In this document: piece by piece, positions 1 to 22,074 of the stretch | Layout: every line of letters begins with the position of its first letter | How positions within the stretch are numbered: the stretch's first letter is position 1 | IMG/VR virus record: IMGVR_UViG_643348545_000012 | Direction: 5' to 3' (one strand) | DNA from: a virus | Lineage: Duplodnaviria; Heunggongvirae; Uroviricota; Caudoviricetes | Length of the DNA stretch: 22,074 nucleotides | Notes under the pieces: generated by a model | The model's input: the letters and a program-made list of their open reading frames with translations, nothing else | The model's database searches: none | Told to the model about the DNA's origin: nothing | Position numbers and translations under genes: made by a program

Positions 1-2109
1 TTACACCATACTGTTAACCTGGCCGGGTAATTCGCTAGCTGGAATACGAAAGGTATACCAGGCATAACGACAGCGTTTCCACAGGCTGGAGAAATGGAGA
101 TGATAAAGGCAATCTGCAATAATTTCGTTATCTGGATATAAAGACTCGGCAAAATGTGTCCAGCGCGCACTGAGTTTCATGTTAAACAGTTTTTCATCTT
201 CTTTGTTACCATACAGGCGCGACAAAGTAATCATTGCTTCGAGCGTACCTTTATTCGCTTCTTCTTGTACCTGTTGGAGGTGCAAATGAGCAAGTGAGAG
301 TTCTTTCACCTCAAAGATATTAAGTAAAAAAAGCCCCCATGCTTTTTCATGTCCAGCTTCATGAGCCAGAAATAAATTGTCAAGGAGATTTTTTTCATAA
401 ATAGCCCGTGTTTCTTTAGAAATTTCTTGTTTATTTAGTGCCTGGTAGCAGATAGCAATGCTAAAATAAATATTTTGTAGATCTTGTTGATGTTCGCTAT
501 AACCATAATTTTTTACCAGTGGATAAGATACCGAGCTATGGAAATTTAGGTCATCTTGAAGTATTTTAAGTGCCCGTCGAAAATACTCCAAAGCTGTAGA
601 TGGTTCATAAGGTAATTTTGTATTGTCTTCCTTATCCAAATATTCAAGAGCAACTAAATTTAATGCGGCAGGAATATTTCTTTGCTTACCAATTGTCGCA
701 AGCGGAATGAAATAATCAGAAAGGTCAAACCAACTCAAATCTTTTATTGCCGACCGCCAATTATGATTGTATTTAATGTCACTAGCTTTTTCCAGCCAAG
801 CATCGCCCTGCCCTTCATCTTTTTCAAAACCCAAAATACCCTCTCGCTGGAAAAACCCCCTATAAATAACAGGTGTAGCATAAGTTGTATTCTGTGAATT
901 TTGGCAGATAAAATTATATATCCAGAATGAATCTGGATAATAACTTAATGCAAATTTTATCGCGTACGCAGTGTAATAATTATTGAGCTTCATGTCTTCC
1001 ATCACCGCTCGCTGTATACAGCACCACAACTTATCGTGATCGTTCTGCTTGTTATAGCAGGCAAGTAACCACTCTAGGGCATTATGGCGACATTCCTGAA
1101 ATTGTGCGTACTGAGCAATATTCTCTGCTAAGTCGATTGCATATTGTTGCTCCTCGGGCGCAATGTCCTCAATGCTGACATCTCGGTAATCATCCCACCA
1201 AAGTAAGAGATCCATATAGTCATGTTCTTCGGTAGATAAGTGCTTACAGGTTACTGAATCCAGCAATTCGGAAATTTCTTTATGCGACCCTCCCCAGCGT
1301 AGCATTCGAAATGGTATATATTCAACAAAAGGATAAAAAGTGTGAGGAAAAATAGTCAGGCAAACAGAAAGCCAATATTTTTGCCCACCATCATCATCAT
1401 ACTCAGGAAGTATATTGGGGCGAGGCAAAACGGGGCATATTGCATGCTCAAACGAAAGTCCGGAATACGCCATCAACGCTTCCACTTCTTGCGGGGAGCG
1501 GCGGTGATAATTTTTCAGTGCGATCATTAATGGTATTCCTGCGACACTATCACCGTTAAGGTGTGCCGCCAGCCAGGCTGGCTGACCAAATACTTTTGAG
1601 TTGGTGCTGGTAAGTAATGCAGCCATCCATTGTCGTGGGTCACAATCAATTGCTTTAAGTGTAGCGATGACCATTTGTTCATTACATGCACCAGCACAAA
1701 GCCACATTGCATGTGTGGTATCATTTGCCCAGCCATAACTGCGATATAACCATGCACGGTGATTCCAGTATTGTGCTTCGGCAAGCCAGGCATGTGTAGA
1801 ATGAGGTCTTGCTTGCTGCCAGGTTTTAATGAGTCTTAAACCTTCTGTTCCGGCATCAACTAGCGTGTTCATATCATAAAAATAGTTGCACATTTGGGTC
1901 CAGGATAAAAAATAGCGCTTTTCAGCCTGACGAGAAGTGAAACTCTCCTGTAATACCTGGTTATAAATTTCATCTAGTTCCTGATAACGTTTTTCTTGTA
2001 ACATATAAGGAATATTTGCGATTTGCCATTTTCTCTCAAGAGTATTAAGTGGCATTTTTTGGTCACACATCTTTTGCATTGCACTGAGTAAACGAGCATC
2101 CTGTTCCAT
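1..2109 (-). CDS. Hypothetical large protein, third gene of AT-rich operon; contains an HEAGH (HEXXH-type) motif near the C-terminus. The ORF extends to 2148 (715 aa) but the ATG at 2109 has an AAGGA Shine-Dalgarno about 7 nt upstream and avoids a 29-nt overlap with the upstream gene.
   Basis: Long uninterrupted ORF in the track (1..2148), stop at positions 1-3; RBS read upstream of the internal Met; low GC compared with neighbouring yegQ. Function not recognised. Confidence 0.6.
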   Translation of the reverse strand: MEQDARLLSAMQKMCDQKMPLNTLERKWQIANIPYMLQEKRYQELDEIYNQVLQESFTSRQAEKRYFLSWTQMCNYFYDMNTLVDAGTEGLRLIKTWQQARPHSTHAWLAEAQYWNHRAWLYRSYGWANDTTHAMWLCAGACNEQMVIATLKAIDCDPRQWMAALLTSTNSKVFGQPAWLAAHLNGDSVAGIPLMIALKNYHRRSPQEVEALMAYSGLSFEHAICPVLPRPNILPEYDDDGGQKYWLSVCLTIFPHTFYPFVEYIPFRMLRWGGSHKEISELLDSVTCKHLSTEEHDYMDLLLWWDDYRDVSIEDIAPEEQQYAIDLAENIAQYAQFQECRHNALEWLLACYNKQNDHDKLWCCIQRAVMEDMKLNNYYTAYAIKFALSYYPDSFWIYNFICQNSQNTTYATPVIYRGFFQREGILGFEKDEGQGDAWLEKASDIKYNHNWRSAIKDLSWFDLSDYFIPLATIGKQRNIPAALNLVALEYLDKEDNTKLPYEPSTALEYFRRALKILQDDLNFHSSVSYPLVKNYGYSEHQQDLQNIYFSIAICYQALNKQEISKETRAIYEKNLLDNLFLAHEAGHEKAWGLFLLNIFEVKELSLAHLHLQQVQEEANKGTLEAMITLSRLYGNKEDEKLFNMKLSARWTHFAESLYPDNEIIADCLYHLHFSSLWKRCRYAWYTFRIPASELPGQVNSMV

Positions 2110-2119
2110 AGATATCCTT

Positions 2120-2836
2120 TTAATTAGGTTCAAAAATTTTAAATTCATTCCACGGCAATTTTTTCCAGTTACTGGATGGATCTTTCAACCATGCAGTGAC
2201 TTCCTTTAAATCACGGTTCGCAGTGGCGACGGGGGTATCGTATATCATTAACCATTTTTGTCGGGCGCGAACATAAGCACTGGCATAATCTTCCCATGAA
2301 GCGAAACAATCTTGTGCTCTTTGAGCATTCAGTAATAACACTATCCAGGCCTGGTTTTCATCGCACCAGCCTAAACCGGCGATGCAACGAGTTAAAAAAG
2401 CAGTGCGCATACAGTCAAACGCCAGCCCATCCAGAACCTGGCCTTGTGCTGCCAGTTGTTCGTAAAAATCATGTGGAGAATTACCAAGCCCTGTAGCCCA
2501 GCGCTGTAATATAACGCCAATTTGTTGACGGAAATCTTCGTTGCTTTGGTAAGTTTCTGTTCCTAGCTCTTGTTTAACCTGTAGTGCAAGTTGTTGACGC
2601 TTATCATCAGTCAACTTTAAATCTAACGTGAAGCCATTTACTGACAGTCCATTACGACGAGCAACTATATCACCAATTGCTAATGCCCACTTACGTCTCT
2701 TTGTTGCTCGTCTTTTGTCCTTGATTAGATCCTTTTCTTTTTCTTTAGCAATAAAAGCATCGATTTGTGGTTTGTTTTTTTTGTATCTATAGATAAAAAT
2801 AAATATTGCGACCAGGAGAACAATGATAAGACTCAT
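2120..2836 (-). CDS. DUF1266-like (YbeU/YbeR-like) protein with N-terminal transmembrane helix
   Basis: 238 aa ORF; N-terminus MSLIIVLLVAIFIFIY is hydrophobic; C-terminal half with W/D-rich pattern ending ...WKKLPWNEF resembles my recollection of the DUF1266 family; start codon overlaps the stop of the upstream gene by 1 nt (TAATG), suggesting translational coupling. Confidence 0.6.
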   Translation of the reverse strand: MSLIIVLLVAIFIFIYRYKKNKPQIDAFIAKEKEKDLIKDKRRATKRRKWALAIGDIVARRNGLSVNGFTLDLKLTDDKRQQLALQVKQELGTETYQSNEDFRQQIGVILQRWATGLGNSPHDFYEQLAAQGQVLDGLAFDCMRTAFLTRCIAGLGWCDENQAWIVLLLNAQRAQDCFASWEDYASAYVRARQKWLMIYDTPVATANRDLKEVTAWLKDPSSNWKKLPWNEFKIFEPN

Positions 2837-4050
2837 TATTTTTCAACCTCTGACAGGGGTAAGTAATGAGATGTCTGTAATGTCAAACTCTCTATCTCAA
2901 AGGAAATGTTGCTGATATTTTGACCTGCAAATTGCGGATGCCACTCAGCGCCAGGGAATAACATTTCCGCAGAAGTAGCAACTATAGGGTCAATAGCATT
3001 AAGATAATGTAACTTATCAGGTGCGCTGTGTAACAGTAACCACTGCAACTCCACTGAAGGATTTGTAAAATGTTCTAATAAATGAAAGTTATTATGTAGT
3101 ACGCTTAGTAAAAAACTGGTTTCGTATACTTCCGTTACATATTTCCACCCCTGATATTCAGGTGTATTTTCATAAACAATACCCATACCTTCACAATCAC
3201 TATGTCGAACTGCTTGTGGTGATAATAGTTGCAAAAGAGACAAAACATCGTCCGCATATTTTTTAACTGGATGACGATTTTGCTTACCTTTTATTTGATC
3301 AATTTCAAGTGAATCACCAACAACATTGAGAGCAATAGTAACATGAGGAATATTATTATTATCACGCAAACTGAATAACCGTAATTTATGTTGCTCAATT
3401 TGATTTGCATAATACTCACCATAACCACCGGTAAGATTTTTTCGATCATCAAACTGGCCTACGCAATGTTGCATATGCCATGATTCATAAGCCATTTCAC
3501 GACGAAGGTTCGAATGACTGGCATCAAACTCAACAATTTTTCCGTCTGGCACATCAAGTATTGACTTTACAGTATTTTGTTCACTCGGCTGCCACCCTTT
3601 CTCGCGTCGTTGAAGCATCTTTTCATGCTCTTCTTCACGCATTCTGAACGCAACGTAGCAGGTTATGCGCTGTAGTTTTGATTCCAGACGGGTACCACAT
3701 TTCCTGGAAAGAAATTCCACCAACTCCCGTTCTTTGGTTAATATTTGTTGATGATCGGTTTCGATATAATAAAGTGTCGCAGTTGATACTGAGGCAGTAT
3801 TAAACTTCGATACCAGCCATTCCGGGATTACATCATCATTTTTATTAAACAGTGAATATTCTGCAAGCGAGTTAATTTGTTGCACCATTGGAAAGTCACT
3901 AATTAGCCATCGATAAAAATGGTTGAGTAACCATTTTTGGATGGTCTCATTATCCTGGCGAAACAGACTTCTTTGCAAAATTGCTGTTTTTACTTCCGGG
4001 GCATTAATTACATCCCTTGCATTATAATTCTGGTGAATATTTCCAGTCAT
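2836..4050 (-). CDS. Hypothetical protein (404 aa), first gene of AT-rich three-gene operon
   Basis: Long ORF in track, AT-rich codon usage, divergent from yegQ; no family recognised by eye. Confidence 0.6.
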   Translation of the reverse strand: MTGNIHQNYNARDVINAPEVKTAILQRSLFRQDNETIQKWLLNHFYRWLISDFPMVQQINSLAEYSLFNKNDDVIPEWLVSKFNTASVSTATLYYIETDHQQILTKERELVEFLSRKCGTRLESKLQRITCYVAFRMREEEHEKMLQRREKGWQPSEQNTVKSILDVPDGKIVEFDASHSNLRREMAYESWHMQHCVGQFDDRKNLTGGYGEYYANQIEQHKLRLFSLRDNNNIPHVTIALNVVGDSLEIDQIKGKQNRHPVKKYADDVLSLLQLLSPQAVRHSDCEGMGIVYENTPEYQGWKYVTEVYETSFLLSVLHNNFHLLEHFTNPSVELQWLLLHSAPDKLHYLNAIDPIVATSAEMLFPGAEWHPQFAGQNISNISFEIESLTLQTSHYLPLSEVEK

Positions 4051-4537
4051 AACATCCGCCCGTGTTTATTATATCACTCAAAGCAATAATTGTTGACTAT
4101 AGATTTTTTATCTAAATCAGCATGGTTGCAGGTACATACTCAAGTAAGCCACTCAAGAAAATAACGTAAACTCAATAGTGGCAGCGTCACAAACTTTGGA
4201 AATTATGTCTTATATTTGCAGTTTATTTTAGTGAATAATTGAGATAAATGACATTATTTTACATCCTCAATAATTCAGGCTGTAAGAGGACGGCAAATAC
4301 ATTCATAATTATCAGGGGATGAACATTCAGGAAAGTAGTCAGTATCGTCAACTTTTTCTTTTATCACTACATGAAGATTTCGTGTAGATACTCCCATCTC
4401 TGCCACTTCTCCCCTCACATTTACACTGGAGCTAAACCCGCCGATTGCGCTACAATGCCCGCCCTTAAAGTGGGGGCACTCCCCTAACCGCTTCATCAGG
4501 TGAAGCGGCTCTGACCTGTCATCAGAACGAGAGAATT

Positions 4538-5899
4538 ATGTTTAAACCGGAACTCCTTTCCCCGGCGGGAACGCTGAAAAATATGCGTTACGCTTTCGCT
4601 TATGGCGCAGATGCTGTTTATGCGGGCCAGCCGCGTTACTCCCTGCGTGTACGCAACAACGAATTCAACCACGAAAATCTTCAGCTCGGCATCAATGAAG
4701 CCCACGCGCTGGGGAAAAAGTTTTATGTCGTGGTCAACATTGCACCGCACAACGCCAAGCTGAAAACCTTTATCCGTGACCTGAAACCGGTGGTGGAAAT
4801 GGGGCCGGATGCGCTGATTATGTCCGATCCAGGGCTGATTATGCTGGTGCGTGAGCACTTCCCGGAAATGCCAATCCACCTCTCGGTACAGGCTAACGCC
4901 GTAAACTGGGCGACGGTGAAATTCTGGCAGCAAATGGGTCTGACCCGCGTGATCCTCTCTCGCGAACTGTCACTGGAAGAGATTGAAGAGATCCGCAATC
5001 AGGTGCCGGATATGGAGATCGAAATCTTCGTTCACGGCGCGCTGTGCATGGCCTACTCCGGTCGCTGCCTGCTCTCTGGCTATATCAACAAGCGCGACCC
5101 GAACCAGGGCACCTGCACCAACGCCTGCCGCTGGGAGTATAACGTCCAGGAAGGGAAAGAAGATGACGTCGGCAACATCGTACACAAGTACGAGCCGATT
5201 CCGGTGCAAAATGTTGAGCCGACGCTGGGTATCGGCGCGCCAACCGACAAAGTGTTTATGATCGAAGAAGCCCAGCGTCCGGGCGAGTATATGACCGCGT
5301 TTGAAGATGAGCACGGCACTTACATCATGAACTCGAAAGATCTGCGCGCCATCGCCCATGTTGAACGCCTGACCAAAATGGGCGTGCATTCGCTGAAAAT
5401 CGAAGGCCGTACCAAATCTTTCTACTATTGCGCACGCACCGCGCAGGTTTACCGTAAAGCTATCGATGACGCCGCTGCGGGCAAACCGTTCGATACCAGC
5501 CTGCTGGAAACTCTGGAAGGTCTGGCGCATCGTGGCTATACCGAAGGTTTCCTGCGTCGTCATACCCACGACGATTATCAGAACTACGAATACGGTTATT
5601 CGGTTTCTGACCGTCAGCAGTTTGTTGGTGAGTTTACCGGTGAGCGCAAGGGGGAGCTCGCGGCGGTAGCGGTGAAAAATAAATTCTCCGTTGGCGACAG
5701 CCTTGAGCTGATGACGCCGCAAGGCAACATTAACTTTACCCTTGAGCATATGGAAAACGCCAAAGGTGAAGCGATGCCGGTCGCACCAGGCGATGGTTAT
5801 ACTGTGTGGCTCCCGGTGCCGCAGGATCTTGAGCTAAATTACGCGCTGCTGATGCGTAATTTCTCCGGGGAAACCACGCGTAACCCCCACGGTAAGTGA
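4538..5899 (+). CDS. yegQ: U32-family peptidase-like protein YegQ/TrhP (tRNA hydroxylation-associated)
   Basis: 453 aa ORF beginning MFKPELLSPAGTLKNMRYAFAYGADAVYAGQ with the EIFVHGALCMAYSGRC U32 signature; GAGAG RBS just upstream of the ATG; matches recalled E. coli YegQ in length and sequence. Confidence 0.93.
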   Translation: MFKPELLSPAGTLKNMRYAFAYGADAVYAGQPRYSLRVRNNEFNHENLQLGINEAHALGKKFYVVVNIAPHNAKLKTFIRDLKPVVEMGPDALIMSDPGLIMLVREHFPEMPIHLSVQANAVNWATVKFWQQMGLTRVILSRELSLEEIEEIRNQVPDMEIEIFVHGALCMAYSGRCLLSGYINKRDPNQGTCTNACRWEYNVQEGKEDDVGNIVHKYEPIPVQNVEPTLGIGAPTDKVFMIEEAQRPGEYMTAFEDEHGTYIMNSKDLRAIAHVERLTKMGVHSLKIEGRTKSFYYCARTAQVYRKAIDDAAAGKPFDTSLLETLEGLAHRGYTEGFLRRHTHDDYQNYEYGYSVSDRQQFVGEFTGERKGELAAVAVKNKFSVGDSLELMTPQGNINFTLEHMENAKGEAMPVAPGDGYTVWLPVPQDLELNYALLMRNFSGETTRNPHGK

Positions 5900-5931
5900 T
5901 TAATTTCGATTATTTTTCCCGGATGGAAAAT

Positions 5932-5976
5932 TCTTAGAAACCGATCACATACAGCTGCATTTATTAAGGTTATCAT
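5932..5976 (+). promoter_or_regulatory. Putative CRP-dependent promoter of cyaR (CRP half-site TCACA centred near -41.5; -10 TATCAT at 5971-5976)
   Basis: Sequence ttcttagaaaccgatcacatac resembles the CRP consensus (right half exact); TATCAT is 7 nt before the inferred cyaR 5' end. Known biology: cyaR is CRP-activated. Confidence 0.45.
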
Positions 5977-5983
5977 CCGTTTC

Positions 5984-6070
5984 GCTGAAAAACATAACCC
6001 ATAAAATGCTAGCTGTACCAGGAACCACCTCCTTAGCCTGTGTAATCTCCCTTACACGGGCTTATTTTTT
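5984..6070 (+). ncRNA. cyaR: CyaR (RyeE) Hfq-dependent small RNA, 87 nt, with Rho-independent terminator
   Basis: Sequence gctgaaaaacataacccataaaatgctagctgtaccaggaaccacctccttagcctgtgtaatctcccttacacgggcttatttttt matches the CyaR sequence as I recall it; 3' hairpin (gcctgtgtaa / ttacacgggc) followed by a T-run. Confidence 0.8.
6044..6070. repeat. P2-type attachment core (27 bp, aatctcccttacacgggcttatttttt), left prophage junction; overlaps the cyaR terminator
   Basis: Exact 27-bp direct repeat with 21402-21428; reverse complement equals the P2 att core sequence as I recall it. Confidence 0.75.
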
Positions 6071-6134
6071 ACGCGTAATACAATGAAATAAAAGGATTTA
6101 TTTCTGGTCACGTCCACACATTGACCACATCGAC

Positions 6135-6158
6135 AAAAAAGCCCCTCGACTGAGGGGC
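6135..6158 (-). terminator. Rho-independent terminator downstream of ogr (hairpin GCCCCTC-gact-GAGGGGC with T-run on the minus strand)
   Basis: Perfect 7-bp stem at 6141-6158; aaaaaa at 6135-6140 gives a U-tract on the minus strand directly after the stem. Confidence 0.6.
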
Positions 6159-6171
6159 TTTCTGTTTGTAA

Positions 6172-6390
6172 TTACATCCACATAATTTGCTGCCCTGACG
6201 GCAACGGGTGCGGCCTTACGGCGTGGACTTCTCCCGGCTTCACGATGTATCTCTGTACCGACTCATAAGTGATGAACGTGGCGCTGCAATTCACGTTCTG
6301 GCACTGGTGATAACGCTCTTTTGTCGTGTCAGTGATATAGCGGCTTGTACGCGCATGTGCGGCATGCTGGCATAAAGGACAATGAAACAT
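6172..6390 (-). CDS. ogr: Ogr-type zinc-finger late-gene transcriptional activator (72 aa)
   Basis: Internal Met of the 99-aa ORF gives MFHCPLCQHAAHARTSRYITDTTKERYHQCQNVNCSATF..., a C-x2-C...C-x4-C zinc finger matching P2 Ogr / E. coli OgrK. Confidence 0.9.
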   Translation of the reverse strand: MFHCPLCQHAAHARTSRYITDTTKERYHQCQNVNCSATFITYESVQRYIVKPGEVHAVRPHPLPSGQQIMWM

Positions 6391-6470
6391 CGCGAGCACC
6401 TCTTCCGGTTTTGTTAATGGTGCCATTTTATTTAATTTATCCTTATAAAACAAACAGATAAAACAAAACA

Positions 6471-7634
6471 TTAATCATCATCTTCTGTTTCGTACTCCAC
6501 ATCAGAAAGCCTGACCTCAAGCTCTAAGGACGTCGTGAAGCCGCTATTATTCAGAAAATGTGTCACCTTAGTGATTGTCCAGTCCTGCTCGTCTATGACG
6601 CGCTTAAAGCCTGACACTCTGACCGGTGTTTCCGTGTAAATATCAGCACGACCAGTGGCAAGGCTGATGGAGAACTCCGCAACGCCCCGTTGCAGTTTAT
6701 CCCACTTCGCCTGAGCGGCGCGCATGGCCTGCGCTTTCGTGGCATATACCGTGGTCAGGGCAAAAACGTTGTCAGCTTCACCGGCCATGTATTCACCTTC
6801 GCGCGCTTCCGGTACTTTTGGCGCTTTCTTCTGCGTGACTGGTTTCGCTTTCGGGTGCTCCAGTGCGCGCAGGTGTTTCTCTTTCTTTTTGCGTTTCAGT
6901 TTTACCTTCTGCTTTTGCGGCTTCGGGTCTTTGGTGTGTAACCACTTTGCCGTTACGCCGGTATAGGCTCCACGGTCAGCAATCGCAAAATGATGGCGGT
7001 CGCCGTCGCTGCGGGTTATGGTGACCTGCGGGATTTTTTTACCGCTGGCCGTCACCCCCTGCCCCGCTTTGAGAAACAACAGTTTTCCCATTTTTACCGA
7101 CACCTCACCGCCGTTGCGTTCTGCAAGACGGGTCAGGAATTTCGCATCAGACTCCTGCGACTGGTCGATGTGCGGGATTTTAATTCCGGCCAGTGACGGC
7201 GCGACACTGGCTTCCAGCCTGTTACGGGAGGCTATCGCCTCAACAATCGCACCGAGCGTGGTGTCATGCCATGACCCTTCACGGCGGGAATTGAGCGTCC
7301 CGCGAAAATCTGCACTCCGGGCGCGGATGGTGACCACATCCGGTGCGCCCCGGTGTTCAACCTCATCAACGGTAAATTTCCCTTTGCATACCAGGGCAAA
7401 ACCTTTCCAGCCGATATACACCTTCAGAACAGCACCACGAACCGGCAGTTCGACCTGCCCGTCGGCATCGTTCAGTTCAATATCAAGCTGGTCAGCCTCA
7501 AAGCCCCGGTTATCCGTCAGGGTCATGCTCATCAGACGGTCGCTGATATTGCCGGTAATATCCCTGCTGTCGAGCATCAGCATGTAATCCGGCGTCAGCG
7601 TACTGCCTGCATCAAATGTCAGCGCATCCAGCAT
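6471..7634 (-). CDS. D: P2-like tail protein D (late control gene D product)
   Basis: 387 aa ORF, same length and gene order as P2 gpD (immediately upstream of ogr). Confidence 0.9.
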   Translation of the reverse strand: MLDALTFDAGSTLTPDYMLMLDSRDITGNISDRLMSMTLTDNRGFEADQLDIELNDADGQVELPVRGAVLKVYIGWKGFALVCKGKFTVDEVEHRGAPDVVTIRARSADFRGTLNSRREGSWHDTTLGAIVEAIASRNRLEASVAPSLAGIKIPHIDQSQESDAKFLTRLAERNGGEVSVKMGKLLFLKAGQGVTASGKKIPQVTITRSDGDRHHFAIADRGAYTGVTAKWLHTKDPKPQKQKVKLKRKKKEKHLRALEHPKAKPVTQKKAPKVPEAREGEYMAGEADNVFALTTVYATKAQAMRAAQAKWDKLQRGVAEFSISLATGRADIYTETPVRVSGFKRVIDEQDWTITKVTHFLNNSGFTTSLELEVRLSDVEYETEDDD

Positions 7635-8113
7635 TATCCCGCCCCCGTCATACCCGTGAATCTGGTCGCCACACTGCCAGCCTTACCGATGAGCGATTCC
7701 GCCTGTTTACCGATATCGCCATAAAGCGCGGCCAGTGATTCATCCACGCGGGTGAGCGACAGCGTAAAATCAATTTTCCGGGGTGTGCCGTCTGCAAAGA
7801 AAATACTCCCTGTTTCACTCACCCTGCTGATGACATACATGCCGTAAATCATGCCGGTGCCATCCAGCAACGGCCACGCCCGGCCTTCCTCTGCCATCAG
7901 CCTGAGCGTGGTCATCGTCAGCTTCCCGCCGGTCAGTTCGGGATAAAGCACGCCGGCAAGCGTCATGTTTTCCTCACCCACACCGAGAAACTGAAAGGCA
8001 TCCCGTTTACCGATACGGGAATTTGACGGCCAGCGATAATCTGATTCACGCTGCATGGTCTGGTGTGGCAGCGTCTGGCGCATAAAAACAAACATACCTA
8101 ACGCGAGCATCAT
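7634..8113 (-). CDS. U: P2-like tail protein U
   Basis: 159 aa ORF; position between T and D; stop overlaps the D start (coupled). Confidence 0.88.
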   Translation of the reverse strand: MMLALGMFVFMRQTLPHQTMQRESDYRWPSNSRIGKRDAFQFLGVGEENMTLAGVLYPELTGGKLTMTTLRLMAEEGRAWPLLDGTGMIYGMYVISRVSETGSIFFADGTPRKIDFTLSLTRVDESLAALYGDIGKQAESLIGKAGSVATRFTGMTGAG

Positions 8114-8127
8114 TTTTCGTCACCTCC

Positions 8128-10575
8128 TTAACCGTCATGCATCATGCTGGCACGGGCACGCGCACGTTTATCCCGCTCGTATTTTTCGAGCGCATCCTGT
8201 AACTGGCGGTCAAGCTGTGTCCCCGGCGCAGTACCACCCGTCAGGCTGATGTGATATTCGTTTTTACTCTGGTCCACATAAGAGCGGCCAGCCAGTGCCG
8301 TGACTGGCTGATAAGCCTGATAGCCTGCATAAGAGCTGGTCGCCGGAATATAACCACCGGTGCCATACGTGGCGGCATGAGTTCTGGCGGCGGTCTGGTC
8401 AAGTGTGTCTGACTCTTTGTTGATGACCCCGAGCTTTTCCAGTACCCAGGCAATACCGCTGCGCAGTTTGTTGAACGCATTAAGCGGCAGCATCAGCGCG
8501 TCAGCCAGTGCCTGCCCGAACATGACACCCGTGTCACGGCAACGGTTCAGGGTGTCCTGGGTGGCTTTGACCGGGGCAATCAGGTTTTTAAACCACTGCC
8601 ACGCGGCCTGTAACTTTTCGCCCAGCCAGTCAAACACCGGCTTAAGTGGCATGAACAGTTCCCCCACCGGCGCAAATGCCGCTTTCAGCCCTTCCACCAC
8701 ACCGCCAAAGAATGCGCTGACAGGCTCCCAGTATTTACGGATAAGCAACGCCCCGGCGACAATGGCGGCCACCACGGCCACAACCGGCCAGCTAATCGCC
8801 CCGATGGCCGTCATAACAGCACTGCCAACCGTCGTGAAGATTGCCCCCATTGCGCCTGCTGCCGCGATAATGGCATTGATGCCGGTGATAACCGGCCAGG
8901 CTACAAGACCAATGGCACCGATGATGCCAGTCAGCGCCAGTGCGCCACCGGCAATGAGGCCGGTGGTTGACGCCAGTGATTTGTTTTTCTGGATCCAGCC
9001 GTCGAGTTTTAGCACATACTTTGTGGCTGTCTGCGTGAGATTACGCAGTGCGCCTTCCTGCTGGTCAAACAGGTCAGTCCCCACCGCCTCATAAGCGGAC
9101 TGAAACTCCTTAAAGTCACCGCCGAGGTTGTCCTGCATGATATTTACCAGCTCGGCGGTCTTCCCGTCTGAGGCTTTAAACGCAGCGGTCAGTTTGTCCA
9201 GCTTTCCGGTTGAGGCGGCAGTCATCAGCACGGCGGCGGCTGAGCTGGCCTCTTCCCCGAAAATAGTTTTCATGTATTCAGCCTGCTGGGCAGTACCGAG
9301 CCGGTTTTTCTCAAAACTGGCCTGCATTTCTTTCAGAATGGTAAATACTGGTCGGGTGTTTCCCTTGCTGTCTGAGGTTTTCACACCAAGCTCTTTCAGT
9401 GCATCCCACGCTTTTCCCGTCGGTGCCTGCAGGCGGCTTAACACGGCACGGCTTCCCGTCCCCGCCATTGAGCCTGTGATTTTTGCATCATGCAGCGCCC
9501 CGACCATTGCGGCGGTTTCTTCAATGCTGACACCGGCATTTTTTGCCACAGGTGCGGCATAGGTCAGCGCATCGCTCATGCCGTCAAAATCGGCGGCGGT
9601 TTTGTTCATCGTCATGGAGAGAACATCCCCGATATGAGCGACCTTATCGTTTGAAAGCTGAAAGGCGGATTTCATCCCCATCAGCAGGGCGGCGTTTTCT
9701 TCCATCGTGCGACGGTTCGCCAGCGCCATATTCAGCGTGACCGGCGTTGCCGCCTGAATGGCATCAACATCCCCACCGGCTTTTGCAATGATAATCTGCG
9801 CACCGGCTGCATCATCCGCCGAGGCGGCGGTGTTGTCGCCGAGCTGGCGCGCCTGTTTGCGGAGCGCGGCCATTTCGGCGGAGTCTTTTGCCACGCCGAG
9901 CACAGCCTGTAATTCTGAGTTTTTCTGCGCAAACTCATAACCGGGCATCAGCAGCTTAACTCCGGCCATCGTTCCCGCCGCCGCAATCCCCACACCGGCA
10001 GCGCCCACTGAGGCCATATTTCCGGCCAGTTCCTTTCCGGCCTGATAACGCTGTTTGACTGCGTTAAGTTTTGCCTGTTGCGCGCTGACACGCGCCAGCG
10101 CGTCACGCTGCCGGTTAAGCTGCGCGGTGGTTTCACTGATACGGTTTTTCAGCCCCTGCTCATCATGTGCAAGATTGCGGGTATTAATTCCCACAGCAGC
10201 CAGTTCCCGCTGCTGGCGTTTAACGGAATCCGTCAGGCGGTTATATTTCGCCTGTAAGTCCTCCGCCGCTCGCTTTGCGGATTCCAGCACTTTCGCCTGA
10301 GCACGGGTCGGACGTTCGGTATTTTTAAACTGTGTGGCAAGGGCTTCGGCTTCCAGCCGTGCCTTCTCAAGTGCATGACCAGTCACGGCGAGCTGTGCGC
10401 TGGTCTTGCGAAATCCCTCAATACGGGATGCGTGACCGTTCAGCTCGCGCAGTGATTTTTGTGTGTCCCGGATATCCCCCGACAGCGACTTGCTCGCTGT
10501 ACGGATGGATTTAAACGGGCGGGATGCCTGGTCAACAGCCCTGAGCAATACCTGTAATTTTACATTGTTACTCAT
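8128..10575 (-). CDS. T: Tail tape-measure protein (P2 gpT-like)
   Basis: 815 aa ORF with coiled-coil-rich N-terminus and Gly/Ala-rich hydrophobic central segment, typical of tape-measure proteins; lies directly downstream of E/E'. Confidence 0.92.
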   Translation of the reverse strand: MSNNVKLQVLLRAVDQASRPFKSIRTASKSLSGDIRDTQKSLRELNGHASRIEGFRKTSAQLAVTGHALEKARLEAEALATQFKNTERPTRAQAKVLESAKRAAEDLQAKYNRLTDSVKRQQRELAAVGINTRNLAHDEQGLKNRISETTAQLNRQRDALARVSAQQAKLNAVKQRYQAGKELAGNMASVGAAGVGIAAAGTMAGVKLLMPGYEFAQKNSELQAVLGVAKDSAEMAALRKQARQLGDNTAASADDAAGAQIIIAKAGGDVDAIQAATPVTLNMALANRRTMEENAALLMGMKSAFQLSNDKVAHIGDVLSMTMNKTAADFDGMSDALTYAAPVAKNAGVSIEETAAMVGALHDAKITGSMAGTGSRAVLSRLQAPTGKAWDALKELGVKTSDSKGNTRPVFTILKEMQASFEKNRLGTAQQAEYMKTIFGEEASSAAAVLMTAASTGKLDKLTAAFKASDGKTAELVNIMQDNLGGDFKEFQSAYEAVGTDLFDQQEGALRNLTQTATKYVLKLDGWIQKNKSLASTTGLIAGGALALTGIIGAIGLVAWPVITGINAIIAAAGAMGAIFTTVGSAVMTAIGAISWPVVAVVAAIVAGALLIRKYWEPVSAFFGGVVEGLKAAFAPVGELFMPLKPVFDWLGEKLQAAWQWFKNLIAPVKATQDTLNRCRDTGVMFGQALADALMLPLNAFNKLRSGIAWVLEKLGVINKESDTLDQTAARTHAATYGTGGYIPATSSYAGYQAYQPVTALAGRSYVDQSKNEYHISLTGGTAPGTQLDRQLQDALEKYERDKRARARASMMHDG

Positions 10576-10995
10576 TCGTGTTTCCGCTTCGCCGGAGCGC
10601 CTTTTCGCGCCATGTGATGAGTTCGGTCAGGCTCATGGGATACAGTTCTGATGGCGGCCAGTGAAATATCACTGCCACATCCGCCATCAGGTCATCGACC
10701 GACAGATTTTTCGGAAACGTCACTGCACCGAGTTCGGCGACAAAAAACCGACCACCTTACCGGCCAGCGCCACAAGGTCAGGCAGTTCCAGCGCGGCGAC
10801 TTCCTGCTCGGTCAGCATCGGTGCCGTCATGCGCGGCAGCACCTTAATCAGTGCATCGACTTCGGAGTTTGCAACCGCAGCCAGACTGACACCGCGCAGC
10901 GTCCCGGCATTGGGTTTCATCAGCGTGACCTGTTCGATAACCTGCTCACCACGTTTGACCGGATTTTCCAGGGTAATGACATTTTCTTTGTTCAT
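10568..10995 (-). CDS. E': E+E' fusion produced by programmed -1 ribosomal frameshift at T_TTT_TTG (reverse complement of 10741-10747); E' extension ends at TAA 10568-10570, overlapping the T start
   Basis: Slippery heptamer read directly; the -1 frame is open from the slip site to 10568 and encodes ...FFVAELGAVTFPKNLSVDDLMADVAVIFHWPPSELYPMSLTELITWREKALRRSGNTNE; frame arithmetic is consistent with a -1 shift; matches the known P2 E/E' mechanism. Confidence 0.7.
10720..10995 (-). CDS. E: Tail assembly chaperone E (P2 gpE-like), 91 aa
   Basis: ORF MNKENVITLENPVKRGEQ...GFLSPNSVQ; position between FII and T; contains slippery heptamer near its 3' end. Confidence 0.88.
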   Translation of the reverse strand: MNKENVITLENPVKRGEQVIEQVTLMKPNAGTLRGVSLAAVANSEVDALIKVLPRMTAPMLTEQEVAALELPDLVALAGKVVGFLSPNSVQ

Positions 10996-11051
10996 GGTTT
11001 TCTCACTTCTGAATCAGGGTTAACCGGTCAGCCTGGCTGACCGTATGAAAA

Positions 11052-11570
11052 TCACAGGCCGATATTTCGGCGGTGTTGCTCCAGCCGGTCGACGCCGTTC
11101 ACCTTCTCAATCATGTTGATGGTGTCGATTTCGACCAGCTCCTTACCGTCCATCGTCAGCCGGAAATAAGTACAAATCACCGGGAGTTTCGATTCGGTAT
11201 CCTCTCCCTGTTTACCCTCTCCGGTGTCGACTTCTTTCTGACGCCCACGCATGACCACTTCGACGGCCACCGTTTCGCCGGTATCGTCGCGCTGGTAAGA
11301 ACCAGCAAAACGAATCGGTACGGCATCAGCACTGGTTGCAGCGTAAAGCTCCCAGATAACCGAATCCGGGAAACCCCCGAGCGACCACTCCATTGACAGC
11401 GCATCGTCATCAAGGCCGAGGTCTACCGGTGCGCTGCCGTTCATCCCCGCACCGCGATAATTTTCGAGCTTACGGGTCAGTTTTGGCAGCGTGACGGACG
11501 TTGCAACGCCCTGATAGCTGTAGCCGTTCAGAAAGACATTCATGTATTTGAGTTTGCGCGGCATTGCCAT
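11052..11570 (-). CDS. FII: Major tail tube protein (P2 gpFII-like)
   Basis: 172 aa ORF, gene order sheath-tube-E-T as in P2. Confidence 0.9.
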   Translation of the reverse strand: MAMPRKLKYMNVFLNGYSYQGVATSVTLPKLTRKLENYRGAGMNGSAPVDLGLDDDALSMEWSLGGFPDSVIWELYAATSADAVPIRFAGSYQRDDTGETVAVEVVMRGRQKEVDTGEGKQGEDTESKLPVICTYFRLTMDGKELVEIDTINMIEKVNGVDRLEQHRRNIGL

Positions 11571-11582
11571 CGGTCAGGCTCC

Positions 11583-12773
11583 TTAATTGCTGTTAACCGA
11601 GGTGACCAGATTTGCCAGGTATTTATCGGTAATACGCTGGCGCAGGGTCAGGTTTTCGAGAGGAGGCACCGGGGTATAGTCGTAGTCGATATACAGTTTT
11701 CCGGCCTTGAGGGTTTCCGCATCGTTGGATTCTTCGCTGAACCAGCAGGTCGCATCCACGATATAGCCGTTTGTTTTCAGCTCTCGGAATTTGGCATTGA
11801 TGCCGTCAACGATGTCGCGAATCAGCGTTGCGGTGATGGGCTTGTCCACCGCCCACATGTGCGCCTCAGCCATCGTGTCGGCCAGCACCTGCGCGGTGCG
11901 GGTGTAGTTTTCAAAGAGGAACAGCGGGTCATCAGAGCAGGTACGGTTACCCCAGAAGCGGAAACCGTCACGGCGAATCAGCGTTGTGACGCCTGACTCG
12001 TTAAGCAGGTCAGCATCGGTGCCGGACTCCTGCAAATCCCAGAATACGGACGCGCTGATGCCGGTAACACCGTTTACCCCGACGTTGGACAGCGTTTTAT
12101 GCCAGCCCTGCTCCTGGTCGATTTTAGCGCGCAGACCCAGCGCACGGGCGGTGGCATACGCGGTGGCGGTGGTACTGGTGACCGTATCCCATGCGAGGAA
12201 ATCCGGCCAGATGACCATCAGCTCACGCTGGCTGAAATTCTGGCGGTAGGCTTTCACCTCGGAAATGGTCTTACAGCCCCATGCGCTGATATATCCGAAA
12301 GCGCGCAGCTTCTGACAGACGGATGCCAGTGCAACAGCCACCTCTTTGGTATCCAGTCCCGGCACACCGAGAATACGCGGTTTAACACCGGTTACCGACT
12401 CCGCCGCCAGCAGGGCTTTTAGTCCGGTGTACTGACCGTTTTCGTCGGTGGTGCCGATGATATTGGAAACGGTCTGCGCGAGTTTCGTTTCCTCGTCATC
12501 ACCGGTGCCGTCTTCCACGCGCACGACAACGGTGACCGGTTTTGACTGGTCAGCGATGGCCTGCAACGATGCCGCCAGCGTGCCTTTTTTACCGGCCTTT
12601 GCAATTGCGCTTTGCACATTGGTAATCAGCACCGGTTTATTGAGGGGGAAGGTTTCCGCATCCGCATCGCTGGCCGTGCAGACCATGCCGACAATGGCAG
12701 TGGATACGGTGGAAATGACGCGGGTGCCGTCGTTAATCTCCAGCACCTGCACGCCATGATGATAGTCACTCAT
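11583..12773 (-). CDS. FI: Tail sheath protein (P2 gpFI-like)
   Basis: 396 aa ORF beginning MSDYHHGVQVLEINDG, same length and position as P2 gpFI. Confidence 0.92.
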   Translation of the reverse strand: MSDYHHGVQVLEINDGTRVISTVSTAIVGMVCTASDADAETFPLNKPVLITNVQSAIAKAGKKGTLAASLQAIADQSKPVTVVVRVEDGTGDDEETKLAQTVSNIIGTTDENGQYTGLKALLAAESVTGVKPRILGVPGLDTKEVAVALASVCQKLRAFGYISAWGCKTISEVKAYRQNFSQRELMVIWPDFLAWDTVTSTTATAYATARALGLRAKIDQEQGWHKTLSNVGVNGVTGISASVFWDLQESGTDADLLNESGVTTLIRRDGFRFWGNRTCSDDPLFLFENYTRTAQVLADTMAEAHMWAVDKPITATLIRDIVDGINAKFRELKTNGYIVDATCWFSEESNDAETLKAGKLYIDYDYTPVPPLENLTLRQRITDKYLANLVTSVNSN

Positions 12774-12869
12774 CCGTTTAACTCCGTGGTTAATGGGTGC
12801 AACTATTTTCTGTTGGGCAGTGCATGAGACGCTATTTGACCTGACTGGTCAGTGGATGAAACAACAGAT

Positions 12870-12898
12870 AAAGAAAAGGCGGGCAATTCGCCCGCCTG
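12870..12898 (-). terminator. Rho-independent terminator (hairpin GGCGGGC-aattc-GCCCGCC followed on the minus strand by TTTTCTTTAT), separating the cargo module from the FI late operon
   Basis: Perfect GC-rich 7-bp stem at 12880-12898 with T-rich tract on the minus strand. Confidence 0.55.
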
Positions 12899-12952
12899 TC
12901 CTGATTTGTACTCACTCATTTTCCGCCTGACAATTTACATAGCCCAAATGCT

Positions 12953-12975
12953 ATCAAATCTGACAGTCTGCTTTG
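12953..12975. repeat. Site A: atcaaatctgacagtctgctttg, copy 1 of a ~22-bp putative recombination site
   Basis: Shares the exact 11-mer ctgacagtctg plus flanks with sites at 15262-15284 (direct, 21/23) and 15384-15405 (inverted). Confidence 0.6.
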
Positions 12976-13103
12976 AGCGAAAAGTGGACATTAGAGTTAC
13001 AAAAGCAAGTTTAAATCATCCAAAATATTACAATGTCCTTATCTATCTGATATCGTTATAATAAAAAGCTCCTGAATATAATCGATAGTAGGTGGTTATT
13101 TCC

Positions 13104-13481
13104 ATGAAATCAATTTTAGAGGTTTTTACTCAAGGAAATACTAAAGAAAAACTGGCTGTTATCGCCGATCTCACAACCATTGCGGGAATATCGATTGCAA
13201 CTATTATTGCTGGTTTGTTAACCCTAGTTGCAAAAACAGATAAACTAGATGTTGGAAATCTGTTTGGAGTTGTCATAATATCTCTGCTCGGATTGGCTGG
13301 TGTTTGCTGTTTTGTGGCCTTATTTATTTGGGTTATAACCCAAATGTCTAAACCATGGGGAACACCTCGGGGGGTTCAGCCCTTAGTTAAGTGTGCTATT
13401 TCCCTTATCTTTATCTGTATGTTTTTGCTGGCTGTCTTTACATTTTATGAGTTTATTTCTTCGATGAGCATACGCTATTGA
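13104..13481 (+). CDS. Small integral membrane protein (about 125 aa, 3 predicted TM helices), cargo gene
   Basis: ORF in track (13092..13481, likely ATG at 13104 with aggtgg RBS); three long hydrophobic stretches; AT-rich. Confidence 0.55.
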   Translation: MKSILEVFTQGNTKEKLAVIADLTTIAGISIATIIAGLLTLVAKTDKLDVGNLFGVVIISLLGLAGVCCFVALFIWVITQMSKPWGTPRGVQPLVKCAISLIFICMFLLAVFTFYEFISSMSIRY

Positions 13482-13503
13482 ATATAAAATCAGCCCCCAT
13501 AAC

Positions 13504-14088
13504 TTAAAAGAGACCTTCTATATCGACTTCAATGCCCAAATAACGGACTGTGCTTTCCAGTTTCTTATGGCCCAACAGAAGTTGGATCACCCGGAGACTC
13601 TTGGTTTTCTTGTAGATTAAGTAAGGTTTTGTTCTTCTCATGGAATGTGTGCTGTACAGCGAATCTTCGAGACCAAGCTTTTCTACCCACCCATGAAAAA
13701 TTCGGTTGTATTGCCGGGTTGATATATGGTGGTTAGTTCCGACCCGAGAGCGGAACAGGAAGCCTTTACTATGCCAGTTGCCGAGCTTTATCAATGCAGT
13801 AACCGCTTCCCTTGTCCCTTTGGTTATCTCAAATTGGACAGGGCTGCCGGTTTTCTGTTGCAACACCGTTGCTCTGCTTGAGACAGAACTGCCATATGCA
13901 GCATCTGATACTTTGAGTTTGACCAAATCACAGCCCCGTAGCTTAGTGTCCAAAGCCATGTTGAACAGAGCTAGATCGCGTGTTTTACCTTCCAACTCAA
14001 GTCTAATCCGGATCCCCCAGATATGAGATATCTGAAGTGGCCTTTTTTGACCGATGGTACGGTCTTTATTCCACGGTGACGTTTTCAT
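13504..14088 (-). CDS. Short tyrosine recombinase (FimB/FimE-sized, about 194 aa)
   Basis: C-terminus HSMRRT...LLGHKKLESTVRYLGIEVD carries the box II H-x-x-R, second His and nucleophile Tyr; earlier TKLRGCDL supplies a candidate box I Arg. The track ORF starts at 14190, but the ATG at 14088 has an AGGAG RBS 8 nt upstream and gives a protein the size of FimB/FimE. Confidence 0.75.
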   Translation of the reverse strand: MKTSPWNKDRTIGQKRPLQISHIWGIRIRLELEGKTRDLALFNMALDTKLRGCDLVKLKVSDAAYGSSVSSRATVLQQKTGSPVQFEITKGTREAVTALIKLGNWHSKGFLFRSRVGTNHHISTRQYNRIFHGWVEKLGLEDSLYSTHSMRRTKPYLIYKKTKSLRVIQLLLGHKKLESTVRYLGIEVDIEGLF

Positions 14089-14194
14089 ATTCAAATCTCC
14101 TGCAATGTGGGAGATTTGAGTATGGTTGTCTCTCAAGAGCGAAAATAAGTCAACTATCACTAGTTGTTGCGCATGTACGTATTCTGTCAATTAA

Positions 14195-15037
14195 TTATTG
14201 ACAATCATCAATTCTGGAATGATCAAAATCATCATATCGAATTATAGTCTGGTTGACTGTATCTATTGTTGGTGTCATTTCTGTTATAATATCCTGATAA
14301 CCTAAAGAGTTAAATACATTTACTAAGGCCTCACACCGAAGGGCCGTAGCAATTACAAAATTATAAATTGCCAGCCGTTTATTTTCTTGTTTAACTGCAA
14401 GAATGAATTCGATAGCAGTATTTTCATCACTTTGGATTGCATTATATAGAGATACTATATTTACCATATCATCAGAGAATGTATGTATTGAATCACAAAG
14501 GGGAACGTAATGGGCATGATAGTGTGTTTCCCAGCCAATTAATTCAAAAAGTTTTCTGGTTCCTGGATATTCAGGTGTATTTGGCCACAATCTATTAAAT
14601 AGATCAGTTAGTTCTTTTCCCATGCGAATCCTTTCATTTGCTGCTGGATTAGTCATTCCTTTGGATTTTAAACACTCCAGCCACCGTTTTCCATTACTAT
14701 GAACTAATTTCTTACTAGCCTTGAGTAATGCTTGTGCATTTTCGCCATCATCTATTGCTATATAAAATTGATTGGCAGCCTGTTCTATTATAACCCTAGC
14801 TAATACTTCCGATGCTGAAAAGGCTCCTATATTCAAAGAAGAGATAGCCTGATTACTAAGTTCATTCAGTACATTAAAGTACTGTAAGACCATCAATTTT
14901 TGTTCCACACCCTTTAGGTTGTCTATTTTATTTTTATGCTCCTCAAATTTTGCATGGATATATTTATTTATCGCGGCTATTTTTTTTACATCTTCGTCAA
15001 GATCAAACGGGCAACGTCCAAACAATTCTTTTTTCAT
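14195..15037 (-). CDS. Hypothetical cytoplasmic protein (280 aa), cargo gene upstream of the recombinase
   Basis: ORF with AGGAG RBS 7 nt upstream of ATG; AT-rich; no recognisable motif (no RT YxDD, no clear nuclease or HEPN motif). Confidence 0.6.
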   Translation of the reverse strand: MKKELFGRCPFDLDEDVKKIAAINKYIHAKFEEHKNKIDNLKGVEQKLMVLQYFNVLNELSNQAISSLNIGAFSASEVLARVIIEQAANQFYIAIDDGENAQALLKASKKLVHSNGKRWLECLKSKGMTNPAANERIRMGKELTDLFNRLWPNTPEYPGTRKLFELIGWETHYHAHYVPLCDSIHTFSDDMVNIVSLYNAIQSDENTAIEFILAVKQENKRLAIYNFVIATALRCEALVNVFNSLGYQDIITEMTPTIDTVNQTIIRYDDFDHSRIDDCQ

Positions 15038-15075
15038 ATATTTCTCCTGTTGTACAAGCTTCCATAAGTTGGCAG

Positions 15076-15110
15076 ATTATACACTGAAGATTACCTATAA
15101 ATAGCTGTGC
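15076..15110 (-). promoter_or_regulatory. Candidate sigma70 promoter for the 280-aa cargo gene (perfect TATAAT on the minus strand at 15081-15076; weak -35)
   Basis: Reverse complement of attata at 15076-15081, about 38 nt upstream of the ATG at 15037; -35 element poor, so speculative. Confidence 0.3.
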
Positions 15111-15261
15111 GGGATAGCAGATCAGTGCAAGAAGTACAACCAAGTGAATGTGCGTATTCAGATACCTGGCCTAACGTTCGCGATAGCCGTCCCCTGCACG
15201 AAGCCATATATTAGATGTATTAGCTCAGACCTTATCTGACAGGTTGAGTAGGTAGAATCTA

Positions 15262-15284
15262 ATCAAAGCTGACAGTCTGGTTTG
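15262..15284. repeat. Site B: atcaaagctgacagtctggtttg, direct copy of site A
   Basis: 21 of 23 positions identical to site A; read directly. Confidence 0.6.
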
Positions 15285-15383
15285 GACTGTGAGTTCAACC
15301 GATGGATGCAACACACAGCGATCTACGGACATTACTAGCATAGCTGTGTATTAATCATCGGGAAGCAGGTCAGTCCGCTCCTA

Positions 15384-15405
15384 GCACAGAGCAGACTGTC
15401 AGATT
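15384..15405. repeat. Site C: inverted copy of the site (reverse complement aatctgacagtctgctctgtgc); also part of a 10-bp-stem hairpin tagcacagag...ctctgtgcta (15382-15423)
   Basis: Reverse complement matches site A at 20 of 22 positions; lies 47 bp downstream of the G stop codon. Confidence 0.6.
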
Positions 15406-15457
15406 AGGCTTTACTCTGTGCTATAGATACGTTAGCTCACTCCAGAGATCATACAAC

Positions 15458-15985
15458 TTATTGCGGCATTTCCGGCCATTCAGGATTTGCAGGATCCACA
15501 CGGCTGACCAGAACACTGTAGCGTTCCCATGCTTCCAGTCGGCTACGCTCCTCATCTGTTGCCATATTCAGTCTGACAGAGCGTTCCAGTGGCTGAATGA
15601 TAGTTTCAGCTTCGGAAAGCAAAGCTGACTTCTGTAATTCCGCCAGTTGCAGCTGTTCGTCTGCCGTATAAATCCGCTTAATCACGGCACCATCCTTAAA
15701 CATCCATTTACCTGAGTCATCAGCACGTCGGTTGGCGGTAATATCAGGAACCTCGACAACGCTAAAACCTTCAGGGTTGAGCGTTGAAGCATCTCTGGTG
15801 ATGCCGACAATTATATTATTCTCATCGTAAACAATCTTTATCGTGTCTTCCTGAAAATTACTTACTTCCTCATACCAGTTTTTTCCCTCTTCGGACCATA
15901 ACCAGATAACATCAAAATTTTTTGTCAGTTGATATTGGGCAACAGTTTTTGGATTACCCGCAGTAATATTTTTTAAATGCTGCAT
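15458..15985 (-). CDS. G: Tail fiber assembly chaperone (P2 gpG-like)
   Basis: 175 aa ORF immediately downstream of the tail fiber gene; same length as P2 gpG; Tfa-like sequence. Confidence 0.88.
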
Positions 15986-15988
15986 AAA

Positions 15989-18094
15989 TTACACCTGTGC
16001 GACGTTATACCATGTGCCATTGATGTATTTTTGTATTGGTCTGAATACTGCGGGGTCATCACCATCGACTTCACCGACAATACCAAGCCCGGTAATTACG
16101 TGCCCTGCTTTCTCATACATCACCCCTTTCTGCATGGTCTGGACAACACGTGTGCCAAGTCTGACATCTCTCACATAGCGGGAATCAAAGTTACCGTAAT
16201 CCGAGGGATTAACACGCCCCGTAATATTTATGGTTTTATTACTTTGAACGCTTCCGGAGACAAAGCGCATAACATGGACGCTATTAGCATAAACATCCAG
16301 ATTACCATCACCATTTTGTTTAAAGCCCGTGTCATTATCACCCAAAACAATCGAATTACCGCCAAGAGCACTGGATGTTCCTATACCCAGAGCACCATTC
16401 AATTGACCACCAGATAATGATAACGCCCCAACATCAGCAGCAGTCGGTTTAATGTACGAACTGTAAATTACATATACAGTTCCATCTGTCAGGCCTGTTG
16501 GTTTATTCGCTGTATAAGTTGGTGATGTATGAATCGTTACGCTGGCGTTACTGGTATAATCCCACTGAATATTAACACCTGTGGCGTAATTACCTATTTC
16601 AACATAAACATCATAGGTATCACCGGATGTATTCACCCATGCAAAATTAGTAAATCCAACCGATGTCCGTCGCCATAACGCACCAGTAAGACCTTTTGGA
16701 TTTCCATTTCCCGCACGAAGAACAAGTTCAGATATACCAGCCTGCATAGGGGAGTTAACATTATATCCGGCACCACCAATCAGGCTTATGTAAACCACGG
16801 AACTGGCCTGGGGCATGGTTACAGTTGCCAGCCTGAACCATCCTGTACCACCACTAAAAGACATGGTTGTTGAATTTGTTGCTCCAATATTGCGCAGGAA
16901 TAATCTTTTATCAGGAATATCCGCACCGTTCTGATCTTTCTGAAGACGTTTTTCAGCATTGTCATAGGCAGACTTCACCGCTTTTGGTGTTGCGGCCAGT
17001 GTTTCAGAATCACTGTTGGTGGCGCTACTGAGCTGAACAAGCCCTTTTCGCGCTGTGGTGGCATCCTGTGCAGTGTATTTCCCGTTAGCAAGGTCATACG
17101 CGACCTTTACCGCCTTTGGCGTTGCCGCAAGCGTTTCAGAATCACTGTTGGTGGCGCTACTGAGCTGGACAAGGCCTTTTCTCGCTGTGGTGGCGTCCTG
17201 TGCAGTGTATTTCCCGTTAGCAAGGTCATACGCGACCTTTACCGCCTTTGGCGTTGCGGCCAGCGTTTCAGAATCGCTGTTGGTGGCGCTACTGAGCTGA
17301 ACAAGACCTTTTCGCGCTGTGGTGGCGTCCTGTGCAGTGTATTTCCCGTTAGCAAGGTCATACGCGGCCTTTACCGCTTTTGGTGTTGCGGCGAGCGTTT
17401 CAGACGTGCTGTTGGTGGCACTACTGAGTTGGACAAGACCTTTTCGCGCTGTGGTGGCATCCTGCGCAGTATATTTCCCGTTAGCAAGGTCATACGCGGC
17501 CTTTACCGCTTTCGGCGTTGCAGCCAGTGTTTCAGACGCGCTGTTGGTTGCACTGCTTAACTGAGTAAAACCTTTTGCGGTCAGCGAGGCGTCCGGGTGA
17601 CGTCGTGACTGTTCATGCTCTGCAATTTTGTCATCAACGTAATCCTGCGTTGCCATCACCGTTGTGGTGTCAATGGTCAGCTCCACTGAGGCCACACTGC
17701 TGACGATGATGACCATGCGGCAGGTCTGCGAACGCCCTGAGCCTTCGGCAAGAGCGGGTTTATAACTTTCAGCCATGTTCGCCACGGCAATTAGCGTTCC
17801 CGCATCATCGTACAGGCCAAGCTCACGCATCCAGAAACCGCCCACCTCCGGCGGAATAACCAGCTCTGCGATAATATAATTACTGTTTCGTTTGTCCAGG
17901 GTGATTTTGTTCAGCGCATGTCGCCAGACTTCATGGATAAGCCCGGTCTGTCCGGCATCCGGGACAGGCAATTTACCACCGCCATCCCCGACGGCCATCG
18001 TGGTAATGTTGACCTTCCGCCCTCCCGGTGCGGTTGCCGCTGCCAGCTTTGCTGCACCGGCAGTGGTGATAACGGTTTTGAATTTTGTGCTCAT
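15989..18094 (-). CDS. H: Tail fiber protein (P2 gpH-like) with internal 44-aa tandem repeats
   Basis: 701 aa ORF; N-terminus MSTKFKTVITTAGAAKLAAATAPGG resembles the conserved fiber N-terminal baseplate-attachment region; C-terminal half divergent. Confidence 0.92.
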   Translation of the reverse strand: MSTKFKTVITTAGAAKLAAATAPGGRKVNITTMAVGDGGGKLPVPDAGQTGLIHEVWRHALNKITLDKRNSNYIIAELVIPPEVGGFWMRELGLYDDAGTLIAVANMAESYKPALAEGSGRSQTCRMVIIVSSVASVELTIDTTTVMATQDYVDDKIAEHEQSRRHPDASLTAKGFTQLSSATNSASETLAATPKAVKAAYDLANGKYTAQDATTARKGLVQLSSATNSTSETLAATPKAVKAAYDLANGKYTAQDATTARKGLVQLSSATNSDSETLAATPKAVKVAYDLANGKYTAQDATTARKGLVQLSSATNSDSETLAATPKAVKVAYDLANGKYTAQDATTARKGLVQLSSATNSDSETLAATPKAVKSAYDNAEKRLQKDQNGADIPDKRLFLRNIGATNSTTMSFSGGTGWFRLATVTMPQASSVVYISLIGGAGYNVNSPMQAGISELVLRAGNGNPKGLTGALWRRTSVGFTNFAWVNTSGDTYDVYVEIGNYATGVNIQWDYTSNASVTIHTSPTYTANKPTGLTDGTVYVIYSSYIKPTAADVGALSLSGGQLNGALGIGTSSALGGNSIVLGDNDTGFKQNGDGNLDVYANSVHVMRFVSGSVQSNKTINITGRVNPSDYGNFDSRYVRDVRLGTRVVQTMQKGVMYEKAGHVITGLGIVGEVDGDDPAVFRPIQKYINGTWYNVAQV
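16961..17572. repeat. Tandem repeat, 132-bp unit, about 4.6 copies, encoding the 44-aa motif SETLAATPKAVKxAYDLANGKYTAQDATTARKGLVQLSSATNSx inside the tail fiber gene
   Basis: Near-identical DNA units begin at about 16978, 17110, 17242, 17374, 17506; also visible as duplicated antisense ORFs 17055-17300 and 17319-17564 in the track. Confidence 0.9.
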
Positions 18095-18104
18095 TATTCC
18101 TCAC

Positions 18105-18635
18105 TTATCCGGGGTAAACCGTAATTACATCGCCGTCGTAAGCCACACCACCGGCGAACAGGTAGCCGGGAATGTCCCGGGTAATGTTCAGGCCAATAAG
18201 GTGACGGCTTGCAGGTTTGGCATCAGCAATCAGCCGTTCCATTTCCTGATACATTGCCTCTGTGATACCGCTTTCCAGTACACCAATATCAAGCCGGAAG
18301 GTGCCGGGCGGGTCACTGTTTTCCCACCACTCCGTCACGTTGATGAGATAGCCGAGCGGCTCCACCACACGCCGGATTGCACCTATCGTGCCCTTATGAC
18401 AGTGGATGAAATAGGCATCGCGGATAACGGCGCGTTTTGTCGCTTCCGGCCACTTTTCATCCCATCTGTCGACCGAAAACGCCCACGCCAGCCACGGCAG
18501 CAGATTTGCCGGACAGGTATTCGGGTTCCACAGATCACGAATACTGACCGGCGTTTTTTCAATTTCCGCACAGGCTTTTGCGGCGGCAACTTCAAGCGGT
18601 GATGAGCCGGTCGGCAGCAGTCGCGAATCACTCAT
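18105..18635 (-). CDS. I: Baseplate assembly protein I (P2 gpI-like)
   Basis: 176 aa ORF, position between J and H. Confidence 0.9.
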   Translation of the reverse strand: MSDSRLLPTGSSPLEVAAAKACAEIEKTPVSIRDLWNPNTCPANLLPWLAWAFSVDRWDEKWPEATKRAVIRDAYFIHCHKGTIGAIRRVVEPLGYLINVTEWWENSDPPGTFRLDIGVLESGITEAMYQEMERLIADAKPASRHLIGLNITRDIPGYLFAGGVAYDGDVITVYPG

Positions 18636-19536
18636 CCGAGCCTCCGGTCACGACGTGGTATTCGGTACAGAAAGACGCCTGCGTACTGTTGAGCACGATA
18701 TCGACCAGTGGTGCAGCCAGTTCGACACGCTGCACGCCTTCCACATGCAAAGCGGCATAAATGGCAGACAGACGGATGTCGCGCCCCAGCCGGTGCTGTG
18801 CCGTGATGTACGCTTCCAGTTTTTTCACGGCAGCAGCGCGGATGGGTTCGCTTTCGGGACCAGGGTAAAGGTAAAGCGTGGCGTTTATCTGGTATTCAAC
18901 GATGGCGGCAGACTGCACGGTCACGCGGTCGGCCACCGGCCTGACGTCCTCGCCATTAAGGGCGTTACGCACCACCGCCAGCAGGTCTTCGGATGCGACA
19001 CCGTTATTTTCACGTGACAGCACAGAGATGGTGACGCAGGCCGGAGACGGACTGGTGACAGAGATATCCGCGACACGCCCGTCGGCACTGCGACCATGAT
19101 ACTGATAAGCCCCCACCGACCCGGCGACGCTTAAACCTTCAAACGCCTGCTGAATACGCAGACGATAATCCGTGTCAGATTCCATCACGGCCGGTGTCGG
19201 CGGGAGGGTCGAATCATCTGCCGGGGTGATAGTCAGACGCGTGGTGTTGTAATTGGCACCAATCACATCAAGGTCATTACCGGCGGCACAGGCCAGCATT
19301 ACCGCCCGTGCGGCCTCATTCACACGCTGACGCCAGATAAGCTCACGATAAGCATTTTCCTCCAGCAGTTTGACGAGAGGCTCGGATTCCAGCATCAGGG
19401 CACGGGCGACCGCCTCCTGCTGGTCTTCCGGGTAAAGGGAAATCAGTGTCGCCTTGCGTTCAGCAAGAATGGTTTCAAAGTCCAGCTCCTCGACCACATC
19501 CGGTGCGGGTAGCTGGTTCAGGTCGATAATCGGCAT
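18628..19536 (-). CDS. J: Baseplate assembly protein J (P2 gpJ-like)
   Basis: 302 aa ORF, overlaps I start by 8 nt, gene order W-J-I. Confidence 0.92.
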   Translation of the reverse strand: MPIIDLNQLPAPDVVEELDFETILAERKATLISLYPEDQQEAVARALMLESEPLVKLLEENAYRELIWRQRVNEAARAVMLACAAGNDLDVIGANYNTTRLTITPADDSTLPPTPAVMESDTDYRLRIQQAFEGLSVAGSVGAYQYHGRSADGRVADISVTSPSPACVTISVLSRENNGVASEDLLAVVRNALNGEDVRPVADRVTVQSAAIVEYQINATLYLYPGPESEPIRAAAVKKLEAYITAQHRLGRDIRLSAIYAALHVEGVQRVELAAPLVDIVLNSTQASFCTEYHVVTGGSDE

Positions 19537-19540
19537 GGTT

Positions 19541-19888
19541 TCAACTCACAGGGATGGTTAACGAAAGTGGCTGGCCGGTGTCGTTGTGCTGGCCGGTTAA
19601 CGTGACCGTCATTCGCCCGTCAAAACTGCGCGCCGTGGTGACGGATGACAGGGTGACGCGGGGTTCCCATTTCAGCACTGCCATGTAACAGGCGACTTTA
19701 ATCTGCAACTCAAGCGCCGGGGTCTGCGGCTGGTCAATCATTGACGCCAGCAACGAGCCGTAATCACGACGCATCACCCGTGAGCCGACCGGTGTGCGCA
19801 GGATATCGCCGATACTCTGGCTGATATGCTCAAGGTCAGTGACAGTCAGGCCATCACTGCGATTCATTCCGAGATAACGCGCTGTCAT
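19541..19888 (-). CDS. W: Baseplate protein W (gp25/GPW family)
   Basis: 115 aa ORF beginning MTARYLGMNRSDG; start overlaps V stop (ATGA). Confidence 0.9.
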   Translation of the reverse strand: MTARYLGMNRSDGLTVTDLEHISQSIGDILRTPVGSRVMRRDYGSLLASMIDQPQTPALELQIKVACYMAVLKWEPRVTLSSVTTARSFDGRMTVTLTGQHNDTGQPLSLTIPVS

Positions 19889-20520
19889 AGAGGTCCCCCT
19901 GTTGTGCCGCCACTGTCGCCGGGGTGTTTATGGGTATGCAGTACCTTACCGTTTGATGAGAGTTCACCGCCGGTGTGTTCAATGTTGCCGCGCATCGTCC
20001 CGCCCTTCTGCACTTCCAGCGTGCCGGTAATCAGCCTGTTGGTGCAGACCACCTCCGGTGTGTCCAGGGTGACGCGGGTTGATGCTTTCACCATGACCAC
20101 CGGCACCGTGGCAGTAACAGAATCAGAAGCCGTCACGCTGGCCGTTTTAATTCCGCTTACCGTAAGTGCACTGGTTTCGGGTTCATACTCAATCACCACC
20201 CCGTCAGGGAAACGGATATGCAGGGCATCCGCCGACGCAGACGGCGCGGGGTTATCGCCGGAATAAATTCCCGGCAGAACGAATGCCGTGTCGAGTTCAC
20301 CGCCCACGGACAGAATCAGCACCTGTTCCCCCACGGAAGGTGCCCACCATGTGCGCGAACGACCGGCGCGATGGGTCAGCCACTGAAGCCAGTCGGTGCA
20401 CATGCCGCCGGTCTGCACGCGGCAGCGACCGGCGTTAAGGTCGGTTTCGACGATAATGCCGGTGCGAATCATGTTGCGCAGTGCGCGCGCGAGTTCCTGA
20501 ATATTTGCGAGAGTGTTCAT
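19885..20520 (-). CDS. V: Baseplate spike/assembly protein V (P2 gpV-like), 211 aa
   Basis: Track ORF begins at a TTG at 20538; the ATG at 20520 gives MNTLANIQELARALRN, which I take as the P2 gpV N-terminus. Confidence 0.9.
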   Translation of the reverse strand: MNTLANIQELARALRNMIRTGIIVETDLNAGRCRVQTGGMCTDWLQWLTHRAGRSRTWWAPSVGEQVLILSVGGELDTAFVLPGIYSGDNPAPSASADALHIRFPDGVVIEYEPETSALTVSGIKTASVTASDSVTATVPVVMVKASTRVTLDTPEVVCTNRLITGTLEVQKGGTMRGNIEHTGGELSSNGKVLHTHKHPGDSGGTTGGPL

Positions 20521-20603
20521 GCATGTGAGATTGCACAATATATAAAAGTTATGCTATCTGGATTCATTTGTAGAACTACCAGACAACATTCAAGGAGAGC
20601 GTA

Positions 20604-21317
20604 ATGGTCAGCTATAATGTGACTAATGTGTGGGGGCTAATCGTTTTTTTCCTTTGTAGCTTTGCAGTATTAGCATTTTTTAGCTTTGGTAAAAGTAACC
20701 TTATGAGGCTTATTGCACATTATTTCAATTTTGGATATTCAGACAAAAAATTAAAAAGACTTGACCGCGAGTGGCGCGACATTCAACTATTTAAAATAAT
20801 TAATGGAATCAATGTATCAGGCATTGAAAATGTGAGAATGATACAGCAGGGACTGATTGATGGAAAACTAAAAACATCGTATTTTTCCCTTACTCGCATC
20901 TGGGGTGACATAACAAAACCACCACACATAATTAAAACAATAATTGTAATTCTGGCCAGTATTTTTTACATTCTCCTCGCATGTTACATACACAACGAAC
21001 AATCCGTTATAGTAAGGGATGCCATAGGCATACCATATAAAAACATGATGTACTATGTTTATAGTGACAAAGTTCTTTTATCCTTCAAAAATAAAGCAGT
21101 TGAATTTAATAAAACTTATAGCCTTGCCGATTGCAAGAGACTGCAAAACGTATTTATAAAAGACACACTTCCTGAGATCGCCTGCAATAAGCTCTTACAG
21201 CTAAACGAGGAGGACTCCGAATGGTTAAGCCAGGAGATTAAAGATAATAACAGTCACAAAAAAGCATTATTAATACTATCCCTGAAGCCGAGAGTGTCCA
21301 CACAGTGTCCACAGTAG
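20604..21317 (+). CDS. Hypothetical AT-rich membrane protein (237 aa, two hydrophobic segments), divergent from V; prophage cargo
   Basis: ORF with AGGAG RBS 6 nt upstream of ATG; very AT-rich relative to adjacent tail genes; TM-like segments VWGLIVFFLCSFAVLAFFSF and IIKTIIVILASIFYILLACYI. Confidence 0.55.
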   Translation: MVSYNVTNVWGLIVFFLCSFAVLAFFSFGKSNLMRLIAHYFNFGYSDKKLKRLDREWRDIQLFKIINGINVSGIENVRMIQQGLIDGKLKTSYFSLTRIWGDITKPPHIIKTIIVILASIFYILLACYIHNEQSVIVRDAIGIPYKNMMYYVYSDKVLLSFKNKAVEFNKTYSLADCKRLQNVFIKDTLPEIACNKLLQLNEEDSEWLSQEIKDNNSHKKALLILSLKPRVSTQCPQ

Positions 21318-21401
21318 AGTAACGTTTAAGGGCTTTCAGTGGTAATTTATGCCGCTCAAACCCGCATTGTACCGTTGAAAGCCCCTACTGGTGACACCCT
21401 A

Positions 21402-21428
21402 AATCTCCCTTACACGGGCTTATTTTTT
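21402..21428. repeat. Second copy of the 27-bp P2-type att core (right prophage junction)
   Basis: Exact direct repeat of 6044-6070; followed by a hairpin gggcttat...ataagccc. Confidence 0.7.
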
Positions 21429-21756
21429 ATGCATAAGCCCTATCCCTGGTCACCGTCTTCCATTGACCACATCGATAGAATACTCCTTCATAGCACGATG
21501 CCTTTCACTTATCGACATCGTGCTCCCACAGGTTCCGGCTACGCACAGCCAGAACGCGCATGTTTGACGCTTACCAAAAAATGAACCTAAAGCATTGGAA
21601 TATTTTTGACATCATTTTCTGATGGCTGCATAAAATAAAAATTCTGCTTTAGTTTCATCTATCTGTTTGTCATTATTACTCACATTCAATAATGGTGTTG
21701 AAGAATATCCCATCACAGATAAAATAAATATGTGCATGGTAGTCTTGAATCTATTC

Positions 21757-22074
21757 TCACTCTCCACATTTGAATGTCAGACGAGCGACGCCATGTAATC
21801 CTGCACCTTCTGTCTTCAGGTCAACTATCTGCATTTTTTTGCCCTGAGTAACACAGAAATGAGTTGCATCATTTTTTACTATATTTTCTGCACCAGATAT
21901 TCTACCCCTGGCTAAAGAAGCTTCGGCTTCGGTGTAGTATTGGTTATCCAGTTTACGCTGAATATTACTTTTATATGCAAGGCCAAATTTACCGATACTT
22001 GTCTCATCATTATGCACAGCACAACCAGACATAAGAAAAACACTAATTAATGATATAGCAGCTATCTTTTTCAC
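21757..22074 (-). CDS. yegR: Small lipoprotein (signal peptide ending LMSGC), YegR-like; probable GTG start at the window edge, so the N-terminus could be truncated by the window
   Basis: 105 aa ORF with lipobox; matches my recollection that yegR (105 aa) follows the ogrK remnant in E. coli K-12; symbol assigned with moderate certainty. Confidence 0.55.
   Translation of the reverse strand: MKKIAAISLISVFLMSGCAVHNDETSIGKFGLAYKSNIQRKLDNQYYTEAEASLARGRISGAENIVKNDATHFCVTQGKKMQIVDLKTEGAGLHGVARLTFKCGE

Follow-up and report, generated by a model that had tools for sequence, protein, structure and literature searches.

A P2-derived prophage remnant whose 27-nt attachment core is the 3′ end of the small RNA gene cyaR

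INTRODUCTION

A number of phages are known to integrate at the 3′ ends of RNA genes. Phage 186 is found in tRNA-Ile, Fels-2 and SopE-phi are found in ssrA, and a P2-type element is found at rybB; the Salmonella sdsR locus provides a further example (PMC3448106, PMC3032704, PMC3333887). A preliminary description of the DNA analysed here had referred to the use of sRNA and tRNA 3′ ends by phages as a known pattern, and this is borne out by two of these sources (PMC3333887, PMC3448106). The integrase of P2, Int, is a tyrosine recombinase that binds both core and arm sites and acts together with IHF, and excision also requires Cox (PMC3448106; annotation of AF063097). With regard to cyaR itself, Archer et al. 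(2011; PMC3032704, Table 2) gave ‘cyaR RNA’ as a P2 insertion site, with Wphi2 in E. coli W, ogr-D′ in K-12 and P2*B in E. coli B. Transcription of CyaR is governed by cAMP-CRP (PMC3333887, PMC8916003). The site, the core and the control of cyaR by CRP have thus all been described previously. We take the present site to be P2 locI of Barreiro and Haggard-Ljungquist (1992).

Here we describe a P2-derived element at this site in a stretch of 22,074 nt (hereafter the window; IMG/VR record IMGVR_UViG_643348545_000012). The locus shares with the known P2 elements at cyaR (PR-X ogrK-yegZ, Wphi2 and P2*B) the 27-nt core, the position between yegQ/cyaR and yegR, and the organisation of the arms. Unlike PR-X of K-12 and the full-length prophage of strain ATCC 11775, it has an 18.6-kb deletion of its own, which has taken int and spared ogr, the tail genes and both att sites. 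As in phages that use the ends of tRNA, tmRNA and sRNA genes, attP bears the 3′ end of the RNA gene and the gene is rebuilt upon integration. However, the core in the window is 27 nt and comprises the descending half of the terminator only, compared with the 50-110 nt shared in tRNA-integrating relatives (PMC3448106). We regard the locus as a clean textbook case of a phage using the 3′ end of an RNA gene, and it opens no new question. The base-precise limits of the P2-derived island and the untouched sRNA gene are useful for annotation. Beyond this, three additions are mildly informative: the core is the 3′ half of the terminator, a tail remnant without int has intact att sites, and the ‘empty’ site contains an arm relic.

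RESULTS

The cyaR gene and its neighbours

The entire window was scanned with Rfam, and CyaR_RyeE (RF00112) was the sole family above the gathering score. The match at 5982-6067 spans model positions 1-85 of 85 and scores 100.7 bits, compared with a gathering score of 47 (E = 2.1e-19). When window positions 5984-6070 were aligned with the annotated cyaR of K-12 MG1655 (b4438, 87 nt), all 87 of the 87 nt were identical. The sRNA had been named cyaR in the preliminary description, and the Rfam score and the K-12 alignment both confirm that name. No ORF longer than 45 aa overlaps the gene, and none of the ORFs that do overlap it has any support. On the basis of the identity to the K-12 gene, CyaR is probably functional in the present strain, and its expression, its binding of Hfq and its regulation of targets would be expected to follow those of K-12.

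The gene order is the same as in K-12, with yegQ upstream of cyaR and yegR past the element. The features of the locus are listed in Table 1. yegQ/trhP is the conserved upstream neighbour of cyaR; its stop at 5899 is followed by a short spacer and then by cyaR. Farther upstream, positions 1-4050 carry on the minus strand three genes for a DUF4034 protein (715 aa), a DUF1266 protein (238 aa) and a PcfJ-like protein (404 aa). Some strains, ATCC 11775 and NU14 among them, carry the block at 100% identity, and it is present at a coverage of at least 80% in only 298 of 5426 complete genomes. The defence-system models of PADLOC gave no match of note for the 1-4050 island.

Table 1. Positions of host, attachment-site and phage features in the window
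Feature	Position	Strand	Basis or description
yegQ/trhP, peptidase U32 family, 453 aa	4538-5899	+	Pfam Peptidase_U32 and C-terminal domain; yegQ/trhP annotation in matching E. coli genomes
CRP-like site, 22-mer	5931-5952	+	TTAGA 5934-5938, N6, TCACA 5945-5949; centre 5941.5
−10 hexamer TATCAT of cyaR promoter	5971-5976	+	Sequence reading; without −35 hexamer
cyaR (ryeE), sRNA gene, 87 nt	5984-6070	+	Rfam RF00112 and K-12 identity
cyaR Rho-independent terminator hairpin	6035-6062	+	11-bp stem, 6-nt loop UCUCCC; terminator scan and fold
att core copy 1, attR-type junction (cyaR body / core / P arm)	6044-6070	+	Exact 27-mer, cyaR nt 61-87
cyaR U tract	6065-6070	+	After terminator hairpin
P2 P arm: IHF site about 6069-6102, Int arm-type site about 6106-6133	6069-6133		AF063097 24324-24357 and 24293-24320, gap-free alignment
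ogr / F-operon terminator	6138-6161		P2 feature 24265-24288; terminator scan
P2 ogr, D, U, T, E/E′, FII, FI (late activator and tail)	6172-12773	−	ORF lengths equal to those of P2
Cargo in P2 Z/fun hotspot	12774-15457	−	228-aa tyrosine recombinase, 280-aa DUF5677 protein, small ORFs; Pfam, PHROGs
P2 G, H, I, J, W, V (tail fibre and baseplate)	15458-20538	−	84-97% identity to P2 15358-10308
orf30 homologue, cut after codon 227, out-of-frame fusion to int 3′ end	20604-21317	+	phrog_2407 positions 1-233 of 261
Last 41 nt of int (21282-21322), P′ arm Int sites and Cox-binding region	21282-21401		99.3% identity to P2 24502-24355
att core copy 2, attL-type junction (P′ arm / core / host), orphan	21402-21428	+	Exact 27-mer
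Degenerate P-arm-like relic, host side of core copy 2	21440-21489		Repeat, 71% over 49 nt
yegR, host gene beyond element, 105-aa ORF	21757-22074	−	yegR annotation in matching genomes

The repeated 27-mer is the P2 attachment core

The last 27 nt of cyaR (AATCTCCCTTACACGGGCTTATTTTTT) occur exactly twice in the window, at 6044-6070 and at 21402-21428, both times on the plus strand. No such repeat was obtained in 100 dinucleotide-preserving shuffles. The identity between the two copies extends over 28 nt, with one additional base on the right (A at 6071 and 21429) and none on the left. The 27-mer is also identical to the annotated attP core of phage P2 (AF063097, 24356-24382), and the homology to P2-family phages, at ∼97% identity, begins exactly at 6044, which is the first base of the core. 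The preliminary description had proposed that the end of cyaR is an att core repeated at the far end of the element, and had suggested comparison with the P2 core; the repeat and the match to P2 are both exact. Since the two copies are identical, the point of crossover within the core cannot be located.

Each copy is joined to one of the two P2 arms. According to the naming of the arms in P2, the junction on the cyaR side is of the attR type, with the P arm, and that on the yegR side is of the attL type. In the P′ arm, the Int sites lie at about 21288-21314, where GTGTCCACA occurs twice, and the Cox-binding region lies at about 21312-21385 (features of AF063097). The hairpin of the ogr / F-operon terminator next to the P arm is symmetric and folds on both strands, with −18.1 kcal/mol on the plus strand and −20.0 kcal/mol on the minus strand.

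The core contains the 3′ half of the cyaR terminator

The predicted fold of the cyaR terminator hairpin has an energy of −15.9 kcal/mol (z −5.6). Across 111 distinct cyaR sequences of Enterobacterales species, 98.9% of cells in the stem are paired, and compensatory changes are found at 9 of its 11 pairs; the observed values were not reached in any of 500 shuffles of these 111 sequences. The hairpin together with the U tract had previously been equated with the core. This is correct for the loop, the 3′ arm and the U tract, but not for the 5′ arm: the core starts at 6044, which leaves 9 of the 11 nt of the 5′ arm in sequence belonging to the host only. What the core does contain is the loop and the U tract, together with the whole 3′ arm but only the final 2 nt of the 5′ arm. 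The 3′ arm within the core co-varies with a 5′ arm that is absent from the phage.

With only 2 nt of the 5′ arm in the core, the orphan copy at the far end is unable to fold into a terminator. The fold of 21388-21433 has an energy of −3.5 kcal/mol (z +0.9), and no terminator is formed. A second partial cyaR or another RNA at this copy was also looked for, and the Rfam matches there were at the level of chance only.

Empty and occupied sites in other genomes

An empty site of 543 nt was reconstructed by joining positions 5900-6070 to 21429-21800 and was searched against 5426 complete E. coli genomes. Many E. coli strains, 536 and F11 among them, contain it as one uninterrupted piece with 100% identity, and its coverage is at least 80% in 882 of the 5426 genomes. 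Since the empty site is found intact elsewhere, the 15,358 bp that separate the cores are an inserted segment whose boundaries are defined to within the core. The base-precise boundaries that had been claimed for the element are therefore upheld by the perfect match of the reconstructed site.

Other occupants of the site were compared with the window. In the type strain ATCC 11775 the space from cyaR to yegR is occupied by a full-length P2-like prophage whose int adjoins yegR. In K-12 the cryptic prophage PR-X is annotated as beginning inside cyaR, and this remnant keeps only ogrK, a D fragment and a partial right core, TACACGGGCTTATTTTTTT. At the right end of PR-X (about 2800-2830 of the K-12 locus, L002), TACACGGGCTTATTTTTTT is fused directly to the D′ (yegZ) fragment, and the P-arm relic of the window (see below) comes next.

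We also compared the end of cyaR in 120 species loci. The exact P2 core was present in only five of them: E. coli, an E. coli-like record labelled Enterobacter hormaechei, and three Kluyvera. In the same 120 loci the core variants of Klebsiella and Enterobacter are one base off the P2 core. A P2-type arm directly follows the local core variant in Citrobacter youngae, in a Buttiauxella MAG and in an Enterobacter. Related phages therefore use the end of cyaR in these genera too.

Two of these loci deserve a brief description. In the Buttiauxella MAG (L087), a P2-type P arm lies at the usual offset after the cyaR terminator, and the 3′ arm of that terminator, TTGCACGGGCC, has a C-A mismatch to the 5′ arm, GGCCCGCGCAA. 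The mismatch may date from the integration of a phage with a core slightly different from that of the host. The record labelled Enterobacter hormaechei B56 (CP170191.1) is 98% identical to the window over yegQ-cyaR and has the exact P2 core; judged by this identity to an E. coli window and by the core, it looks mislabelled. The DNA past its core is neither a P2 arm nor the E. coli relic.

The element is an integrase-less remnant of a P2-type prophage

BLAST aligned the element with P2 in three main blocks. Window positions 6044-12988 correspond to P2 24382-17433 (96.4% identity), 17369-21283 to P2 13459-9545 (97.5%) and 21282-21429 to P2 24502-24355 (99.3%). At the junction 21282/21283, position 9545 of P2, inside orf30, is joined to position 24502, 41 nt before the int stop, with an overlap of 2 nt. 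The orf30 homologue is consequently cut: 225 of its first 227 aa are identical to those of P2 Orf30 and are followed by 10 unrelated residues. P2 24503-33593 and 1-9544, or 18,635 bp, are absent from the element. The genes lost are int (except its last 41 nt), C, cox, B, A, tin, old, cos, the head genes, X, the lysis genes, R and S. The remaining 15,358 bp consist of ogr, tail genes and cargo, with attL and attR complete. The prophage of the preliminary description has P2 att junctions at both ends, but with 18,635 bp of P2 missing it is not a complete phage genome with an integrase adjoining attL; it is a 15.4-kb remnant without integrase and not a functional prophage.

P2 has a length of 33.6 kb, and the far end of the prophage was initially expected outside the window. 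The second core inside the window refuted this expectation, and it was this core that revealed the internal deletion.

The junction 21282/21283 was found in none of the 5426 complete E. coli genomes, where the best match was a different remnant, that of ETEC4088. The junction is probably specific to this strain, with an assembly error less likely. An error could be suspected from the overlap of just 2 nt and from the failure to see the junction in other complete genomes, and it is one of three ways in which the 27-mer might be no attachment site at all, the others being a chance repeat and the target-site duplication of a transposon. Taken together these origins are extremely unlikely. An assembly artefact that joined two unrelated P2 fragments could explain the internal deletion at most and never two att junctions. 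The repeat is identical to the annotated attP core, it has the correct P and P′ arms beside it, and the empty site exists in other genomes. A chance repeat or a target-site duplication is ruled out by the shuffles, the match to the attP core and the arms.

The gene content of the element allows a further reading, in which the 15.4-kb segment is a retained and possibly domesticated tail-only module of the tailocin type under its own ogr. In all tail ORFs from V to D, and in ogr, the length is that of the P2 counterpart and the DNA identity is 96-97%, and the genes for head, lysis and replication are cleanly gone. However, the essential tail genes X, R and S have also been deleted, as have the holin and endolysin. 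The junction is unique in comparison with the 5426 complete genomes, which indicates a recent accident and not a maintained state, and other strains have decayed differently at the same site. We therefore find a tail module very improbable.

Integration at the end of cyaR

On the basis of the observed identities, the anatomy of the junctions, the empty site, the covariation of the stem and the endpoints of the deletion, we are confident that a P2-type phage integrated at the last 27 nt of cyaR without harm to the RNA gene, and that an internal deletion then left the remnant. We found nothing that speaks against this account. A P2-type phage with an identical 27-bp attP core would have recombined at the end of cyaR by means of its tyrosine integrase and IHF. 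This mechanism is carried over from what is known of P2 and from the annotation of AF063097. With the core the same in phage and host, the junction on the cyaR side, the RNA, its terminator and its poly-U tail would all remain unchanged. Hfq-dependent sRNAs, of which CyaR is one, need such a poly-U tail. The gene in the window is indeed unaltered by the insertion because the exchanged segment is identical in phage and host, and its complete identity to K-12 cyaR agrees with the proposal in the preliminary description that integration regenerates the 3′ end of the sRNA.

The second core would have come to lie at the far end, preceded by phage DNA and without the 5′ stem arm of the host, as a recombination scar only. 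An internal deletion of 18.6 kb afterwards would account for a remnant that has both att sites and no integrase of its own. We infer from this arrangement that integration came first and deletion second. Since int has been deleted, the remnant is immobile by itself, although both att sites look complete.

A P-arm-like relic on the host side of the second core

The host DNA beyond core copy 2 contains a degenerate stretch that resembles the P arm (Table 1). Its local alignment score is 22, compared with 7.4 ± 1.2 for shuffled sequences, and none of 2000 shuffles scored as high. The relic is also present in the empty-site E. coli genomes and in K-12. In Escherichia sp. E1V33 (L063) and in one Kluyvera (L052), cyaR is directly followed by yegS, and both the relic and yegR are lacking.

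These observations suggest a refinement of the history given above and not a strict rival to it, namely that the phage entered a core left by an earlier P2-like element, so that attB of E. coli is itself the scar of an old prophage. The DNA from the core to yegS, including the P-arm relic and possibly yegR, would then be the remains of the earlier occupant. We lean slightly towards this reading. The P-arm-like stretch lies at the right offset from the core and scores well above the shuffles, and its presence in empty-site genomes and K-12, together with the absence of both relic and yegR from E1V33 and Kluyvera, is as expected from it. On the other hand, the relic is only ∼50 nt long at 71% identity, no phage homology was detected for yegR, and the comparison consists of a few outgroup genomes.

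A broader version, in which the 3′ end of cyaR has been used repeatedly and the ‘unoccupied’ site of E. coli is the scar of an older P2-like prophage, is put forward tentatively and we consider it somewhat doubtful. It would go together with P2-like phages of Citrobacter, Buttiauxella and Enterobacter that track the terminator variants of their hosts. From time to time such phages may leave the sRNA with a mismatched 3′ arm; the C-A mismatch in the Buttiauxella MAG can be compared. If the end of cyaR has indeed been used repeatedly, its terminator has many times exchanged its 3′ half for a phage copy.

The CRP-like site and the cyaR promoter

A CRP-like site upstream of cyaR had been noted near −41.5. 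Measured from the annotated 5′ end of cyaR (5984), its centre is at −42.5, and in view of the spacing and conservation described here the earlier assignment is a fair one. Counted from first base to first base, TCACA precedes TATCAT by 26 nt, and the spacing at galP1 of K-12 is the same. At galP1, which is a class II CRP promoter, the site lies at −41.5. A promoter scan of 5800-6500 yielded no full sigma-70 match with both −35 and −10 hexamers, and the lack of a −35 hexamer fits a class II, activator-dependent promoter. The sequence of the cyaR promoter thus has the class II arrangement, in which the CRP site lies over the −35 region near −41.5.

The site is well conserved. TCACA is found upstream of cyaR in 118 of 120 Enterobacterales species loci, and 103 of these 118 also have TTAGA at a spacing of 6 nt; the flanking G and A are nearly invariant. 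TAT(T/C)AT is kept at the −10 position across enterobacterial cyaR loci. In comparison with the TGTGA-N6-TCACA consensus the left half site of cyaR is weak (TTAGA versus TGTGA), yet it is conserved. The literature and the conserved site together make it probable that the cyaR promoter in the window depends on CRP. The primary paper on this promoter is that of De Lay and Gottesman (2009). No mention of cyaR was found in the supplements of the CRP papers searched.

The cargo and the tail-fibre gene

PADLOC gave no match of note for the cargo in the Z/fun hotspot. Its DUF5677 protein belongs to phrog_4167, and a 129-aa ORF belongs to phrog_4155. The cargo is bounded by 33-nt inverted repeats at 12957-12989 and 15373-15405, and a third copy is present at 15236-15293. 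Only the flanks of the cargo match P2-like phages, in which ‘left/right inverted repeat’ features are annotated. The same cargo is carried by the full-length ATCC 11775 prophage.

The tail-fibre gene H contains, at window positions 16955-17614, four tandem units of 132 nt that are 77-100% identical to the reference copy. P2 has a single match of 208 nt to this region (P2 13252-13459), and the length of H is 701 aa in the window, compared with 669 aa in P2.

Follow-up and report, generated by a model that had tools for sequence, protein, structure and literature searches.

P2-type insertion at the 3′ end of cyaR

The window, the whole 22,074-nucleotide stretch of DNA analyzed here, matches the E. 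coli ED1a chromosome (CU928162.2) at 100% identity. A repeat search of the window identified a 28-nt direct repeat with exact copies at 6044 and 21402, the first 27 nt of which align to P2 24356–24382 and are the annotated P2 attP core; the original prediction that two 27-bp att cores bracket the element is thus correct. The left core overlaps the 3′ terminator of CyaR (Table 1), placing the P2 attachment site inside the end of the sRNA gene. Fusing the flanks of the window at the core recovers the empty yegQ–yegR site of E. coli HS, as expected for a P2-like (Peduoviridae) remnant whose core repeats lie at a known attB, and indicates a true P2-type insertion. The element sits at the classical P2 site locI, at the 3′ end of cyaR between yegQ/trhP and yegR.

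The attachment regions beyond the cores are also preserved. The segment adjoining attL aligns without gaps to P2 24255–24355 and is near-identical, with five mismatches clustered in the core-adjacent IHF-site segment. At the opposite end, the segment preceding attR equals P2 save for one mismatch between the deletion junction and the P′ arm; this arm is complete and lies within the last 41 bp of int, whose stop codon remains at 21320–21322.

Late genes and control sites

A tblastn search of the window with all P2 (NC_001895) proteins (E < 1e-3) revealed 13 full-length P2 late genes (ogr, D, U, T, E, FII, FI, G, H, I, J, W, and V), which are 89–100% identical to their P2 counterparts with the exception of the divergent C-terminal receptor-binding part of H. 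The order of P2 is kept from ogr through V, as well as for orf30, consistent in both order and homology with a member of the Peduoviridae. The tail gene set, predicted to be complete, is not, as it lacks X, R, and S. The control sites match expectation: ogr is intact, as proposed, and keeps its own −35 and −10 elements upstream (about 6391–6470), and the frameshift site GGTTTTTTG is indeed preserved at 10741–10749, such that the −1 frameshift product E+E′ has 142 amino acids, the same as in P2. The pF late-promoter region upstream of FI (about 12774–12900) differs from that of P2, yet retains a TGT-N12-CCA element like that of P2 pF. Within H, tandem 132-nt (44-aa) repeats span 16955–17614.

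Table 1 Features of the ED1a element and its attachment sites
Feature	Position	Strand	Details and evidence
CyaR (RyeE) sRNA gene	5982..6067	+	Rfam RF00112, 100.7 bits, E = 2e-19
Left att core (attL)	6044..6070		Same as 27-bp P2 attP core; repeat and P2 alignment
P2 P-arm Int sites, IHF site, ogr/F-operon terminator	6071..6171	-	P2 alignment, P2 feature table
ogr, late-gene activator	6172..6390	-	72 aa, 100% identical to P2 Ogr; tblastn, P2 alignment
D, baseplate hub/late control D	6471..7634	-	387 aa, 98.2% identical to P2
U, tail protein	7634..8113	-	159 aa, 98.7% identical to P2
T, tape measure protein	8128..10575	-	815 aa, 98.2% identical to P2
E/E′ region	10568..10995	-	E = 10720-10995, 91 aa
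FII, tail tube	11052..11570	-	172 aa, 95.3% identical to P2
FI, tail sheath	11583..12773	-	396 aa, 98.7% identical to P2
Low-GC cargo island at P2 Z/fun position	12900..15457		GC 35-44%
Membrane ORF in cargo island	13092-13481	+	129 aa
Tyrosine recombinase ORF in cargo island	13504-14190	-	Catalytic domain only; Pfam Phage_integrase, E = 1.5e-17
DUF5677 protein in cargo island	14195-15037	-	Pfam
G, tail-fibre assembly protein	15458..15985	-	175 aa, 89% identical to P2
H, tail fibre	15989..18094	-	701 aa; N-terminal part P2-like, C terminus divergent
I, baseplate protein	18105..18635	-	176 aa, 98.9% identical to P2
J, baseplate wedge protein	18628..19536	-	302 aa, 98% identical to P2; tblastn, PHROG
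W (gp25-like), baseplate wedge protein	19541..19888	-	115 aa, 100% identical to P2; tblastn, PHROG
V, baseplate spike	19885..20520	-	211 aa, 97.2% identical to P2; tblastn, PHROG
pV late promoter (Ogr-binding site about 20562-20589)	20521..20603	-	100% identical to P2 10225-10310; P2 feature table
Truncated orf30, now a chimeric 237-aa ORF (WP_000255500.1)	20604..21317	+	Between V and attR
Deletion junction, orf30 side against int side	21282..21283		2-nt "CT" microhomology; comparison with 98233 and GIMC1405
Last 41 bp of int, P′ arm (21288-21314), Cox-binding region (21312-21385)	21283..21401	+	P2 comparison, P2 feature table
Right att core (attR)	21402..21428		Same as P2 attP core; repeat and P2 alignment

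A cargo island of ≈2.6 kb (12.8–15.46 kb) takes the place of P2 fun(Z) between FI and G, with proteins assigned to PHROGs 4155, 216, and 4167. The same cassette is present in the prophages of strains S88, 98233, and GIMC1405, and megablast comparison of the island with isolated phages gave matches confined to its conserved flanks. PADLOC returned no match for the cargo proteins or the truncated Orf30 and only a marginal one (E = 0.0013) for a flanking DUF4034 protein. The claim that no integrase lies between the cores needs qualification: P2 int is gone save for its last 41 bp, but the island encodes a tyrosine recombinase catalytic domain.

A single junction probably accounts for the missing genes

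The same search gave no match in the window for Q, P, O, N, M, L, X, Y, K, lysA, lysB, lysC, R, or S, nor for int, C, cox, B, A, old, tin, or fun(Z), which bears out the prediction that capsid, terminase, lysis, replication, and immunity genes, as well as R and S, are absent, and adds the essential gene X to the list. The stretch that is kept corresponds to P2 coordinates 9545–24502, so that the loss amounts to 18,635 bp. The match to the 98233 prophage stops at 21283, whereas that to the int end of GIMC1405 begins at 21282. Codons 1–227 of the 261 in orf30 remain, 99% identical to P2 Orf30 and joined out of frame to the end of int. The functions for autonomous lytic growth were therefore lost through one junction, as in defective Peduoviridae remnants. 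Because that junction carries just 2 nt of microhomology, illegitimate recombination is the simplest reading. There is no IS element at the junction, and we rejected an IS-mediated deletion; a deletion by Int was likewise rejected, for although the end point falls 6 bp past the P′ arm, the junction shows only the 2-nt microhomology.

Age and distribution of the deletion

Overall, the element is 99.2% identical in nucleotides to the prophage of strain 98233 over 15.2 kb, and only 12 differences fall within 9500–21283 (11.8 kb, 0.1%). The 98233 prophage is apparently complete. Nucleotide identity between the two is 100% in E, FII, G, H, and W; FI, I, and J each carry one synonymous difference, and V carries two non-synonymous ones. 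The junction is spanned nowhere among 5,426 complete E. coli genomes, and the chimeric ORF occurs on about 18–28 contigs, of which all eight retrieved equal the window at 100% identity. The junction was thus seen only in contigs identical to ED1a, with no vertical conservation following head-gene loss of the sort expected of a tailocin. One clean junction, the 0.1% divergence, and restriction to the ED1a clone strongly support the recent deletion that had been offered as one explanation for the intact ORFs. No close relative of ED1a with the undeleted parent prophage at locI was found, which bounds the age of the deletion only indirectly.

Values of dN/dS against relatives are low (0.08–0.16). 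We discarded this ratio as a measure of post-deletion selection, since nearly all the substitutions are older than the deletion; the low values reflect a history as a functional phage and neither back nor exclude later selection.

Other P2 remnants at locI

Across a spread sampling of strains, locI holds P2-like prophages at several stages of inactivation. In S88, an IS21 lies inside capsid gene N. GIMC1405 carries a lysC′–A′ deletion and is head-less with its tail genes kept, but retains R, S, int, C, and cox, all of which the ED1a element lacks. NCTC9100 retains ogr-D′-E′-cargo-G-H and ET881 retains ogr-FI′-cargo-G′-Q′; unlike ED1a, both have already lost most tail genes. K-12-type strains have only ogrK-D′ left. 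The end points of truncation differ from strain to strain (GIMC1405, NCTC9100, ET881, and S88), and the deletions and IS insertions that inactivate P2-like prophages at this site are independent events. Common, decaying deletions in related strains had been named in advance as evidence against a selected module, and this is the pattern observed, with truncated elements in K-12-type strains, NCTC9100, ET881, and GIMC1405 and an IS21-disrupted one in S88.

The cryptic K-12 remnant (ogrK and yegZ, the latter being D′) shares with the ED1a element its site, orientation, attL, and attL-adjacent ogr. It holds just ogr and a fragment of D, with a deletion that reaches into the right att core, whereas in ED1a 13 late genes are still intact, the cargo island is present, and attR is complete. 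In K-12 and B, the cryptic ogr genes were reportedly functional (Slettan et al. 1992). In gene order, promoters, frameshift site, and att sites, the ED1a element is like intact P2 and the 98233 prophage; compared with P2, it is without head, terminase, X, lysis, R, S, replication, immunity switch, and int genes and has different cargo at the Z/fun position.

Discussion

The element is very probably a defective (cryptic) P2-like prophage of ED1a that arose by one recent deletion. A complete P2-like prophage would have integrated at locI, after which a single illegitimate, microhomology-mediated deletion of ≈18.6 kb (in P2 coordinates) would have fused orf30 at codon 227 to the final 41 bp of int. 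This one event would have taken S, R, lysC/B/A, K, Y, X, L, M, N, O, P, Q, the old/tin hotspot, A, B, cox, C, and most of int, and left behind pV with the V-W-J-I-H-G operon, the cargo at the Z/fun position, the FI-FII-E/E′-T-U-D operon, ogr, and both complete att sites. Judged by its gene content, the remnant is unable to excise itself or replicate, to build heads, to complete tails (X, R, and S being missing), or to lyse the cell. We attribute the intact ORFs to too little time for decay since the deletion rather than to demonstrable selection. Both late promoters and both att sites are untouched, as are the slip site and ogr together with its promoter; a selected module would look the same, and this we counted against our reading.

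Among the alternatives, it is unlikely that the host benefits from the non-tail genes (the DUF5677, recombinase-domain, and membrane proteins of the cargo, the truncated orf30, or ogr) while the tail genes hitch-hike. Variable loci of P2 are known to act as reservoirs for genes of anti-phage function and lysogenic conversion (PMC9122126), and defective P2-like elements with conserved cargo have already been described in which the defense genes are near-identical and probably functional (PMC13586616). The conservation of the ED1a cassette in S88, 98233, and GIMC1405 fits such a benefit, as does the persistence of ogr and of cargo ORFs at the Z/fun position past truncated tail genes in the more decayed ET881 and NCTC9100. 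The cassettes of the latter two strains consist of different genes, however, none of the cargo proteins has a PADLOC match, and recency by itself accounts for retention in ED1a.

We consider it distinctly improbable that the element works as a conditional module, in which the activator of an infecting P2-like phage or P4-like satellite, or the resident Ogr, turns on pV and pF and the resident tail and fiber proteins enter or poison the invader's virions. Int and Cox of the invader might also excise the element, which is conceivable given that both att sites are complete. If such a module existed, it would alter the host range of the progeny or act as a defense by assembly interference.

Selection for function as a tailocin or helper, the second explanation originally put forward, fares worse and is very unlikely. 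A domesticated R-type tailocin or tail supplier would have Ogr activate pV and pF to yield tail-like particles that kill competitors or serve a satellite or phage, with missing functions provided from elsewhere in the genome. The 13 retained genes, ogr among them, are all intact, as are the frameshift site and both late promoters, and P2-derived enterobacterial tailocins do exist, including dickeyocin P2D1 (PMC10719855) and xenorhabdicin (PMC13280938); like these and R2 pyocin, the ED1a element groups sheath, tube, baseplate, and fiber genes of P2 type without head genes. Such loci, though, have an X/"glue" homologue, lysis genes, a stress-responsive regulator, and genus- or species-wide conservation, whereas the ED1a element has none of them and is limited to a single clone that shows no diversity. 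The annotation of the P2 record marks X, R, and S as essential tail genes, and all three are missing from the window. P2 X matches Glue PA0627 in the R2 pyocin baseplate structure 6U5B (E = 2e-8), so that even R2 pyocin, minimal as it is, has an X homologue as a structural part of its baseplate. Neither homologues of Y, K, lysA, lysB, and lysC nor any holin, endolysin, or spanin are present in the window. With C and cox deleted, ogr is the sole regulator, and no stress- or SOS-responsive regulator of the PrtR/PrtN or CI/DinI type is present, unlike in real P2-type tailocin loci; those for xenorhabdicin keep a CI repressor and DinI and are flanked by ogrK (PMC13280938).

The supply of tails to a satellite encounters a similar difficulty. 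A P4 helper provides capsid (N, O, Q, and L), terminase (P and M), a complete tail, and lysis under activator control. P4-type satellites require helper capsid and lysis genes too, and the window is devoid of capsid, terminase, X, R, S, and lysis genes alike.

Finally, the idea that assembly collapsed or wrongly joined the prophage in the ED1a reference is effectively refuted by the same junction and chimeric ORF being present in NCBI assemblies made independently (GCA_9639665xx), as well as in Logan assemblies from three different sequencing runs. We considered such an artifact only because the ED1a assembly is an older, Sanger-era one, and found no evidence in its support.

As a defective prophage, the remnant may still have some capacities. 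To be expressed, its late operons would probably need a supply of Ogr, or of the activator that a P2-like phage or P4-like satellite brings in, and Int and Cox of a P2-like phage could probably still excise it in trans. Recombination or marker rescue can presumably use it as a substrate. Selection may even have favored the loss of the lysis, replication, and switch genes, as this loss would have removed the risk of lytic development.

Nothing suggests that the element acts as a weapon or as a helper; it is a defective prophage of an ordinary, known kind, and the finding has little import beyond correct annotation. Intact tail ORFs between att sites are not, on their own, evidence of domestication; here, their state is explained by the 0.1% divergence from a live phage and the restriction to one clone. 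The element offers a natural example of the first step in prophage decay, in which one microhomology deletion strips the lysis, replication, and switch genes, and it belongs in a visible series of ever-smaller P2 remnants at the cyaR/yegQ–yegR site. It might also be a convenient substrate for work on marker rescue or excision in trans.

Results

The chimeric ORF at the right end of the window identifies its source as Escherichia coli ED1a, and positions 10604-22074 are 100% identical to the ED1a chromosome (CU928162.2). ED1a is a B2 commensal of humans whose sequence comes from Touchon et al. 2009 (PMC2617782); E. coli S88 gives a 98.8% match to window positions 1-16417. The first 27 nt of the direct repeat are the annotated P2 attP core, and joining the window flanks at this core yields, almost base for base, the unoccupied yegQ-yegR region of E. 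coli HS. The repeats thus delimit a real P2-type chromosomal integration at locI, the classical P2 attachment site, as the original prediction of two 27-bp att cores implied. In attR, the P' arm, Cox-binding region, and core are all identical to P2; in attL, the P arm is identical and the sole mismatches lie in the IHF-site segment adjoining the core.

Because the cyaR gene ends inside the left core, the locI att core is the cyaR 3' terminator, and P2 integration rebuilds the 3' end of this sRNA out of phage sequence. The right core is an orphan second copy. The P2 P-arm Int-binding sequence recurs beyond attR in degenerate form (...CTGGTCACC...CCATTGACCACATCGA...); this copy also adjoins the core in the unoccupied HS site, so that the locI 'attB' itself looks like a scar left by a far older P2-like integration. 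The low-GC island of the left flank occurs in S88 and ED1a (both B2) and is absent from GIMC1405, HS, ET881, and NCTC9100, where yegP adjoins yegQ; its sole PADLOC match is marginal (PDC-S32, E = 0.0013). The AT-rich segment near yegR is missing in HS and GIMC1405, and its first 118 bp (the query reached 21700) are found in B2 strains such as S88.

Table. Features of the window and of the P2-like remnant.
Feature	Position	Strand	Description
Left flank	1-5899		low-GC island (DUF4034, DUF1266, PcfJ proteins), then yegQ/trhP
Low-GC island	1-4500	-	DUF4034 (715+ aa), DUF1266, PcfJ-domain proteins; between yegP and yegQ
CyaR (RyeE) sRNA gene	5982-6067	+	Rfam, 100.7 bits
Direct repeat	6044 and 21402		35 nt, 28 nt of which exact
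ogr			full-length, 100% identity to P2
D			full-length, 98.2% identity to P2
U			full-length, 98.7% identity to P2
T			full-length, 98.2% identity to P2
E			full-length, 97.8% identity to P2
FII			full-length, 95.3% identity to P2
FI			full-length, 98.7% identity to P2
Cargo island	12900-15457		P2 Z/fun variable locus; 2.6 kb, low GC (35-44%)
G			full-length, 89.1% identity to P2
H			full-length, N-terminus conserved, C-terminus divergent vs P2
Repeats in H	16955-17614	-	tandem, 132 nt (44 aa), four to five copies, 77-100% identity
I			full-length, 98.9% identity to P2
J			full-length, 98.0% identity to P2
W			full-length, 100% identity to P2
V			full-length, 97.2% identity to P2
Chimeric ORF	20604-21317		237 aa; WP_000255500.1, E. 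coli O81 strain ED1a
Second CyaR terminator/core	21402-21428		orphan copy
Degenerate P-arm copy	21441-21489		attR bacterial side; 71% identical to 6099-6147
AT-rich segment	21583-21751		169 bp, upstream of yegR
Right flank			yegR

We searched the window by tblastn with all P2 proteins as queries. Thirteen late genes are full-length and 89.1-100% identical to their P2 orthologs, H diverging at its C terminus, whereas no match was found in the window for Q, P, O, N, M, L, X, Y, K, lysA/B/C, R, S, int, C, cox, B, A, tin, old, or fun(Z). Orf30 is matched over residues 1-227 of 261 only, and it is this truncated orf30 that occupies the space between V and attR. The same assignments come out of PHROG scans. 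Across the pV promoter region with its activator-binding site, identity to P2 is 100%, the ogr promoter keeps its -35 and -10 elements, and the GGTTTTTTG slip site is kept, the E+E' -1 frameshift product being 142 aa as in P2. The original prediction was therefore right about ogr, the frameshift site, and the lack of capsid, terminase, lysis, replication, and immunity genes and of R and S. Its "complete" tail set does not hold, the essential baseplate gene X being missing besides R and S; P2 int is unmatched, but the cargo island holds a tyrosine recombinase ORF.

That recombinase (194-228 aa) comprises the catalytic domain alone, with RGCDL, HSMRR, LLGH, and RY motifs spotted by eye, and is accompanied by a 129-aa membrane ORF (+ strand) and a DUF5677 protein. 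PADLOC returned no match for the island's proteins. The identical cassette is present in prophages of S88, 98233, and GIMC1405 and may form a system for lysogenic conversion or defence that is as yet uncharacterised. The orf30 slot between V and S is also a variable cargo position, orf30 being replaced by a 'GTP pyrophosphokinase' (RelA/SpoT-like) gene in S88 (retrieved locus L001, 25799-26878) and GIMC1405 (L003, 19799-20878). H measures 669 aa in P2, 701 aa in the remnant and 98233, and 911 aa in S88, which suggests that changes in repeat number alter fibre length.

The origin of the remnant can be read at its junction. Similarity to the 98233 prophage (99.2% identity) spans 6083-21283 and ends inside orf30, and the GIMC1405 locI prophage aligns through its int-attR-yegR end from 21282 onwards; where ...ACTATCCCT meets GAAGCCGAG..., both parents share only 'CT'. 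The last 13 int codons (...AESVHTVSTVE-stop) are kept out of frame, giving the chimeric ORF the tail KPRVSTQCPQ-stop. Because P2 coordinates 9545-24502 are kept, 18,635 bp are missing. The endpoint lies 6 bp beyond the P' arm, with no IS element at the junction, and the simplest reading is one illegitimate, microhomology-mediated deletion in the integrated prophage. The 98233 prophage (NZ_CP173445.1, about 2086-2116 kb) is apparently complete and encodes, between Q (portal) and A (replication), an ATP-binding protein and a DNA cytosine methyltransferase. It adjoins fieF/pfkA rather than locI, so a single phage lineage makes use of more than one att site.

The deletion is recent, as one of the two original proposals held. 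Compared with the 98233 prophage, E, FII, G, H, and W show no nucleotide difference, FI, I, and J one synonymous difference each, and V two non-synonymous ones; window positions 9500-21283 (11.8 kb) hold 12 differences only. The other ~100 cluster in ogr-D-U-T (dN/dS about 0.13-0.16), a recombinational mosaic patch of the typical kind. A search of 5,426 complete E. coli genomes gave no match that spans the junction. Index entries for the chimeric ORF cover about 28 blocks (18 contigs), and each of the eight retrieved loci agrees with the window at 100% identity over 2.3-20.7 kb, save for an IS1-associated rearrangement downstream in one. The deletion is thus private to the ED1a clone, and independent assemblies confirm that it is real.

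We surveyed locI by spread sampling of matches and annotated regions, which revealed a decay series. The site is empty in most genomes (e.g., HS). In strain 05-3629, the P2-like prophage shows no truncation within the fetched locus, which reaches into the lysis genes. S88 and other B2 strains share the prophage type, cargo, and flanking island of ED1a, with capsid gene N interrupted by IS21 in S88. GIMC1405 has lost its head genes through a lysC'-A' deletion, which spared the tail genes as well as R, S, int, C, and cox. Smaller remnants are found in NCTC9100 (ogr-D'-E'-cargo-G-H), ET881 (ogr-FI'-cargo-G'-Q'), and K-12-type strains (ogrK-D'). Defective P2-like elements with conserved cargo were described recently (PMC13586616). 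Comparable deletions are thus common and decaying in relatives, an observation that the original prediction had named as counting against it. The ED1a remnant, in a genome public since 2009, is one more defective P2 remnant at locI, a well-known class.

Discussion

Selection for function, the other original proposal, does not follow from the intact ORFs. Even if all 12 differences arose on the ED1a side after the deletion, and taking our estimate that ~4% of random substitutions create a stop, the expected number of disabling changes stays below 0.5, so ORF integrity carries no information about selection; X, R, S, lysis, and switch genes are also missing. P4-type satellites need their helper's capsid, terminase, and lysis genes, all missing from the ED1a element. 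P2 is not known to be SOS-inducible, so mitomycin C would not be expected to switch the element on.

A tailocin role fares no better. The element contains neither a holin, endolysin, or spanin nor a C/cox switch or SOS-linked regulator. X, R, and S are annotated as essential tail genes in the P2 record. For P2 X, the matching structures are its own, solved by NMR, and the 'Glue PA0627' chains in the baseplate of the R2 pyocin (6U5B, E = 2e-8), so even a minimal contractile bacteriocin has an X-type protein as a structural part; for R and S, no solved structure is related in sequence. Xenorhabdicin loci keep spanin, CI repressor, DinI, and OgrK (PMC13280938), whereas the ED1a element is without spanin, CI, and DinI; conservation of dickeyocin P2D1 extends across Dickeya species (PMC10719855), in contrast to a deletion private to one clone.

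Most likely, the remnant is immobile and no particles can come from it. Its late operons are probably silent until Ogr builds up or an activator arrives with an infecting P2-like phage or P4-like satellite. Were an invader to supply one, intact remnant genes could complement or recombine with it. Int and Cox in trans could excise the remnant; with neither cos site nor origin, the excised circle would be lost. The host may have gained mildly from the loss of the lysis, replication, and switch genes. Of what remains, the cargo cassette and ogr are the likeliest to be of consequence to the cell, since cargo ORFs and ogr survive in more decayed remnants.

Follow-up and report, generated by a model that had tools for sequence, protein, structure and literature searches.

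The window, a stretch of 22,074 nucleotides, carries a P2-like prophage remnant with tail genes in the order FI-FII-E-E'-T-U-D. The remnant is a deletion derivative that differs from phage P2 in lacking int through S, and it has lost the early, head, lysis, and R/S genes. Gene E is positioned between genes FII and T, and all three are encoded on the minus strand (Table 1). The product of gene T has the same length as gpT of P2.

Table 1. Features of the E/E' region and the adjoining tail genes.
Feature	Position	Strand	Remarks
Gene FII, tail tube protein, 172 aa	11052..11570	minus	Directly upstream of E; Pfam PF04985 Phage_tube, E = 9.6e-60; P2 annotation
Gene E, tail assembly protein, 91 aa	10995..10720	minus	0-frame; ATG at 10995, TGA 10722..10720; open reading frame list and translation
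TAA in the -1 frame	10757..10759	minus	Five codons ahead of the -1 decoding start; closes the E' frame upstream
Shine-Dalgarno-like AGGTGGT	10751..10757	minus	3 nt 5' of the heptamer; candidate 5' stimulator
Slippery heptamer T_TTT_TTG	10747..10741	minus	P-site TTT 10746..10744; A-site TTG 10743..10741
E' extension, 57 codons and stop	10568..10741	minus	-1 frame; VAELGAVTFPKNLSVDDLMADVAVIFHWPPSELYPMSLTELITWREKALRRSGNTNE; TAA 10570..10568; translation
E+E' fusion, 142 aa	join(10995..10741, 10741..10568)	minus	Translation
Ribosome-binding site of T, containing GGA	about 10583..10588	minus	
ATG of tape measure gene T	10575..10573	minus	Overlaps the E' stop within ATGAGTAA (10575..10568)
Gene T, tape measure protein, 815 aa	8128..10575	minus	Pfam PF10145 PhageMin_Tail, E = 1.8e-45

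Gene E ends with the codons GGT TTT TTG TCG CCG AAC TCG GTG CAG TGA. The first three of these (10749..10741) contain the heptamer, which is in X_XXY_YYZ phase relative to E and falls within the overlap of E and E'; exactly six sense codons lie between position 10741 and the TGA, as the initial annotation had counted. The -1 frame continues from the heptamer as GTC GCC GAA and ends with GAG TAA. It had been described as open for about 51 codons, which is its length from the GTG overlapping the E stop; counted from the heptamer, 57 open codons follow before any stop. The terminal TAA overlaps the start of T as proposed, and the span assigned to the feature, 10568-10995, is the exact extent of E+E'. 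The E' frame of P2 has been reported to reach 37 nt back into E (PMC3931495), in agreement with the position of the upstream -1 TAA here.

The site is interpreted as the one at which the P2 tail genes E and E' are joined by programmed -1 ribosomal frameshifting, with a probability of about 93%. This reading is based on the sequence anatomy, the near-identity to the P2 site, and the conservation of nucleotides and protein across the family. Most ribosomes would read E to the TGA and release the 91-residue gpE. In a minority of cases, the P-site tRNA-Phe on UUU and the A-site tRNA-Leu on UUG would shift one base in the 5' direction and re-pair with UUU UUU. Decoding would restart at GUC, 57 residues would be added, and translation would stop at the UAA overlapping the start of T. 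The resulting E+E' would have its first 85 residues in common with E. By analogy to gpG/gpGT of phage lambda, the shared N-terminal part may bind the tape measure protein T, whereas the E' domain may recruit the tube protein FII, and the ratio of the chaperones E and E+E' would be fixed by the frameshift efficiency. The defective copy here may also be translated into the fusion. The tryptic junction peptide predicted for tandem -1 slippage is VVGFLVAELGAVTFPK, an additional U in the mRNA or slippage in the P site only would yield VVGFFVAELGAVTFPK, and the peptide VVGFLSPNSVQ would be specific to E.

The E/E' region is 98.7% identical in nucleotide sequence to that of P2 over a 559-nt match. 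Four substitutions in 441 nt distinguish it from P2 (AF063097), none of them in or near the slip site: two change residues of E (D10E and S29N), and the remaining two are synonymous, one each in E and E'. E has 89 of its 91 residues in common with P2 gpE. Translation of the -1 frame and its alignment to P2 E+E', which had been suggested as a check, showed that the 57-residue extension is fully identical to that of P2. The record AF063097 annotates a joined CDS, 'gpE+E'; -1 frameshift; essential tail protein', and its 'site of -1 translational frameshift' falls on the matching base. The junction predicted for P2, ...VVGFL/VAELG... (slash at the change of frame), is that of the deposited protein AAD03292.1 (UniProt O64312, 'Tail assembly protein E''). 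In P2 (AF063097; AAD03291.1, AAD03292.1), the same genes also lie between FII and T, the heptamer and its phase are the same, the number of codons separating it from the E stop is unchanged, and the end of E' likewise overlaps the beginning of T. PMC3091744 and PMC3931495 describe a -1 frameshift at TTTTTTG of P2 that gives rise to a 91-aa E and a 142-aa E+E'. The likeness to the P2 E/E' arrangement noted at the outset extends to the anatomy, the joined CDS of the P2 annotation, and the published heptamer and product sizes. That the P2 fusion is made and essential is stated in the note of GenBank AF063097 and in secondary citations (PMC3091744, PMC5009743, PMC3931495).

Residues 7-85 of E match Pfam PF10109 Phage_TAC_7 (E = 3.8e-12, 46.5 bits, cut-off 25), and E matches phrog_103, 'tail protein' (E = 1e-42). 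In the fusion, residues 104-139 match Pfam PF06528 Phage_P2_GpE (E = 1.2e-21, 76.3 bits, cut-off 23), and the match to phrog_1756 covers residues 82-142, spanning the E/E' junction. NCBIfam contains no model matching the E+E' fusion, and a profile search against solved structures found no relevant relative, the best match being an unrelated protease (E = 0.068). The exact E protein sequence is present on at least 1000 contigs.

The heptamer and the extension are conserved in relatives. In-frame TTTTTTN is found in 13 of 13 related phages and at 78 of 80 loci from genomes of different bacterial species (91 of 93 in total); six loci that failed the automated scan were judged by hand inspection. 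The extension is 55-58 codons long in the 13 phages, which include Burkholderia phages and reach down to about 46% protein identity. Among all relatives, with 74 bacterial loci scored for length, it has 40-62 codons, and 53-62 in all but two; the 40-codon extension is that of locus L080. The initial annotation had made its reading depend on conservation of the extension, and E' is kept in all relatives examined. The six Ts are invariant, and third positions nearby have an entropy of about 1.3 bits. Past the heptamer, the high-entropy positions move from the third positions of E to those of E', that is, the codon periodicity switches frame. The residues encoded at the heptamer are conserved, and so are their codons: glycine is GGT in 100% of the sequences (30% expected), phenylalanine is TTT in 100% (62% expected), and leucine is TTG in 78% (10% expected) and TTA in the remainder. 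Strong synonymous constraint is also present at E' codons 52-57, where it is expected because the ribosome-binding site and start of T overlap them. In the relatives, too, E' ends next to or within the start of the tape measure gene, with ATGAGTAA or ATGAGTGA as the equivalent sequence. Of 5426 complete E. coli genomes, 1583 (about 29%) contain the P2-type site.

Alternatively, E' could be a separate small gene giving rise to a free peptide of about 40-51 residues, initiated either from the GTG at 10723..10721 or from the ATG conserved in DDLMAD. The open reading frame list contains a 51-aa frame from this GTG (10568..10723) that overlaps the E stop as GTGA, RefSeq/PGAP calls it as a gene of its own, the 51-aa sequence is recorded on about 1000 contigs, and several phage records call a 39-40-aa frame from an internal Met or Val. 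However, independent initiation of E' is not supported by 89 distinct relatives, in which start codons are rare early in the E' frame. The GTG, which P2 also has, is common to only two of the 89, 76 have no E'-frame start before codon +13, and only 13 have one ahead of LSVDDL. Ahead of the internal Met, conservation is 50-96% over residues +13 to +18 (L-S/T-V-D-D-L) and reaches at least 88% at five of these positions, and the E'-frame periodicity is already present there. Furthermore, the phrog_1756 match begins ahead of the junction, E' of P2 has been reported to be without a ribosome-binding site (PMC3931495), and a separate gene leaves the invariant in-phase T6 unexplained. An independently initiated E' is therefore very improbable.

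Transcriptional slippage, in which RNA polymerase would add one U within T6 and generate the junction ...GFFVAELG..., is likewise highly unlikely. In its favour, the bases concerned form a homopolymer, T7G or T7C occurs in more distant P2-like phages, those of Stenotrophomonas and Xanthomonas (PMC3931495), and the genomic in-frame variant QTN08932.1 contains the exact GFFVAELG junction, so that such a fusion is at least encodable. However, the run is exactly six Ts long and always in X_XXY_YYZ phase in 91 loci, and a ribosome-directed Shine-Dalgarno-like AGGTG is conserved at synonymous sites just 5' of it. Runs of six are short for efficient slippage of E. coli RNA polymerase, which counts against this explanation. 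Published work and the GenBank record call the event translational, and the residue at the deposited junction is Leu rather than Phe.

Least probable of all, and rejected, is that base composition and the protein-level constraint on Gly-Phe-Leu in E happened to produce both the heptamer and the open -1 frame, without any recoding: although G-F-L is conserved in the protein and TTTTTTG on its own is not uncommon (11 copies in the window versus 7.5 expected), Gly is always GGT (30% background), Leu is always TTG or TTA whereas elsewhere about 63-75% of leucines are encoded by CTG, the -1 frame matches a curated Pfam family (E = 1.2e-21) and is conserved down to about 46% identity, and, among 37 in-frame X_XXY_YYZ heptamers in the 21 open reading frames of the window, this is the sole one whose -1 product outruns the 0-frame product, with 57 open -1 codons compared with 33 for the next best, which ends far before its 0-frame stop.

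Programmed ribosomal frameshifting, the preferred reading, raises the matter of efficiency. UUUUUUG is weak in E. coli reporters, with 0.12% frameshifting alone and 0.25-0.77% with the stimulators of IS911 or IS3 (PMC4066793 supplement), and PMC5009743 puts the shift efficiency of P2 at 2-3 times that of lambda. The heptamer alone does not account for the P2 level. Single-sequence folding of the downstream RNA predicts a small hairpin 1 nt past the heptamer (10739..10726) and a 10+6 bp hairpin (10690..10648), with an overall z-score of -2.7. The two predicted hairpins show no covariation beyond that of shuffled sequences, and a stimulatory downstream structure was rejected as unsupported: the covariation term of RNAalifold for 11 relatives was positive, which is a penalty, and pair counting in 89 relatives gave 84.1% paired versus 84.1% shuffled and a covariation of 0.085 versus 0.085. 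This result agrees with the reports of P2-type sites without downstream structures (PMC3091744). The arms of the larger hairpin do show some synonymous constraint.

Upstream of the heptamer, the Shine-Dalgarno-like motif is located at exactly the same place in 84% of the 89 relatives and within 6-17 nt in 93%, compared with 13.6% for control windows. It reads AGGTGAT or AGGTGGT in 74 of the 89. The motif forms the strongest anti-Shine-Dalgarno duplex between -200 and +170, with an energy of -12.2 kcal/mol here and a mean of -10.9 over the 89 relatives. The synonymous sites of the motif are constrained, with Lys encoded by AAG in 98% (40% expected) and Val by GTG in 94% (44% expected). AGGTG ends 6 nt ahead of the second motif base, within the motif and spacing criterion of PMC4066793. 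It is possible, if somewhat doubtful, that AGGTGRT (10757..10751), which is conserved at synonymous sites across Enterobacterales prophages, pairs with the 3' end of 16S rRNA in elongating ribosomes and tunes the ratio of E to E+E', so that the heptamer would not be the sole driver. Such pairing would explain how a heptamer with an efficiency of 0.1-0.8% in reporters reaches the several-fold higher level reported for P2. The motif is a cheap, testable lead on how a heptamer with little activity in reporters could function in its natural context. No mention of a Shine-Dalgarno-like element of P2 was found in the literature searched, which did not include Christie et al. 2002 and Xu et al. 2004.

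The initial annotation regarded the site as support for purifying selection on the tail module. The cassette is under selection across the phage family. However, selection on the copy here cannot be deduced, because the prophage has lost int through S. Its E' is one synonymous base away from that of P2, and therefore a recent origin alone may explain why it is intact. The site may never be used in its present host.

The site is that of the programmed -1 frameshift previously published for P2; its identification is correct but ordinary, as the site has been known since 2002. It has little weight as a discovery, since it is annotated in the P2 reference genome. The primary description of the P2 E/E+E' site is reportedly that of Christie et al. 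2002 (J Bacteriol 184:6522). The value of the finding lies in annotation: RefSeq/PGAP does not join the two frames but annotates a 'phage tail assembly protein' and, separately, a 51-aa 'GpE family phage tail protein', and therefore the true 142-aa protein is absent from most records.

The same organization is present in other Peduoviridae. Phage 186 (orf51/orf52, gene H), PSP3 (orf23/23.5), and further E/E' pairs, among them those of Burkholderia phages KS5, KS14, KL3, AP3, and Musica, have an in-phase TTTTTTG towards the 3' end of the E homologue and a -1 extension of 55-58 codons. Their extensions contain the motif DDLMADIAVIFHWPPSE...WR.KA, and the E' stop lies at the start of the tape measure gene or overlaps it (PMC3091744). 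The relatives differ in their protein identity (46-80%), the longer N-termini of E (99-130 aa), the distance from the heptamer to the E stop (6, 12, 14, or 16 codons), and the final base of the heptamer, which may be A or C.

The frameshift signals of dnaX and the IS911/IS3 family likewise contain a conserved element complementary to the anti-Shine-Dalgarno sequence upstream of X_XXY_YYZ. However, the spacing quoted for dnaX-type stimulation is 9-14 nt, whereas that of the P2-type site, 6 nt, is at the short limit, and because of it the effect of the element could even be neutral or negative. In contrast to the dnaX and IS911/IS3 signals compared, the P2-type site has no supported 3' structure.

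In phage lambda, gpG/gpGT occupies the same slot between the major tail and tape measure genes, and two products with a common N-terminus are generated by low-level -1 frameshifting. However, the lambda heptamer is G_GGA_AAG instead of the P2-type TTTTTTG, and the P2 and lambda products are reported to have no amino-acid sequence similarity (PMC3931495). The lambda chaperones have been proposed to hold the tape measure protein and recruit tube subunits in a ratio determined by the frameshift efficiency; the tape measure is bound through the N-terminal domain and the tube protein through the domain added by frameshifting, and the virion contains neither product (PMC5009743). By analogy, P2 E and E' are presumed to bind the corresponding partners. 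The analogy to lambda G/GT drawn in the initial annotation has a published counterpart, as the P2 frameshift is placed alongside that of G/GT in PMC5009743.

The slip site lies in a compact block of tail genes on the minus strand of the window, identified from the ORF listing and Pfam matches (see the table). The 3' end of E, which encodes a tail assembly protein, reads GGT TTT TTG TCG CCG AAC TCG GTG CAG TGA. The heptamer therefore has the X_XXY_YYZ phase and precedes the stop by six sense codons, exactly as the initial annotation placed it. Translation of the -1 frame shows that it is open for 57 codons, from GTC 10741..10739 to TAA 10570..10568; the "about 51 further codons" counted previously are those past the E stop. 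The terminating TAA is positioned within ATGAGTAA, the ATG of which (10575..10573) is the T start, confirming the overlap of the E' stop with the start of T. On the upstream side, the -1 frame is shut by TAA 10759..10757, in agreement with the reported reach of P2 E' 37 nt back into E (PMC3931495).

Coordinates of the tail genes, the elements of the slip site and the surrounding features in the window
Feature	Position	Strand	Basis
FI sheath	11583..12773	minus	PF04984 + PF17482
FII tube	11052..11570	minus	PF04985
91-aa ORF (E)	10720..10995	minus	ORF listing, translation
T tape measure	8128..10575	minus	PF10145
U	7634..8113	minus	PF06995
D	6471..7634	minus	PF05954
SD-like element AGGTGGT	10757..10751	minus	
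Heptamer TTTTTTG	10747..10741	minus	sequence read
Larger downstream hairpin	10648-10690	minus	folding
P2 att core	6044..6070		exact 27-nt match
P2 att core	21402..21428		exact 27-nt match
ogr	6172..6471		
yegQ-like gene	4538-5899		
DUF5677 protein	14195-15037		
Integrase-family fragment	13504-14190		
129-aa ORF	13092-13481		no Pfam matches

The bare heptamer is common: TTTTTTG is found 11 times in the window, where 7.5 would be expected. A scan of 21 ORFs of the window (6510 codons) gave 37 in-frame X_XXY_YYZ heptamers, of which only that of E leads into a -1 frame extending beyond the 0-frame stop. The others are followed by at most 33 open -1 codons, all ending far ahead of the stop of their own gene.

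Two Pfam families match the predicted 142-aa fusion E+E' above their curated cut-offs: Phage_TAC_7 over residues 7-85 and Phage_P2_GpE over residues 104-139. The fusion is also matched by three PHROG "tail protein" families (103, 1756 and 6416). The alignment to PHROG 1756 begins at residue 82 and thus spans the junction. Across the 561-nt region, identity is 98.7% to phage P2 and 97% or higher to 70-odd Peduovirus records. The P2 record contains a joined CDS, [quoted passage not shown], and a misc_feature, "site of -1 translational frameshift", at the base matching the heptamer of the window. These annotations, together with the identity, support the P2 E/E' arrangement proposed initially. 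Over 441 aligned bases the window differs from P2 by four substitutions, of which two non-synonymous and one synonymous are in E and one synonymous is in E'. The junction predicted for P2, ...VVGFLVAELG... (joined between L and V), is identical to that of the deposited P2 protein (AAD03292.1 / NP_046780.1 / UniProt O64312, "Tail assembly protein E'"). In P2, a -1 frameshift is stated to occur at TTTTTTG, giving E of 91 aa and E+E' of 142 aa (PMC3091744). Judged from its sequence, the feature corresponds to this published, already known P2 E/E+E' programmed -1 frameshift.

Twelve related phage loci, with nucleotide identities of 66-99%, were fetched and together with the window provide 13 sequences. 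TTTTTTG is present in 13/13, counting one with TTTTTTC, in phase with the E homologue and 6-16 codons ahead of its stop. In all 13, the -1 ORF that follows has 55-58 codons and a stop abutting or overlapping the tape measure start, showing that the extension is conserved; the identity of the fusion proteins reaches down to about 46%. A scan of bacterial genomes, one per species, yielded 80 loci, and its six initial failures were checked by hand. In-phase TTTTTTN is present in 78 of these loci, with the last base mostly G, A in 19, and C in one. One exception (L086, Enterobacter sp. EA-1, about 1423) contains T5 and further frame disruptions, and appears to be a decayed or mis-assembled copy. 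In the other (L084, a Symbiopectobacterium MAG, about 1449), E and E' are in a single frame. In one E. coli genome, a 142-aa fusion (QTN08932.1) is encoded in frame, with the junction GFFVAELG, as from a T7 run.

Across 89 distinct sequences, the six T's are invariant, and the E third positions of the 15 upstream codons have a mean entropy of 1.28 bits. The entropy peaks move from E to E' third positions directly past the site. The codons at the site are GGT for Gly (100% vs 30% background of the same genes), TTT for Phe (100% vs 62%), and always TTG or TTA for Leu (TTG 78% vs 10% expected, with CTG dominant elsewhere). The p-values for codon choice take no account of phylogeny, and the data are readable only as a contrast with neighbouring codons.

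An unlikely alternative is that E' is a separate gene with its own start and a product of about 51 aa. RefSeq/PGAP starts a "GpE family phage tail protein" of 51 aa at a GTG overlapping the E stop, and this sequence is recorded on about 1000 contigs. However, the GTG is found in only 2 of the 89 relatives, and in 76 of them the E' frame lacks any ATG, GTG or TTG ahead of codon +13. The residues LSVDDL, from +13 to +18, are conserved with E'-frame periodicity. The database annotation of the E. coli PCN033 locus (L013, 11838-11993, equivalent to window 10568-10723) presents E' as a free-standing 51-aa protein. Of 5426 complete E. coli genomes, 1583 contain the region, and the joined 142-aa product of the window allele is absent from a collection of 15 billion proteins. 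Transcriptional slippage in the T run, which would also make the fusion, is disfavoured by the run length fixed at six, the fixed phase, the conserved ribosome-directed SD-like element upstream, and the Leu at the deposited P2 junction. Coincidence is excluded by the chance scan, the identity to P2, and the family-wide conservation.

The two att cores bound a 15.4-kb element. The one at 6044..6070 adjoins ogr and the yegQ-like peptidase U32 gene. Inward of the one at 21402..21428 are the P' arm and the terminal ~47 nt of int, after which the sequence jumps into an orf30-like ORF, entering its 3' part near P2 coordinate 9545. This deletion junction near 21282, joining the int 3' end to the orf30-like 3' part, is covered by 0 of 5426 complete E. 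coli genomes. With the junction in the orf30-like ORF, the element keeps V-W-J-I-H-G, FI-FII-E-E'-T-U-D, and ogr as P2-length ORFs. It is without int, C, cox, B, A, the head and lysis genes, R, and S; the immunity and replication genes are deleted. The frameshift cassette is intact within this deleted element, but it may be neither expressed nor selected in the host, leaving the initial claim of purifying selection on the tail module unsupported for this copy. The observation of the site is confirmed and the remaining interpretation supported.

Where P2 has Z/fun between G and FI, window 12800-15450 contains different cargo of low GC (0.34-0.44), made up of the DUF5677 protein, the integrase-family fragment, and the 129-aa ORF; E. 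coli PCN033 annotates the same cargo. The host-side flank (1-4200) is low in GC (0.36-0.45), and its minus strand encodes three proteins: DUF4034 (715 aa), DUF1266 (238 aa), and a PcfJ-like one (404 aa). This flank may represent a distinct island beside the yegQ-like gene.

In E. coli reporters, UUUUUUG shifts at 0.118% when no stimulator is present; the value is 0.247% in the context of IS911 and rises to 0.765% when the IS3 pseudoknot is supplied (supplement of PMC4066793). The P2 frameshift level has been put at 2-3 times that of lambda (PMC5009743), and the heptamer alone leaves the gap between the weak reporter values and the P2 level unexplained. Folding predicts two downstream hairpins, and no covariation support for either was found among the 89 relatives relative to shuffled controls. 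The larger predicted hairpin (CTGATGGCGG...CCGCCATCAG, 10+6 bp, E' codons about +18 to +31) would enclose the conserved Met codon; its arms, with covariation not above shuffles, contain several constrained synonymous sites (CCA, TCA, GTG, and CAC).

The SD-like AGGTGGT is positioned 3 nt 5' of the heptamer, and is the strongest complement of the anti-SD of 16S rRNA from -200 to +170 (-12.2 kcal/mol; mean of -10.9 over 89 relatives). AGGTGAT or AGGTGGT is present in 74/89 relatives, and an SD-like motif is exactly at this place in 84% and within 6-17 nt in 93%, compared with 13.6% of control windows. The G at -9 is conserved in 98%, despite the residue varying among K, Q, E, R, and M, and synonymous choice favours AAG (98% vs 40% expected) and GTG (94% vs 44%). 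The corresponding interval of more distant phages contains GGAG or GAGG. AGGKG at 6-17 nt is listed as experimentally stimulatory by Sharma et al. (PMC4066793); the dnaX-type stimulation spacing of 9-14 nt given in a review puts the E/E' spacing at the short edge. It is possible, at somewhat below even odds, that the SD-like element stimulates the shift or tunes the E : E+E' ratio. No report linking an SD to E+E' was found in the literature searched, and the synonymously conserved element is the sole lead beyond that literature. The likeness to the lambda tail chaperone pair G/GT pointed out initially is drawn in PMC5009743, in which lambda is a parallel system and the P2 efficiency is 2-3 fold that of lambda.

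Follow-up and report, generated by a model that had tools for sequence, protein, structure and literature searches.

Two inverted palindromic site types bracket the G/FI slot of P2-like phages and, with a small tyrosine recombinase, suggest a gene-cassette exchange system

Introduction

P2-like prophages rank among the chief carriers of anti-phage defence genes in enterobacteria, and turnover in the slot between their genes G and FI is very fast. The slot, known as the Z/fun defence hotspot, holds AT-rich, unrelated cargo between the two genes (Rousset et al. 2022, PMC9122126; PMC13586616) and is the same locus as that described here. In a 2026 survey of P2 and P4 hotspots, the mechanism of exchange with other mobile elements is stated to be unknown, and almost no transposons are reported in the G/FI slot (PMC13586616). 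A word search of the two sources (PMC9122126, PMC13586616) turned up no account of sites flanking the hotspot or of a recombinase within it. A literature search with the site sequences and six protein accessions returned no match, and Nilsson et al. (2004) and Yang et al. (2021) may describe related sites.

Several well-known recombination systems share features with this locus. Integrons (IntI, attI, attC) likewise combine a tyrosine recombinase with cassettes that are discrete and mostly hold a single gene, are bounded by imperfect palindromes, form tandem arrays and recur on many replicons. Their attC sites are 57-141 bp and are organized as R''-L''...L'-R' with GTTRRRY. The pdif modules of Acinetobacter plasmids, which involve the host XerC/XerD and 28-bp dif-like sites, are likewise discrete accessory modules with inverted short recombination sites in many plasmid contexts. 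The Cre/loxP and FLP/FRT systems share the arrangement of two inverted half-sites around an asymmetric spacer, and in engineered cassette exchange with two incompatible lox sites, as here, two spacer variants flank a segment in inverted orientation, an arrangement that would favour exchange over excision or inversion. The fim switch, in which FimB and FimE act on fimS, resembles the locus in its short inverted repeats and in a tyrosine recombinase some 200 aa long, and it was on this switch that the first-pass annotation of the locus had been modelled.

The G/FI slot and its features

The window (the whole stretch of DNA that was analysed, 22,074 nucleotides) contains a slot flanked by FI (tail sheath) and G (tail-fibre assembly), genes that match Pfam Phage_sheath and Caudo_TAP, respectively. 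In sequence, the flanks share 90-98% identity with P2, Wphi, L-413C and others, which places the locus at the P2 Z/fun hotspot. The features of the slot and its borders are as follows.

12877-12897, minus strand: intrinsic terminator that separates site A from the FI start; GGCGGGC-GAAT-TGCCCGCC, then a T run
12927-12955, plus strand: FI-side backbone flank, containing the first CTGACA
12956-12994, plus strand: site A, A-type, 41.7 bits against the site profile
12995-13521, plus strand: truncated orf129 cassette, cut at 13521/13522 inside its own terminator hairpin
13104-13481, plus strand: orf129 ORF, 125 aa, 3-4 predicted membrane helices, phrog_4155 (PHROG match)
13504-14088, minus strand: small tyrosine recombinase gene, 194 aa in the best reading, PF00589 match
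14085-14125, plus strand: inverted repeat over the ribosome-binding site and start codon of the recombinase gene, conserved in all recombinase modules examined
14128-14154, plus strand: decayed A-type site of the recombinase module, GTCTCTCAAGAGCGAAAATAAGTCAAC, palindrome lost
14155-15371, minus strand: DUF5677 cassette, with its gene at 15037-14195 (280 aa, all-helical)
15236-15293, plus strand: site B, a relic with a 49-nt similarity to A, 5.9 bits against the site profile
15372-15405, minus strand: site C, C-type, 34.8 bits against the site profile
15382-15424, unstranded: larger conserved G-side hairpin, TAGCACAGAG-N23-CTCTGTGCTA, enclosing the outer half of site C

The genes agree with the first annotation, comprising a membrane ORF, a tyrosine recombinase and a 280-aa gene. 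The three cargo proteins gave no match to the PADLOC defence models, and NCBIfam assigned no function to the cargo. In an Enterococcus screen, DUF5677 is among nine candidates tested and is absent from the five named as defensive (PMC12632615). The terminator at 12877-12897 is conserved in P2-like flanks and is part of the phage backbone, outside the cassette system. The adjoining flank at 12927-12955 displays at least 90% column conservation among 33 distinct P2-like sequences, and homology with P2, L-413C, R18C and others continues through it.

The first-pass annotation drew attention to an exact 11-mer, CTGACAGTCTG, which indeed occurs three times, at 12960 (+), 15269 (+) and 15392 (-). Four matches were observed when up to one mismatch was allowed, compared to a mean of 0.25 in shuffled sequence (0 of 100 shuffles reached 4). 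The identities reported for the repeats were borne out on reading the letters (A versus B, 21/23; A versus C, 20/22), as were the 99-bp gap between B and C and the additional CTGACA at 15236-15241. The repeats are longer than had been described: A and B are alike over 49 nt (12927-12975 and 15236-15284, 71%), and A and C constitute a 33-nt inverted repeat with 82% complementarity. The 11-mer itself is made up of a P2-type extension and the outer half of site A.

Anatomy of the sites

The sites conform to a small palindrome with the consensus GTCYGCT-N10-AGCGGAC-RTT, in which a 7-8 bp inverted repeat (GTCYGCT / AGCGGAC) encloses a spacer of about 10 nt and is followed by RTT. Two spacer types are found, the FI-side A type (TGAGCG) and the G-side C type (TGTGCC); at profile positions 21 and 24, FI-side sites have A and G where G-side sites have T and C. 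In site A, the outer half GTCTGCT (12966-12972) is followed by the spacer TTGAGCGAAA, the inner half AGTGGAC (12983-12989) and ATT, and conservation at the level of the backbone ends after TTTGAGCG. In site C, the outer half GTCTGCT (15396-15390) precedes the spacer CTGTGCTAGG and the inner half AGCGGAC (15379-15373), and the homology of the cassette with locus L001 ends at 15373. A few sites (L019, L080) form full 13-8-13 palindromes. This anatomy resembles that of lox and FRT sites, with inverted half-sites around an asymmetric spacer and two spacer classes that are kept apart. The larger G-side hairpin around the outer half of site C is conserved, and other phages carry GGCACAGAG...CTCTGTGCC in its place, a compensatory change. 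Nothing relevant came out of Rfam scans covering the region and two array loci.

The length of the sites, 24-39 bp, suffices for ordinary homologous or phage Red-type recombination. Site A was also considered as the P2 late promoter PF or its Ogr-binding site, a reading that was dropped because inspection by eye showed no TGT-N12-ACA fit and because A is separated from FI by a terminator.

Site B had been put forward as a partner of A, with which it would excise the module as a circle. It scores only 5.9 bits against the site profile, compared to 41.7 for A and 34.8 for C. After some 33 nt similar to the FI-side flank of P2 comes an A-type site without the centre AGCGAAAAGTG (TGACAGTC-TGGTTTG-GACTGTGA), and B reads as an A-type site bearing an 11-nt central deletion; A/B excision is unsupported for this reason. 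In L001 and L010 the cassette carries site B within it; L011 lacks the core of B. A second relic lies at 14128-14154, where intact recombinase modules carry GTCCCTTATGAGCGAGGAGTGGAC; its fold z-score is +0.47. The breakpoint of a copy in L011 bearing DUF5677 only is at 14138, inside the spacer of this decayed site.

Distribution of sites and cassettes

Sites A and C flank the G/FI slot in about 47 of 50 P2-like loci, around more than 30 different cargos of 912-4173 bp, so they are not private to the module of the window. Only one of the 50 loci with both flanks contains a recombinase, and that one is a second copy of the module in the window. The presence of A and C at P2-like slots without a recombinase is the very observation that the first-pass annotation had named as telling against its own model. 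Similarity to unrelated cargo starts directly after GCGGACRTT, and six reference phages are alike in this respect. Across the flank, outer half and spacer, columns are conserved at 0.9 or above, after which conservation drops; ARRAGCGGACRTT is conserved at 0.6-0.9 despite the unrelated cargo beyond it. P2 backbones are otherwise without such sites, the 100 profile matches in 980 kb all being hotspot pairs, and a pattern-based search recovered 86 sites versus about 1 in shuffles. Of 5426 E. coli genomes, 2554 contain the P2-type flanking sequence but only 801 the recombinase.

Both site types recur, invariably in inverted orientation, around single cassettes and tandem arrays on plasmids, a Tn3-family transposon, lambdoid prophages and chromosomal islands. 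Every cassette follows the grammar A(+)...C(-), the exceptions being point variants only, and the order in the arrays of L110, L096, L099, L011, L092, L093 and L056 is A C A C. Cassettes are shared between replicons from site to site and with their polarity kept: the P2 cargo of L065 is the cassette adjoining the recombinase in L096 (1961 bp, 98.9%), and that of L019 is the cassette adjoining the recombinase on plasmid L097 (1025 bp, 99.6%). The orf129 cassette, truncated in the window, is found at its full 850 bp between A and C sites in strain TUM18781 (L109) and as the second of a two-cassette array in SaT040 (L110). Across its three configurations, the inner half-site AAAAGTGGACATTAG is constant and the outer halves differ, and rare inner-half variants travel with their cassette. 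Mapping from these few polymorphisms places the crossover between the outer half with TGWGCS and the inner half, that is, probably in the spacer, since inner halves are constant and move with the cassette whereas outer halves differ.

In arrays, neighbouring cassettes meet at back-to-back C-linker-A composite junctions of about 70 nt, which are imperfect palindromes ending AAY...RTT. The composite element occurs in 888 of 5426 genomes, at a median of one place per genome and only in accessory regions. Dispersed repeats of the REP or ERIC kind were considered and rejected, as the element is of low copy number and confined to accessory regions. Locus L122, a candidate for an intact recombinase array within a P2-like phage, was also set aside, its flanks not matching FI.

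The recombinase

The recombinase of the window matches the PF00589 catalytic domain at 64.4 bits (cut-off 27.1; E = 1.5e-17). The catalytic Tyr and Arg, on which the first annotation had staked its model, are in place, and R51, K79, H148-x-x-R151, H173 and Y182 can all be read in the translation, nearly all of them in columns at least 98% identical among 107 homologues. The protein belongs to a family of 200 aa that consists of the catalytic domain only, found in 801 of 5426 E. coli genomes and on 406 plasmids, with 76-96% identity across Enterobacterales, Idiomarina, Pseudoalteromonas and Cycloclasticus. More remote homologues (about 47-64% identity) are without sites of the E. coli type. A phmmer search of PDB sequences returned no match.

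The gene travels as a conserved module of about 700 bp that is bounded by a C-type and an A-type site in about 17 contexts, with differing cargo on both sides, and these contexts include marine bacteria with diverged DNA. The outer half-sites that adjoin the recombinase gene are degenerate, chiefly at its C-type site. The hallmark of the family is the tail GIEVDDALEISESIEV together with a C-type site and hairpin 3' of the stop codon, and the copy in the window has lost both. Its conserved last 11 residues, DALEISESIEV, are replaced by IEGLF, so that the protein ends ...GIEVDIEGLF; its own downstream C-type site and hairpin are deleted at 13522, the position at which homology with other recombinase copies ends in every comparison. 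The first-pass reading stands in part, in that A and C look like recombination sites and the family is bounded by both types in about 17 contexts, but the local copy and its internal sites are damaged.

A candidate cassette-exchange system

Together, the sites and the small, widespread recombinase resemble a hitherto undescribed system for exchanging gene cassettes more than they do an on/off switch. In the reading that we favour, at a probability of roughly 0.6, the G/FI slot is bounded by two inverted recombination-type sites, and the 200-aa recombinase would recombine like with like and so exchange cassettes. It would join A with A and C with C, and cassettes, or circles of a cassette and the recombinase module, could be inserted, excised or swapped between any replicons that carry the sites. 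The anatomy of the sites, the grammar of the cassettes, their sharing from site to site, the linkage of recombinase and sites and the local damage are seen directly in the sequences; the action of the recombinase on the sites and the incompatibility of the two spacer types are what we infer.

The window is most likely a fossilised insertion from such a site-specific system, and not a fim-like switch, the activity of the recombinase being presumed. The product of insertion would have read A, orf129 cassette, a C site since lost, recombinase, the A-type relic, DUF5677 cassette, C. An ordinary deletion at 13521/13522 then took with it the internal C site, roughly 330 bp of the orf129 cassette and the final 11 recombinase codons. 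The A site inside the module has decayed as well, and site B is an older relic carried within the DUF5677 cassette. The inner module is probably frozen, because its internal C site is lost, its recombinase truncated and its internal A site decayed. The outer A and C sites are intact and could be used by a recombinase supplied in trans.

The wider proposal stands at about even odds. It holds that exchangeable slots, each marked by two mutually incompatible lox-like sites, exist on P2-like phages, plasmids, Tn3-family transposons, lambdoid prophages and chromosomal islands of Gammaproteobacteria, and that a mobile 200-aa recombinase module moves single-gene cassettes between them. If true, it would explain how cargo at phage defence hotspots is swapped so rapidly, a mechanism missing so far, and would offer a possible route for cargo between plasmids, transposons and phages. 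The conserved pair of sites and the dedicated, widespread recombinase make the question of cargo movement directly testable. The signature of the sites would mark cassette boundaries, and through these may lead to accessory or defence genes as yet unknown; being compact, natural and based on two sites, the recombinase system may also find use in genome engineering.

Comparison with described recombination systems

Relative to integrons, the junction of about 70 nt (C-linker-A) occupies the place of attC, but the sites here are simple palindromes of 24-39 bp, with two different inverted sites per cassette, and no RRRY extension is apparent after GTT. The recombinase has 200 aa and lacks an N-terminal domain and the insertion specific to IntI; its gene lies between cassettes instead of at the end of the array, and the cassettes point either way. 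The recombinase of the window scored 18.3 bits against the IntI model NF011946 (cut-off 435) and 18.2 against TIGR02249 (cut-off 265). In contrast to pdif modules, a dedicated recombinase is encoded between the sites, whose sequence is unlike dif, an 11-6-11 site; scores against Xer models were 43.3 bits for XerC (cut-off 335) and 25.7 for XerD (cut-off 330). On these protein family models, an identity of the sites as Xer/dif was rejected and one as integron attC is disfavoured. Compared to Cre/loxP and FLP/FRT, the system would be a natural one, its enzyme is about half the size of Cre, and its inner and outer half-sites differ beyond 7-8 bp; unlike in engineered lox exchange, the incompatibility of the spacers is here presumed.

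Alternative explanations

An unlikely though substantial alternative is that the sites are conserved boundary sequences, that swapping proceeds by general or phage homologous recombination over 25-40 bp, and that the recombinase is a frequent passenger. Replicons carry near-identical sites whose length suffices for short-homology recombination, the recombinase is missing from most genomes that have P2-type flanks, and the crossover mapping is of limited resolution. This explanation nevertheless does not account for the palindromic anatomy of half-site, spacer and half-site, for the strict separation of spacer types and their constant polarity, for the conservation of the inner half-site beside unrelated cargo, or for the coincidence of recombinase-module ends with sites in about 17 contexts, marine bacteria included.

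It is distinctly improbable that the palindromes are terminators or insulators, brought by morons, that shield the late operons from foreign genes, with cargo changing by illegitimate exchange. Every site can form a hairpin (DNA hairpin z-scores of -4.0 for site C and -2.8 for the composite), convergent or tandem transcription units border the sites, and a larger conserved hairpin surrounds the one on the G side. However, these hairpins are not followed by a T run, the true terminator is separate at 12877-12897, and site A, a weak hairpin (z = -0.9), is nonetheless highly conserved. Illegitimate exchange would not yield, on unrelated replicons, cassettes that are identical from site to site and of constant A/C polarity.

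The fim-like switch or self-excising module, in which the 99-bp B-C segment or the whole of A-C would invert, or an A-B circle be excised, giving phase-variable cargo, is largely refuted and can hardly be right: a small tyrosine recombinase with intact catalytic residues does adjoin inverted and direct repeats, but A and C are present in about 47 of 50 P2-like loci, nearly all without the recombinase, B is a centrally deleted relic of 5.9 bits, and the recombinase of the window is truncated. The repeats are backbone features, and the locus, unlike the fim switch, has no invertible promoter segment or orientation variants. A sigma-70 scan found no promoter-like site in the B-C segment from which expression was to vary, and the likeness to FimB and FimE did not extend to their family models, unmatched at 22.9 bits for NF007371 (fimB; cut-off 222) and 14.5 for NF007370 (fimE; cut-off 221). 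The inversion that had been proposed finds no support: A and C have differing spacers, and the cross-context comparisons showed no inverted cassette. In genome-level comparison, the module is colinear in 35 of 35 E. coli genomes that carry it complete and uninterrupted, and in one further E. coli genome it differs only by an ISEc12 insertion.

The cargo slot and its repeats

The window contains a P2-like prophage, and the locus under study is the known P2 Z/fun defence hotspot, the subject of Rousset et al. 2022 (PMC9122126) and of a 2026 NAR survey (PMC13586616). Three AT-rich genes lie between FI (tail sheath) and G (tail-fibre assembly), as seen in this list of features:

6172-6471, Ogr, with chromosomal genes to its left
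11583-12773 (-), FI, tail sheath (Pfam)
13104-13481 (+), membrane ORF of 125 aa
14088-13504 (-), tyrosine recombinase of 194 aa, counted from the ATG downstream of a good ribosome-binding site
15037-14195 (-), DUF5677 protein
15458-15985 (-), G, tail-fibre assembly (Pfam)

The ogr end of the prophage is bordered by chromosomal genes (window 1-6100) encoding DUF4034, DUF1266 and PcfJ-like proteins and a U32 peptidase (4538-5899). A strong intrinsic terminator (12877-12897, -) lies between site A and FI and would keep transcription that leaves the cargo slot from entering the FI operon.

The first-pass annotation described three repeats, A, B and C, as sites of a candidate invertible or excisable switch resembling the fim switch; as delimited here, site A spans 12956-12994, B 15236-15293 and C 15372-15405. 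Its 11-mer, CTGACAGTCTG, indeed occurs exactly at 12960 (+), 15269 (+) and 15392 (-), and a re-reading of the sequence reproduced the identities of 21/23 (A/B) and 20/22 (A/C), the B-C spacing of 99 bp and the additional CTGACA at 15236. With up to one mismatch there are 4 matches in the window against a mean of 0.25 in shuffled sequences, none of which gave 4. The repeats are longer than first reported, with A/B similarity spanning 49 nt and the A/C inverted repeat 33 nt. Inside gene D (6611-6621) there is a copy with one mismatch, CTGACACTCTG; nothing around it resembles a site, and it probably matches by chance.

Sites A and C in P2-like backbones

A-like and C-like sequences are present in all six reference phages compared (P2, P24B2, R18C, P24C9, vB_EcoM-12474II and L-413C), each of which carries cargo different from that of the window and lacks a recombinase. 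Homology to these phages runs from FI through site A, ends at 12980-12998, restarts at 15367-15384 and continues through site C to G. Among 80 P2-like loci taken from IMG/VR, the 50 retaining both flanks hold cargo that ranges from 912 to 4173 bp and falls into more than 30 size classes, nearly always bracketed by ATCAAATCTGACAGTCTGCTTTGAGCGARRAGCGGACRTT on the FI side and, as the reverse complement, CCTAATCTGACAGTCCGCTCTGTGCCARRAGCGGACRTT on the G side, with unrelated DNA beginning immediately after these brackets. A recombinase is present in a single one of these 50 hotspots, which has another copy of the module in the window. A site profile scan across 980 kb of P2 backbones returned 100 matches, all of them hotspot pairs and none outside the hotspot, and a pattern-based search yielded 86 sites against about 1 in shuffled sequence. 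The proposal of a switch specific to this module is contradicted by the outcome that its author had named beforehand as refuting, namely conservation of the repeat between G and FI in P2-like phages devoid of any recombinase.

Site B is of another kind. It aligns to site A plus approximately 33 nt of the P2 FI-side flank with 11 central nt missing (TGACAGTC-TGGTTTG-GACTGTGA), scores 5.9 bits against the site profile and travels within the DUF5677 cassette (14155-15371) into non-P2 contexts.

Anatomy of the sites

Each arm is a small palindrome comprised of GTCYGCT, a spacer of about 10 nt, AGCGGAC and RTT. P2 sites bear a TGACA extension on the outer side, and the 11-mer corresponds to this extension together with the outer half-site. 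The spacer differs consistently by side, being TGAGCG on the FI side (A type) and TGTGCC on the G side (C type). Column conservation over 31-33 distinct sequences stays at 0.9 or more in the flank, outer half and spacer and then falls, while ARRAGCGGACRTT is still conserved at 0.6-0.9 despite unrelated DNA beyond. This pattern fits an outer half linked to the backbone, a crossover within the spacer, and an inner half that is linked to the cassette but functionally constrained.

A few sites are perfect 13-8-13 palindromes, exemplified by the FI-side site of P2-like locus L019 (TGACAGTCTGCTT-TGAGCGAA-AAGCAGACTGTCA) and the G-side site of L080. In both, the P2-type outer extension is repeated on the cargo side, and they may represent two outer halves joined. 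A larger conserved hairpin (15382-15424) encloses site C, and its TAGCACAGAG...CTCTGTGCTA pairing in the window is replaced by GGCACAGAG...CTCTGTGCC in other P2-like phages, a compensatory change.

Cassettes and arrays on other replicons

Three further places carry the DUF5677 gene, in some cases together with the recombinase. It occurs in a lambdoid prophage (L001), among the passengers of a Tn3-family transposon of a Buttiauxella genome (L010) and, by itself, downstream of guaA in a further enterobacterium (L011). A- and C-type sites adjoin the gene in each. The Buttiauxella element (L010:1-8600, from a MAG) has a transposase and a serine resolvase, and its passengers form a site-separated cassette array that includes the DUF5677-recombinase pair. 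Cassette junctions consist of a back-to-back C site, a conserved linker of about 18 nt and an A site, together a composite palindrome of about 70 nt. Of 5426 complete E. coli genomes, 888 contain such composites, at low copy and in every case in intergenic DNA of accessory regions.

Composite junctions, with linker CTTCAGCTCAGTNAGTTT on one strand
L110:2431-2504
L011:4675-4744
L011:7433-7507
L010:4598-4665

Typing the sites by spacer gives the order A(+)...C(-) for every cassette and A C A C for arrays; nothing departs from this apart from point variants. Whole P2 cargos are also shared, from one bounding site to the other, with cassettes on other replicons in two pairs. A cassette in a Rac-like prophage of strain AMA1167 corresponds to the 1987-bp cargo of L065 (98.9% over 1961 bp), and one on plasmid AR_0162 to the 1054-bp cargo of L019 (99.6%), with A aligned to A and C to C in both. 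The cassette of the 125-aa ORF (orf129 cassette, 12995-13521 in the window) is the sole hotspot cargo in TUM18781, where it occupies 850 bp between A and C, and the second of two in SaT040. Across these three settings its inner half-site AAAAGTGGACATTAG is constant and the outer half-site varies.

The recombinase module

Of 5426 E. coli genomes, 801 carry the recombinase gene (at least 87% nucleotide identity). In all contexts inspected (six from E. coli, nine distinct from IMG/VR and two marine), a conserved module of about 700 bp is flanked by different cargo on each side. On the stop-codon side, cargo is followed by a C-type inner half and spacer, a short hairpin and the stop codon; on the other side, next to the start codon come a hairpin that covers the ribosome-binding site, ATGGTT, an A-type site and cargo. 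Homology between pairs of contexts ends within these two sites. An inverted repeat with a 12-bp stem (ACTCAAATCTCC-N8-GGAGATTTGAGT, window 14085-14125), spanning the recombinase ribosome-binding site and start codon, is kept in all modules inspected and may act in translational control or autoregulation.

The protein comprises a catalytic domain only, scores below the cut-offs of the XerC/D, IntI and FimB/E family models, and has no sequence-level relative in a PDB sequence search. It is 76-96% identical among Enterobacterales, Proteus/Providencia, Pantoea, Idiomarina, Pseudoalteromonas and Cycloclasticus, and plasmids of alpha- and beta-proteobacteria carry relatives at 42-64% identity. GCCAGAAGCGGA is still found downstream of homologues at 59-65% identity; three homologues inspected at 47-64% identity had no recognisable E. 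coli-type sites. In marine metagenomes (L100-L107), 84%-identical homologues separate the arsenic- from the copper-resistance clusters of an ICE-like element, and in Idiomarina sp. X4 (L108) a homologue adjoins an eptA/PhoQ-like cluster; the downstream C-type half-site and hairpin are conserved in these.

Proposed mechanism and alternatives

The best-supported reading (probability about 0.6) is a site-specific cassette system, of which the window holds one insertion into the P2 slot, later crippled by ordinary deletion. The anatomy of the sites, their order in cassettes and arrays, the sharing of cassettes, the linkage of recombinase and sites and the damage in the window are observed, and activity of the enzyme is inferred. 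The recombinase would act on the sites to join A with A and C with C, and the two spacer types, if incompatible as we infer, would prevent inversion or loss of a cassette. Circles bearing a cassette and the recombinase module could insert, and two-site exchange between replicons would be possible. Such a system would work like integrons, Xer-dependent pdif modules and engineered lox cassette exchange, yet tests by protein family model placed it in none of these.

Short-homology recombination over the conserved sites, with the recombinase a bystander, is a less likely alternative. That the hairpins are insulators and the exchange illegitimate is unlikely. A fim-like switch by inversion of B-C or A-C, or excision of an A-B circle, is highly improbable given the recombinase-free P2-like phages.

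The 2026 NAR survey (PMC13586616) states that it is not known how cargo is exchanged with other elements, and in word searches neither this survey nor Rousset et al. 2022 (PMC9122126) turned out to describe sites flanking the hotspot or a recombinase inside it. A literature text search did not find the site sequences or protein accessions; an earlier description is possible, older P2 papers and one mcr-10 paper lying outside its coverage.

State of the module in the window

In the window, the hotspot reads site A, orf129 cassette, recombinase, a decayed A-type site (14128-14154) whose palindrome is lost, DUF5677 cassette and site C. The orf129 cassette ends abruptly at 13521/13522, inside its own terminator hairpin. 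Intact copies have, in addition, about 330 bp of this cassette, an internal C-type site plus hairpin and 11 further codons at the recombinase 3' end; all of these are absent here, and IEGLF replaces the highly conserved tail DALEISESIEV.

Thirty-five E. coli genomes share this arrangement colinearly (99.6-99.8% identity). A further genome differs by an ISEc12 insertion, and two more by an unrelated deletion or replacement that spans 12938-13983. The ISEc12 element (IS21 family; E. coli 98208, L003) lies immediately upstream of site B, at the equivalent of 15224-15230, where the overlap of two alignment pieces suggests a 7-bp target duplication. The variant prophage of E. coli IHE3034 (L002) lacks, at the equivalent of 12938-13983, site A, orf129 and two-thirds of the recombinase gene at its 3' end, and its FI flank is only 85% identical. 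The junction falls at none of the sites, and thus this variant is attributed to an illegitimate event.

Follow-up and report, generated by a model that had tools for sequence, protein, structure and literature searches.

What are the AT-rich genes lodged between two tail genes of a P2-like phage, and how did they get there? In the window (the whole 22,074-nucleotide stretch analysed, from IMG/VR record IMGVR_UViG_643348545_000012), tail genes G and FI enclose a 2.4-kb block (12990–15372) with a GC fraction of 0.387, compared with 0.565 for FI–T and 0.578 for I–V. This is the Z/fun slot of P2, which itself carries a 900-nt gene at the Z/fun position in the same G–FI interval. The flanking open reading frames (ORFs) matched Pfam families for tail fibre assembly (Caudo_TAP, 6.7e-34) and tail sheath (Phage_sheath_1, 9.8e-34); these neighbours, and their GC content of about 56%, bear out a first-pass annotation that had read the block as AT-rich cargo at the Z/fun position, and the cargo is foreign. 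The positions it gave for two cargo ORFs, 13104–13481 (+) and 14195–15037 (−), were confirmed, as was its claim that they have their own ribosome-binding sites (GGTGG before 13104 and GGAG 7 nt before the start at 15037), and the three ORFs in the RefSeq annotation of an identical copy are the same three genes as here. Its description of the G–FI interval as a hotspot for accessory and anti-phage genes agrees with published work that places a defence hotspot at this slot among the tail genes of P2-like phages (PMC13586616; bioRxiv 10.1101/2024.10.15.618418). The terminator that it assigned to the cargo (12870–12898) belongs elsewhere: the terminator-like hairpin (12877–12897, minus strand; a 9-bp stem with 7 GC pairs and a T-run) is a backbone feature at the end of the H–G operon, before FI, because it sits beyond the cargo, within a stretch 93–95% identical to P2, Wphi and L-413C. 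An Rfam search over 12600–15600 gave no match at E ≤ 1, and a tRNA scan found no tRNA. The cargo is 100% identical in E. coli PCN033, with different chromosomal flanks.

We favour, at somewhat better than even confidence, the explanation that the slot is an array of separately exchangeable cassettes built by conservative site-specific recombination. What we observed was a regular grammar of sites, breakpoints at their spacers, separable genes, a recombinase gene placed between A and B sites, and sister cargo rich in defence genes. Read along the plus strand, the slot would run from a B+ site through a membrane-protein cassette, a recombinase gene in its junction, a second B+ site and a DUF5677 cassette to an A− site, with the A site and the last codons of the recombinase gene having been lost here by deletion.

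The core sites are lox-like and 24 nt long, consisting of GTCCGCTn, an 8-nt spacer and nAGCGGAC. The spacer is either of type A (TGTGCCAG) or of type B (TGAGCGAA), and cargo units are framed as B+, cargo, A−. The slot described here, the Z/fun regions of P2, P2-EC58 and P2-EC67, and that of another P2 prophage (L006) are all framed in this way, and on either side the identity among these P2-like phages ends where the spacer meets the cassette. The left inverted repeat of the slot (12957–12989, +) contains a B+ core at 12966–12989 (GTCTGCTT TGAGCGAA AAGTGGAC), whose arm facing the phage is conserved, the one facing the cassette being variable. The right inverted repeat (15373–15405, −) contains an A− core at 15373–15396 (GTCCGCTC CTAGCACA GAGCAGAC), a perfect 12-8-12 version of which was found at 8104–8143 of locus L004, which carries the recombinase copy of E. 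coli Nissle. The two repeats pair over 33 nt with 82% complementarity, and GenBank entries AJ512683 and AJ512685 annotate the same Z-region inverted repeats. A degenerate B+ core (GTCTCTCA AGAGCGAA AATAAGTC; 14128–14151, +) lies between the recombinase and the DUF5677 cassette, and E. coli loci cease to be homologous at about 14142, which falls within its spacer.

The rest of the window held no classified A or B site. Across 248 kb of enterobacterial recombinase loci there were 89 classified sites, against 1.35 in shuffled sequence, and 20 junctions had the form A–18 nt–B; junction elements measured roughly 66 nt, with two simple sites each. Near-perfect sites were also detected in IMG/VR contigs (A in 84, B in at least 120), among which a 1466-nt unit running from B+ to A− recurred. 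The DUF5677 cassette carries a relic left flank of P2 type, B-like half-site included (15236–15293, +; 71% identity), which is shared by a copy in a lambdoid prophage whose end adjoins only a degenerate A-like site. A 45-nt element at 15328–15372 (+; ATTACTAGCA...GCAGGTCAG) recurs at cassette edges elsewhere (L002, L003 and L005). Crossovers would occur inside, or right at the boundary of, the 8-nt spacers that distinguish the A core from the B core, allowing cargo to be swapped among P2-like prophages, lambdoid prophages and chromosomal islands.

Between the two cargo genes lies a gene for a short tyrosine recombinase (13504–14088, −) of 194 aa, consisting of the catalytic domain only. It matched PF00589 (1.5e-17), and motif inspection found every candidate catalytic residue (R51, K79, H148, R151, H174 and Y183). 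The N-terminal core-binding domain of Cre, XerC/D and lambda Int is absent, with about 35 residues preceding the catalytic domain; the match to phrog_216 spans only profile positions 70–225 of 301, and no solved structure was matched by sequence at E ≤ 0.001. Residues 1–189 are 93% identical to the usual 200-aa form; the final 5 residues and the stop codon are supplied by the junction at 13522, which contains no core site and has the look of a plain deletion. This copy has also lost the A site downstream of the gene. Lacking both that site and the recombinase tail, the array is probably frozen here.

Characteristically, the recombinase gene sits in a junction with an A site on one side and a B site on the other. 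Among 12 enterobacterial loci with otherwise unrelated flanking DNA, B lay at −63 from the start codon and A at +22 in 10–11, the count for B being 10. The arm heptamer GTCCGCT occurred within 200 nt upstream at 16 of 78 recombinase loci, compared with 29 of 1305 control windows, and the loci with it include Pseudomonas and Betaproteobacteria; the A and B spacers themselves were not found in distant homologues. Identity within the family was 60–99% across 80 genome loci in Proteobacteria (72–96% among the clusters listed), and homologues numbered nearly 8000 protein clusters at E ≤ 1e-10. From this association of enzyme and sites we infer that the 200-aa recombinase acts on A and B; its gene is probably the vehicle by which cargo moves between prophages. 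Literature searches for a small tyrosine recombinase or cassette system of this kind gave nothing relevant.

A 15-9-15 palindrome at 14086–14124 (−) holds the Shine–Dalgarno sequence (GGAG) and ATG of the recombinase, and is a predicted anti-Shine–Dalgarno hairpin in the mRNA leader. We considered it as a recombination site and rejected this, as its arms vary freely yet stay complementary and the Shine–Dalgarno sequence and start codon are always inside, which points to an RNA hairpin. Of 75 homologous loci, 61 had the Shine–Dalgarno sequence paired in the minimum-energy fold. Covariation of the arms was scored by a register-anchored pair count, a measure biased toward pairing as the register was chosen to maximize pairs; RNAalifold, run on the MAFFT-aligned leaders, returned no structure, because loop lengths differ. 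Covariation and predicted folding suggest that the hairpin sequesters the ribosome-binding site, which would restrain translation of an enzyme acting mostly in trans. The arrangement is like that of IS10, in which pairing of the Shine–Dalgarno sequence and start codon within a leader hairpin keeps read-through transcripts from being translated, and whose transposase translation Davis, Simons and Kleckner reportedly described in 1985 as inhibited by fold-back; unlike that case, the hairpin here is known from covariation and predicted folding only.

The cargo units would be independent single genes, each with its own ribosome-binding site. The membrane-protein cassette (12990–13522, +), truncated at its distal end, carries a gene at 13104–13481 (+) for a 125-aa protein of family phrog_4155. 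Three hydrophobic segments in Kyte–Doolittle profiles (16–45, 47–83 and 90–123) support its earlier description as a small protein with three transmembrane segments; an upstream GTG at 13092 would make it 129 aa. The cassette is 96% identical to one in L006, where it lies, alone of the three genes, between B+ and A−, beside a DUF6650 gene and without the recombinase or DUF5677. It also occurs without the other two genes in Serratia, Yersinia and Pectobacterium, the Serratia copy being directly downstream of a B+ site. The protein may be an entry or exclusion factor or a membrane effector.

The second cassette carries a 280-aa, all-alpha protein (14195–15037, −). Here the HMM searches called for by the first-pass annotation yielded a family, PF18928 (DUF5677; 40.1 bits against a gathering threshold of 27.1), with no second Pfam family or clan in 67 aligned relatives, while the structural search with the predicted model, a confident all-helical bundle, gave no significant relative. 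Likeness to HEPN domains was weak, and the HEPN R-x(4-6)-H motif is absent. Conservation falls on two groups, R81-x3-E85-x3-N89 and, some 100 residues further along, H185/D190/N193; we envisage a soluble helical-bundle protein with R81/E85/N89/H185/D190/N193 conserved. We rejected an obligate partnership between DUF5677 and the recombinase, as relatives (40–53% identity) occur without an adjacent recombinase. Neither cargo protein is akin to housekeeping or structural proteins.

The three genes had first been taken as one module, a claim that did not hold: each was found without the others, and a recombination site lies between each pair. A single anti-phage system, with DUF5677 as sensor or effector, the recombinase as the DNA-acting component and the membrane protein as effector, would fit their adjacency in 36 E. 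coli genomes; it would also fit the DUF5677 and recombinase genes, which lie on the same strand 106 nt apart and form a pair in a lambdoid prophage (L002) where the membrane-protein gene is missing. Against this, 876 of 5426 E. coli genomes contained the recombinase block, which in most of them had different genes beside it (more than 800 further contexts), and none of the three proteins matched a PADLOC-DB v2 HMM (0 families at E ≤ 0.1), in line with the earlier statement that the genes fit no nameable defence system. Separability largely refutes the single system, which we regard as very improbable. Whether individual cargo proteins are anti-phage is a separate matter. In related loci the same sites frame SIR2-HerA, PD-T7-1, PD-T7-5, DUF4238 and Lit-like (Peptidase_U49) cargo, several of these sister cassettes being validated defence systems, and DUF5677 relatives in lambdoid hotspots lie beside methylase, AAA_15, Cap4-nuclease-like and SMC-like genes. 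Both proteins would serve lysogenic conversion, most likely against phages; from location only this is a plausible guess, and we put the chance that at least one of them is anti-phage at about even. They could instead be other morons (for host fitness, counter-defence or addiction) or neutral hitchhikers, an option with a smaller though still appreciable probability: similarity to PADLOC defence families is lacking, sister arrays also hold MFS, ArsB, CopB, LysR-type, GNAT, NUDIX and metal-resistance genes, neither protein had a tblastn match in 50,697 phage genomes, and the five ORFs reported as protective in E. faecalis, in assays with six phages, did not include a distant DUF5677 member that came from a lactic acid bacterium and was tested there (PMC12632615). 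The validated systems among the sister cassettes, the defence-like neighbours of DUF5677 and the slot's standing as a documented hotspot (PMC13586616) argue against it.

A different host or phage recombinase might serve the A and B sites, in which case the 200-aa gene would be one more passenger or the decayed remnant of an integrase. Among 158 viral loci with near-perfect sites, only 3 carried the recombinase within the fetched flanks, so the arrays are mostly recombinase-less, and the missing core-binding domain and lack of a matching solved structure point the same way. However, one B and one A lie at fixed distances from the gene in unrelated contexts, and the arm heptamer accompanies it across phyla. 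A decaying fragment does not fit the high identity, the many clusters and the intact candidate catalytic residues, and the sites appear unlike dif or cer. We consider another enzyme improbable. The short recombinase could also be a FimB/FimE-like invertase that phase-varies neighbouring cargo, given its similar size (about 200 aa), catalytic-domain-only architecture and the inverted repeats on both slot edges, but it scored only 22.3 bits against a cut-off of 222 for PRK09871 and 13.8 against 221 for PRK09870. Tyrosine recombinases require spacer homology; inversion between the slot repeats should therefore be blocked, as their spacers differ (B versus A), and no alternative orientation was seen among the loci compared. 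This makes an invertase highly unlikely.

The proposed cassette array can be compared with several known systems. The lysogenic-conversion genes Z/fun, old and tin of P2 and the P2/P4 hotspots are established (Rousset et al. 2022, PMC9122126; PMC13586616), and the slot here resembles Z/fun in its G–FI position, its B+ and A− frame, and its AT-rich, non-essential cargo that varies among otherwise near-identical phages; unlike Z/fun, it holds two cargo units plus a recombinase gene, and its cargo is unrelated to Z/fun or any catalogued system. The core sites and recombinase are not described in the P2/P4 hotspot papers (PMC9122126; PMC13586616; bioRxiv 10.1101/2024.10.15.618418). The repeats of AJ512683 and AJ512685, records that go with a 2004 article by Nilsson and colleagues, are the same as those here, but are annotated there as long repeats (91 and 113 nt) without core sites, spacer types or a recombinase. 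Chromosomal integrons stock defence cassettes (bioRxiv 10.1101/2024.07.02.601686) and share with the present system arrays of small cassettes, junctions of about 66 nt made of two simple sites, inverted arms, 7–8-nt spacers, defence-rich cargo and, as in CALINs, many arrays without a recombinase. In contrast to integron integrases, the 200-aa recombinase scored 17.9 bits for NF011946 (cut-off 435) and 17.8 for TIGR02249 (cut-off 265), its gene lies inside a junction element and not beside attI, the sites lack the GTTRRRY/RYYYAAC consensus, and cargo genes lie on both strands, so there is no reliance on a single common promoter. Single-stranded folding of six junctions was inconsistent (z-scores −0.03 to −4.1).

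Heterospecific Cre/lox and Flp/FRT sites and Acinetobacter XerCD pdif modules likewise have inverted arms and an 8-nt spacer. As in Cre/lox and Flp/FRT cassette exchange, two spacer types per unit would permit exchange without excision, and pdif modules are also site-bounded with alternating orientation; the present system differs in being natural and in a putative enzyme lacking the Cre/XerCD N-terminal domain. In RADS, small serine recombinases mark defence genes, and DUF5677 was flagged as enriched beside them (PMC12632615; PMC13552941). A small recombinase gene beside variable defence cargo is common to both, but RADS enzymes belong to the serine, not the tyrosine, superfamily, and tyrosine recombinases used as baits in that study were unreliable markers across phyla (PMC12632615; PMC13552941).

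A broader idea, which we hold tentatively and think somewhat doubtful, is an integron-like platform in which a catalytic-domain-only recombinase, its gene inside an attC-like junction between heterospecific lox-like sites (TGTGCCAG/TGAGCGAA), shuttles single-gene or small defence cassettes among P2-like and lambdoid prophages, plasmids and chromosomal islands throughout Proteobacteria. Prophage hotspots rank among the chief reservoirs of bacterial immunity genes, and the hotspot papers cited here give no explanation of how cargo enters and leaves a slot that lies inside a tail operon. Nilsson, Karlsson and Haggard-Ljungquist are said to have proposed, in the title of a 2004 article (Mol Biol Evol 21:1), a site-specific recombination linking P2-like phages and enterobacterial genomes; the platform, if true, would supply the enzyme for that Z-region recombination. 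It could also account for 'integrase-only' defence islands, whose mobility has been termed unclear (PMC10121019). A defined pair of core sites and a candidate enzyme make cargo movement testable, and the signature of B+, cargo and A− would allow cassettes, many of them without an assigned function, to be harvested from genomes. The recombinase, if active, would be a very small natural cassette-exchange recombinase, and the cargo, if protective, would add two single-gene families to those known for defence or exclusion, the fold of one having no significant solved relative.

Tail gene G (15458-15985, minus strand) and sheath gene FI (11583-12773, minus strand) flank the cargo slot in the window's minus-strand P2-like late region, which reads V, W, J, I, H, G, interval, FI, FII, E/E', T, U and D. 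The same G-FI interval holds the Z/fun-position gene in P2. In the window it encodes a 125-aa protein (13104-13481, plus strand) with three hydrophobic segments, as the first-pass annotation had described, a 194-aa tyrosine recombinase (13504-14088, minus strand) and a 280-aa protein (14195-15037, minus strand). The GC content of 12990-15372 is 38.7%, compared with 56.5% and 57.8% in the flanking tail genes, which confirms the original observation of AT-rich genes at the Z/fun position. The terminator once assigned to this cargo did not hold: the terminator-like hairpin at 12877-12897 lies in DNA that shares 93-95% identity with P2, Wphi and L-413C and is therefore a backbone feature.

The slot is flanked by 33-nt inverted repeats, which are those annotated in the 2004 Z-region records; the 2004 Z-region paper reportedly made the first proposal of site-specific recombination at this locus. 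Junction comparison defined a 24-nt core of arm GTCCGCTn, an 8-nt spacer and arm nAGCGGAC, and a perfect 12-8-12 core site is present in E. coli Nissle. Two spacer types occur, A (TGTGCCAG) and B (TGAGCGAA). The window has a B+ site on the sheath side (12966-12989) and an A- site on the G side (15373-15396), an arrangement common to P2, P2-EC58, P2-EC67 and another P2 prophage (L006). When these four were compared with the window, identity spanned the phage-side arm and spacer and ended at the cassette-side arm, the signature expected if crossovers occur within the spacer or at its edge. Where cassettes adjoin, the junction is a 66-nt unit of A-, 18 nt and B+ (L006, the further locus L007 and 18 other cases). 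There were 89 classified sites in 248 kb of enterobacterial recombinase-bearing loci, against 1.35 in shuffled sequence, and none in the remainder of the window. Near-perfect A sites were found in 84 IMG/VR contigs, and at least 120 contigs had near-perfect B sites. A B+..A- unit of 1466 nt was recurrent among these contigs; seven viral contigs (L113, L115, L117, L124, L132, L140 and L154) share this identical spacing from near-perfect B to near-perfect A, so one cassette is widespread. We also saw an element of ~45 nt (ATTACTARCA...GCAGGTCAG) recurring at cassette edges beside core sites and pointing either way with respect to the cargo gene (window 15328-15372; lambdoid prophage L002 ~5706-5750; loci L003 7614-7656 and L005 4468-4513).

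The recombinase comprises just the catalytic domain (PF00589, 1.5e-17), in which motif inspection found all candidate catalytic residues (R51, K79, H148, R151, H174 and Y183); as FimB/E, Xer or integron integrase it fails curated cut-offs. Its family is very large, and conserved to an unusual degree: at E <= 1e-10 it has nearly 8000 clusters, and the 80 fetched loci, mostly from Gamma- and Betaproteobacteria, show 60-99% identity. The gene is framed by a B site 63 nt ahead of its start codon and an A site 22 nt past its end in 10-11 of 12 enterobacterial loci that have unrelated surroundings, and it therefore occupies a junction position, replacing the 18-nt linker. In the window, homology to the E. 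coli loci breaks at ~14142, within the spacer of a degenerate B site (14128-14151), and no A site remains downstream of the gene. The match to the normal 200-aa recombinase ends at residue 189 (position 13522), exactly where homology to the membrane-protein cassette starts; a deletion thus appears to have fused the truncated cassette to the recombinase, giving it a foreign five-residue tail. With one site and the recombinase tail deleted, the array in the window is probably immobile. Elsewhere, a Leclercia recombinase (L025, 8001-8567) also loses family similarity after residue 189, with different DNA downstream, and a Buttiauxella contig (L017) carries two 200-aa copies in a 16-kb stretch (8001-8603 and 11856-12458), each with a B- site ~62-63 nt upstream.

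That the recombinase recognises GTCCGCT arms is suggested mainly by association: 16 of 78 loci have the exact heptamer no more than 200 nt ahead of the gene, compared with 29 of 1305 control windows, and the loci bearing it include Pseudomonas and Betaproteobacteria, where spacers differ. Weighing against the link, the recombinase gene lies within the fetched flanks of just 3 of the 158 viral loci that have near-perfect sites. If the recombinase is the enzyme, it would act mostly in trans, much as integron integrases act on integrase-less attC arrays.

The GGAG and ATG of the recombinase lie inside a 15-9-15 palindrome (14086-14124). The Shine-Dalgarno sequence is paired in the minimum-energy leader fold of 61 of 75 homologous loci, and stem positions past GGAG each show several Watson-Crick pair types with ~65-85% pairing, a fraction inflated by picking the register for most pairs. 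As the arm sequence varies freely while complementarity is retained, and the start signals lie inside, we read the palindrome as a putative RNA hairpin blocking translation of the recombinase rather than as a DNA site. Translation of IS10 transposase is inhibited by a comparable fold-back structure. In the Leclercia locus the hairpin loop is inverted (7946-8003; TGCAATGTG in place of CACATTGCA).

The three genes had been taken as one module, a reading we reject from their distribution, each being found without the others in other prophages or genomes. Of 5426 complete E. coli genomes, 36 have the entire 2.4-kb composite and 876 have the recombinase block (13522-14142, 88-91% identity). Neighbours of that block vary: hypothetical proteins beside hokD/rem in a lambdoid prophage, an ETEC_3214-family protein and a dynamin-like cluster in E. 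coli Nissle, and a CBS-domain or dynamin family protein in further E. coli. DUF5677 (the family of the 280-aa protein) and the recombinase adjoin an AAA ATPase and HNH endonuclease in a lambdoid prophage lacking the membrane protein; DUF5677 relatives (40-53% identity) are solitary in lambdoid hotspots, with the recombinase absent nearby. The membrane-protein cassette stands without the other two beside a DUF6650 gene in another P2 prophage, with different neighbours again in Pectobacterium, Serratia and Yersinia.

Profile searches placed the 280-aa protein in DUF5677 (PF18928, 40.1 bits; phrog_4167, no assigned function), with only 80 relatives at E <= 0.001 in an exhaustive search of 1.84 billion representatives. 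Its AlphaFold2 model is confident and all-helical (ten helices, pLDDT 95.3, pTM 0.92); Foldseek found nothing significant in the PDB or viral models. In an alignment of 67 sequences R81 is invariant and E85, N89, W119, P158, F164, Y173, H185, D190 and N193 nearly so, and the conserved polar residues among them, on a predicted helical bundle, are the only functional pointer. The 125-aa protein has no Pfam domain and falls in phrog_4155, a small family of 21 clusters in which every named one comes from Enterobacterales. Neither protein is encoded among 50,697 deposited phage genomes.

A defence reading of this cargo is a guess. The slot itself and the company of cassettes in sister arrays would favour an anti-phage role, as do the DNA methylase, AAA_15/AAA_21, SMC-like and Cap4-nuclease-like neighbours of distant DUF5677 genes. 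Against it, neither protein matches a PADLOC model (nor does the DUF5677 protein match NCBIfam), and protection by a distant DUF5677 ORF against six Enterococcus phages was negative or unreported (PMC12632615). We regard it as evenly balanced whether either or both genes act against some phage; for DUF5677 taken singly such protection is somewhat less likely than not, and for the membrane protein it is slightly more doubtful still. For the latter we consider entry blocking or exclusion the most likely role. The protein is small and of inner-membrane type, its gene is the only one of its cassette in the window (in Serratia, just past a B+ site), and it has no conserved partner.

Other regions also drew attention. 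A 237-aa AT-rich ORF (20604-21317, plus strand, GC ~0.35) lies just past V, the baseplate gene, and runs opposite to it; it has no Pfam match, and neither A nor B sites were found there. In E. coli PCN033 the equivalent place, between a virion morphogenesis gene and V, is taken by a hypothetical gene, and the region resembles a second cargo slot in the late genes. At its old/tin-position hotspot between P2 gpA and portal, the related prophage of PCN033 (L101, 1678-4726) carries a DNA cytosine methyltransferase together with a restriction enzyme of the BbrUII/HgiDII family. Tail fibre gene H (15989-18094) has 4-5 tandem 44-aa units at ~16900-17560 (KGLVQLSSATNS.SETLAATPKAVK.AYDLANGKYTAQDATTAR), which may reflect repeat-number variation in the fibre; the PCN033 homologue is annotated as frameshifted. 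Outside the prophage, window 1-4400 (GC 0.33-0.42) is an AT-rich minus-strand cluster of PcfJ-like (404 aa), DUF1266 (238 aa) and DUF4034 (at least 715 aa, cut off by the window edge) genes, adjoining a peptidase U32 gene (4538-5899).

Among 100 ORFs between sites at 22 sister-array loci, PADLOC identified SIR2-HerA (three loci), PD-T7-1, PD-T7-5 and mad8, and Pfam found DUF4238, Peptidase_U49 (Lit family), NUDIX and GNAT domains together with transporters, ArsB, CopB and LysR-type regulators; the platform is thus defence-rich but not defence-exclusive. A defence hotspot has been located within P2 tail genes (PMC13586616), and integrase-only defence islands of unclear mobility are described in E. 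coli (PMC10121019); in the hotspot and defence-island literature examined, we found no mention of the recombinase or of the A and B sites. The slot's recombination grammar and its candidate enzyme, of which we found no description in the literature, are the more interesting content of this region.

Follow-up and report, generated by a model that had tools for sequence, protein, structure and literature searches.

A tandem array of PF03406 repeats in the tail fibre gene of a P2-like Escherichia coli prophage is polymorphic in copy number

The repeat in described phage fibres and in gene H

The tail fibre protein gpH of P2-type phages is a homotrimeric virion fibre that binds the receptor on the host, in the case of P2 the LPS core, and it needs gpG for assembly. 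Part of this protein is built from a repeat, PF03406 (IPR005068), that is also called 'Pf2'. Lambda Stf and the side tail fibres of prophages were the first proteins in which this repeat was recognised, and its structure and function have been called little known (PMC3368898). Fibres of the lambda Stf/StfR type can carry many copies of it, with up to 11-12 units in close sequence relatives (P0121, P0122); the arrays of the StfR type form a super-repeat of 44+56 aa that includes an 'HTHPW' segment, and they belong to siphovirus-type fibres with a different N-terminus. The opposite situation is found in the tail fibre protein S (gp49) of Mu, which has a single copy of the repeat followed by the continuation '...DNA..RL.KD.NGADIP.K'. 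The S fibre is trimeric and anchored to the baseplate wedge (PMC11915804), and the invertible G segment carries the distal half of the Mu fibre gene. A modular shaft of variable length is also known from the collagen-like fibres of EHEC prophages: There, the Col/PCoil shafts of different copies differ by whole repeats, each of 3 or 7 residues (PMC3368898). Finally, chimeras of the P2 fibre that differ in length are functional (PMC9594776), which is consistent with a tolerance of length change.

Here, we have studied an array of this repeat family in a window of 22,074 nucleotides from a virus (IMGVR_UViG_643348545_000012); by window, we mean this whole stretch of DNA. The array is located in the tail fibre gene H, which has the following parts and neighbours:

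15458..15985, minus strand: gene G, tail fibre assembly protein (chaperone), directly downstream of H (PF02413 Caudo_TAP, E=6.7e-34)
15989..18094, minus strand: gene H, P2-type tail fibre protein that holds the array, 701 aa plus stop (ORF and translation, Pfam, RefSeq)
15989..16960, minus strand: distal part of H, aa 379-701 plus stop, the variable region after the array
17642..18094, minus strand: N-terminal fibre domain of H, aa 1-151 (PF12571 Phage_tail_fib)
18105-18635, minus strand: baseplate gene I, directly upstream of H (PF09684 Tail_P2_I)
18628-19536, minus strand: baseplate gene J, upstream of I (PF04865 Baseplate_J)

The identity of the gene is established by its domains, its neighbours and its exact matches. 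The PF12571 profile is covered completely (positions 1-150 of 150, E=2.4e-58, 196.8 bits), and there are five matches to PF03406 ('Phage tail fibre repeat', Phage_fiber_2) with a joint score of 321.9 bits (E=2.4e-98; curated gathering threshold, 22 bits), the best of which spans positions 1-41 of the 42 in the profile. Pfam domains of W (GPW_gp25), Baseplate_J and Tail_P2_I are encoded upstream of H and Caudo_TAP downstream, with G in the position of gene G in P2; the genes for sheath, tube, tape measure, gpD and ogr lie beyond G, and this is the order of the P2 late genes. The J-I-H-G synteny thus identifies the ORF as H. Moreover, two complete E. coli genomes, including that of E. coli 98208, encode a RefSeq 'tail fiber protein' (WP_000104692.1) with 100% identity to the product of the ORF, and an identical protein is recorded in 220 contigs. 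In megablast searches, P2, Wphi and many Peduovirus phages were found to have a gene H that matches in the N-terminus and the array. The ORF is therefore gpH of a P2-like (Peduovirus) E. coli prophage, and the initial annotation, which had assigned the repeat to a tail fibre gene and to the class seen in side tail fibres, was correct in both respects. The repeat family, the gene and the exact protein sequence are already in databases. In addition to the genes listed, there is a small gene for a tyrosine recombinase 1.3 kb downstream of G, within a segment flanked by 33-nt inverted repeats. For the neighbouring cargo genes, scans with PADLOC and NCBIfam assigned no defence system.

The array is the only tandem array in the window. 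Tandem Repeats Finder placed it at 16961-17576, with a period of 132 and 4.7 copies (90% matches, 0% indels, score 929), and a second, independent repeat search found in-register copies spaced 132 bp apart. The array is in frame with the H ORF on the minus strand, so that each unit comprises 44 residues, and there are four full units and one partial unit; the coordinates, period, copy number and reading frame of the initial annotation are thus upheld:

17444..17575, minus strand: repeat unit 1, aa 174-217, KGFTQLSSATNSASETLAATPKAVKAAYDLANGKYTAQDATTAR (array alignment)
17312..17443, minus strand: repeat unit 2, aa 218-261 (array alignment)
17180..17311, minus strand: repeat unit 3, aa 262-305 (array alignment)
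17048..17179, minus strand: repeat unit 4, aa 306-349 (array alignment)
16961..17047, minus strand: repeat unit 5, partial, first 29 codons, aa 350-378 (fifth PF03406 match)

Past these 29 codons, unit 5 diverges into the distal fibre sequence, which is presumed to be the receptor-binding region. At the other end of the protein, the N-terminal domain presumably attaches the fibre to the baseplate, as judged from the fibres of P2 and the R-pyocins.

How does this array compare with the known systems? In P2 gpH (NP_046775, 669 aa), which shares the J-I-H-G position, the N-terminal 173 residues are near-identical to those of the window, and the array begins with the same first unit at residue 174; there are few changes in the first 217 residues. 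However, P2 has only two units, one full and one partial, as compared to five in the window, and the distal part is different: P2 H and the window H share 90.7% identity across 51% of the gene, i. e. the N-terminus and the array (megablast). With Mu S, the similarity is on the other side of the array. Unit 5 and the next ~30 residues align with residues 105-175 of Mu S, which hold its single repeat and the continuation mentioned above, the C-terminal 76 residues of H align to the C-terminus of Mu S (PDB 5YVQ, E=1.9e-15), and the C-terminal tips of the two proteins are homologous (E=8e-35), whereas the N-terminal domain of Mu S is unlike that of H and nothing like the invertible segment is present at H of the window. 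A weak match to a gp37-type trimerisation domain (gp37_trimer, Pfam) was also found near the C-terminus of H. The EHEC fibres share the principle of a modular shaft of variable length, but their repeats are collagen triplets or coiled-coil heptads and thus much shorter. As compared to the PF03406 family as a whole, there is no essential difference, except that the units of the window are strictly tandem at 44 aa whereas those of many members are spaced by 56 or 75-78 aa or irregularly. Among solved structures, only the Mu S entries (5YVQ, 9KI1 and the S/S' chimera 8JU3) are similar in sequence to H, and no description of the fold of the repeat segment was found in the literature searched. A model of full-length H as a monomer (AlphaFold2, single sequence) was uninformative, with a mean pLDDT of 35 and a pTM of 0.22.

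The array in P2-like fibres

We compared 116 P2-like H genes, 80 from viral contigs and 36 from species genomes (Escherichia, Citrobacter, Enterobacter, Salmonella, Buttiauxella and others). In all 116 genes, the array starts at residue 173 or 174 and keeps a strict period of 44 residues. The N-terminal domain is conserved as well, with 74-99% identity in 116 loci that were taken from viral contigs and from genomes of enterobacteria. The number of units varies from one to five: The viral contigs mostly have two or four units, and the other genera mostly one to three. In the wider family, as judged from the 2505 proteins that a two-unit query retrieved at E<=0.001 from 1.84 billion representative proteins, the longest arrays have 11-14 units, and units are most often 44 residues apart. 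Five units are thus unremarkable in the wider family, and they rank among the higher numbers seen in P2-type fibres.

The 113 complete proteins among the P2-like fibres fall into 42 C-terminal classes, all of which are joined directly after the array, and within one class the copy number is usually uniform. Likewise, the DNA alignments of H with other phages break off at the array or within it, at the query positions 926, 968, 1038, 1105 and 1117, corresponding to aa 394-330 (megablast). Based on these two observations, we conclude that the array is also a mosaic joint of H. A conserved total length of the fibre would predict fewer units in proteins with a longer C-terminal part; across the 42 classes, no significant compensation of this kind was found (Spearman rho -0.26, p=0.10).

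We propose that the five PF03406 units are a modular shaft spacer at a mosaic joint, and that their copy number shifts by out-of-register recombination. We would give this explanation a probability of roughly 80%. The array would form the proximal shaft of trimeric gpH, with the conserved N-terminal domain on one side and the variable distal part on the other, and, by analogy, each unit presumably lengthens the shaft by a constant amount. At the same time, the conserved array would serve as the joint for attaching different distal modules. It is possible, with the odds somewhat against it, that the latter is the main role, i. e. that the array is above all a recombination linker for the exchange of distal receptor-binding modules and that the copy number is a by-product without function. 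The many C-terminal classes directly after the array and the ends of DNA homology at or within it fit such a linker, and so do the last unit and its continuation that are common to Mu protein S, the observation that the H query has matches in 1-14 places per E. coli genome, i. e. in other prophage fibre genes, and the copy number that mostly co-segregates with the C-terminal class. A mere linker would, however, leave unexplained the strong purifying selection on every unit that is described below, and it would not account for four to five identical protein units being kept although a single one, as in some relatives, would suffice. A linker is compatible with a shaft spacer, and the one does not exclude the other.

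Age of the units and selection on them

The copies had initially been described as near-perfect, with only a few substitutions between them. This holds true for the protein, in which full units differ in 0-4 residues per pair (0-4 nonsynonymous codons), but not for the DNA, in which 7-21 of the 132 positions differ per pair, corresponding to 84-95% identity. Units 3 and 4, for example, are 94.7% identical, and 7/7 differences between them are synonymous. According to the method of Nei and Gojobori, dS is 0.25-0.66 and dN 0-0.07 among the full units, and dS reaches 0.5-1.2 in the comparisons with unit 5; dN/dS among units is about 0-0.13. In agreement with the codon phase of H, 18 of the 26 variable columns of units 1-4 are third-codon positions. 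These values indicate that the protein identity of the units results mainly from purifying selection on an old array.

The two halves of the unit differ in their history. Of the variable columns in units 1-4, 21 are in the 5' half as compared to 5 in the 66 columns of the 3' half (Fisher p=0.0008), and pS, the synonymous difference between the paralogues, drops from 0.52 in the 5' half to 0.13 in the 3' half. In orthologous units from other genera there is no such asymmetry (pS 0.57 for the 5' half vs 0.61 for the 3' half). The 3' halves of the units thus appear to have been partly homogenised in this lineage. In other alleles, variants are shared between units in a patchy manner, as in unit 1 of strain RM9245 and in unit 2 of the locus L121, and this looks like the result of short conversion tracts. 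Unit 1 of the window is the best match for unit 1 in 25 of the 28 P2-like arrays of other genera, and it is thus the positional orthologue of unit 1 in nearly all of them.

The high identity had previously been taken to imply that the array expanded recently or that it is kept near-identical by ongoing homogenisation, i. e. by concerted evolution. The 94.7% identity of units 3 and 4, with every difference synonymous, would agree with a recent expansion, and the extra units in the six-copy alleles (see below) are indeed recent. Homogenisation finds support in the 3' halves, in which only 5 of 66 columns differ among units 1-4 even though the orthologues are unconstrained there, and in the patchy sharing of variants. 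As an explanation of the array, however, we consider this unlikely. The synonymous divergence among the units, in particular with respect to unit 5, is high, the 5' halves are as diverged from each other as are orthologues of other genera, and unit 1 has kept its position across genera. Taken together, the diverged 5' halves, the dS values and the orthology of unit 1 indicate that the five units are old and that their protein identity is due to purifying selection. The 5' half of the units is thus old and the 3' half looks homogenised, and what is left of the earlier idea is the homogenisation of this 3' half. In the shaft spacer that we propose, purifying selection holds the amino acid sequence of the units, and the synonymous sites have drifted apart, except in the partly homogenised 3' half. 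In the H array, purifying selection mimics a 'recent duplication' at the protein level.

Copy-number alleles and their crossovers

The copy number of the array is not the same in all related prophages, as the initial annotation had suspected. Among the closest 120 proteins in a large protein collection, the lengths step by 44 residues: Proteins with one C-terminal type have 657, 701 or 745 aa, and those with a second type have 665 or 753 aa. The C-termini of the 657-, 701- and 745-aa proteins are at least 97% identical, and these proteins have four, five and six units, respectively. If all proteins that share the post-array part of the window are considered, 26 have four units, 62 have five, and two have six; the identity of this part to the window is at least 97% for these counts, and 92% for a few of the five-unit proteins. 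The four-unit proteins come in two architectures, one of which lacks the "T" unit and the other the "D-V" unit. When the contigs for each allele were summed by hand, about 565 had five units, 100 had four and 4 had six in what is a biased sample; five units are thus present in ~84% of the contigs of the C-terminal class of the window. The variation is confirmed by complete E. coli genomes: Among the best 52 hits, the spans fit five units in 42 cases, four units in nine and two units in one. Four units are present in the complete genomes of RM9245, JNE23-011 and JNE112863, and in eight others with another tip. In the complete genome of PCN033, two units are left, one nucleotide has been lost at the junction, and the gene is annotated as a frameshifted pseudogene. 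The six-unit allele was not detected in the complete genomes searched, and it was present only in draft or metagenome assemblies. The array is thus polymorphic, and it is mostly stable.

The DNA of six loci with four or six units (L118-L123) allowed a direct comparison with the window. All six belong to one prophage type, including the cargo genes. Outside of the array, 519 nt of H before it and 927 nt after it (1446 nt of H) are 100% identical to the window, and in four of the six loci the 3 kb on each side (6 kb) differ at only 2-12 sites in total. In the alleles with four or six units, the altered units turned out to be chimeras of neighbouring units of the window:

L120/L121, four units: unit 2 fused to unit 3, crossover at unit positions 117-128, identical run of 52 bp
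L122/L123, four units: unit 1 fused to unit 2, crossover at 105-109, identical run of 5 bp
L118, six units: extra unit with the head of unit 5 and the tail of unit 4, crossover at 12-34, identical run of 35 bp
L119, six units: extra unit with the head of unit 4 and the tail of unit 3, crossover at 12-34, identical run of 23 bp

There are four distinct crossover intervals, three of which are within identical runs (52, 35 and 23 bp), and that of L122/L123 is in 5 bp only. In all variants, the change in size is an exact multiple of 132 bp, and the chimeric junctions are clean. The chimeras represent at least four independent events in what is essentially one prophage genotype. The chimeric units and the positions of the crossovers point to recurrent unequal homologous recombination or replication slippage, and either pathway may have produced the individual rearrangements. 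The earlier suggestion that out-of-register recombination changes the copy number is thus borne out by the chimeric units that mark it while the rest of H is identical.

Tandem repeats are prone to errors in short-read assembly, and the six-unit alleles are found only in draft or metagenome assemblies, and several of the four-unit loci are from MEGAHIT or SPAdes contigs. Nevertheless, it is very improbable that the variants are such artefacts. Exact in-register identity between units extends over 62 bp at most, which is shorter than the k-mers in the contig records (119-141), and the variant proteins recur in 10, 24 or more, and 3 independent contigs, which together make a misassembly unlikely. 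Moreover, the complete genomes with four units and with two units mentioned above, and the exact 132-bp steps with their clean junctions, are at variance with this explanation.

In the explanation that we propose, the remaining identical runs of 23-62 bp would let the units pair out of register, and such mispairing may take place during RecA-dependent recombination or by replication slippage. Whole units of 132 bp would then be deleted or duplicated, and the reading frame would be kept. The outcome would be the two-, four-, five- and six-unit alleles that are observed in otherwise identical prophages, among which five units are the commonest state. It is plausible that the length of the fibre changes with the copy number, and adsorption or host range may be affected as well. 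The variant copy numbers could also be neutral or mildly deleterious. One may go further and regard shaft length as an adaptive trait that is quickly retunable: Fibres of differing reach would arise within a prophage lineage, and selection would favour the copy number that fits the local host surface. If this were so, the copy number would suit features such as the thickness of the O-antigen or capsule or the distance to the LPS core, and the homogenisation of the 3' halves would be kept because it preserves the substrate for recombination. We find this extension of the proposal distinctly doubtful. It is, finally, hard to believe that the array is a programmed hypervariable device even though it is in a host-range gene and a tyrosine recombinase gene lies near G between 33-nt inverted repeats: A contingency (phase-variable) locus can be dismissed as the 132-bp unit keeps the frame and offers no on/off switch and ~84% of the contigs in the class keep five units, a target of a diversity-generating retroelement as the repeats are tandem, their differences are mostly synonymous and in the third position (18/26 variable columns) and no RT was found in the ORFs scanned, and an invertible segment is contradicted by the recombinase island, which lies outside of both H and G and is oriented alike in eight related loci.

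A change in copy number by unequal recombination is expected for such an array, and no new mechanism is revealed. In our literature search, outside of which the classic P2 and Mu papers probably lie, we found no paper on a copy-number polymorphism of the PF03406 repeat or of P2 gene H. The natural alleles show that a P2-type fibre tolerates two to six in-frame units in its proximal shaft. For the engineering of P2 or tailocin fibres, the array marks a site at which the length can be altered and onto which distal modules can be grafted. It is also a locus at which prophage typing and short-read assemblies can disagree, and it provides a small and clean example of unequal recombination with mapped crossovers.

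Two ORFs of 81 aa each (17055-17300 and 17319-17564) run antisense to H in the array. The substitutions track the codon phase of H on the minus strand, and we regard these ORFs as by-products of the repeat.

Divergence within the tail fibre repeat units

Synonymous divergence is unevenly distributed along the in-frame 132-bp repeat units of the P2-type tail fibre gene H: between units 1-4 (17048-17575), it amounts to 0.52 in codons 1-22 vs 0.13 in codons 23-44, i.e. a fourfold difference. In other genera, the orthologous units do not have such a 5'/3' asymmetry in synonymous divergence. Its presence in the window and its absence from the orthologues implies that the 3' half of the unit has been homogenised in a lineage-specific manner. 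Among the other P2-like H loci, the asymmetry is also found in the Enterobacter locus L085, and it is absent from L088, L098, and L107. Two open reading frames lie antisense to the array:

17055-17300, + strand: GTG-start ORF, 81 aa
17319-17564, + strand: GTG-start ORF, 81 aa

The two ORFs are copies of one another because they are located in the repeat. They were rejected as genes since the substitution pattern tracks the frame of H.

Array length in related sequences

The prophage of E. coli PCN033 carries a two-unit allele of this same H gene (L125, 3001-4709), in which unit 2 is fused to unit 5 with the deletion of 396 bp. The loss of one further base at this junction shifts the reading frame, so that the annotation lists the gene as a pseudogene; this could reflect real prophage decay or a sequencing error. 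The same phenomenon as in the window array, but much more extreme, is seen in two close sequence relatives of the unit, the proteins P0121 (778 aa) and P0122 (846 aa): Their arrays of 11-12 units are built from a 100-residue super-repeat that combines a 44-aa unit with a 56-aa unit ending in 'APSSHTHPWN', and the super-repeat copies are almost identical to one another.

The cargo hotspot between G and FI

The interval from the fibre assembly gene G to the sheath gene FI (window 12957-15405) corresponds to the Z/fun cargo hotspot of P2, and it contains the following features:

14195-15037, - strand: DUF5677 protein
13504-14190, - strand: short tyrosine recombinase of FimB/E size
13092-13481, + strand: hypothetical protein, 129 aa
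12957-12989 / 15373-15405: imperfect 33-nt inverted repeat (82% complementary) flanking the entire island

The island has no match in PADLOC, and its orientation is identical in eight related loci. It may represent defence cargo of an uncharacterised type, a small mobile cassette, or a segment that can invert. In related prophages, the same hotspot harbours other elements:

L124 (E. coli RM9245), 952-2178: Shedu nuclease, beside a closely related H gene
L126 (E. coli 98208), 16848-19150: ISEc12 (IS21 family), between G and the DUF5677 gene

The H gene of 98208 is 100% identical to that of the window, and ISEc12 is missing from the window.

The prophage edge and an ORF near gene V

The prophage ends with ogr, which adjoins a host gene, presumably yegQ as suggested by size and family:

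6172-6471, - strand: ogr
4538-5899, + strand: host peptidase U32 gene

Three genes of unknown function are located to the left of it, the last one reaching the window edge:

2836-4050, - strand: PcfJ-like gene
2120-2836, - strand: DUF1266 gene
1-2148, - strand: DUF4034 gene

Another inserted ORF separates the baseplate gene V from the tail-completion genes that lie upstream:

20604-21317, + (opposite) strand: 237-aa ORF, listed in RefSeq with 261 aa (WP_000255496)

Its product has no matches in Pfam, NCBIfam, or PADLOC, and the ORF is kept at the same position in every related prophage fetched.

Follow-up and report, generated by a model that had tools for sequence, protein, structure and literature searches.

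Some small inner-membrane proteins of phages and prophages, such as gp15 of HK97, Imm of T4, and SieA of P22, act in superinfection exclusion; HK97 gp15 is, as orf30 of bacteriophage P2, the product of a moron located among tail genes, and with respect to Orf30 these proteins would be functional analogues only. In the P2 record, orf30 (positions 9439-10224, complement) encodes a protein of 261 aa (NP_046770, PHROG 2407) labelled 'Orf30; nonessential', and the gene is placed between S and V, divergently from V; a putative terminator is annotated between S and the 3' end of orf30. Like orf30, the P2 loci old, tin, and fun(Z) are nonessential, variable, and transcribed against the flanking phage operons; their targets according to the P2 record are lambda, T-even phages, and T5, whereas none is given for Orf30. 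The orf30 locus is, together with the TO and Z regions, one of three sites of horizontally acquired genes in P2-like phages (PMC3091744), and in phage R18C a different ORF is found at this locus (PMC6823313). A functional study of orf30 was not found in the literature and two large studies of P2 hotspots and defence do not mention the gene, which after about 30 years is the only P2 accessory locus without an assigned function.

The DNA analysed here, hereafter the window, is a stretch of 22,074 nucleotides from a Caudoviricetes virus record and contains on its + strand an ORF of 237 aa that starts with ATG (20604-21317). With a probability of about 0.88, this ORF is a 3'-truncated copy of P2 orf30 lying in its native slot in a defective P2 prophage that has undergone an 18.6-kb deletion; its identity as a truncated P2 orf30 within a deleted prophage is essentially certain, and no finding speaks against it. 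In particular, codons 1-227 encode a sequence identical to P2 Orf30 in 225 of 227 residues, the differences being F95S and T141I, and the nucleotide identity with P2 is 97.5% over a BLAST block ending at P2 9545. When the full-length E. coli allele was compared with phage genomes by tblastn, P2 'orf30: Orf30' was retrieved at 99.6%, and the same allele matches phrog_2407 with an E value of 5.5e-149. A megablast search of the segment 20400-22074 against 5,426 complete E. coli genomes returned many P2-like prophages at 99.8%, with alignments ending at 21283; in an intact prophage (L001) a 261-aa hypothetical protein is encoded in the same place, between V and S. The earlier note had held that nothing in the sequence identifies the function of the gene; the gene itself is identified by these matches, and orf30 is a long known, annotated P2 accessory gene and not a new one.

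The immediate surroundings of the ORF correspond to those of P2. An AAGGAG ribosome binding site (RBS) at 20592-20597 is located six bases ahead of the ATG, and the GC content of the ORF is 0.356 versus 0.594 for gene V, from which it is divergently oriented, in agreement with the earlier description of an AT-rich 237-aa ORF provided with a strong RBS and divergent from V. The idea that 20604-21317 is merely a chance open frame has a practically negligible probability, considering that 237 stop-free codons are expected by chance at this composition with p ~1.7e-8, that dN/dS is well below 1, and that homologues of the same architecture occur in seven genera; it is refuted by conservation. Gene V, which encodes the baseplate spike (211 aa) and is the first gene of the P2 late operon V-W-J-I-H-G, spans 19885-20520 on the - strand, is collinear with P2 10308-10943, and in the E. 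coli records that match bears the annotation 'phage baseplate assembly protein V'. Its start is the ATG at 20520, which matches P2 10308, the TTG at 20538 given in the ORF list being a mere extension.

The 83 bp between the two genes (20521-20603), defined by mapping the P2 annotation via an ungapped BLAST alignment, are the noncoding V/orf30 intergenic region; the feature originally delimited as 20521-21317 is thus coding only from 20604 onwards. The annotated Ogr (activator) site of the late promoter pV maps to window positions ~20562-20589 and lies, in P2 coordinates, 15-42 nt upstream of the orf30 ATG, so that any orf30 promoter would have to overlap pV. A promoter scan of 20521-20603 did not detect a sigma-70 consensus promoter for orf30, and late activation of the gene driven by the Ogr site is unlikely.

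The V side of the V-S slot is intact in the window while the S side is deleted; the collinear sequences of L001 and P2 show the order S-orf30-V. BLAST of the whole window against P2 identifies blocks, the first of which (window 6044-12988, P2 24382 to 17433) comprises the att core, ogr, D, U, T, E, FII, and FI, the second (window 15373-21283, P2 15358 to 9545) comprises G, H, I, J, W, and V together with the initial 680 nt of orf30, and the third (window 21282-21429, P2 24502 to 24355, 99.3% identity) comprises the last 41 nt of int, the P' arm, the Cox sites, and the att core. The junction, at window 21282-21283 with a 2-bp microhomology (CT), joins P2 9545, within orf30, to P2 24502, 41 nt before the end of int, as the outcome of a single internal deletion of 18,635 bp that removed int, C, cox, B, A, tin, old, cos, the genes from Q to S, and the 3' end of orf30, including the stretch in which the putative terminator is annotated.

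The P2-derived part of the ORF (20604-21283, + strand, codons 1 to ~227) encodes the N-terminus, the first transmembrane segment (TM1), the predicted cytoplasmic loop, TM2, the predicted periplasmic loop, where Cys177 and Cys194 are located, and the beginning of TM3. Both orf30 and int are on the P2 minus strand, and beyond the junction the ORF proceeds along the sense strand of the int 3' end, out of frame, for ten codons (KPRVSTQCPQ) followed by TAG (21284-21317, + strand, with the stop at 21315-21317); the int stop, TAA at 21320-21322, lies in another frame. This foreign tail is an accident of the deletion. A base-by-base comparison of the junction sequences and the alignment with two full-length alleles show that the last 34 residues have been swapped for these 10. 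The 237-aa product, which had been taken for a natural protein, consists therefore of residues 1-227 of the 261-aa Orf30 with an appendage derived from int. The earlier note also placed the gene where the rest of the phage genome was lost or replaced; on the contrary, it occupies its native position and the deletion begins inside its own 3' end. Since the sequence is native P2 right up to the junction, acquisition of the gene at the site of the deletion can be discarded.

Downstream of the junction, what is left of the 3' end of int, which reaches 21322, and the P' arm with the Cox-binding part of attP cover 21284-21401, as deduced from the P2 feature table and the 99.3% identity to P2 24355-24502. 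They are followed, on the yegR side, by a perfect 27-bp P2 att core (21402-21428, an exact match to the reverse complement of P2 24356-24382), and a second perfect 27-bp core, recognised by sequence match, is found on the yegQ/ogr side (6044-6070). The previous placement of the ORF beside the att core of a prophage deprived of most of its genome is therefore correct, the remnant between the two cores (6044-21428) measuring 15,385 bp. Its flanks are yegQ (trhP) and yegR (21757-22074, - strand, so named in the E. coli records that match) of a B2-like E. coli, with 99.9% identity to S88 and ATCC 11775, in which the record coordinates place ~32-36 kb between yegQ/trhP and yegR. The same junction is absent from the 5,426 complete E. 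coli genomes, and an exact search of the junction in the GTDB representative genomes gave 0 matches; the deletion is therefore strain-specific and probably recent.

The remnant retains the whole V-to-D tail cluster and ogr and is devoid of X, R, S, and of the lysis, head, replication, immunity, and int genes. With this gene content, it is unable to excise via its own Int or to build complete tails. The loss of X, R, S, and the lysis genes likewise makes a functional tailocin unlikely. The Z/fun hotspot, between FI and G (window 12989-15372), harbours non-P2 cargo consisting of a 129-aa ORF (13092-13481, + strand), a tyrosine-recombinase-family protein of 228 aa (13504-14190, - strand), and a DUF5677 protein of 280 aa (14195-15037, - strand), and none of these three genes matches a PADLOC model. 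The tail-fibre gene H (15989-18094, - strand) contains at 16961-17576 an in-frame tandem repeat of 132 nt in 4.7 copies with 90% matches, in a region that is a single stretch in P2 (13252-13459); H of the window encodes 701 aa versus the 2,010 nt (~669 aa) of P2. Upstream of yegQ/trhP, positions 1-4050 carry DUF4034, PcfJ-domain, and DUF1266 genes according to the annotation of matching genomes, and the 6.1-kb left flank is present over at least 80% of its length in only 298 of the 5,426 genomes, which qualifies it as a variable island.

With regard to its distribution, orf30 is a nonessential AT-rich moron that is variable and does not belong to the P2 core. The earlier note had proposed a synteny check in related P2-like prophages to see whether the gene is a variable moron: in Wphi, 186, and PsP3 the slot is empty, S and V being 66-70 bp apart with nothing between them, and the adjacency of S and V in related phages has likewise been stated (PMC2771037). 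Among the 5,426 complete E. coli genomes, orf30 is found in 464 and a P2-type V in 1,574. The GC content of orf30 is 0.34-0.36 versus 0.59-0.60 for V; the same contrast is shown by the Serratia, Yersinia, and Pectobacterium versions, and all versions of the family have 33-36% GC irrespective of the host.

A word-indexed search for homologues returned five clusters, and even an exhaustive profile search of 1.84 billion representatives gave only 44 clusters, defined at 50% identity. The named members are all 'hypothetical protein' entries of Enterobacterales, belonging to Escherichia, Enterobacter, Serratia, Pectobacterium, Yersinia, Cronobacter, and Sodalis, and all 28 of the 28 aligned members match phrog_2407, whose function is unknown. 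At 8 of the 9 loci with readable flanks, a P2-like prophage harbours the gene in its V-S slot, with transcription directed away from V; these loci are from E. coli, Serratia ureilytica, a Serratia rubidaea remnant, Yersinia, Pectobacterium, Cronobacter, Sodalis, and a metagenomic contig. At a tenth locus, from Enterobacter, the contig breaks off within the gene on one side, and the readable side shows no P2 genes. The sole non-P2 context is an AT-rich islet between rplS and aroF (L017, 2530-4777), in which the homologue adjoins a defence-associated gene for a 215-aa CAP12/PCTIR TIR-domain protein.

Several loci have peculiarities of their own. In Pectobacterium (L009, 5800-7440), an ORF6N-domain gene and two small ORFs are interposed between the homologue and S, and in Cronobacter (L014, 2965-3899) two extra genes, one of which encodes a DUF7480 protein, lie between V and the homologue. 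The E. coli strain ETEC4088 (L002, 3400-5630) has a decayed P2 remnant at yegR that keeps V, a full-length orf30, and a fragment of S, and the S. rubidaea remnant (L005, 4200-7100) has retained ogr, V, the orf30 homologue, and a 49-aa S fragment; the two remnants decayed independently and both retain the orf30-family gene.

The family is thus small, fast-evolving, and almost confined to the V-S slot of P2-like prophages. Orf30 homologues are only 21-23% identical, versus 63-83% for V, 67-78% for J, and 57-79% for R. Between E. coli orf30 alleles dN/dS is 0.35-0.41, with values of 0.15-0.22 in the two loops and ~1.2 in the N-terminus/TM1, where there are very few sites; orf30 is therefore under purifying selection, yet it diverges far faster than its neighbours. 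The almost exclusive occupation of a single P2-like slot, next to the late promoter pV, together with a 5' region that abuts the annotated Ogr-binding site, could indicate an accessory of the lytic cycle, involved in lysis timing, in the maturation of tail or baseplate at the membrane, or in the interplay with P4. This possibility appears improbable because the gene is annotated as nonessential and is absent from the viable relatives Wphi and 186, runs against the late operons on either side, and has the AT-rich foreign composition typical of morons; moreover, the lone Ogr site, 15-42 nt from the ATG, would be too close for an activator site at -55 of a transcript carrying the start codon.

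The architecture of the intact protein is conserved across the family and comprises three TM segments, which in full-length Orf30 are residues 9-27, 109-127, and 221-239. The product encoded in the window has the first two, both strongly hydrophobic; the earlier notion of a two-TM protein is right for this product and does not apply to native Orf30, whose TM3 has been cut off. No charged residues precede TM1, loop 1 (~29-108) has a KR:DE ratio of 14:7, loop 2 (~132-220) of 13:13, and the C-tail of 4:1. On the basis of this charge distribution and of the positive-inside rule, the predicted topology is N-out/C-in, with loop 1 in the cytoplasm and loop 2 in the periplasm. The motifs best conserved in the family (Q61, G68, D76, and G87) are in loop 1. 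Loop 2 is probably disulfide-bonded; C194 is invariant and C177 is conserved in all but three members, which have a Cys two or three positions earlier. In the AlphaFold2 model (pLDDT 72), loop 1 contains helices, and loop 2 combines helices with a sheet of four to five strands.

Compared with P2 Orf30, the window copy shares position and orientation next to V, the RBS, the intergenic region, and the AT-rich composition; it differs in ending at residue 227 with 10 unrelated residues and in being deprived of TM3, of the C-tail, of the downstream terminator, and of S. The missing C-tail is conserved and basic and bears the nearly invariant K254 along with other conserved positions. Since TM3 and this tail are lost, the allele of the window, a rare clipped form, is most likely impaired or inactive; among E. 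coli genomes with orf30, 461 of 464 hold at least 80% of the gene. A partial activity might persist, since export of the periplasmic loop behind TM2 would not be prevented.

The opposite interpretation, namely that the 237-aa two-TM form is itself functional in exclusion or abortive infection and has been maintained at the border of a decayed prophage, could appeal to a promoter region and an RBS that are intact along with 87% of the coding sequence, and to the ETEC4088 and S. rubidaea remnants that likewise retain the gene. Little credit can be given to it: the form is without TM3 and the C-tail with K254, the gene is full length in nearly all E. coli copies (461/464), and the ten new residues are out-of-frame int sequence; in addition, a junction unique with respect to 5,426 genomes indicates a recent event that has not passed the test of selection, and no homology to defence proteins was found. 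What the window contains is hence a known P2 accessory gene clipped by a strain-specific deletion in a decaying prophage, a finding that in itself matters little. The comparative picture of the intact gene, made up of three TM segments, a putative disulfide-bonded domain in the periplasm, strict linkage to the V-S slot in at least seven genera, purifying selection combined with very fast divergence, and a remote link to DUF6216, is useful for surveys of prophage-encoded exclusion genes.

As for the role of intact Orf30, it may tentatively be proposed that it is an inner-membrane protein expressed by the prophage that disturbs the infection of other phages at the membrane. The prophage would express Orf30 in the inner membrane, in the N-out/C-in orientation and with a disulfide-bonded periplasmic domain; there it would act against other phages, whose genome would be denied entry or whose infection would be aborted; and P2 would possess, in addition to old, tin, and fun(Z), a fourth exclusion gene of the lysogenic-conversion type. 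A somewhat more doubtful extension of this proposal regards PHROG 2407 as an unrecognised family of exclusion or abortive-infection factors in which the cytoplasmic loop would act as a sensor and the periplasmic domain would contact a phage or envelope partner, the copy of the window being dead. An exclusion role is suggested by the moron nature of the gene and by the company of old, tin, and fun(Z), which all exclude heterologous phages, as well as by fast divergence under purifying selection and the strict tie to one phage lineage; the TIR neighbour in the lone non-phage context adds a weak hint.

Arguments against such a role are that PADLOC, PHROGs, Pfam, and NCBIfam contain no exclusion or defence protein similar to Orf30, that the fold searches were uninformative, that its gene has no upstream sigma-70 consensus promoter, and that two large studies of P2 hotspots and defence leave the gene unmentioned. 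A simple entry blocker seems to fit less well, given that the best conserved loop is the putative cytoplasmic one and not the periplasmic one. Moreover, exclusion of P2 itself is disfavoured by the ability of P2 vir mutants to form plaques on P2 lysogens. A classical lysogenic conversion, in which Orf30 would alter a trait of the host envelope unrelated to phages (stress, colicin or serum resistance, colonisation), would accord with a predicted inner-membrane protein with a periplasmic disulfide domain encoded on a prophage and with the missing link to known defence families. It is nevertheless a poor candidate, as the very fast divergence and the strict P2-like linkage suggest a phage-related partner over a conserved host target, and no similarity to characterised envelope proteins was found.

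The structure and HMM searches recommended in the earlier note established the membership in PHROG 2407 and gave no functional lead from sequence or fold. Full-length Orf30 had no usable match in Pfam, NCBIfam, and PADLOC, and in particular no family of PADLOC-DB 2.0 at E<=10; the PADLOC search with the 28 members gave only three isolated single-member matches, with E of at least 0.0067. A profile search of PDB sequences found nothing, and the fold search with the whole protein and with the periplasmic domain returned no informative match. The exception is Pfam DUF6216 (PF19723), to which the Sodalis member P0031 scores 28.9 bits versus a gathering threshold of 27.3 over profile positions 10-265 of 270, with weak matches in 10 of the 28 members; P2 Orf30 itself does not match this profile even at E<=10, and a homologue search seeded with P0031 retrieved only P0031. 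The relationship between PHROG 2407 and DUF6216 would therefore be remote and indirect. DUF6216 is reportedly mentioned once in a bioRxiv preprint of 2026 that deals with the silencing of antiviral loci by H-NS.

Among the known systems, the proteins of DUF6216 (uncharacterised integral membrane proteins of ~270 aa) have in common with Orf30 the length and the membrane character; DUF6216 is without known function, so that this link gives Orf30 a name and no mechanism. The described exclusion and Sie families represented in PADLOC, PHROGs, Pfam, and NCBIfam have no similarity to Orf30, and none of sequence, profile, or fold was found with proteins of the type of HK97 gp15, T4 Imm, and P22 SieA. 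With respect to these, Orf30 is of larger size, and its three TM segments are accompanied by two soluble domains. In comparison with old, tin, and fun(Z) and with the defence cargo of the P2 hotspots, Orf30 is distinguished by being a membrane protein that matches no PADLOC model.

What the first reader, a model, noticed from the sequence alone, without database searches (positions are those of the whole stretch)
21402..21530. Right att core is followed by sequence resembling the ogr-proximal phage arm, not unrelated host DNA
After both cores the sequence shares further blocks: 6071-6133 (...ctggtcacgtccacacattgaccacatcga) and 21429-21477 (...ctggtcaccgtcttccattgaccacatcga), plus near-identical bases immediately after the core (acgcgtaa versus atgcataa). 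In a simple single prophage, one side of each core should be phage arm and the other host. Similar arms on the same side of both cores suggest a tandem or secondary integration whose second element has been almost entirely deleted (K-12 has an ogrK plus D-fragment remnant at this locus), or an extended att homology. A 9-bp-stem inverted repeat (agcacgatg...catcgtgct, 21491-21527) lies in this remnant.
Basis: seen in the sequence. Interest (0 to 1): 0.45.

Follow-up and report, generated by a model that had tools for sequence, protein, structure and literature searches.

The report
Fossil P2 arm beside E. coli attB
The phage-arm-like DNA after the right attachment core is not left by a recent second prophage in this strain: it is a fossil of a much older P2-type insertion that nearly all E. 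coli carry next to the cyaR gene, even when no prophage is there.

Summary
Both 27-bp P2 cores (6044-6070, 21402-21428) are identical. After each core come 6/8 matching bases and a ~30-nt block (6104-6133; 21446-21475) that is the annotated Int arm-type site of the P2 P arm.

The right-hand flank is ordinary E. coli DNA. 4218 of 5426 complete genomes carry cyaR-core-this flank-yegR with no prophage. K-12 has the same flank beyond its ogrK/D' remnant.

The flank is nevertheless a phage fossil:
- In E. whittamii, Escherichia sp. E1V33 and 63 other enterobacterial species, cyaR directly abuts yegS.
- In E. coli, about 1 kb of AT-rich DNA (arm-like flank plus yegR) is inserted exactly at the core. 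It ends in a degenerate second core (16-20 of 27) in register with the ancestral sequence.
- A divergent Escherichia lineage keeps the IHF-site part of the arm, which E. coli has lost.

So later P2-like phages, including this window's int-less deleted prophage, integrated beside an ancient remnant. I found no evidence that the fossil still functions. Interest is modest.

The parts
5982..6067 (+). cyaR sRNA gene. Its terminator hairpin and T-run form the P2 attachment core.
   Evidence: Rfam RF00112, 100.7 bits against a gathering score of 47. MG1655 annotates cyaR at the homologous place.
6044..6070 (.). Left 27-bp P2 att core. Host (cyaR) lies on its left and the phage P arm on its right.
   Evidence: Identical to the core of P2 attP as annotated in AF063097.
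6071..6103 (.). IHF-site region of the resident prophage's P arm.
   Evidence: Collinear with the P2 IHF protein_bind feature 24324-24357.
6104..6133 (.). Int arm-type binding site of the P arm. On the - strand it holds two direct repeats, TGTGGTCA and TGTGGACG.
   Evidence: Collinear with the P2 'Int, P arm' feature 24293-24320. The P2-type arm repeat consensus is tgTGGaCa (PMC3448106).
6138..6161 (-). Rho-independent terminator of ogr and the F operon.
   Evidence: Collinear with the P2 terminator feature 24265-24288.
6172..6390 (-). ogr, the late-gene activator.
   Evidence: 96-98% nucleotide identity to ogr of P2 and other Peduovirus genomes.
6071..21401 (-). Defective P2-like prophage. 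It runs ogr, D, U, T, E, FII, FI, a cargo insert at the Z region, G, H, I, J, W, V and a truncated orf30. Head, lysis, replication, immunity, cox and int genes are all missing.
   Evidence: blastn against P2: window 6044-12988 matches P2 24382-17433, and window 17369-21283 matches P2 13459-9545.
21282..21283 (.). Internal deletion junction of about 18.6 kb. It joins P2 coordinate 9545 (inside orf30) to 24502 (the 3' end of int).
   Evidence: None of the 5426 complete E. coli genomes carries this junction.
21288..21314 (.). P' arm Int arm-type site, with gtgtccaca repeated at 21294-21313.
   Evidence: Collinear with the P2 'Int, P' arm' feature 24470-24496, at 99% identity.
21312..21385 (.). 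Cox-binding region of the P' arm.
   Evidence: Collinear with the P2 Cox protein_bind feature 24399-24472.
21402..21428 (.). Right 27-bp att core. The phage P' arm lies on its left and the E. coli flank on its right.
   Evidence: Identical to the left core. The match to prophage-free E. coli starts exactly here.
21429..21445 (.). Fossil of the core-proximal P arm. The first 8 bases match 6/8. Relative to P2 there is a 16-nt gap that removes most of the IHF site. ATAAGCCC (21433-21440) is the reverse complement of GGGCTTAT inside the core.
   Evidence: Alignment A1; folds.
21446..21475 (.). Fossil Int arm-type site. One of the two repeats is intact (TGTGGTCA on the - strand) and the other is destroyed (TGTGGACG has become GAAGACGG).
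   Evidence: Present at the empty site of other E. coli.
21492..21524 (.). Inverted repeat with a 9-bp stem and 15-nt loop, conserved in E. coli and Shigella. It has no T-run and its function is unknown.
21583..21752 (.). 170-nt AT-rich segment present in this strain and in the L100 lineage but deleted in K-12-type strains. It holds a 41-51 aa ORF just downstream of yegR.
21757..22074 (-). yegR, a 105-aa lipoprotein gene lying inside the ancient islet.
   Evidence: RefSeq annotation of identical DNA. The family is almost confined to Escherichia.

Best explanation
Window 21429-21475 is a decayed copy of the P arm of a P2-type attP. It was left by an ancient P2-type integration at the 3' end of cyaR in an ancestor of E. 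coli.

Proposed history:
1. The ancestral arrangement was yegQ-cyaR-yegS.
2. A P2-type element integrated at the 27-bp core (the cyaR terminator) and duplicated the core.
3. Almost all of the element was lost. About 1 kb of AT-rich DNA remains: a P-arm fragment, the hairpin region, a small ORF, yegR, and a decayed second core next to yegS. The left core stayed perfect because it is the cyaR terminator.
4. This hybrid junction became the ordinary, unoccupied P2 attB of E. coli.
5. Later P2-like phages integrated into the intact left core. Every such prophage therefore ends on the int side as P' arm-Cox sites-core-old P arm fossil. This window shows that arrangement. So does K-12, whose second-generation prophage has shrunk to ogrK-D' (PR-X).

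The fossil has lost the IHF site and one of the two Int arm repeats. It is most likely inert. The only likely consequence is that it lengthens the interrupted direct repeat flanking the prophage.

Shown here: the sequence homology, the population distribution, the insertion polarity and the second core. Inferred: that yegR came in with the element, and that the fossil is non-functional.
For: - **Identity of the block.** The shared block coincides with the annotated Int P-arm binding site of P2. It is non-random.
- **Present at empty sites.** The same flank follows the core where no prophage is present (L002). 4218 of 5426 complete genomes carry the cyaR-core-flank junction, and 1192 carry cyaR-core-P arm-ogr instead.
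- **K-12.** It has the same flank to the right of the truncated right core of its ogrK/D' remnant.
- **Ancestral state.** In 65 of 120 enterobacterial species loci, yegS starts 74-243 nt (median 84) after the cyaR T-run. These include E. whittamii and Escherichia sp. E1V33, which have neither yegR nor the flank.
- **Second core.** The yegR-yegS spacer ends in a core-like 27-mer exactly in register with the ancestral downstream sequence. It matches 20/27 in L100 (p about 1e-7), 18/27 in K-12 (p about 6e-6) and 16/27 in L002 (p about 1.6e-4).
- **Divergent lineage.** The Escherichia lineage L100 (yegQ 92.7% identical) has the homologous flank but retains the IHF-site region and CTGGTTACG. The two lineages kept different pieces of one fuller arm.
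- **Base composition.** The islet is 37.7% GC, against 54% for yegQ and 49% for yegS.
- **Direction of transfer.** P2-like arms with both repeats, at +40 and +51 nt from the core, occur in prophages at this same site in Citrobacter, E. ruysiae and others. This points to phage-to-host transfer.
Against: - No P2 gene is detectable inside the islet at protein or DNA level; only the arm is.
- YegR has no homologue in phage records, apart from two records that include this host flank. Its rare distant homologues lie in IS-rich or chromosomal contexts, not in P2 prophages.
- Similarity of the DNA left of the degenerate core to the P2 Cox-side arm is only marginal: p about 0.05 in E. coli and not significant in L100.
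- The genus survey was cut at 120 loci. E. fergusonii, E. marmotae and clade I were not seen, so loss in some lineages, or lateral transfer of the islet between Escherichia lineages, cannot be separated from a single ancient gain.
- The arm fragment and the core-flanked islet could stem from two separate events.
Confidence: 0.75

Rival explanations
1. Functional extended attB. The arm-type half-site next to the core is kept because it recruits the N-terminal domain of P2 Int. It would then help make this the preferred integration site, or tune excision at the int-proximal junction, which resembles a partial attP (P' arm-Cox-core-half P arm).
For: One repeat (TGTGGTCA) is intact and identical to the phage's own repeat. 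The block is present in essentially all E. coli.
Against: The IHF site and the second repeat are gone, and the spacing to the core is shifted by 16 nt. In the L100 lineage the retained repeat is itself degenerate while other parts survive, as expected for neutral decay. Substitutions occur inside the block in K-12 and Shigella. By the standard model, attB needs only core-type sites (PMC3448106).
Confidence: 0.1
2. Two unrelated events. yegR arrived with some other core-duplicating element or by another route. The arm fragment is a separate, later scar from the imprecise loss of a P2-like prophage.
For: No phage gene or phage homologue links yegR to P2. K-12 shows that such partial deletions do happen at this site.
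Against: The arm fragment is shared, with shared derived substitutions, by E. coli and the divergent L100 lineage, so it is about as old as the islet. The fragment sits on the correct side and in the correct orientation relative to the decayed second core.
Confidence: 0.12
3. A strain-specific tandem or secondary P2 integration that was almost wholly deleted, or the K-12-type ogrK/D' remnant.
For: Similar arms lie on the same side of both cores.
Against: The identical flank lies at empty sites in 78% of complete genomes. No ogr or D sequence lies right of the core. K-12 has this flank in addition to its remnant.
Confidence: 0.01
4. Chance resemblance, or composition-driven similarity.
For: The homology is short, about 40 nt.
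Against: The score exceeds all 500 shuffles. The block is in the right place and orientation next to the core. An independent lineage retains the adjacent IHF-site part.
Confidence: 0.02

Closest known systems
Bacteriophage P2 attP, P arm (IHF site plus two Int arm-type repeats; AF063097 features 24293-24357)
   Same: It lies next to the same 27-bp core, on the ogr side, in the same orientation. CTGGTCAC and CATTGACCACATCGA are identical, and one tgTGGaCa-type repeat is intact.
   Different: A 16-nt gap removes most of the IHF site. The second repeat is destroyed. No ogr terminator or ogr gene follows. The sequence sits in host DNA at unoccupied sites.
E. coli K-12 cryptic P2 remnant PR-X (ogrK-yegZ, MG1655 2167183-2167811)
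   Same: It is at the same locus and also comes from P2-type integration at the cyaR core followed by massive deletion. K-12 carries the same fossil flank to the right of PR-X.
   Different: PR-X keeps ogr and the 3' end of D at about 97% identity to P2, and is confined to some strains. The fossil described here is older, species-wide, holds no recognisable phage gene, and lies outside the annotated PR-X interval.
Decayed integrative-element islets flanked by att direct repeats at tRNA or sRNA 3' ends
   Same: It is an insertion exactly at the 3' end of a small RNA gene. The perfect repeat sits on the RNA-gene side and the decayed repeat on the far side. It has low GC and a small orphan cargo gene.
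   Different: It is extremely reduced, at about 1 kb, with no integrase fragment detectable.

Membership tests
P2-type attP P arm | Lies directly next to the 27-bp core on the ogr-proximal side, in the phage orientation. | tested here: met
   Alignment A1. blastn of the flank against P2 gives 24327-24279.
P2-type attP P arm | At least two direct repeats matching tgTGGaCa (PMC3448106). | tested here: not met
   Only TGTGGTCA survives. The second repeat now reads GAAGACGG. Intact arms in other loci have both repeats at +40 and +51.
P2-type attP P arm | An IHF site between the core and the arm repeats. | tested here: not met
   A 16-nt gap covers it in E. coli. The homologous flank of Escherichia lineage L100 retains it.
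P2-type attP P arm | Bound by the N-terminal domain of Int. | not testable with these tools
   Needs a footprint or EMSA.
Prophage or integrative-element remnant flanked by att repeats | An insertion relative to related taxa, exactly at the att core. | tested here: met
   cyaR directly abuts yegS in 65 of 120 species loci, including E. whittamii and Escherichia sp. E1V33.
Prophage or integrative-element remnant flanked by att repeats | A second copy of the core at the far end, in register with the ancestral sequence. | tested here: met
   20/27 in L100, 18/27 in K-12 and 16/27 in L002.
Prophage or integrative-element remnant flanked by att repeats | Recognisable phage genes or gene fragments inside. 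| tested here: not met
   tblastn of Ogr, D, U, Int, C and Cox gives only noise (E > 0.4). YegR has no phage homologue.
Prophage or integrative-element remnant flanked by att repeats | Atypical base composition. | tested here: met
   37.7% GC, against 49-54% in the flanking genes.
K-12 PR-X (ogrK/yegZ) remnant | ogr and D' sequence to the right of the right core. | tested here: not met
   The flank goes straight on to yegR.
Intrinsic terminator (for the 21492-21524 hairpin) | A GC-rich stem followed by a T-run. | tested here: not met
   No terminator-like site was called and neither strand has a T-run.
CyaR/RyeE sRNA (the host gene that supplies the core) | Match to the Rfam covariance model above the gathering score. 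| tested here: met
   RF00112, 100.7 bits, at 5982-6067.

The most novel reading that the evidence does not exclude
The canonical, 'unoccupied' P2 attachment site next to cyaR in E. coli is really a hybrid prophage junction left by an ancient P2-type element. Its surviving Int arm half-site still binds integrase. That binding would bias site choice towards this locus, or alter the excision of every P2-like prophage integrated there. yegR would be domesticated cargo of that element.
Probability: 0.12. Interest if true: 0.5.

Novelty: new member of a known kind. Interest (0 to 1): 0.3.

Why it matters
- **Annotation.** The DNA to the right of P2-like prophages at the cyaR site is arm-like in every E. 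coli. It should not be read as evidence of a tandem lysogen or used to set prophage boundaries.
- **History of the locus.** The classical P2 attB here has a phage past. About 1 kb including yegR, which current K-12 annotation leaves outside cryptic prophage PR-X, is best read as an older remnant. The locus then records at least two generations of P2-type integration.
- **Testable question.** It raises a small experiment: does a fossil arm half-site next to attB affect Int-mediated recombination?

None of this changes how P2 recombination is understood.

Tried and rejected
- **A phage with a better-matching arm.** I searched 50,697 phage records with 21429-21760. The only hits were two records that include this host flank, vB_EcoM-720R8 and 'Phage TP'.
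- **Decayed P2 genes in the islet.** tblastn and sensitive blastn found only the arm.
- **A link between YegR and phages.**
  - There is no hit in the local Pfam copy.
  - There are no phage homologues.
  - The family (PF27694) is almost confined to Escherichia.
  - Distant homologues lie in an IS-rich island in Enterobacter and in a chromosomal site elsewhere.
- **The hairpin as a terminator.** Rejected: it has no T-run.
- **Cox-side arm homology next to the degenerate core.** Marginal, and not relied on.
- **An early misreading.** I first took ORF 20604-21317 for a truncated integrase. It is the orf30 homologue fused across the deletion junction.
- **Literature.** Barreiro & Haggard-Ljungquist 1992 (PMID 1597423) is not held. 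That this site equals 'locI', and that K-12's remnant is about 639 nt, rests on my memory of that paper. No held paper linked yegR or the flank to P2.
- **Limit of the genus survey.** The genome-contig scan stopped at 120 loci and cannot be repeated.

Full report
**What the window is.** The window is E. coli DNA. yegQ/trhP lies at 4538-5899. The sRNA gene cyaR lies at 5982-6067 (Rfam RF00112, 100.7 bits). The terminator of cyaR is the 27-bp core of the phage P2 attachment site (6044-6070).

To the right of this core comes the P arm of a P2-like prophage. The GenBank record of P2 (AF063097) annotates its parts. The IHF site corresponds to window 6071-6103, the Int arm-type site to 6104-6133, and the ogr terminator and ogr follow. 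The late tail genes then run D through V on the minus strand.

At 21282/21283 the P2 homology jumps from P2 coordinate 9545 (inside orf30) to 24502 (the last codons of int). The element is therefore a defective prophage. It has lost about 18.6 kb, which held the head, lysis, replication, immunity, cox and int genes. It keeps the P' arm Int site (21288-21314), the Cox-binding region (21312-21385) and the right core (21402-21428). None of the 5426 complete E. coli genomes searched has this deletion junction. Strain 317, whose right junction is 100% identical, carries a full-length prophage there.

**The observation.** It is correct.
- The cores are identical over 28 nt.
- The next 8 bases match 6/8.
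- A 30-nt block recurs: 6104-6133 ctggtcacGTCCACAcattgaccacatcga, and 21446-21475 ctggtcacCGTCTTCcattgaccacatcga.
- The block sits 33 nt from the left core and 17 nt from the right core.
- A local alignment of the two after-core sequences scores 38, against 19.4 +/- 2.5 (maximum 30) in 500 shuffles.
- The block is exactly the annotated Int binding site of the P2 P arm.
- The P2-type arm repeat consensus is tgTGGaCa, with at least two direct repeats per arm (PMC3448106). On the minus strand the phage arm reads TGTGGTCA-atg-TGTGGACG. The right flank reads TGTGGTCA-atg-GAAGACGG, so one repeat is intact and one is destroyed.
- Alignment A1 shows that the difference in spacing is a 16-nt gap that removes most of the IHF site.
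- The 9-bp inverted repeat (21492-21500 and 21516-21524) is real and folds far better than shuffles. It has no T-run and is not called as a terminator.

**Is the flank host or phage?** It is host DNA, in the sense that it is there without any prophage.
- Strain 72322051416_S37 has yegQ-cyaR-core followed directly by this flank and yegR.
- A 201-nt probe spanning that empty junction is covered at 80% or more in 4218 of 5426 complete genomes.
- The occupied junction, cyaR-core-P arm-ogr, is found in 1192 genomes.
- In K-12 the order is cyaR, core, P arm, ogrK, D' fragment, a truncated right core (tacacgggcttattttttt), and then the same arm-like flank and yegR. K-12 therefore has the flank in addition to its known remnant.
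- No phage record carries an arm that matches the flank better than P2 does.

This is not a strain-specific second element, and it is not the ogrK/D' remnant.

**Why the conserved flank still looks like a phage arm.**
- I scanned one genome per bacterial species for the cyaR seed and obtained 120 loci. In 65 of them, yegS starts 74-243 nt (median 84) after the cyaR T-run. These span Klebsiella, Kosakonia, Enterobacter, Atlantibacter, Citrobacter and others. They include E. whittamii and Escherichia sp. E1V33. Those two Escherichia species have neither yegR nor the arm-like flank.
- E. coli, Shigella and a divergent Escherichia lineage have about 1 kb inserted exactly after the core. The divergent lineage is L100; its yegQ is 92.7% identical to the window's.
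- The far end of the insert, just before the sequence that in the other species follows cyaR, is a core-like 27-mer in perfect register. It matches 20/27 in L100, 18/27 in K-12 and 16/27 in L002. The fixed-position binomial p values are about 1e-7, 6e-6 and 1.6e-4 (alignment A2).
- The insert is 37.7% GC, against 54% for yegQ and 49% for yegS.
- The L100 flank is homologous to the E. coli flank but keeps the IHF-site region and CTGGTTACG, while its copy of the retained repeat has decayed. The two lineages thus preserve different parts of one fuller arm.
- E. albertii has a P arm cut by an IS element at the same place.
- Intact P2-type arms with both repeats, at +40 and +51 nt, occur in prophages at this site in Citrobacter and E. 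ruysiae. The direction of transfer is therefore phage to host.

**Model.**
1. A P2-type element integrated at the cyaR terminator in an ancestor of E. coli and duplicated the core.
2. Nearly all of it was deleted or decayed. What remains is a P-arm fragment, a hairpin, a small ORF, yegR and a decayed second core.
3. Selection on cyaR kept the left core perfect, so the site went on serving as attB.
4. Later P2-like phages integrate into that core. Their int-proximal junction always abuts the old arm. This window shows that arrangement. So does K-12, where the later prophage shrank to ogrK-D'.

The homology, the distribution, the polarity of the insertion and the second core are shown directly. 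It is inferred that yegR arrived with that element, and that the fossil arm no longer acts in recombination.

**Weak points.**
- No P2 gene can be detected in the islet.
- YegR has no phage homologue.
- Its few distant relatives lie in an IS-rich island in Enterobacter or in a chromosomal site, not in P2 prophages.
- Its predicted fold is uninformative.
- Similarity between the DNA left of the decayed core and the P2 Cox-side arm is marginal.
A single ancient gain cannot be told apart from gain plus loss or transfer within the genus.
- The arm fragment and the islet could come from separate events. I give that 0.12.
- A functional 'extended attB' is possible but disfavoured, because the IHF site and one repeat are lost, the spacing has shifted, and decay differs between lineages. 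I give that 0.1.

**Comparison with what is known.**
- The K-12 P2 remnant at this locus is long known. MG1655 annotates it as cryptic prophage PR-X, 2167183-2167811, covering ogrK and yegZ only. It is also the subject of Barreiro & Haggard-Ljungquist 1992, which I could not retrieve. From memory, that paper places the remnant at the site equivalent to locI of E. coli C.
- The arm-like flank and yegR lie outside PR-X, and I found no held paper that links them to P2.
- The feature fails membership as a working P arm, since two repeats and an IHF site are both missing.
- It meets three of the four criteria for an att-flanked remnant.
- It is a new, older member of a familiar kind of object, not a new kind of system.

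**Verdict.** This is an ordinary but tidy piece of genome archaeology. Its practical value lies in setting prophage boundaries at the cyaR site, and in one small testable question about fossil arm sites. Interest 0.3.

Noticed in passing
window 21282-21283 (prophage 6071-21401): The P2-like prophage has an internal deletion of about 18.6 kb. It joins orf30 to the last codons of int with a 2-nt (CT) microhomology and removes int, C, cox, the replication, head and lysis genes. ORF 20604-21317 is the resulting orf30 fusion. None of 5426 complete E. coli genomes has this junction.
   Followed up: partly
window 12988-15373 (ORFs 13504-14190 and 14195-15037, minus strand): At the P2 Z/fun cargo position the prophage carries non-P2 DNA. 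It encodes a 228-aa protein with a tyrosine-recombinase (Phage_integrase) catalytic domain and a 280-aa DUF5677 protein. This may be a defence or moron cassette.
   Followed up: no
window 1-4446: Upstream of yegQ the window does not match the usual baeR-yegP neighbourhood. Instead it encodes three minus-strand proteins: DUF4034 (715 aa, cut by the window end), DUF1266 (238 aa) and a weak PcfJ-like protein (404 aa). This looks like an island of unknown function.
   Followed up: no
window 21583-21752: A 170-nt AT-rich segment between the fossil arm and yegR is present here, in the 948 complete genomes where at least 80% of the probe window 21330-22074 is covered, and in the divergent L100 lineage. 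It is deleted in K-12-type strains. It holds a 41-51 aa ORF (21612-21767, minus strand) with a hydrophobic N-terminus that overlaps the yegR stop codon.
   Followed up: partly
window 21416-21440: GGGCTTAT in the core (21416-21423) and ATAAGCCC in the flank (21433-21440) form an 8-bp inverted repeat across the cyaR T-run. It is present only in the E. coli-type flank, not in P2 attP. It would form a second hairpin in read-through transcripts.
   Followed up: no
window 16961-17444 (gene H, 15989-18094, minus strand): The tail-fibre gene shows repeated blastn matches to one P2 H segment at 132-nt offsets. This suggests a tandem expansion of a 44-aa unit relative to P2.
   Followed up: no
L008, L046, L047, L075, L076, L081, L091, L105, L120, L123 (Enterobacter spp.), directly after the cyaR T-run: Many Enterobacter species have a conserved insert of about 550 nt between cyaR and yegS. 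Other species have inserts of 0.6-3 kb at the same point. The cyaR 3' end therefore seems to be a general hotspot that collects small islets across Enterobacteriaceae.
   Followed up: no
L073 and L009 (records titled Enterobacter hormaechei B17-3 and B56): These loci have an E. coli-type yegQ (97-98% identical to the window) and an E. coli-type core, but an Enterobacter-type yegS (about 72-73% amino-acid identity). This suggests inter-genus recombination or transfer ending at the cyaR site, or a mixed assembly.
   Followed up: no
L056 (E. albertii NBRC 107761), about 47 nt after the core: A P2-type P arm follows cyaR but is cut off within the first Int repeat by what looks like an IS element with an IS3-like orfA. 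This is another independent remnant at the same site.
   Followed up: no
L015, L023, L040, L080 (Citrobacter, an unnamed bacterium, Enterobacter, Huaxiibacter): P2-type arms with one or two repeats follow cyaR, but no Ogr or D homologue was found in the 1.3-3 kb of downstream sequence held. These may be further arm-only fossils or divergent prophages.
   Followed up: no
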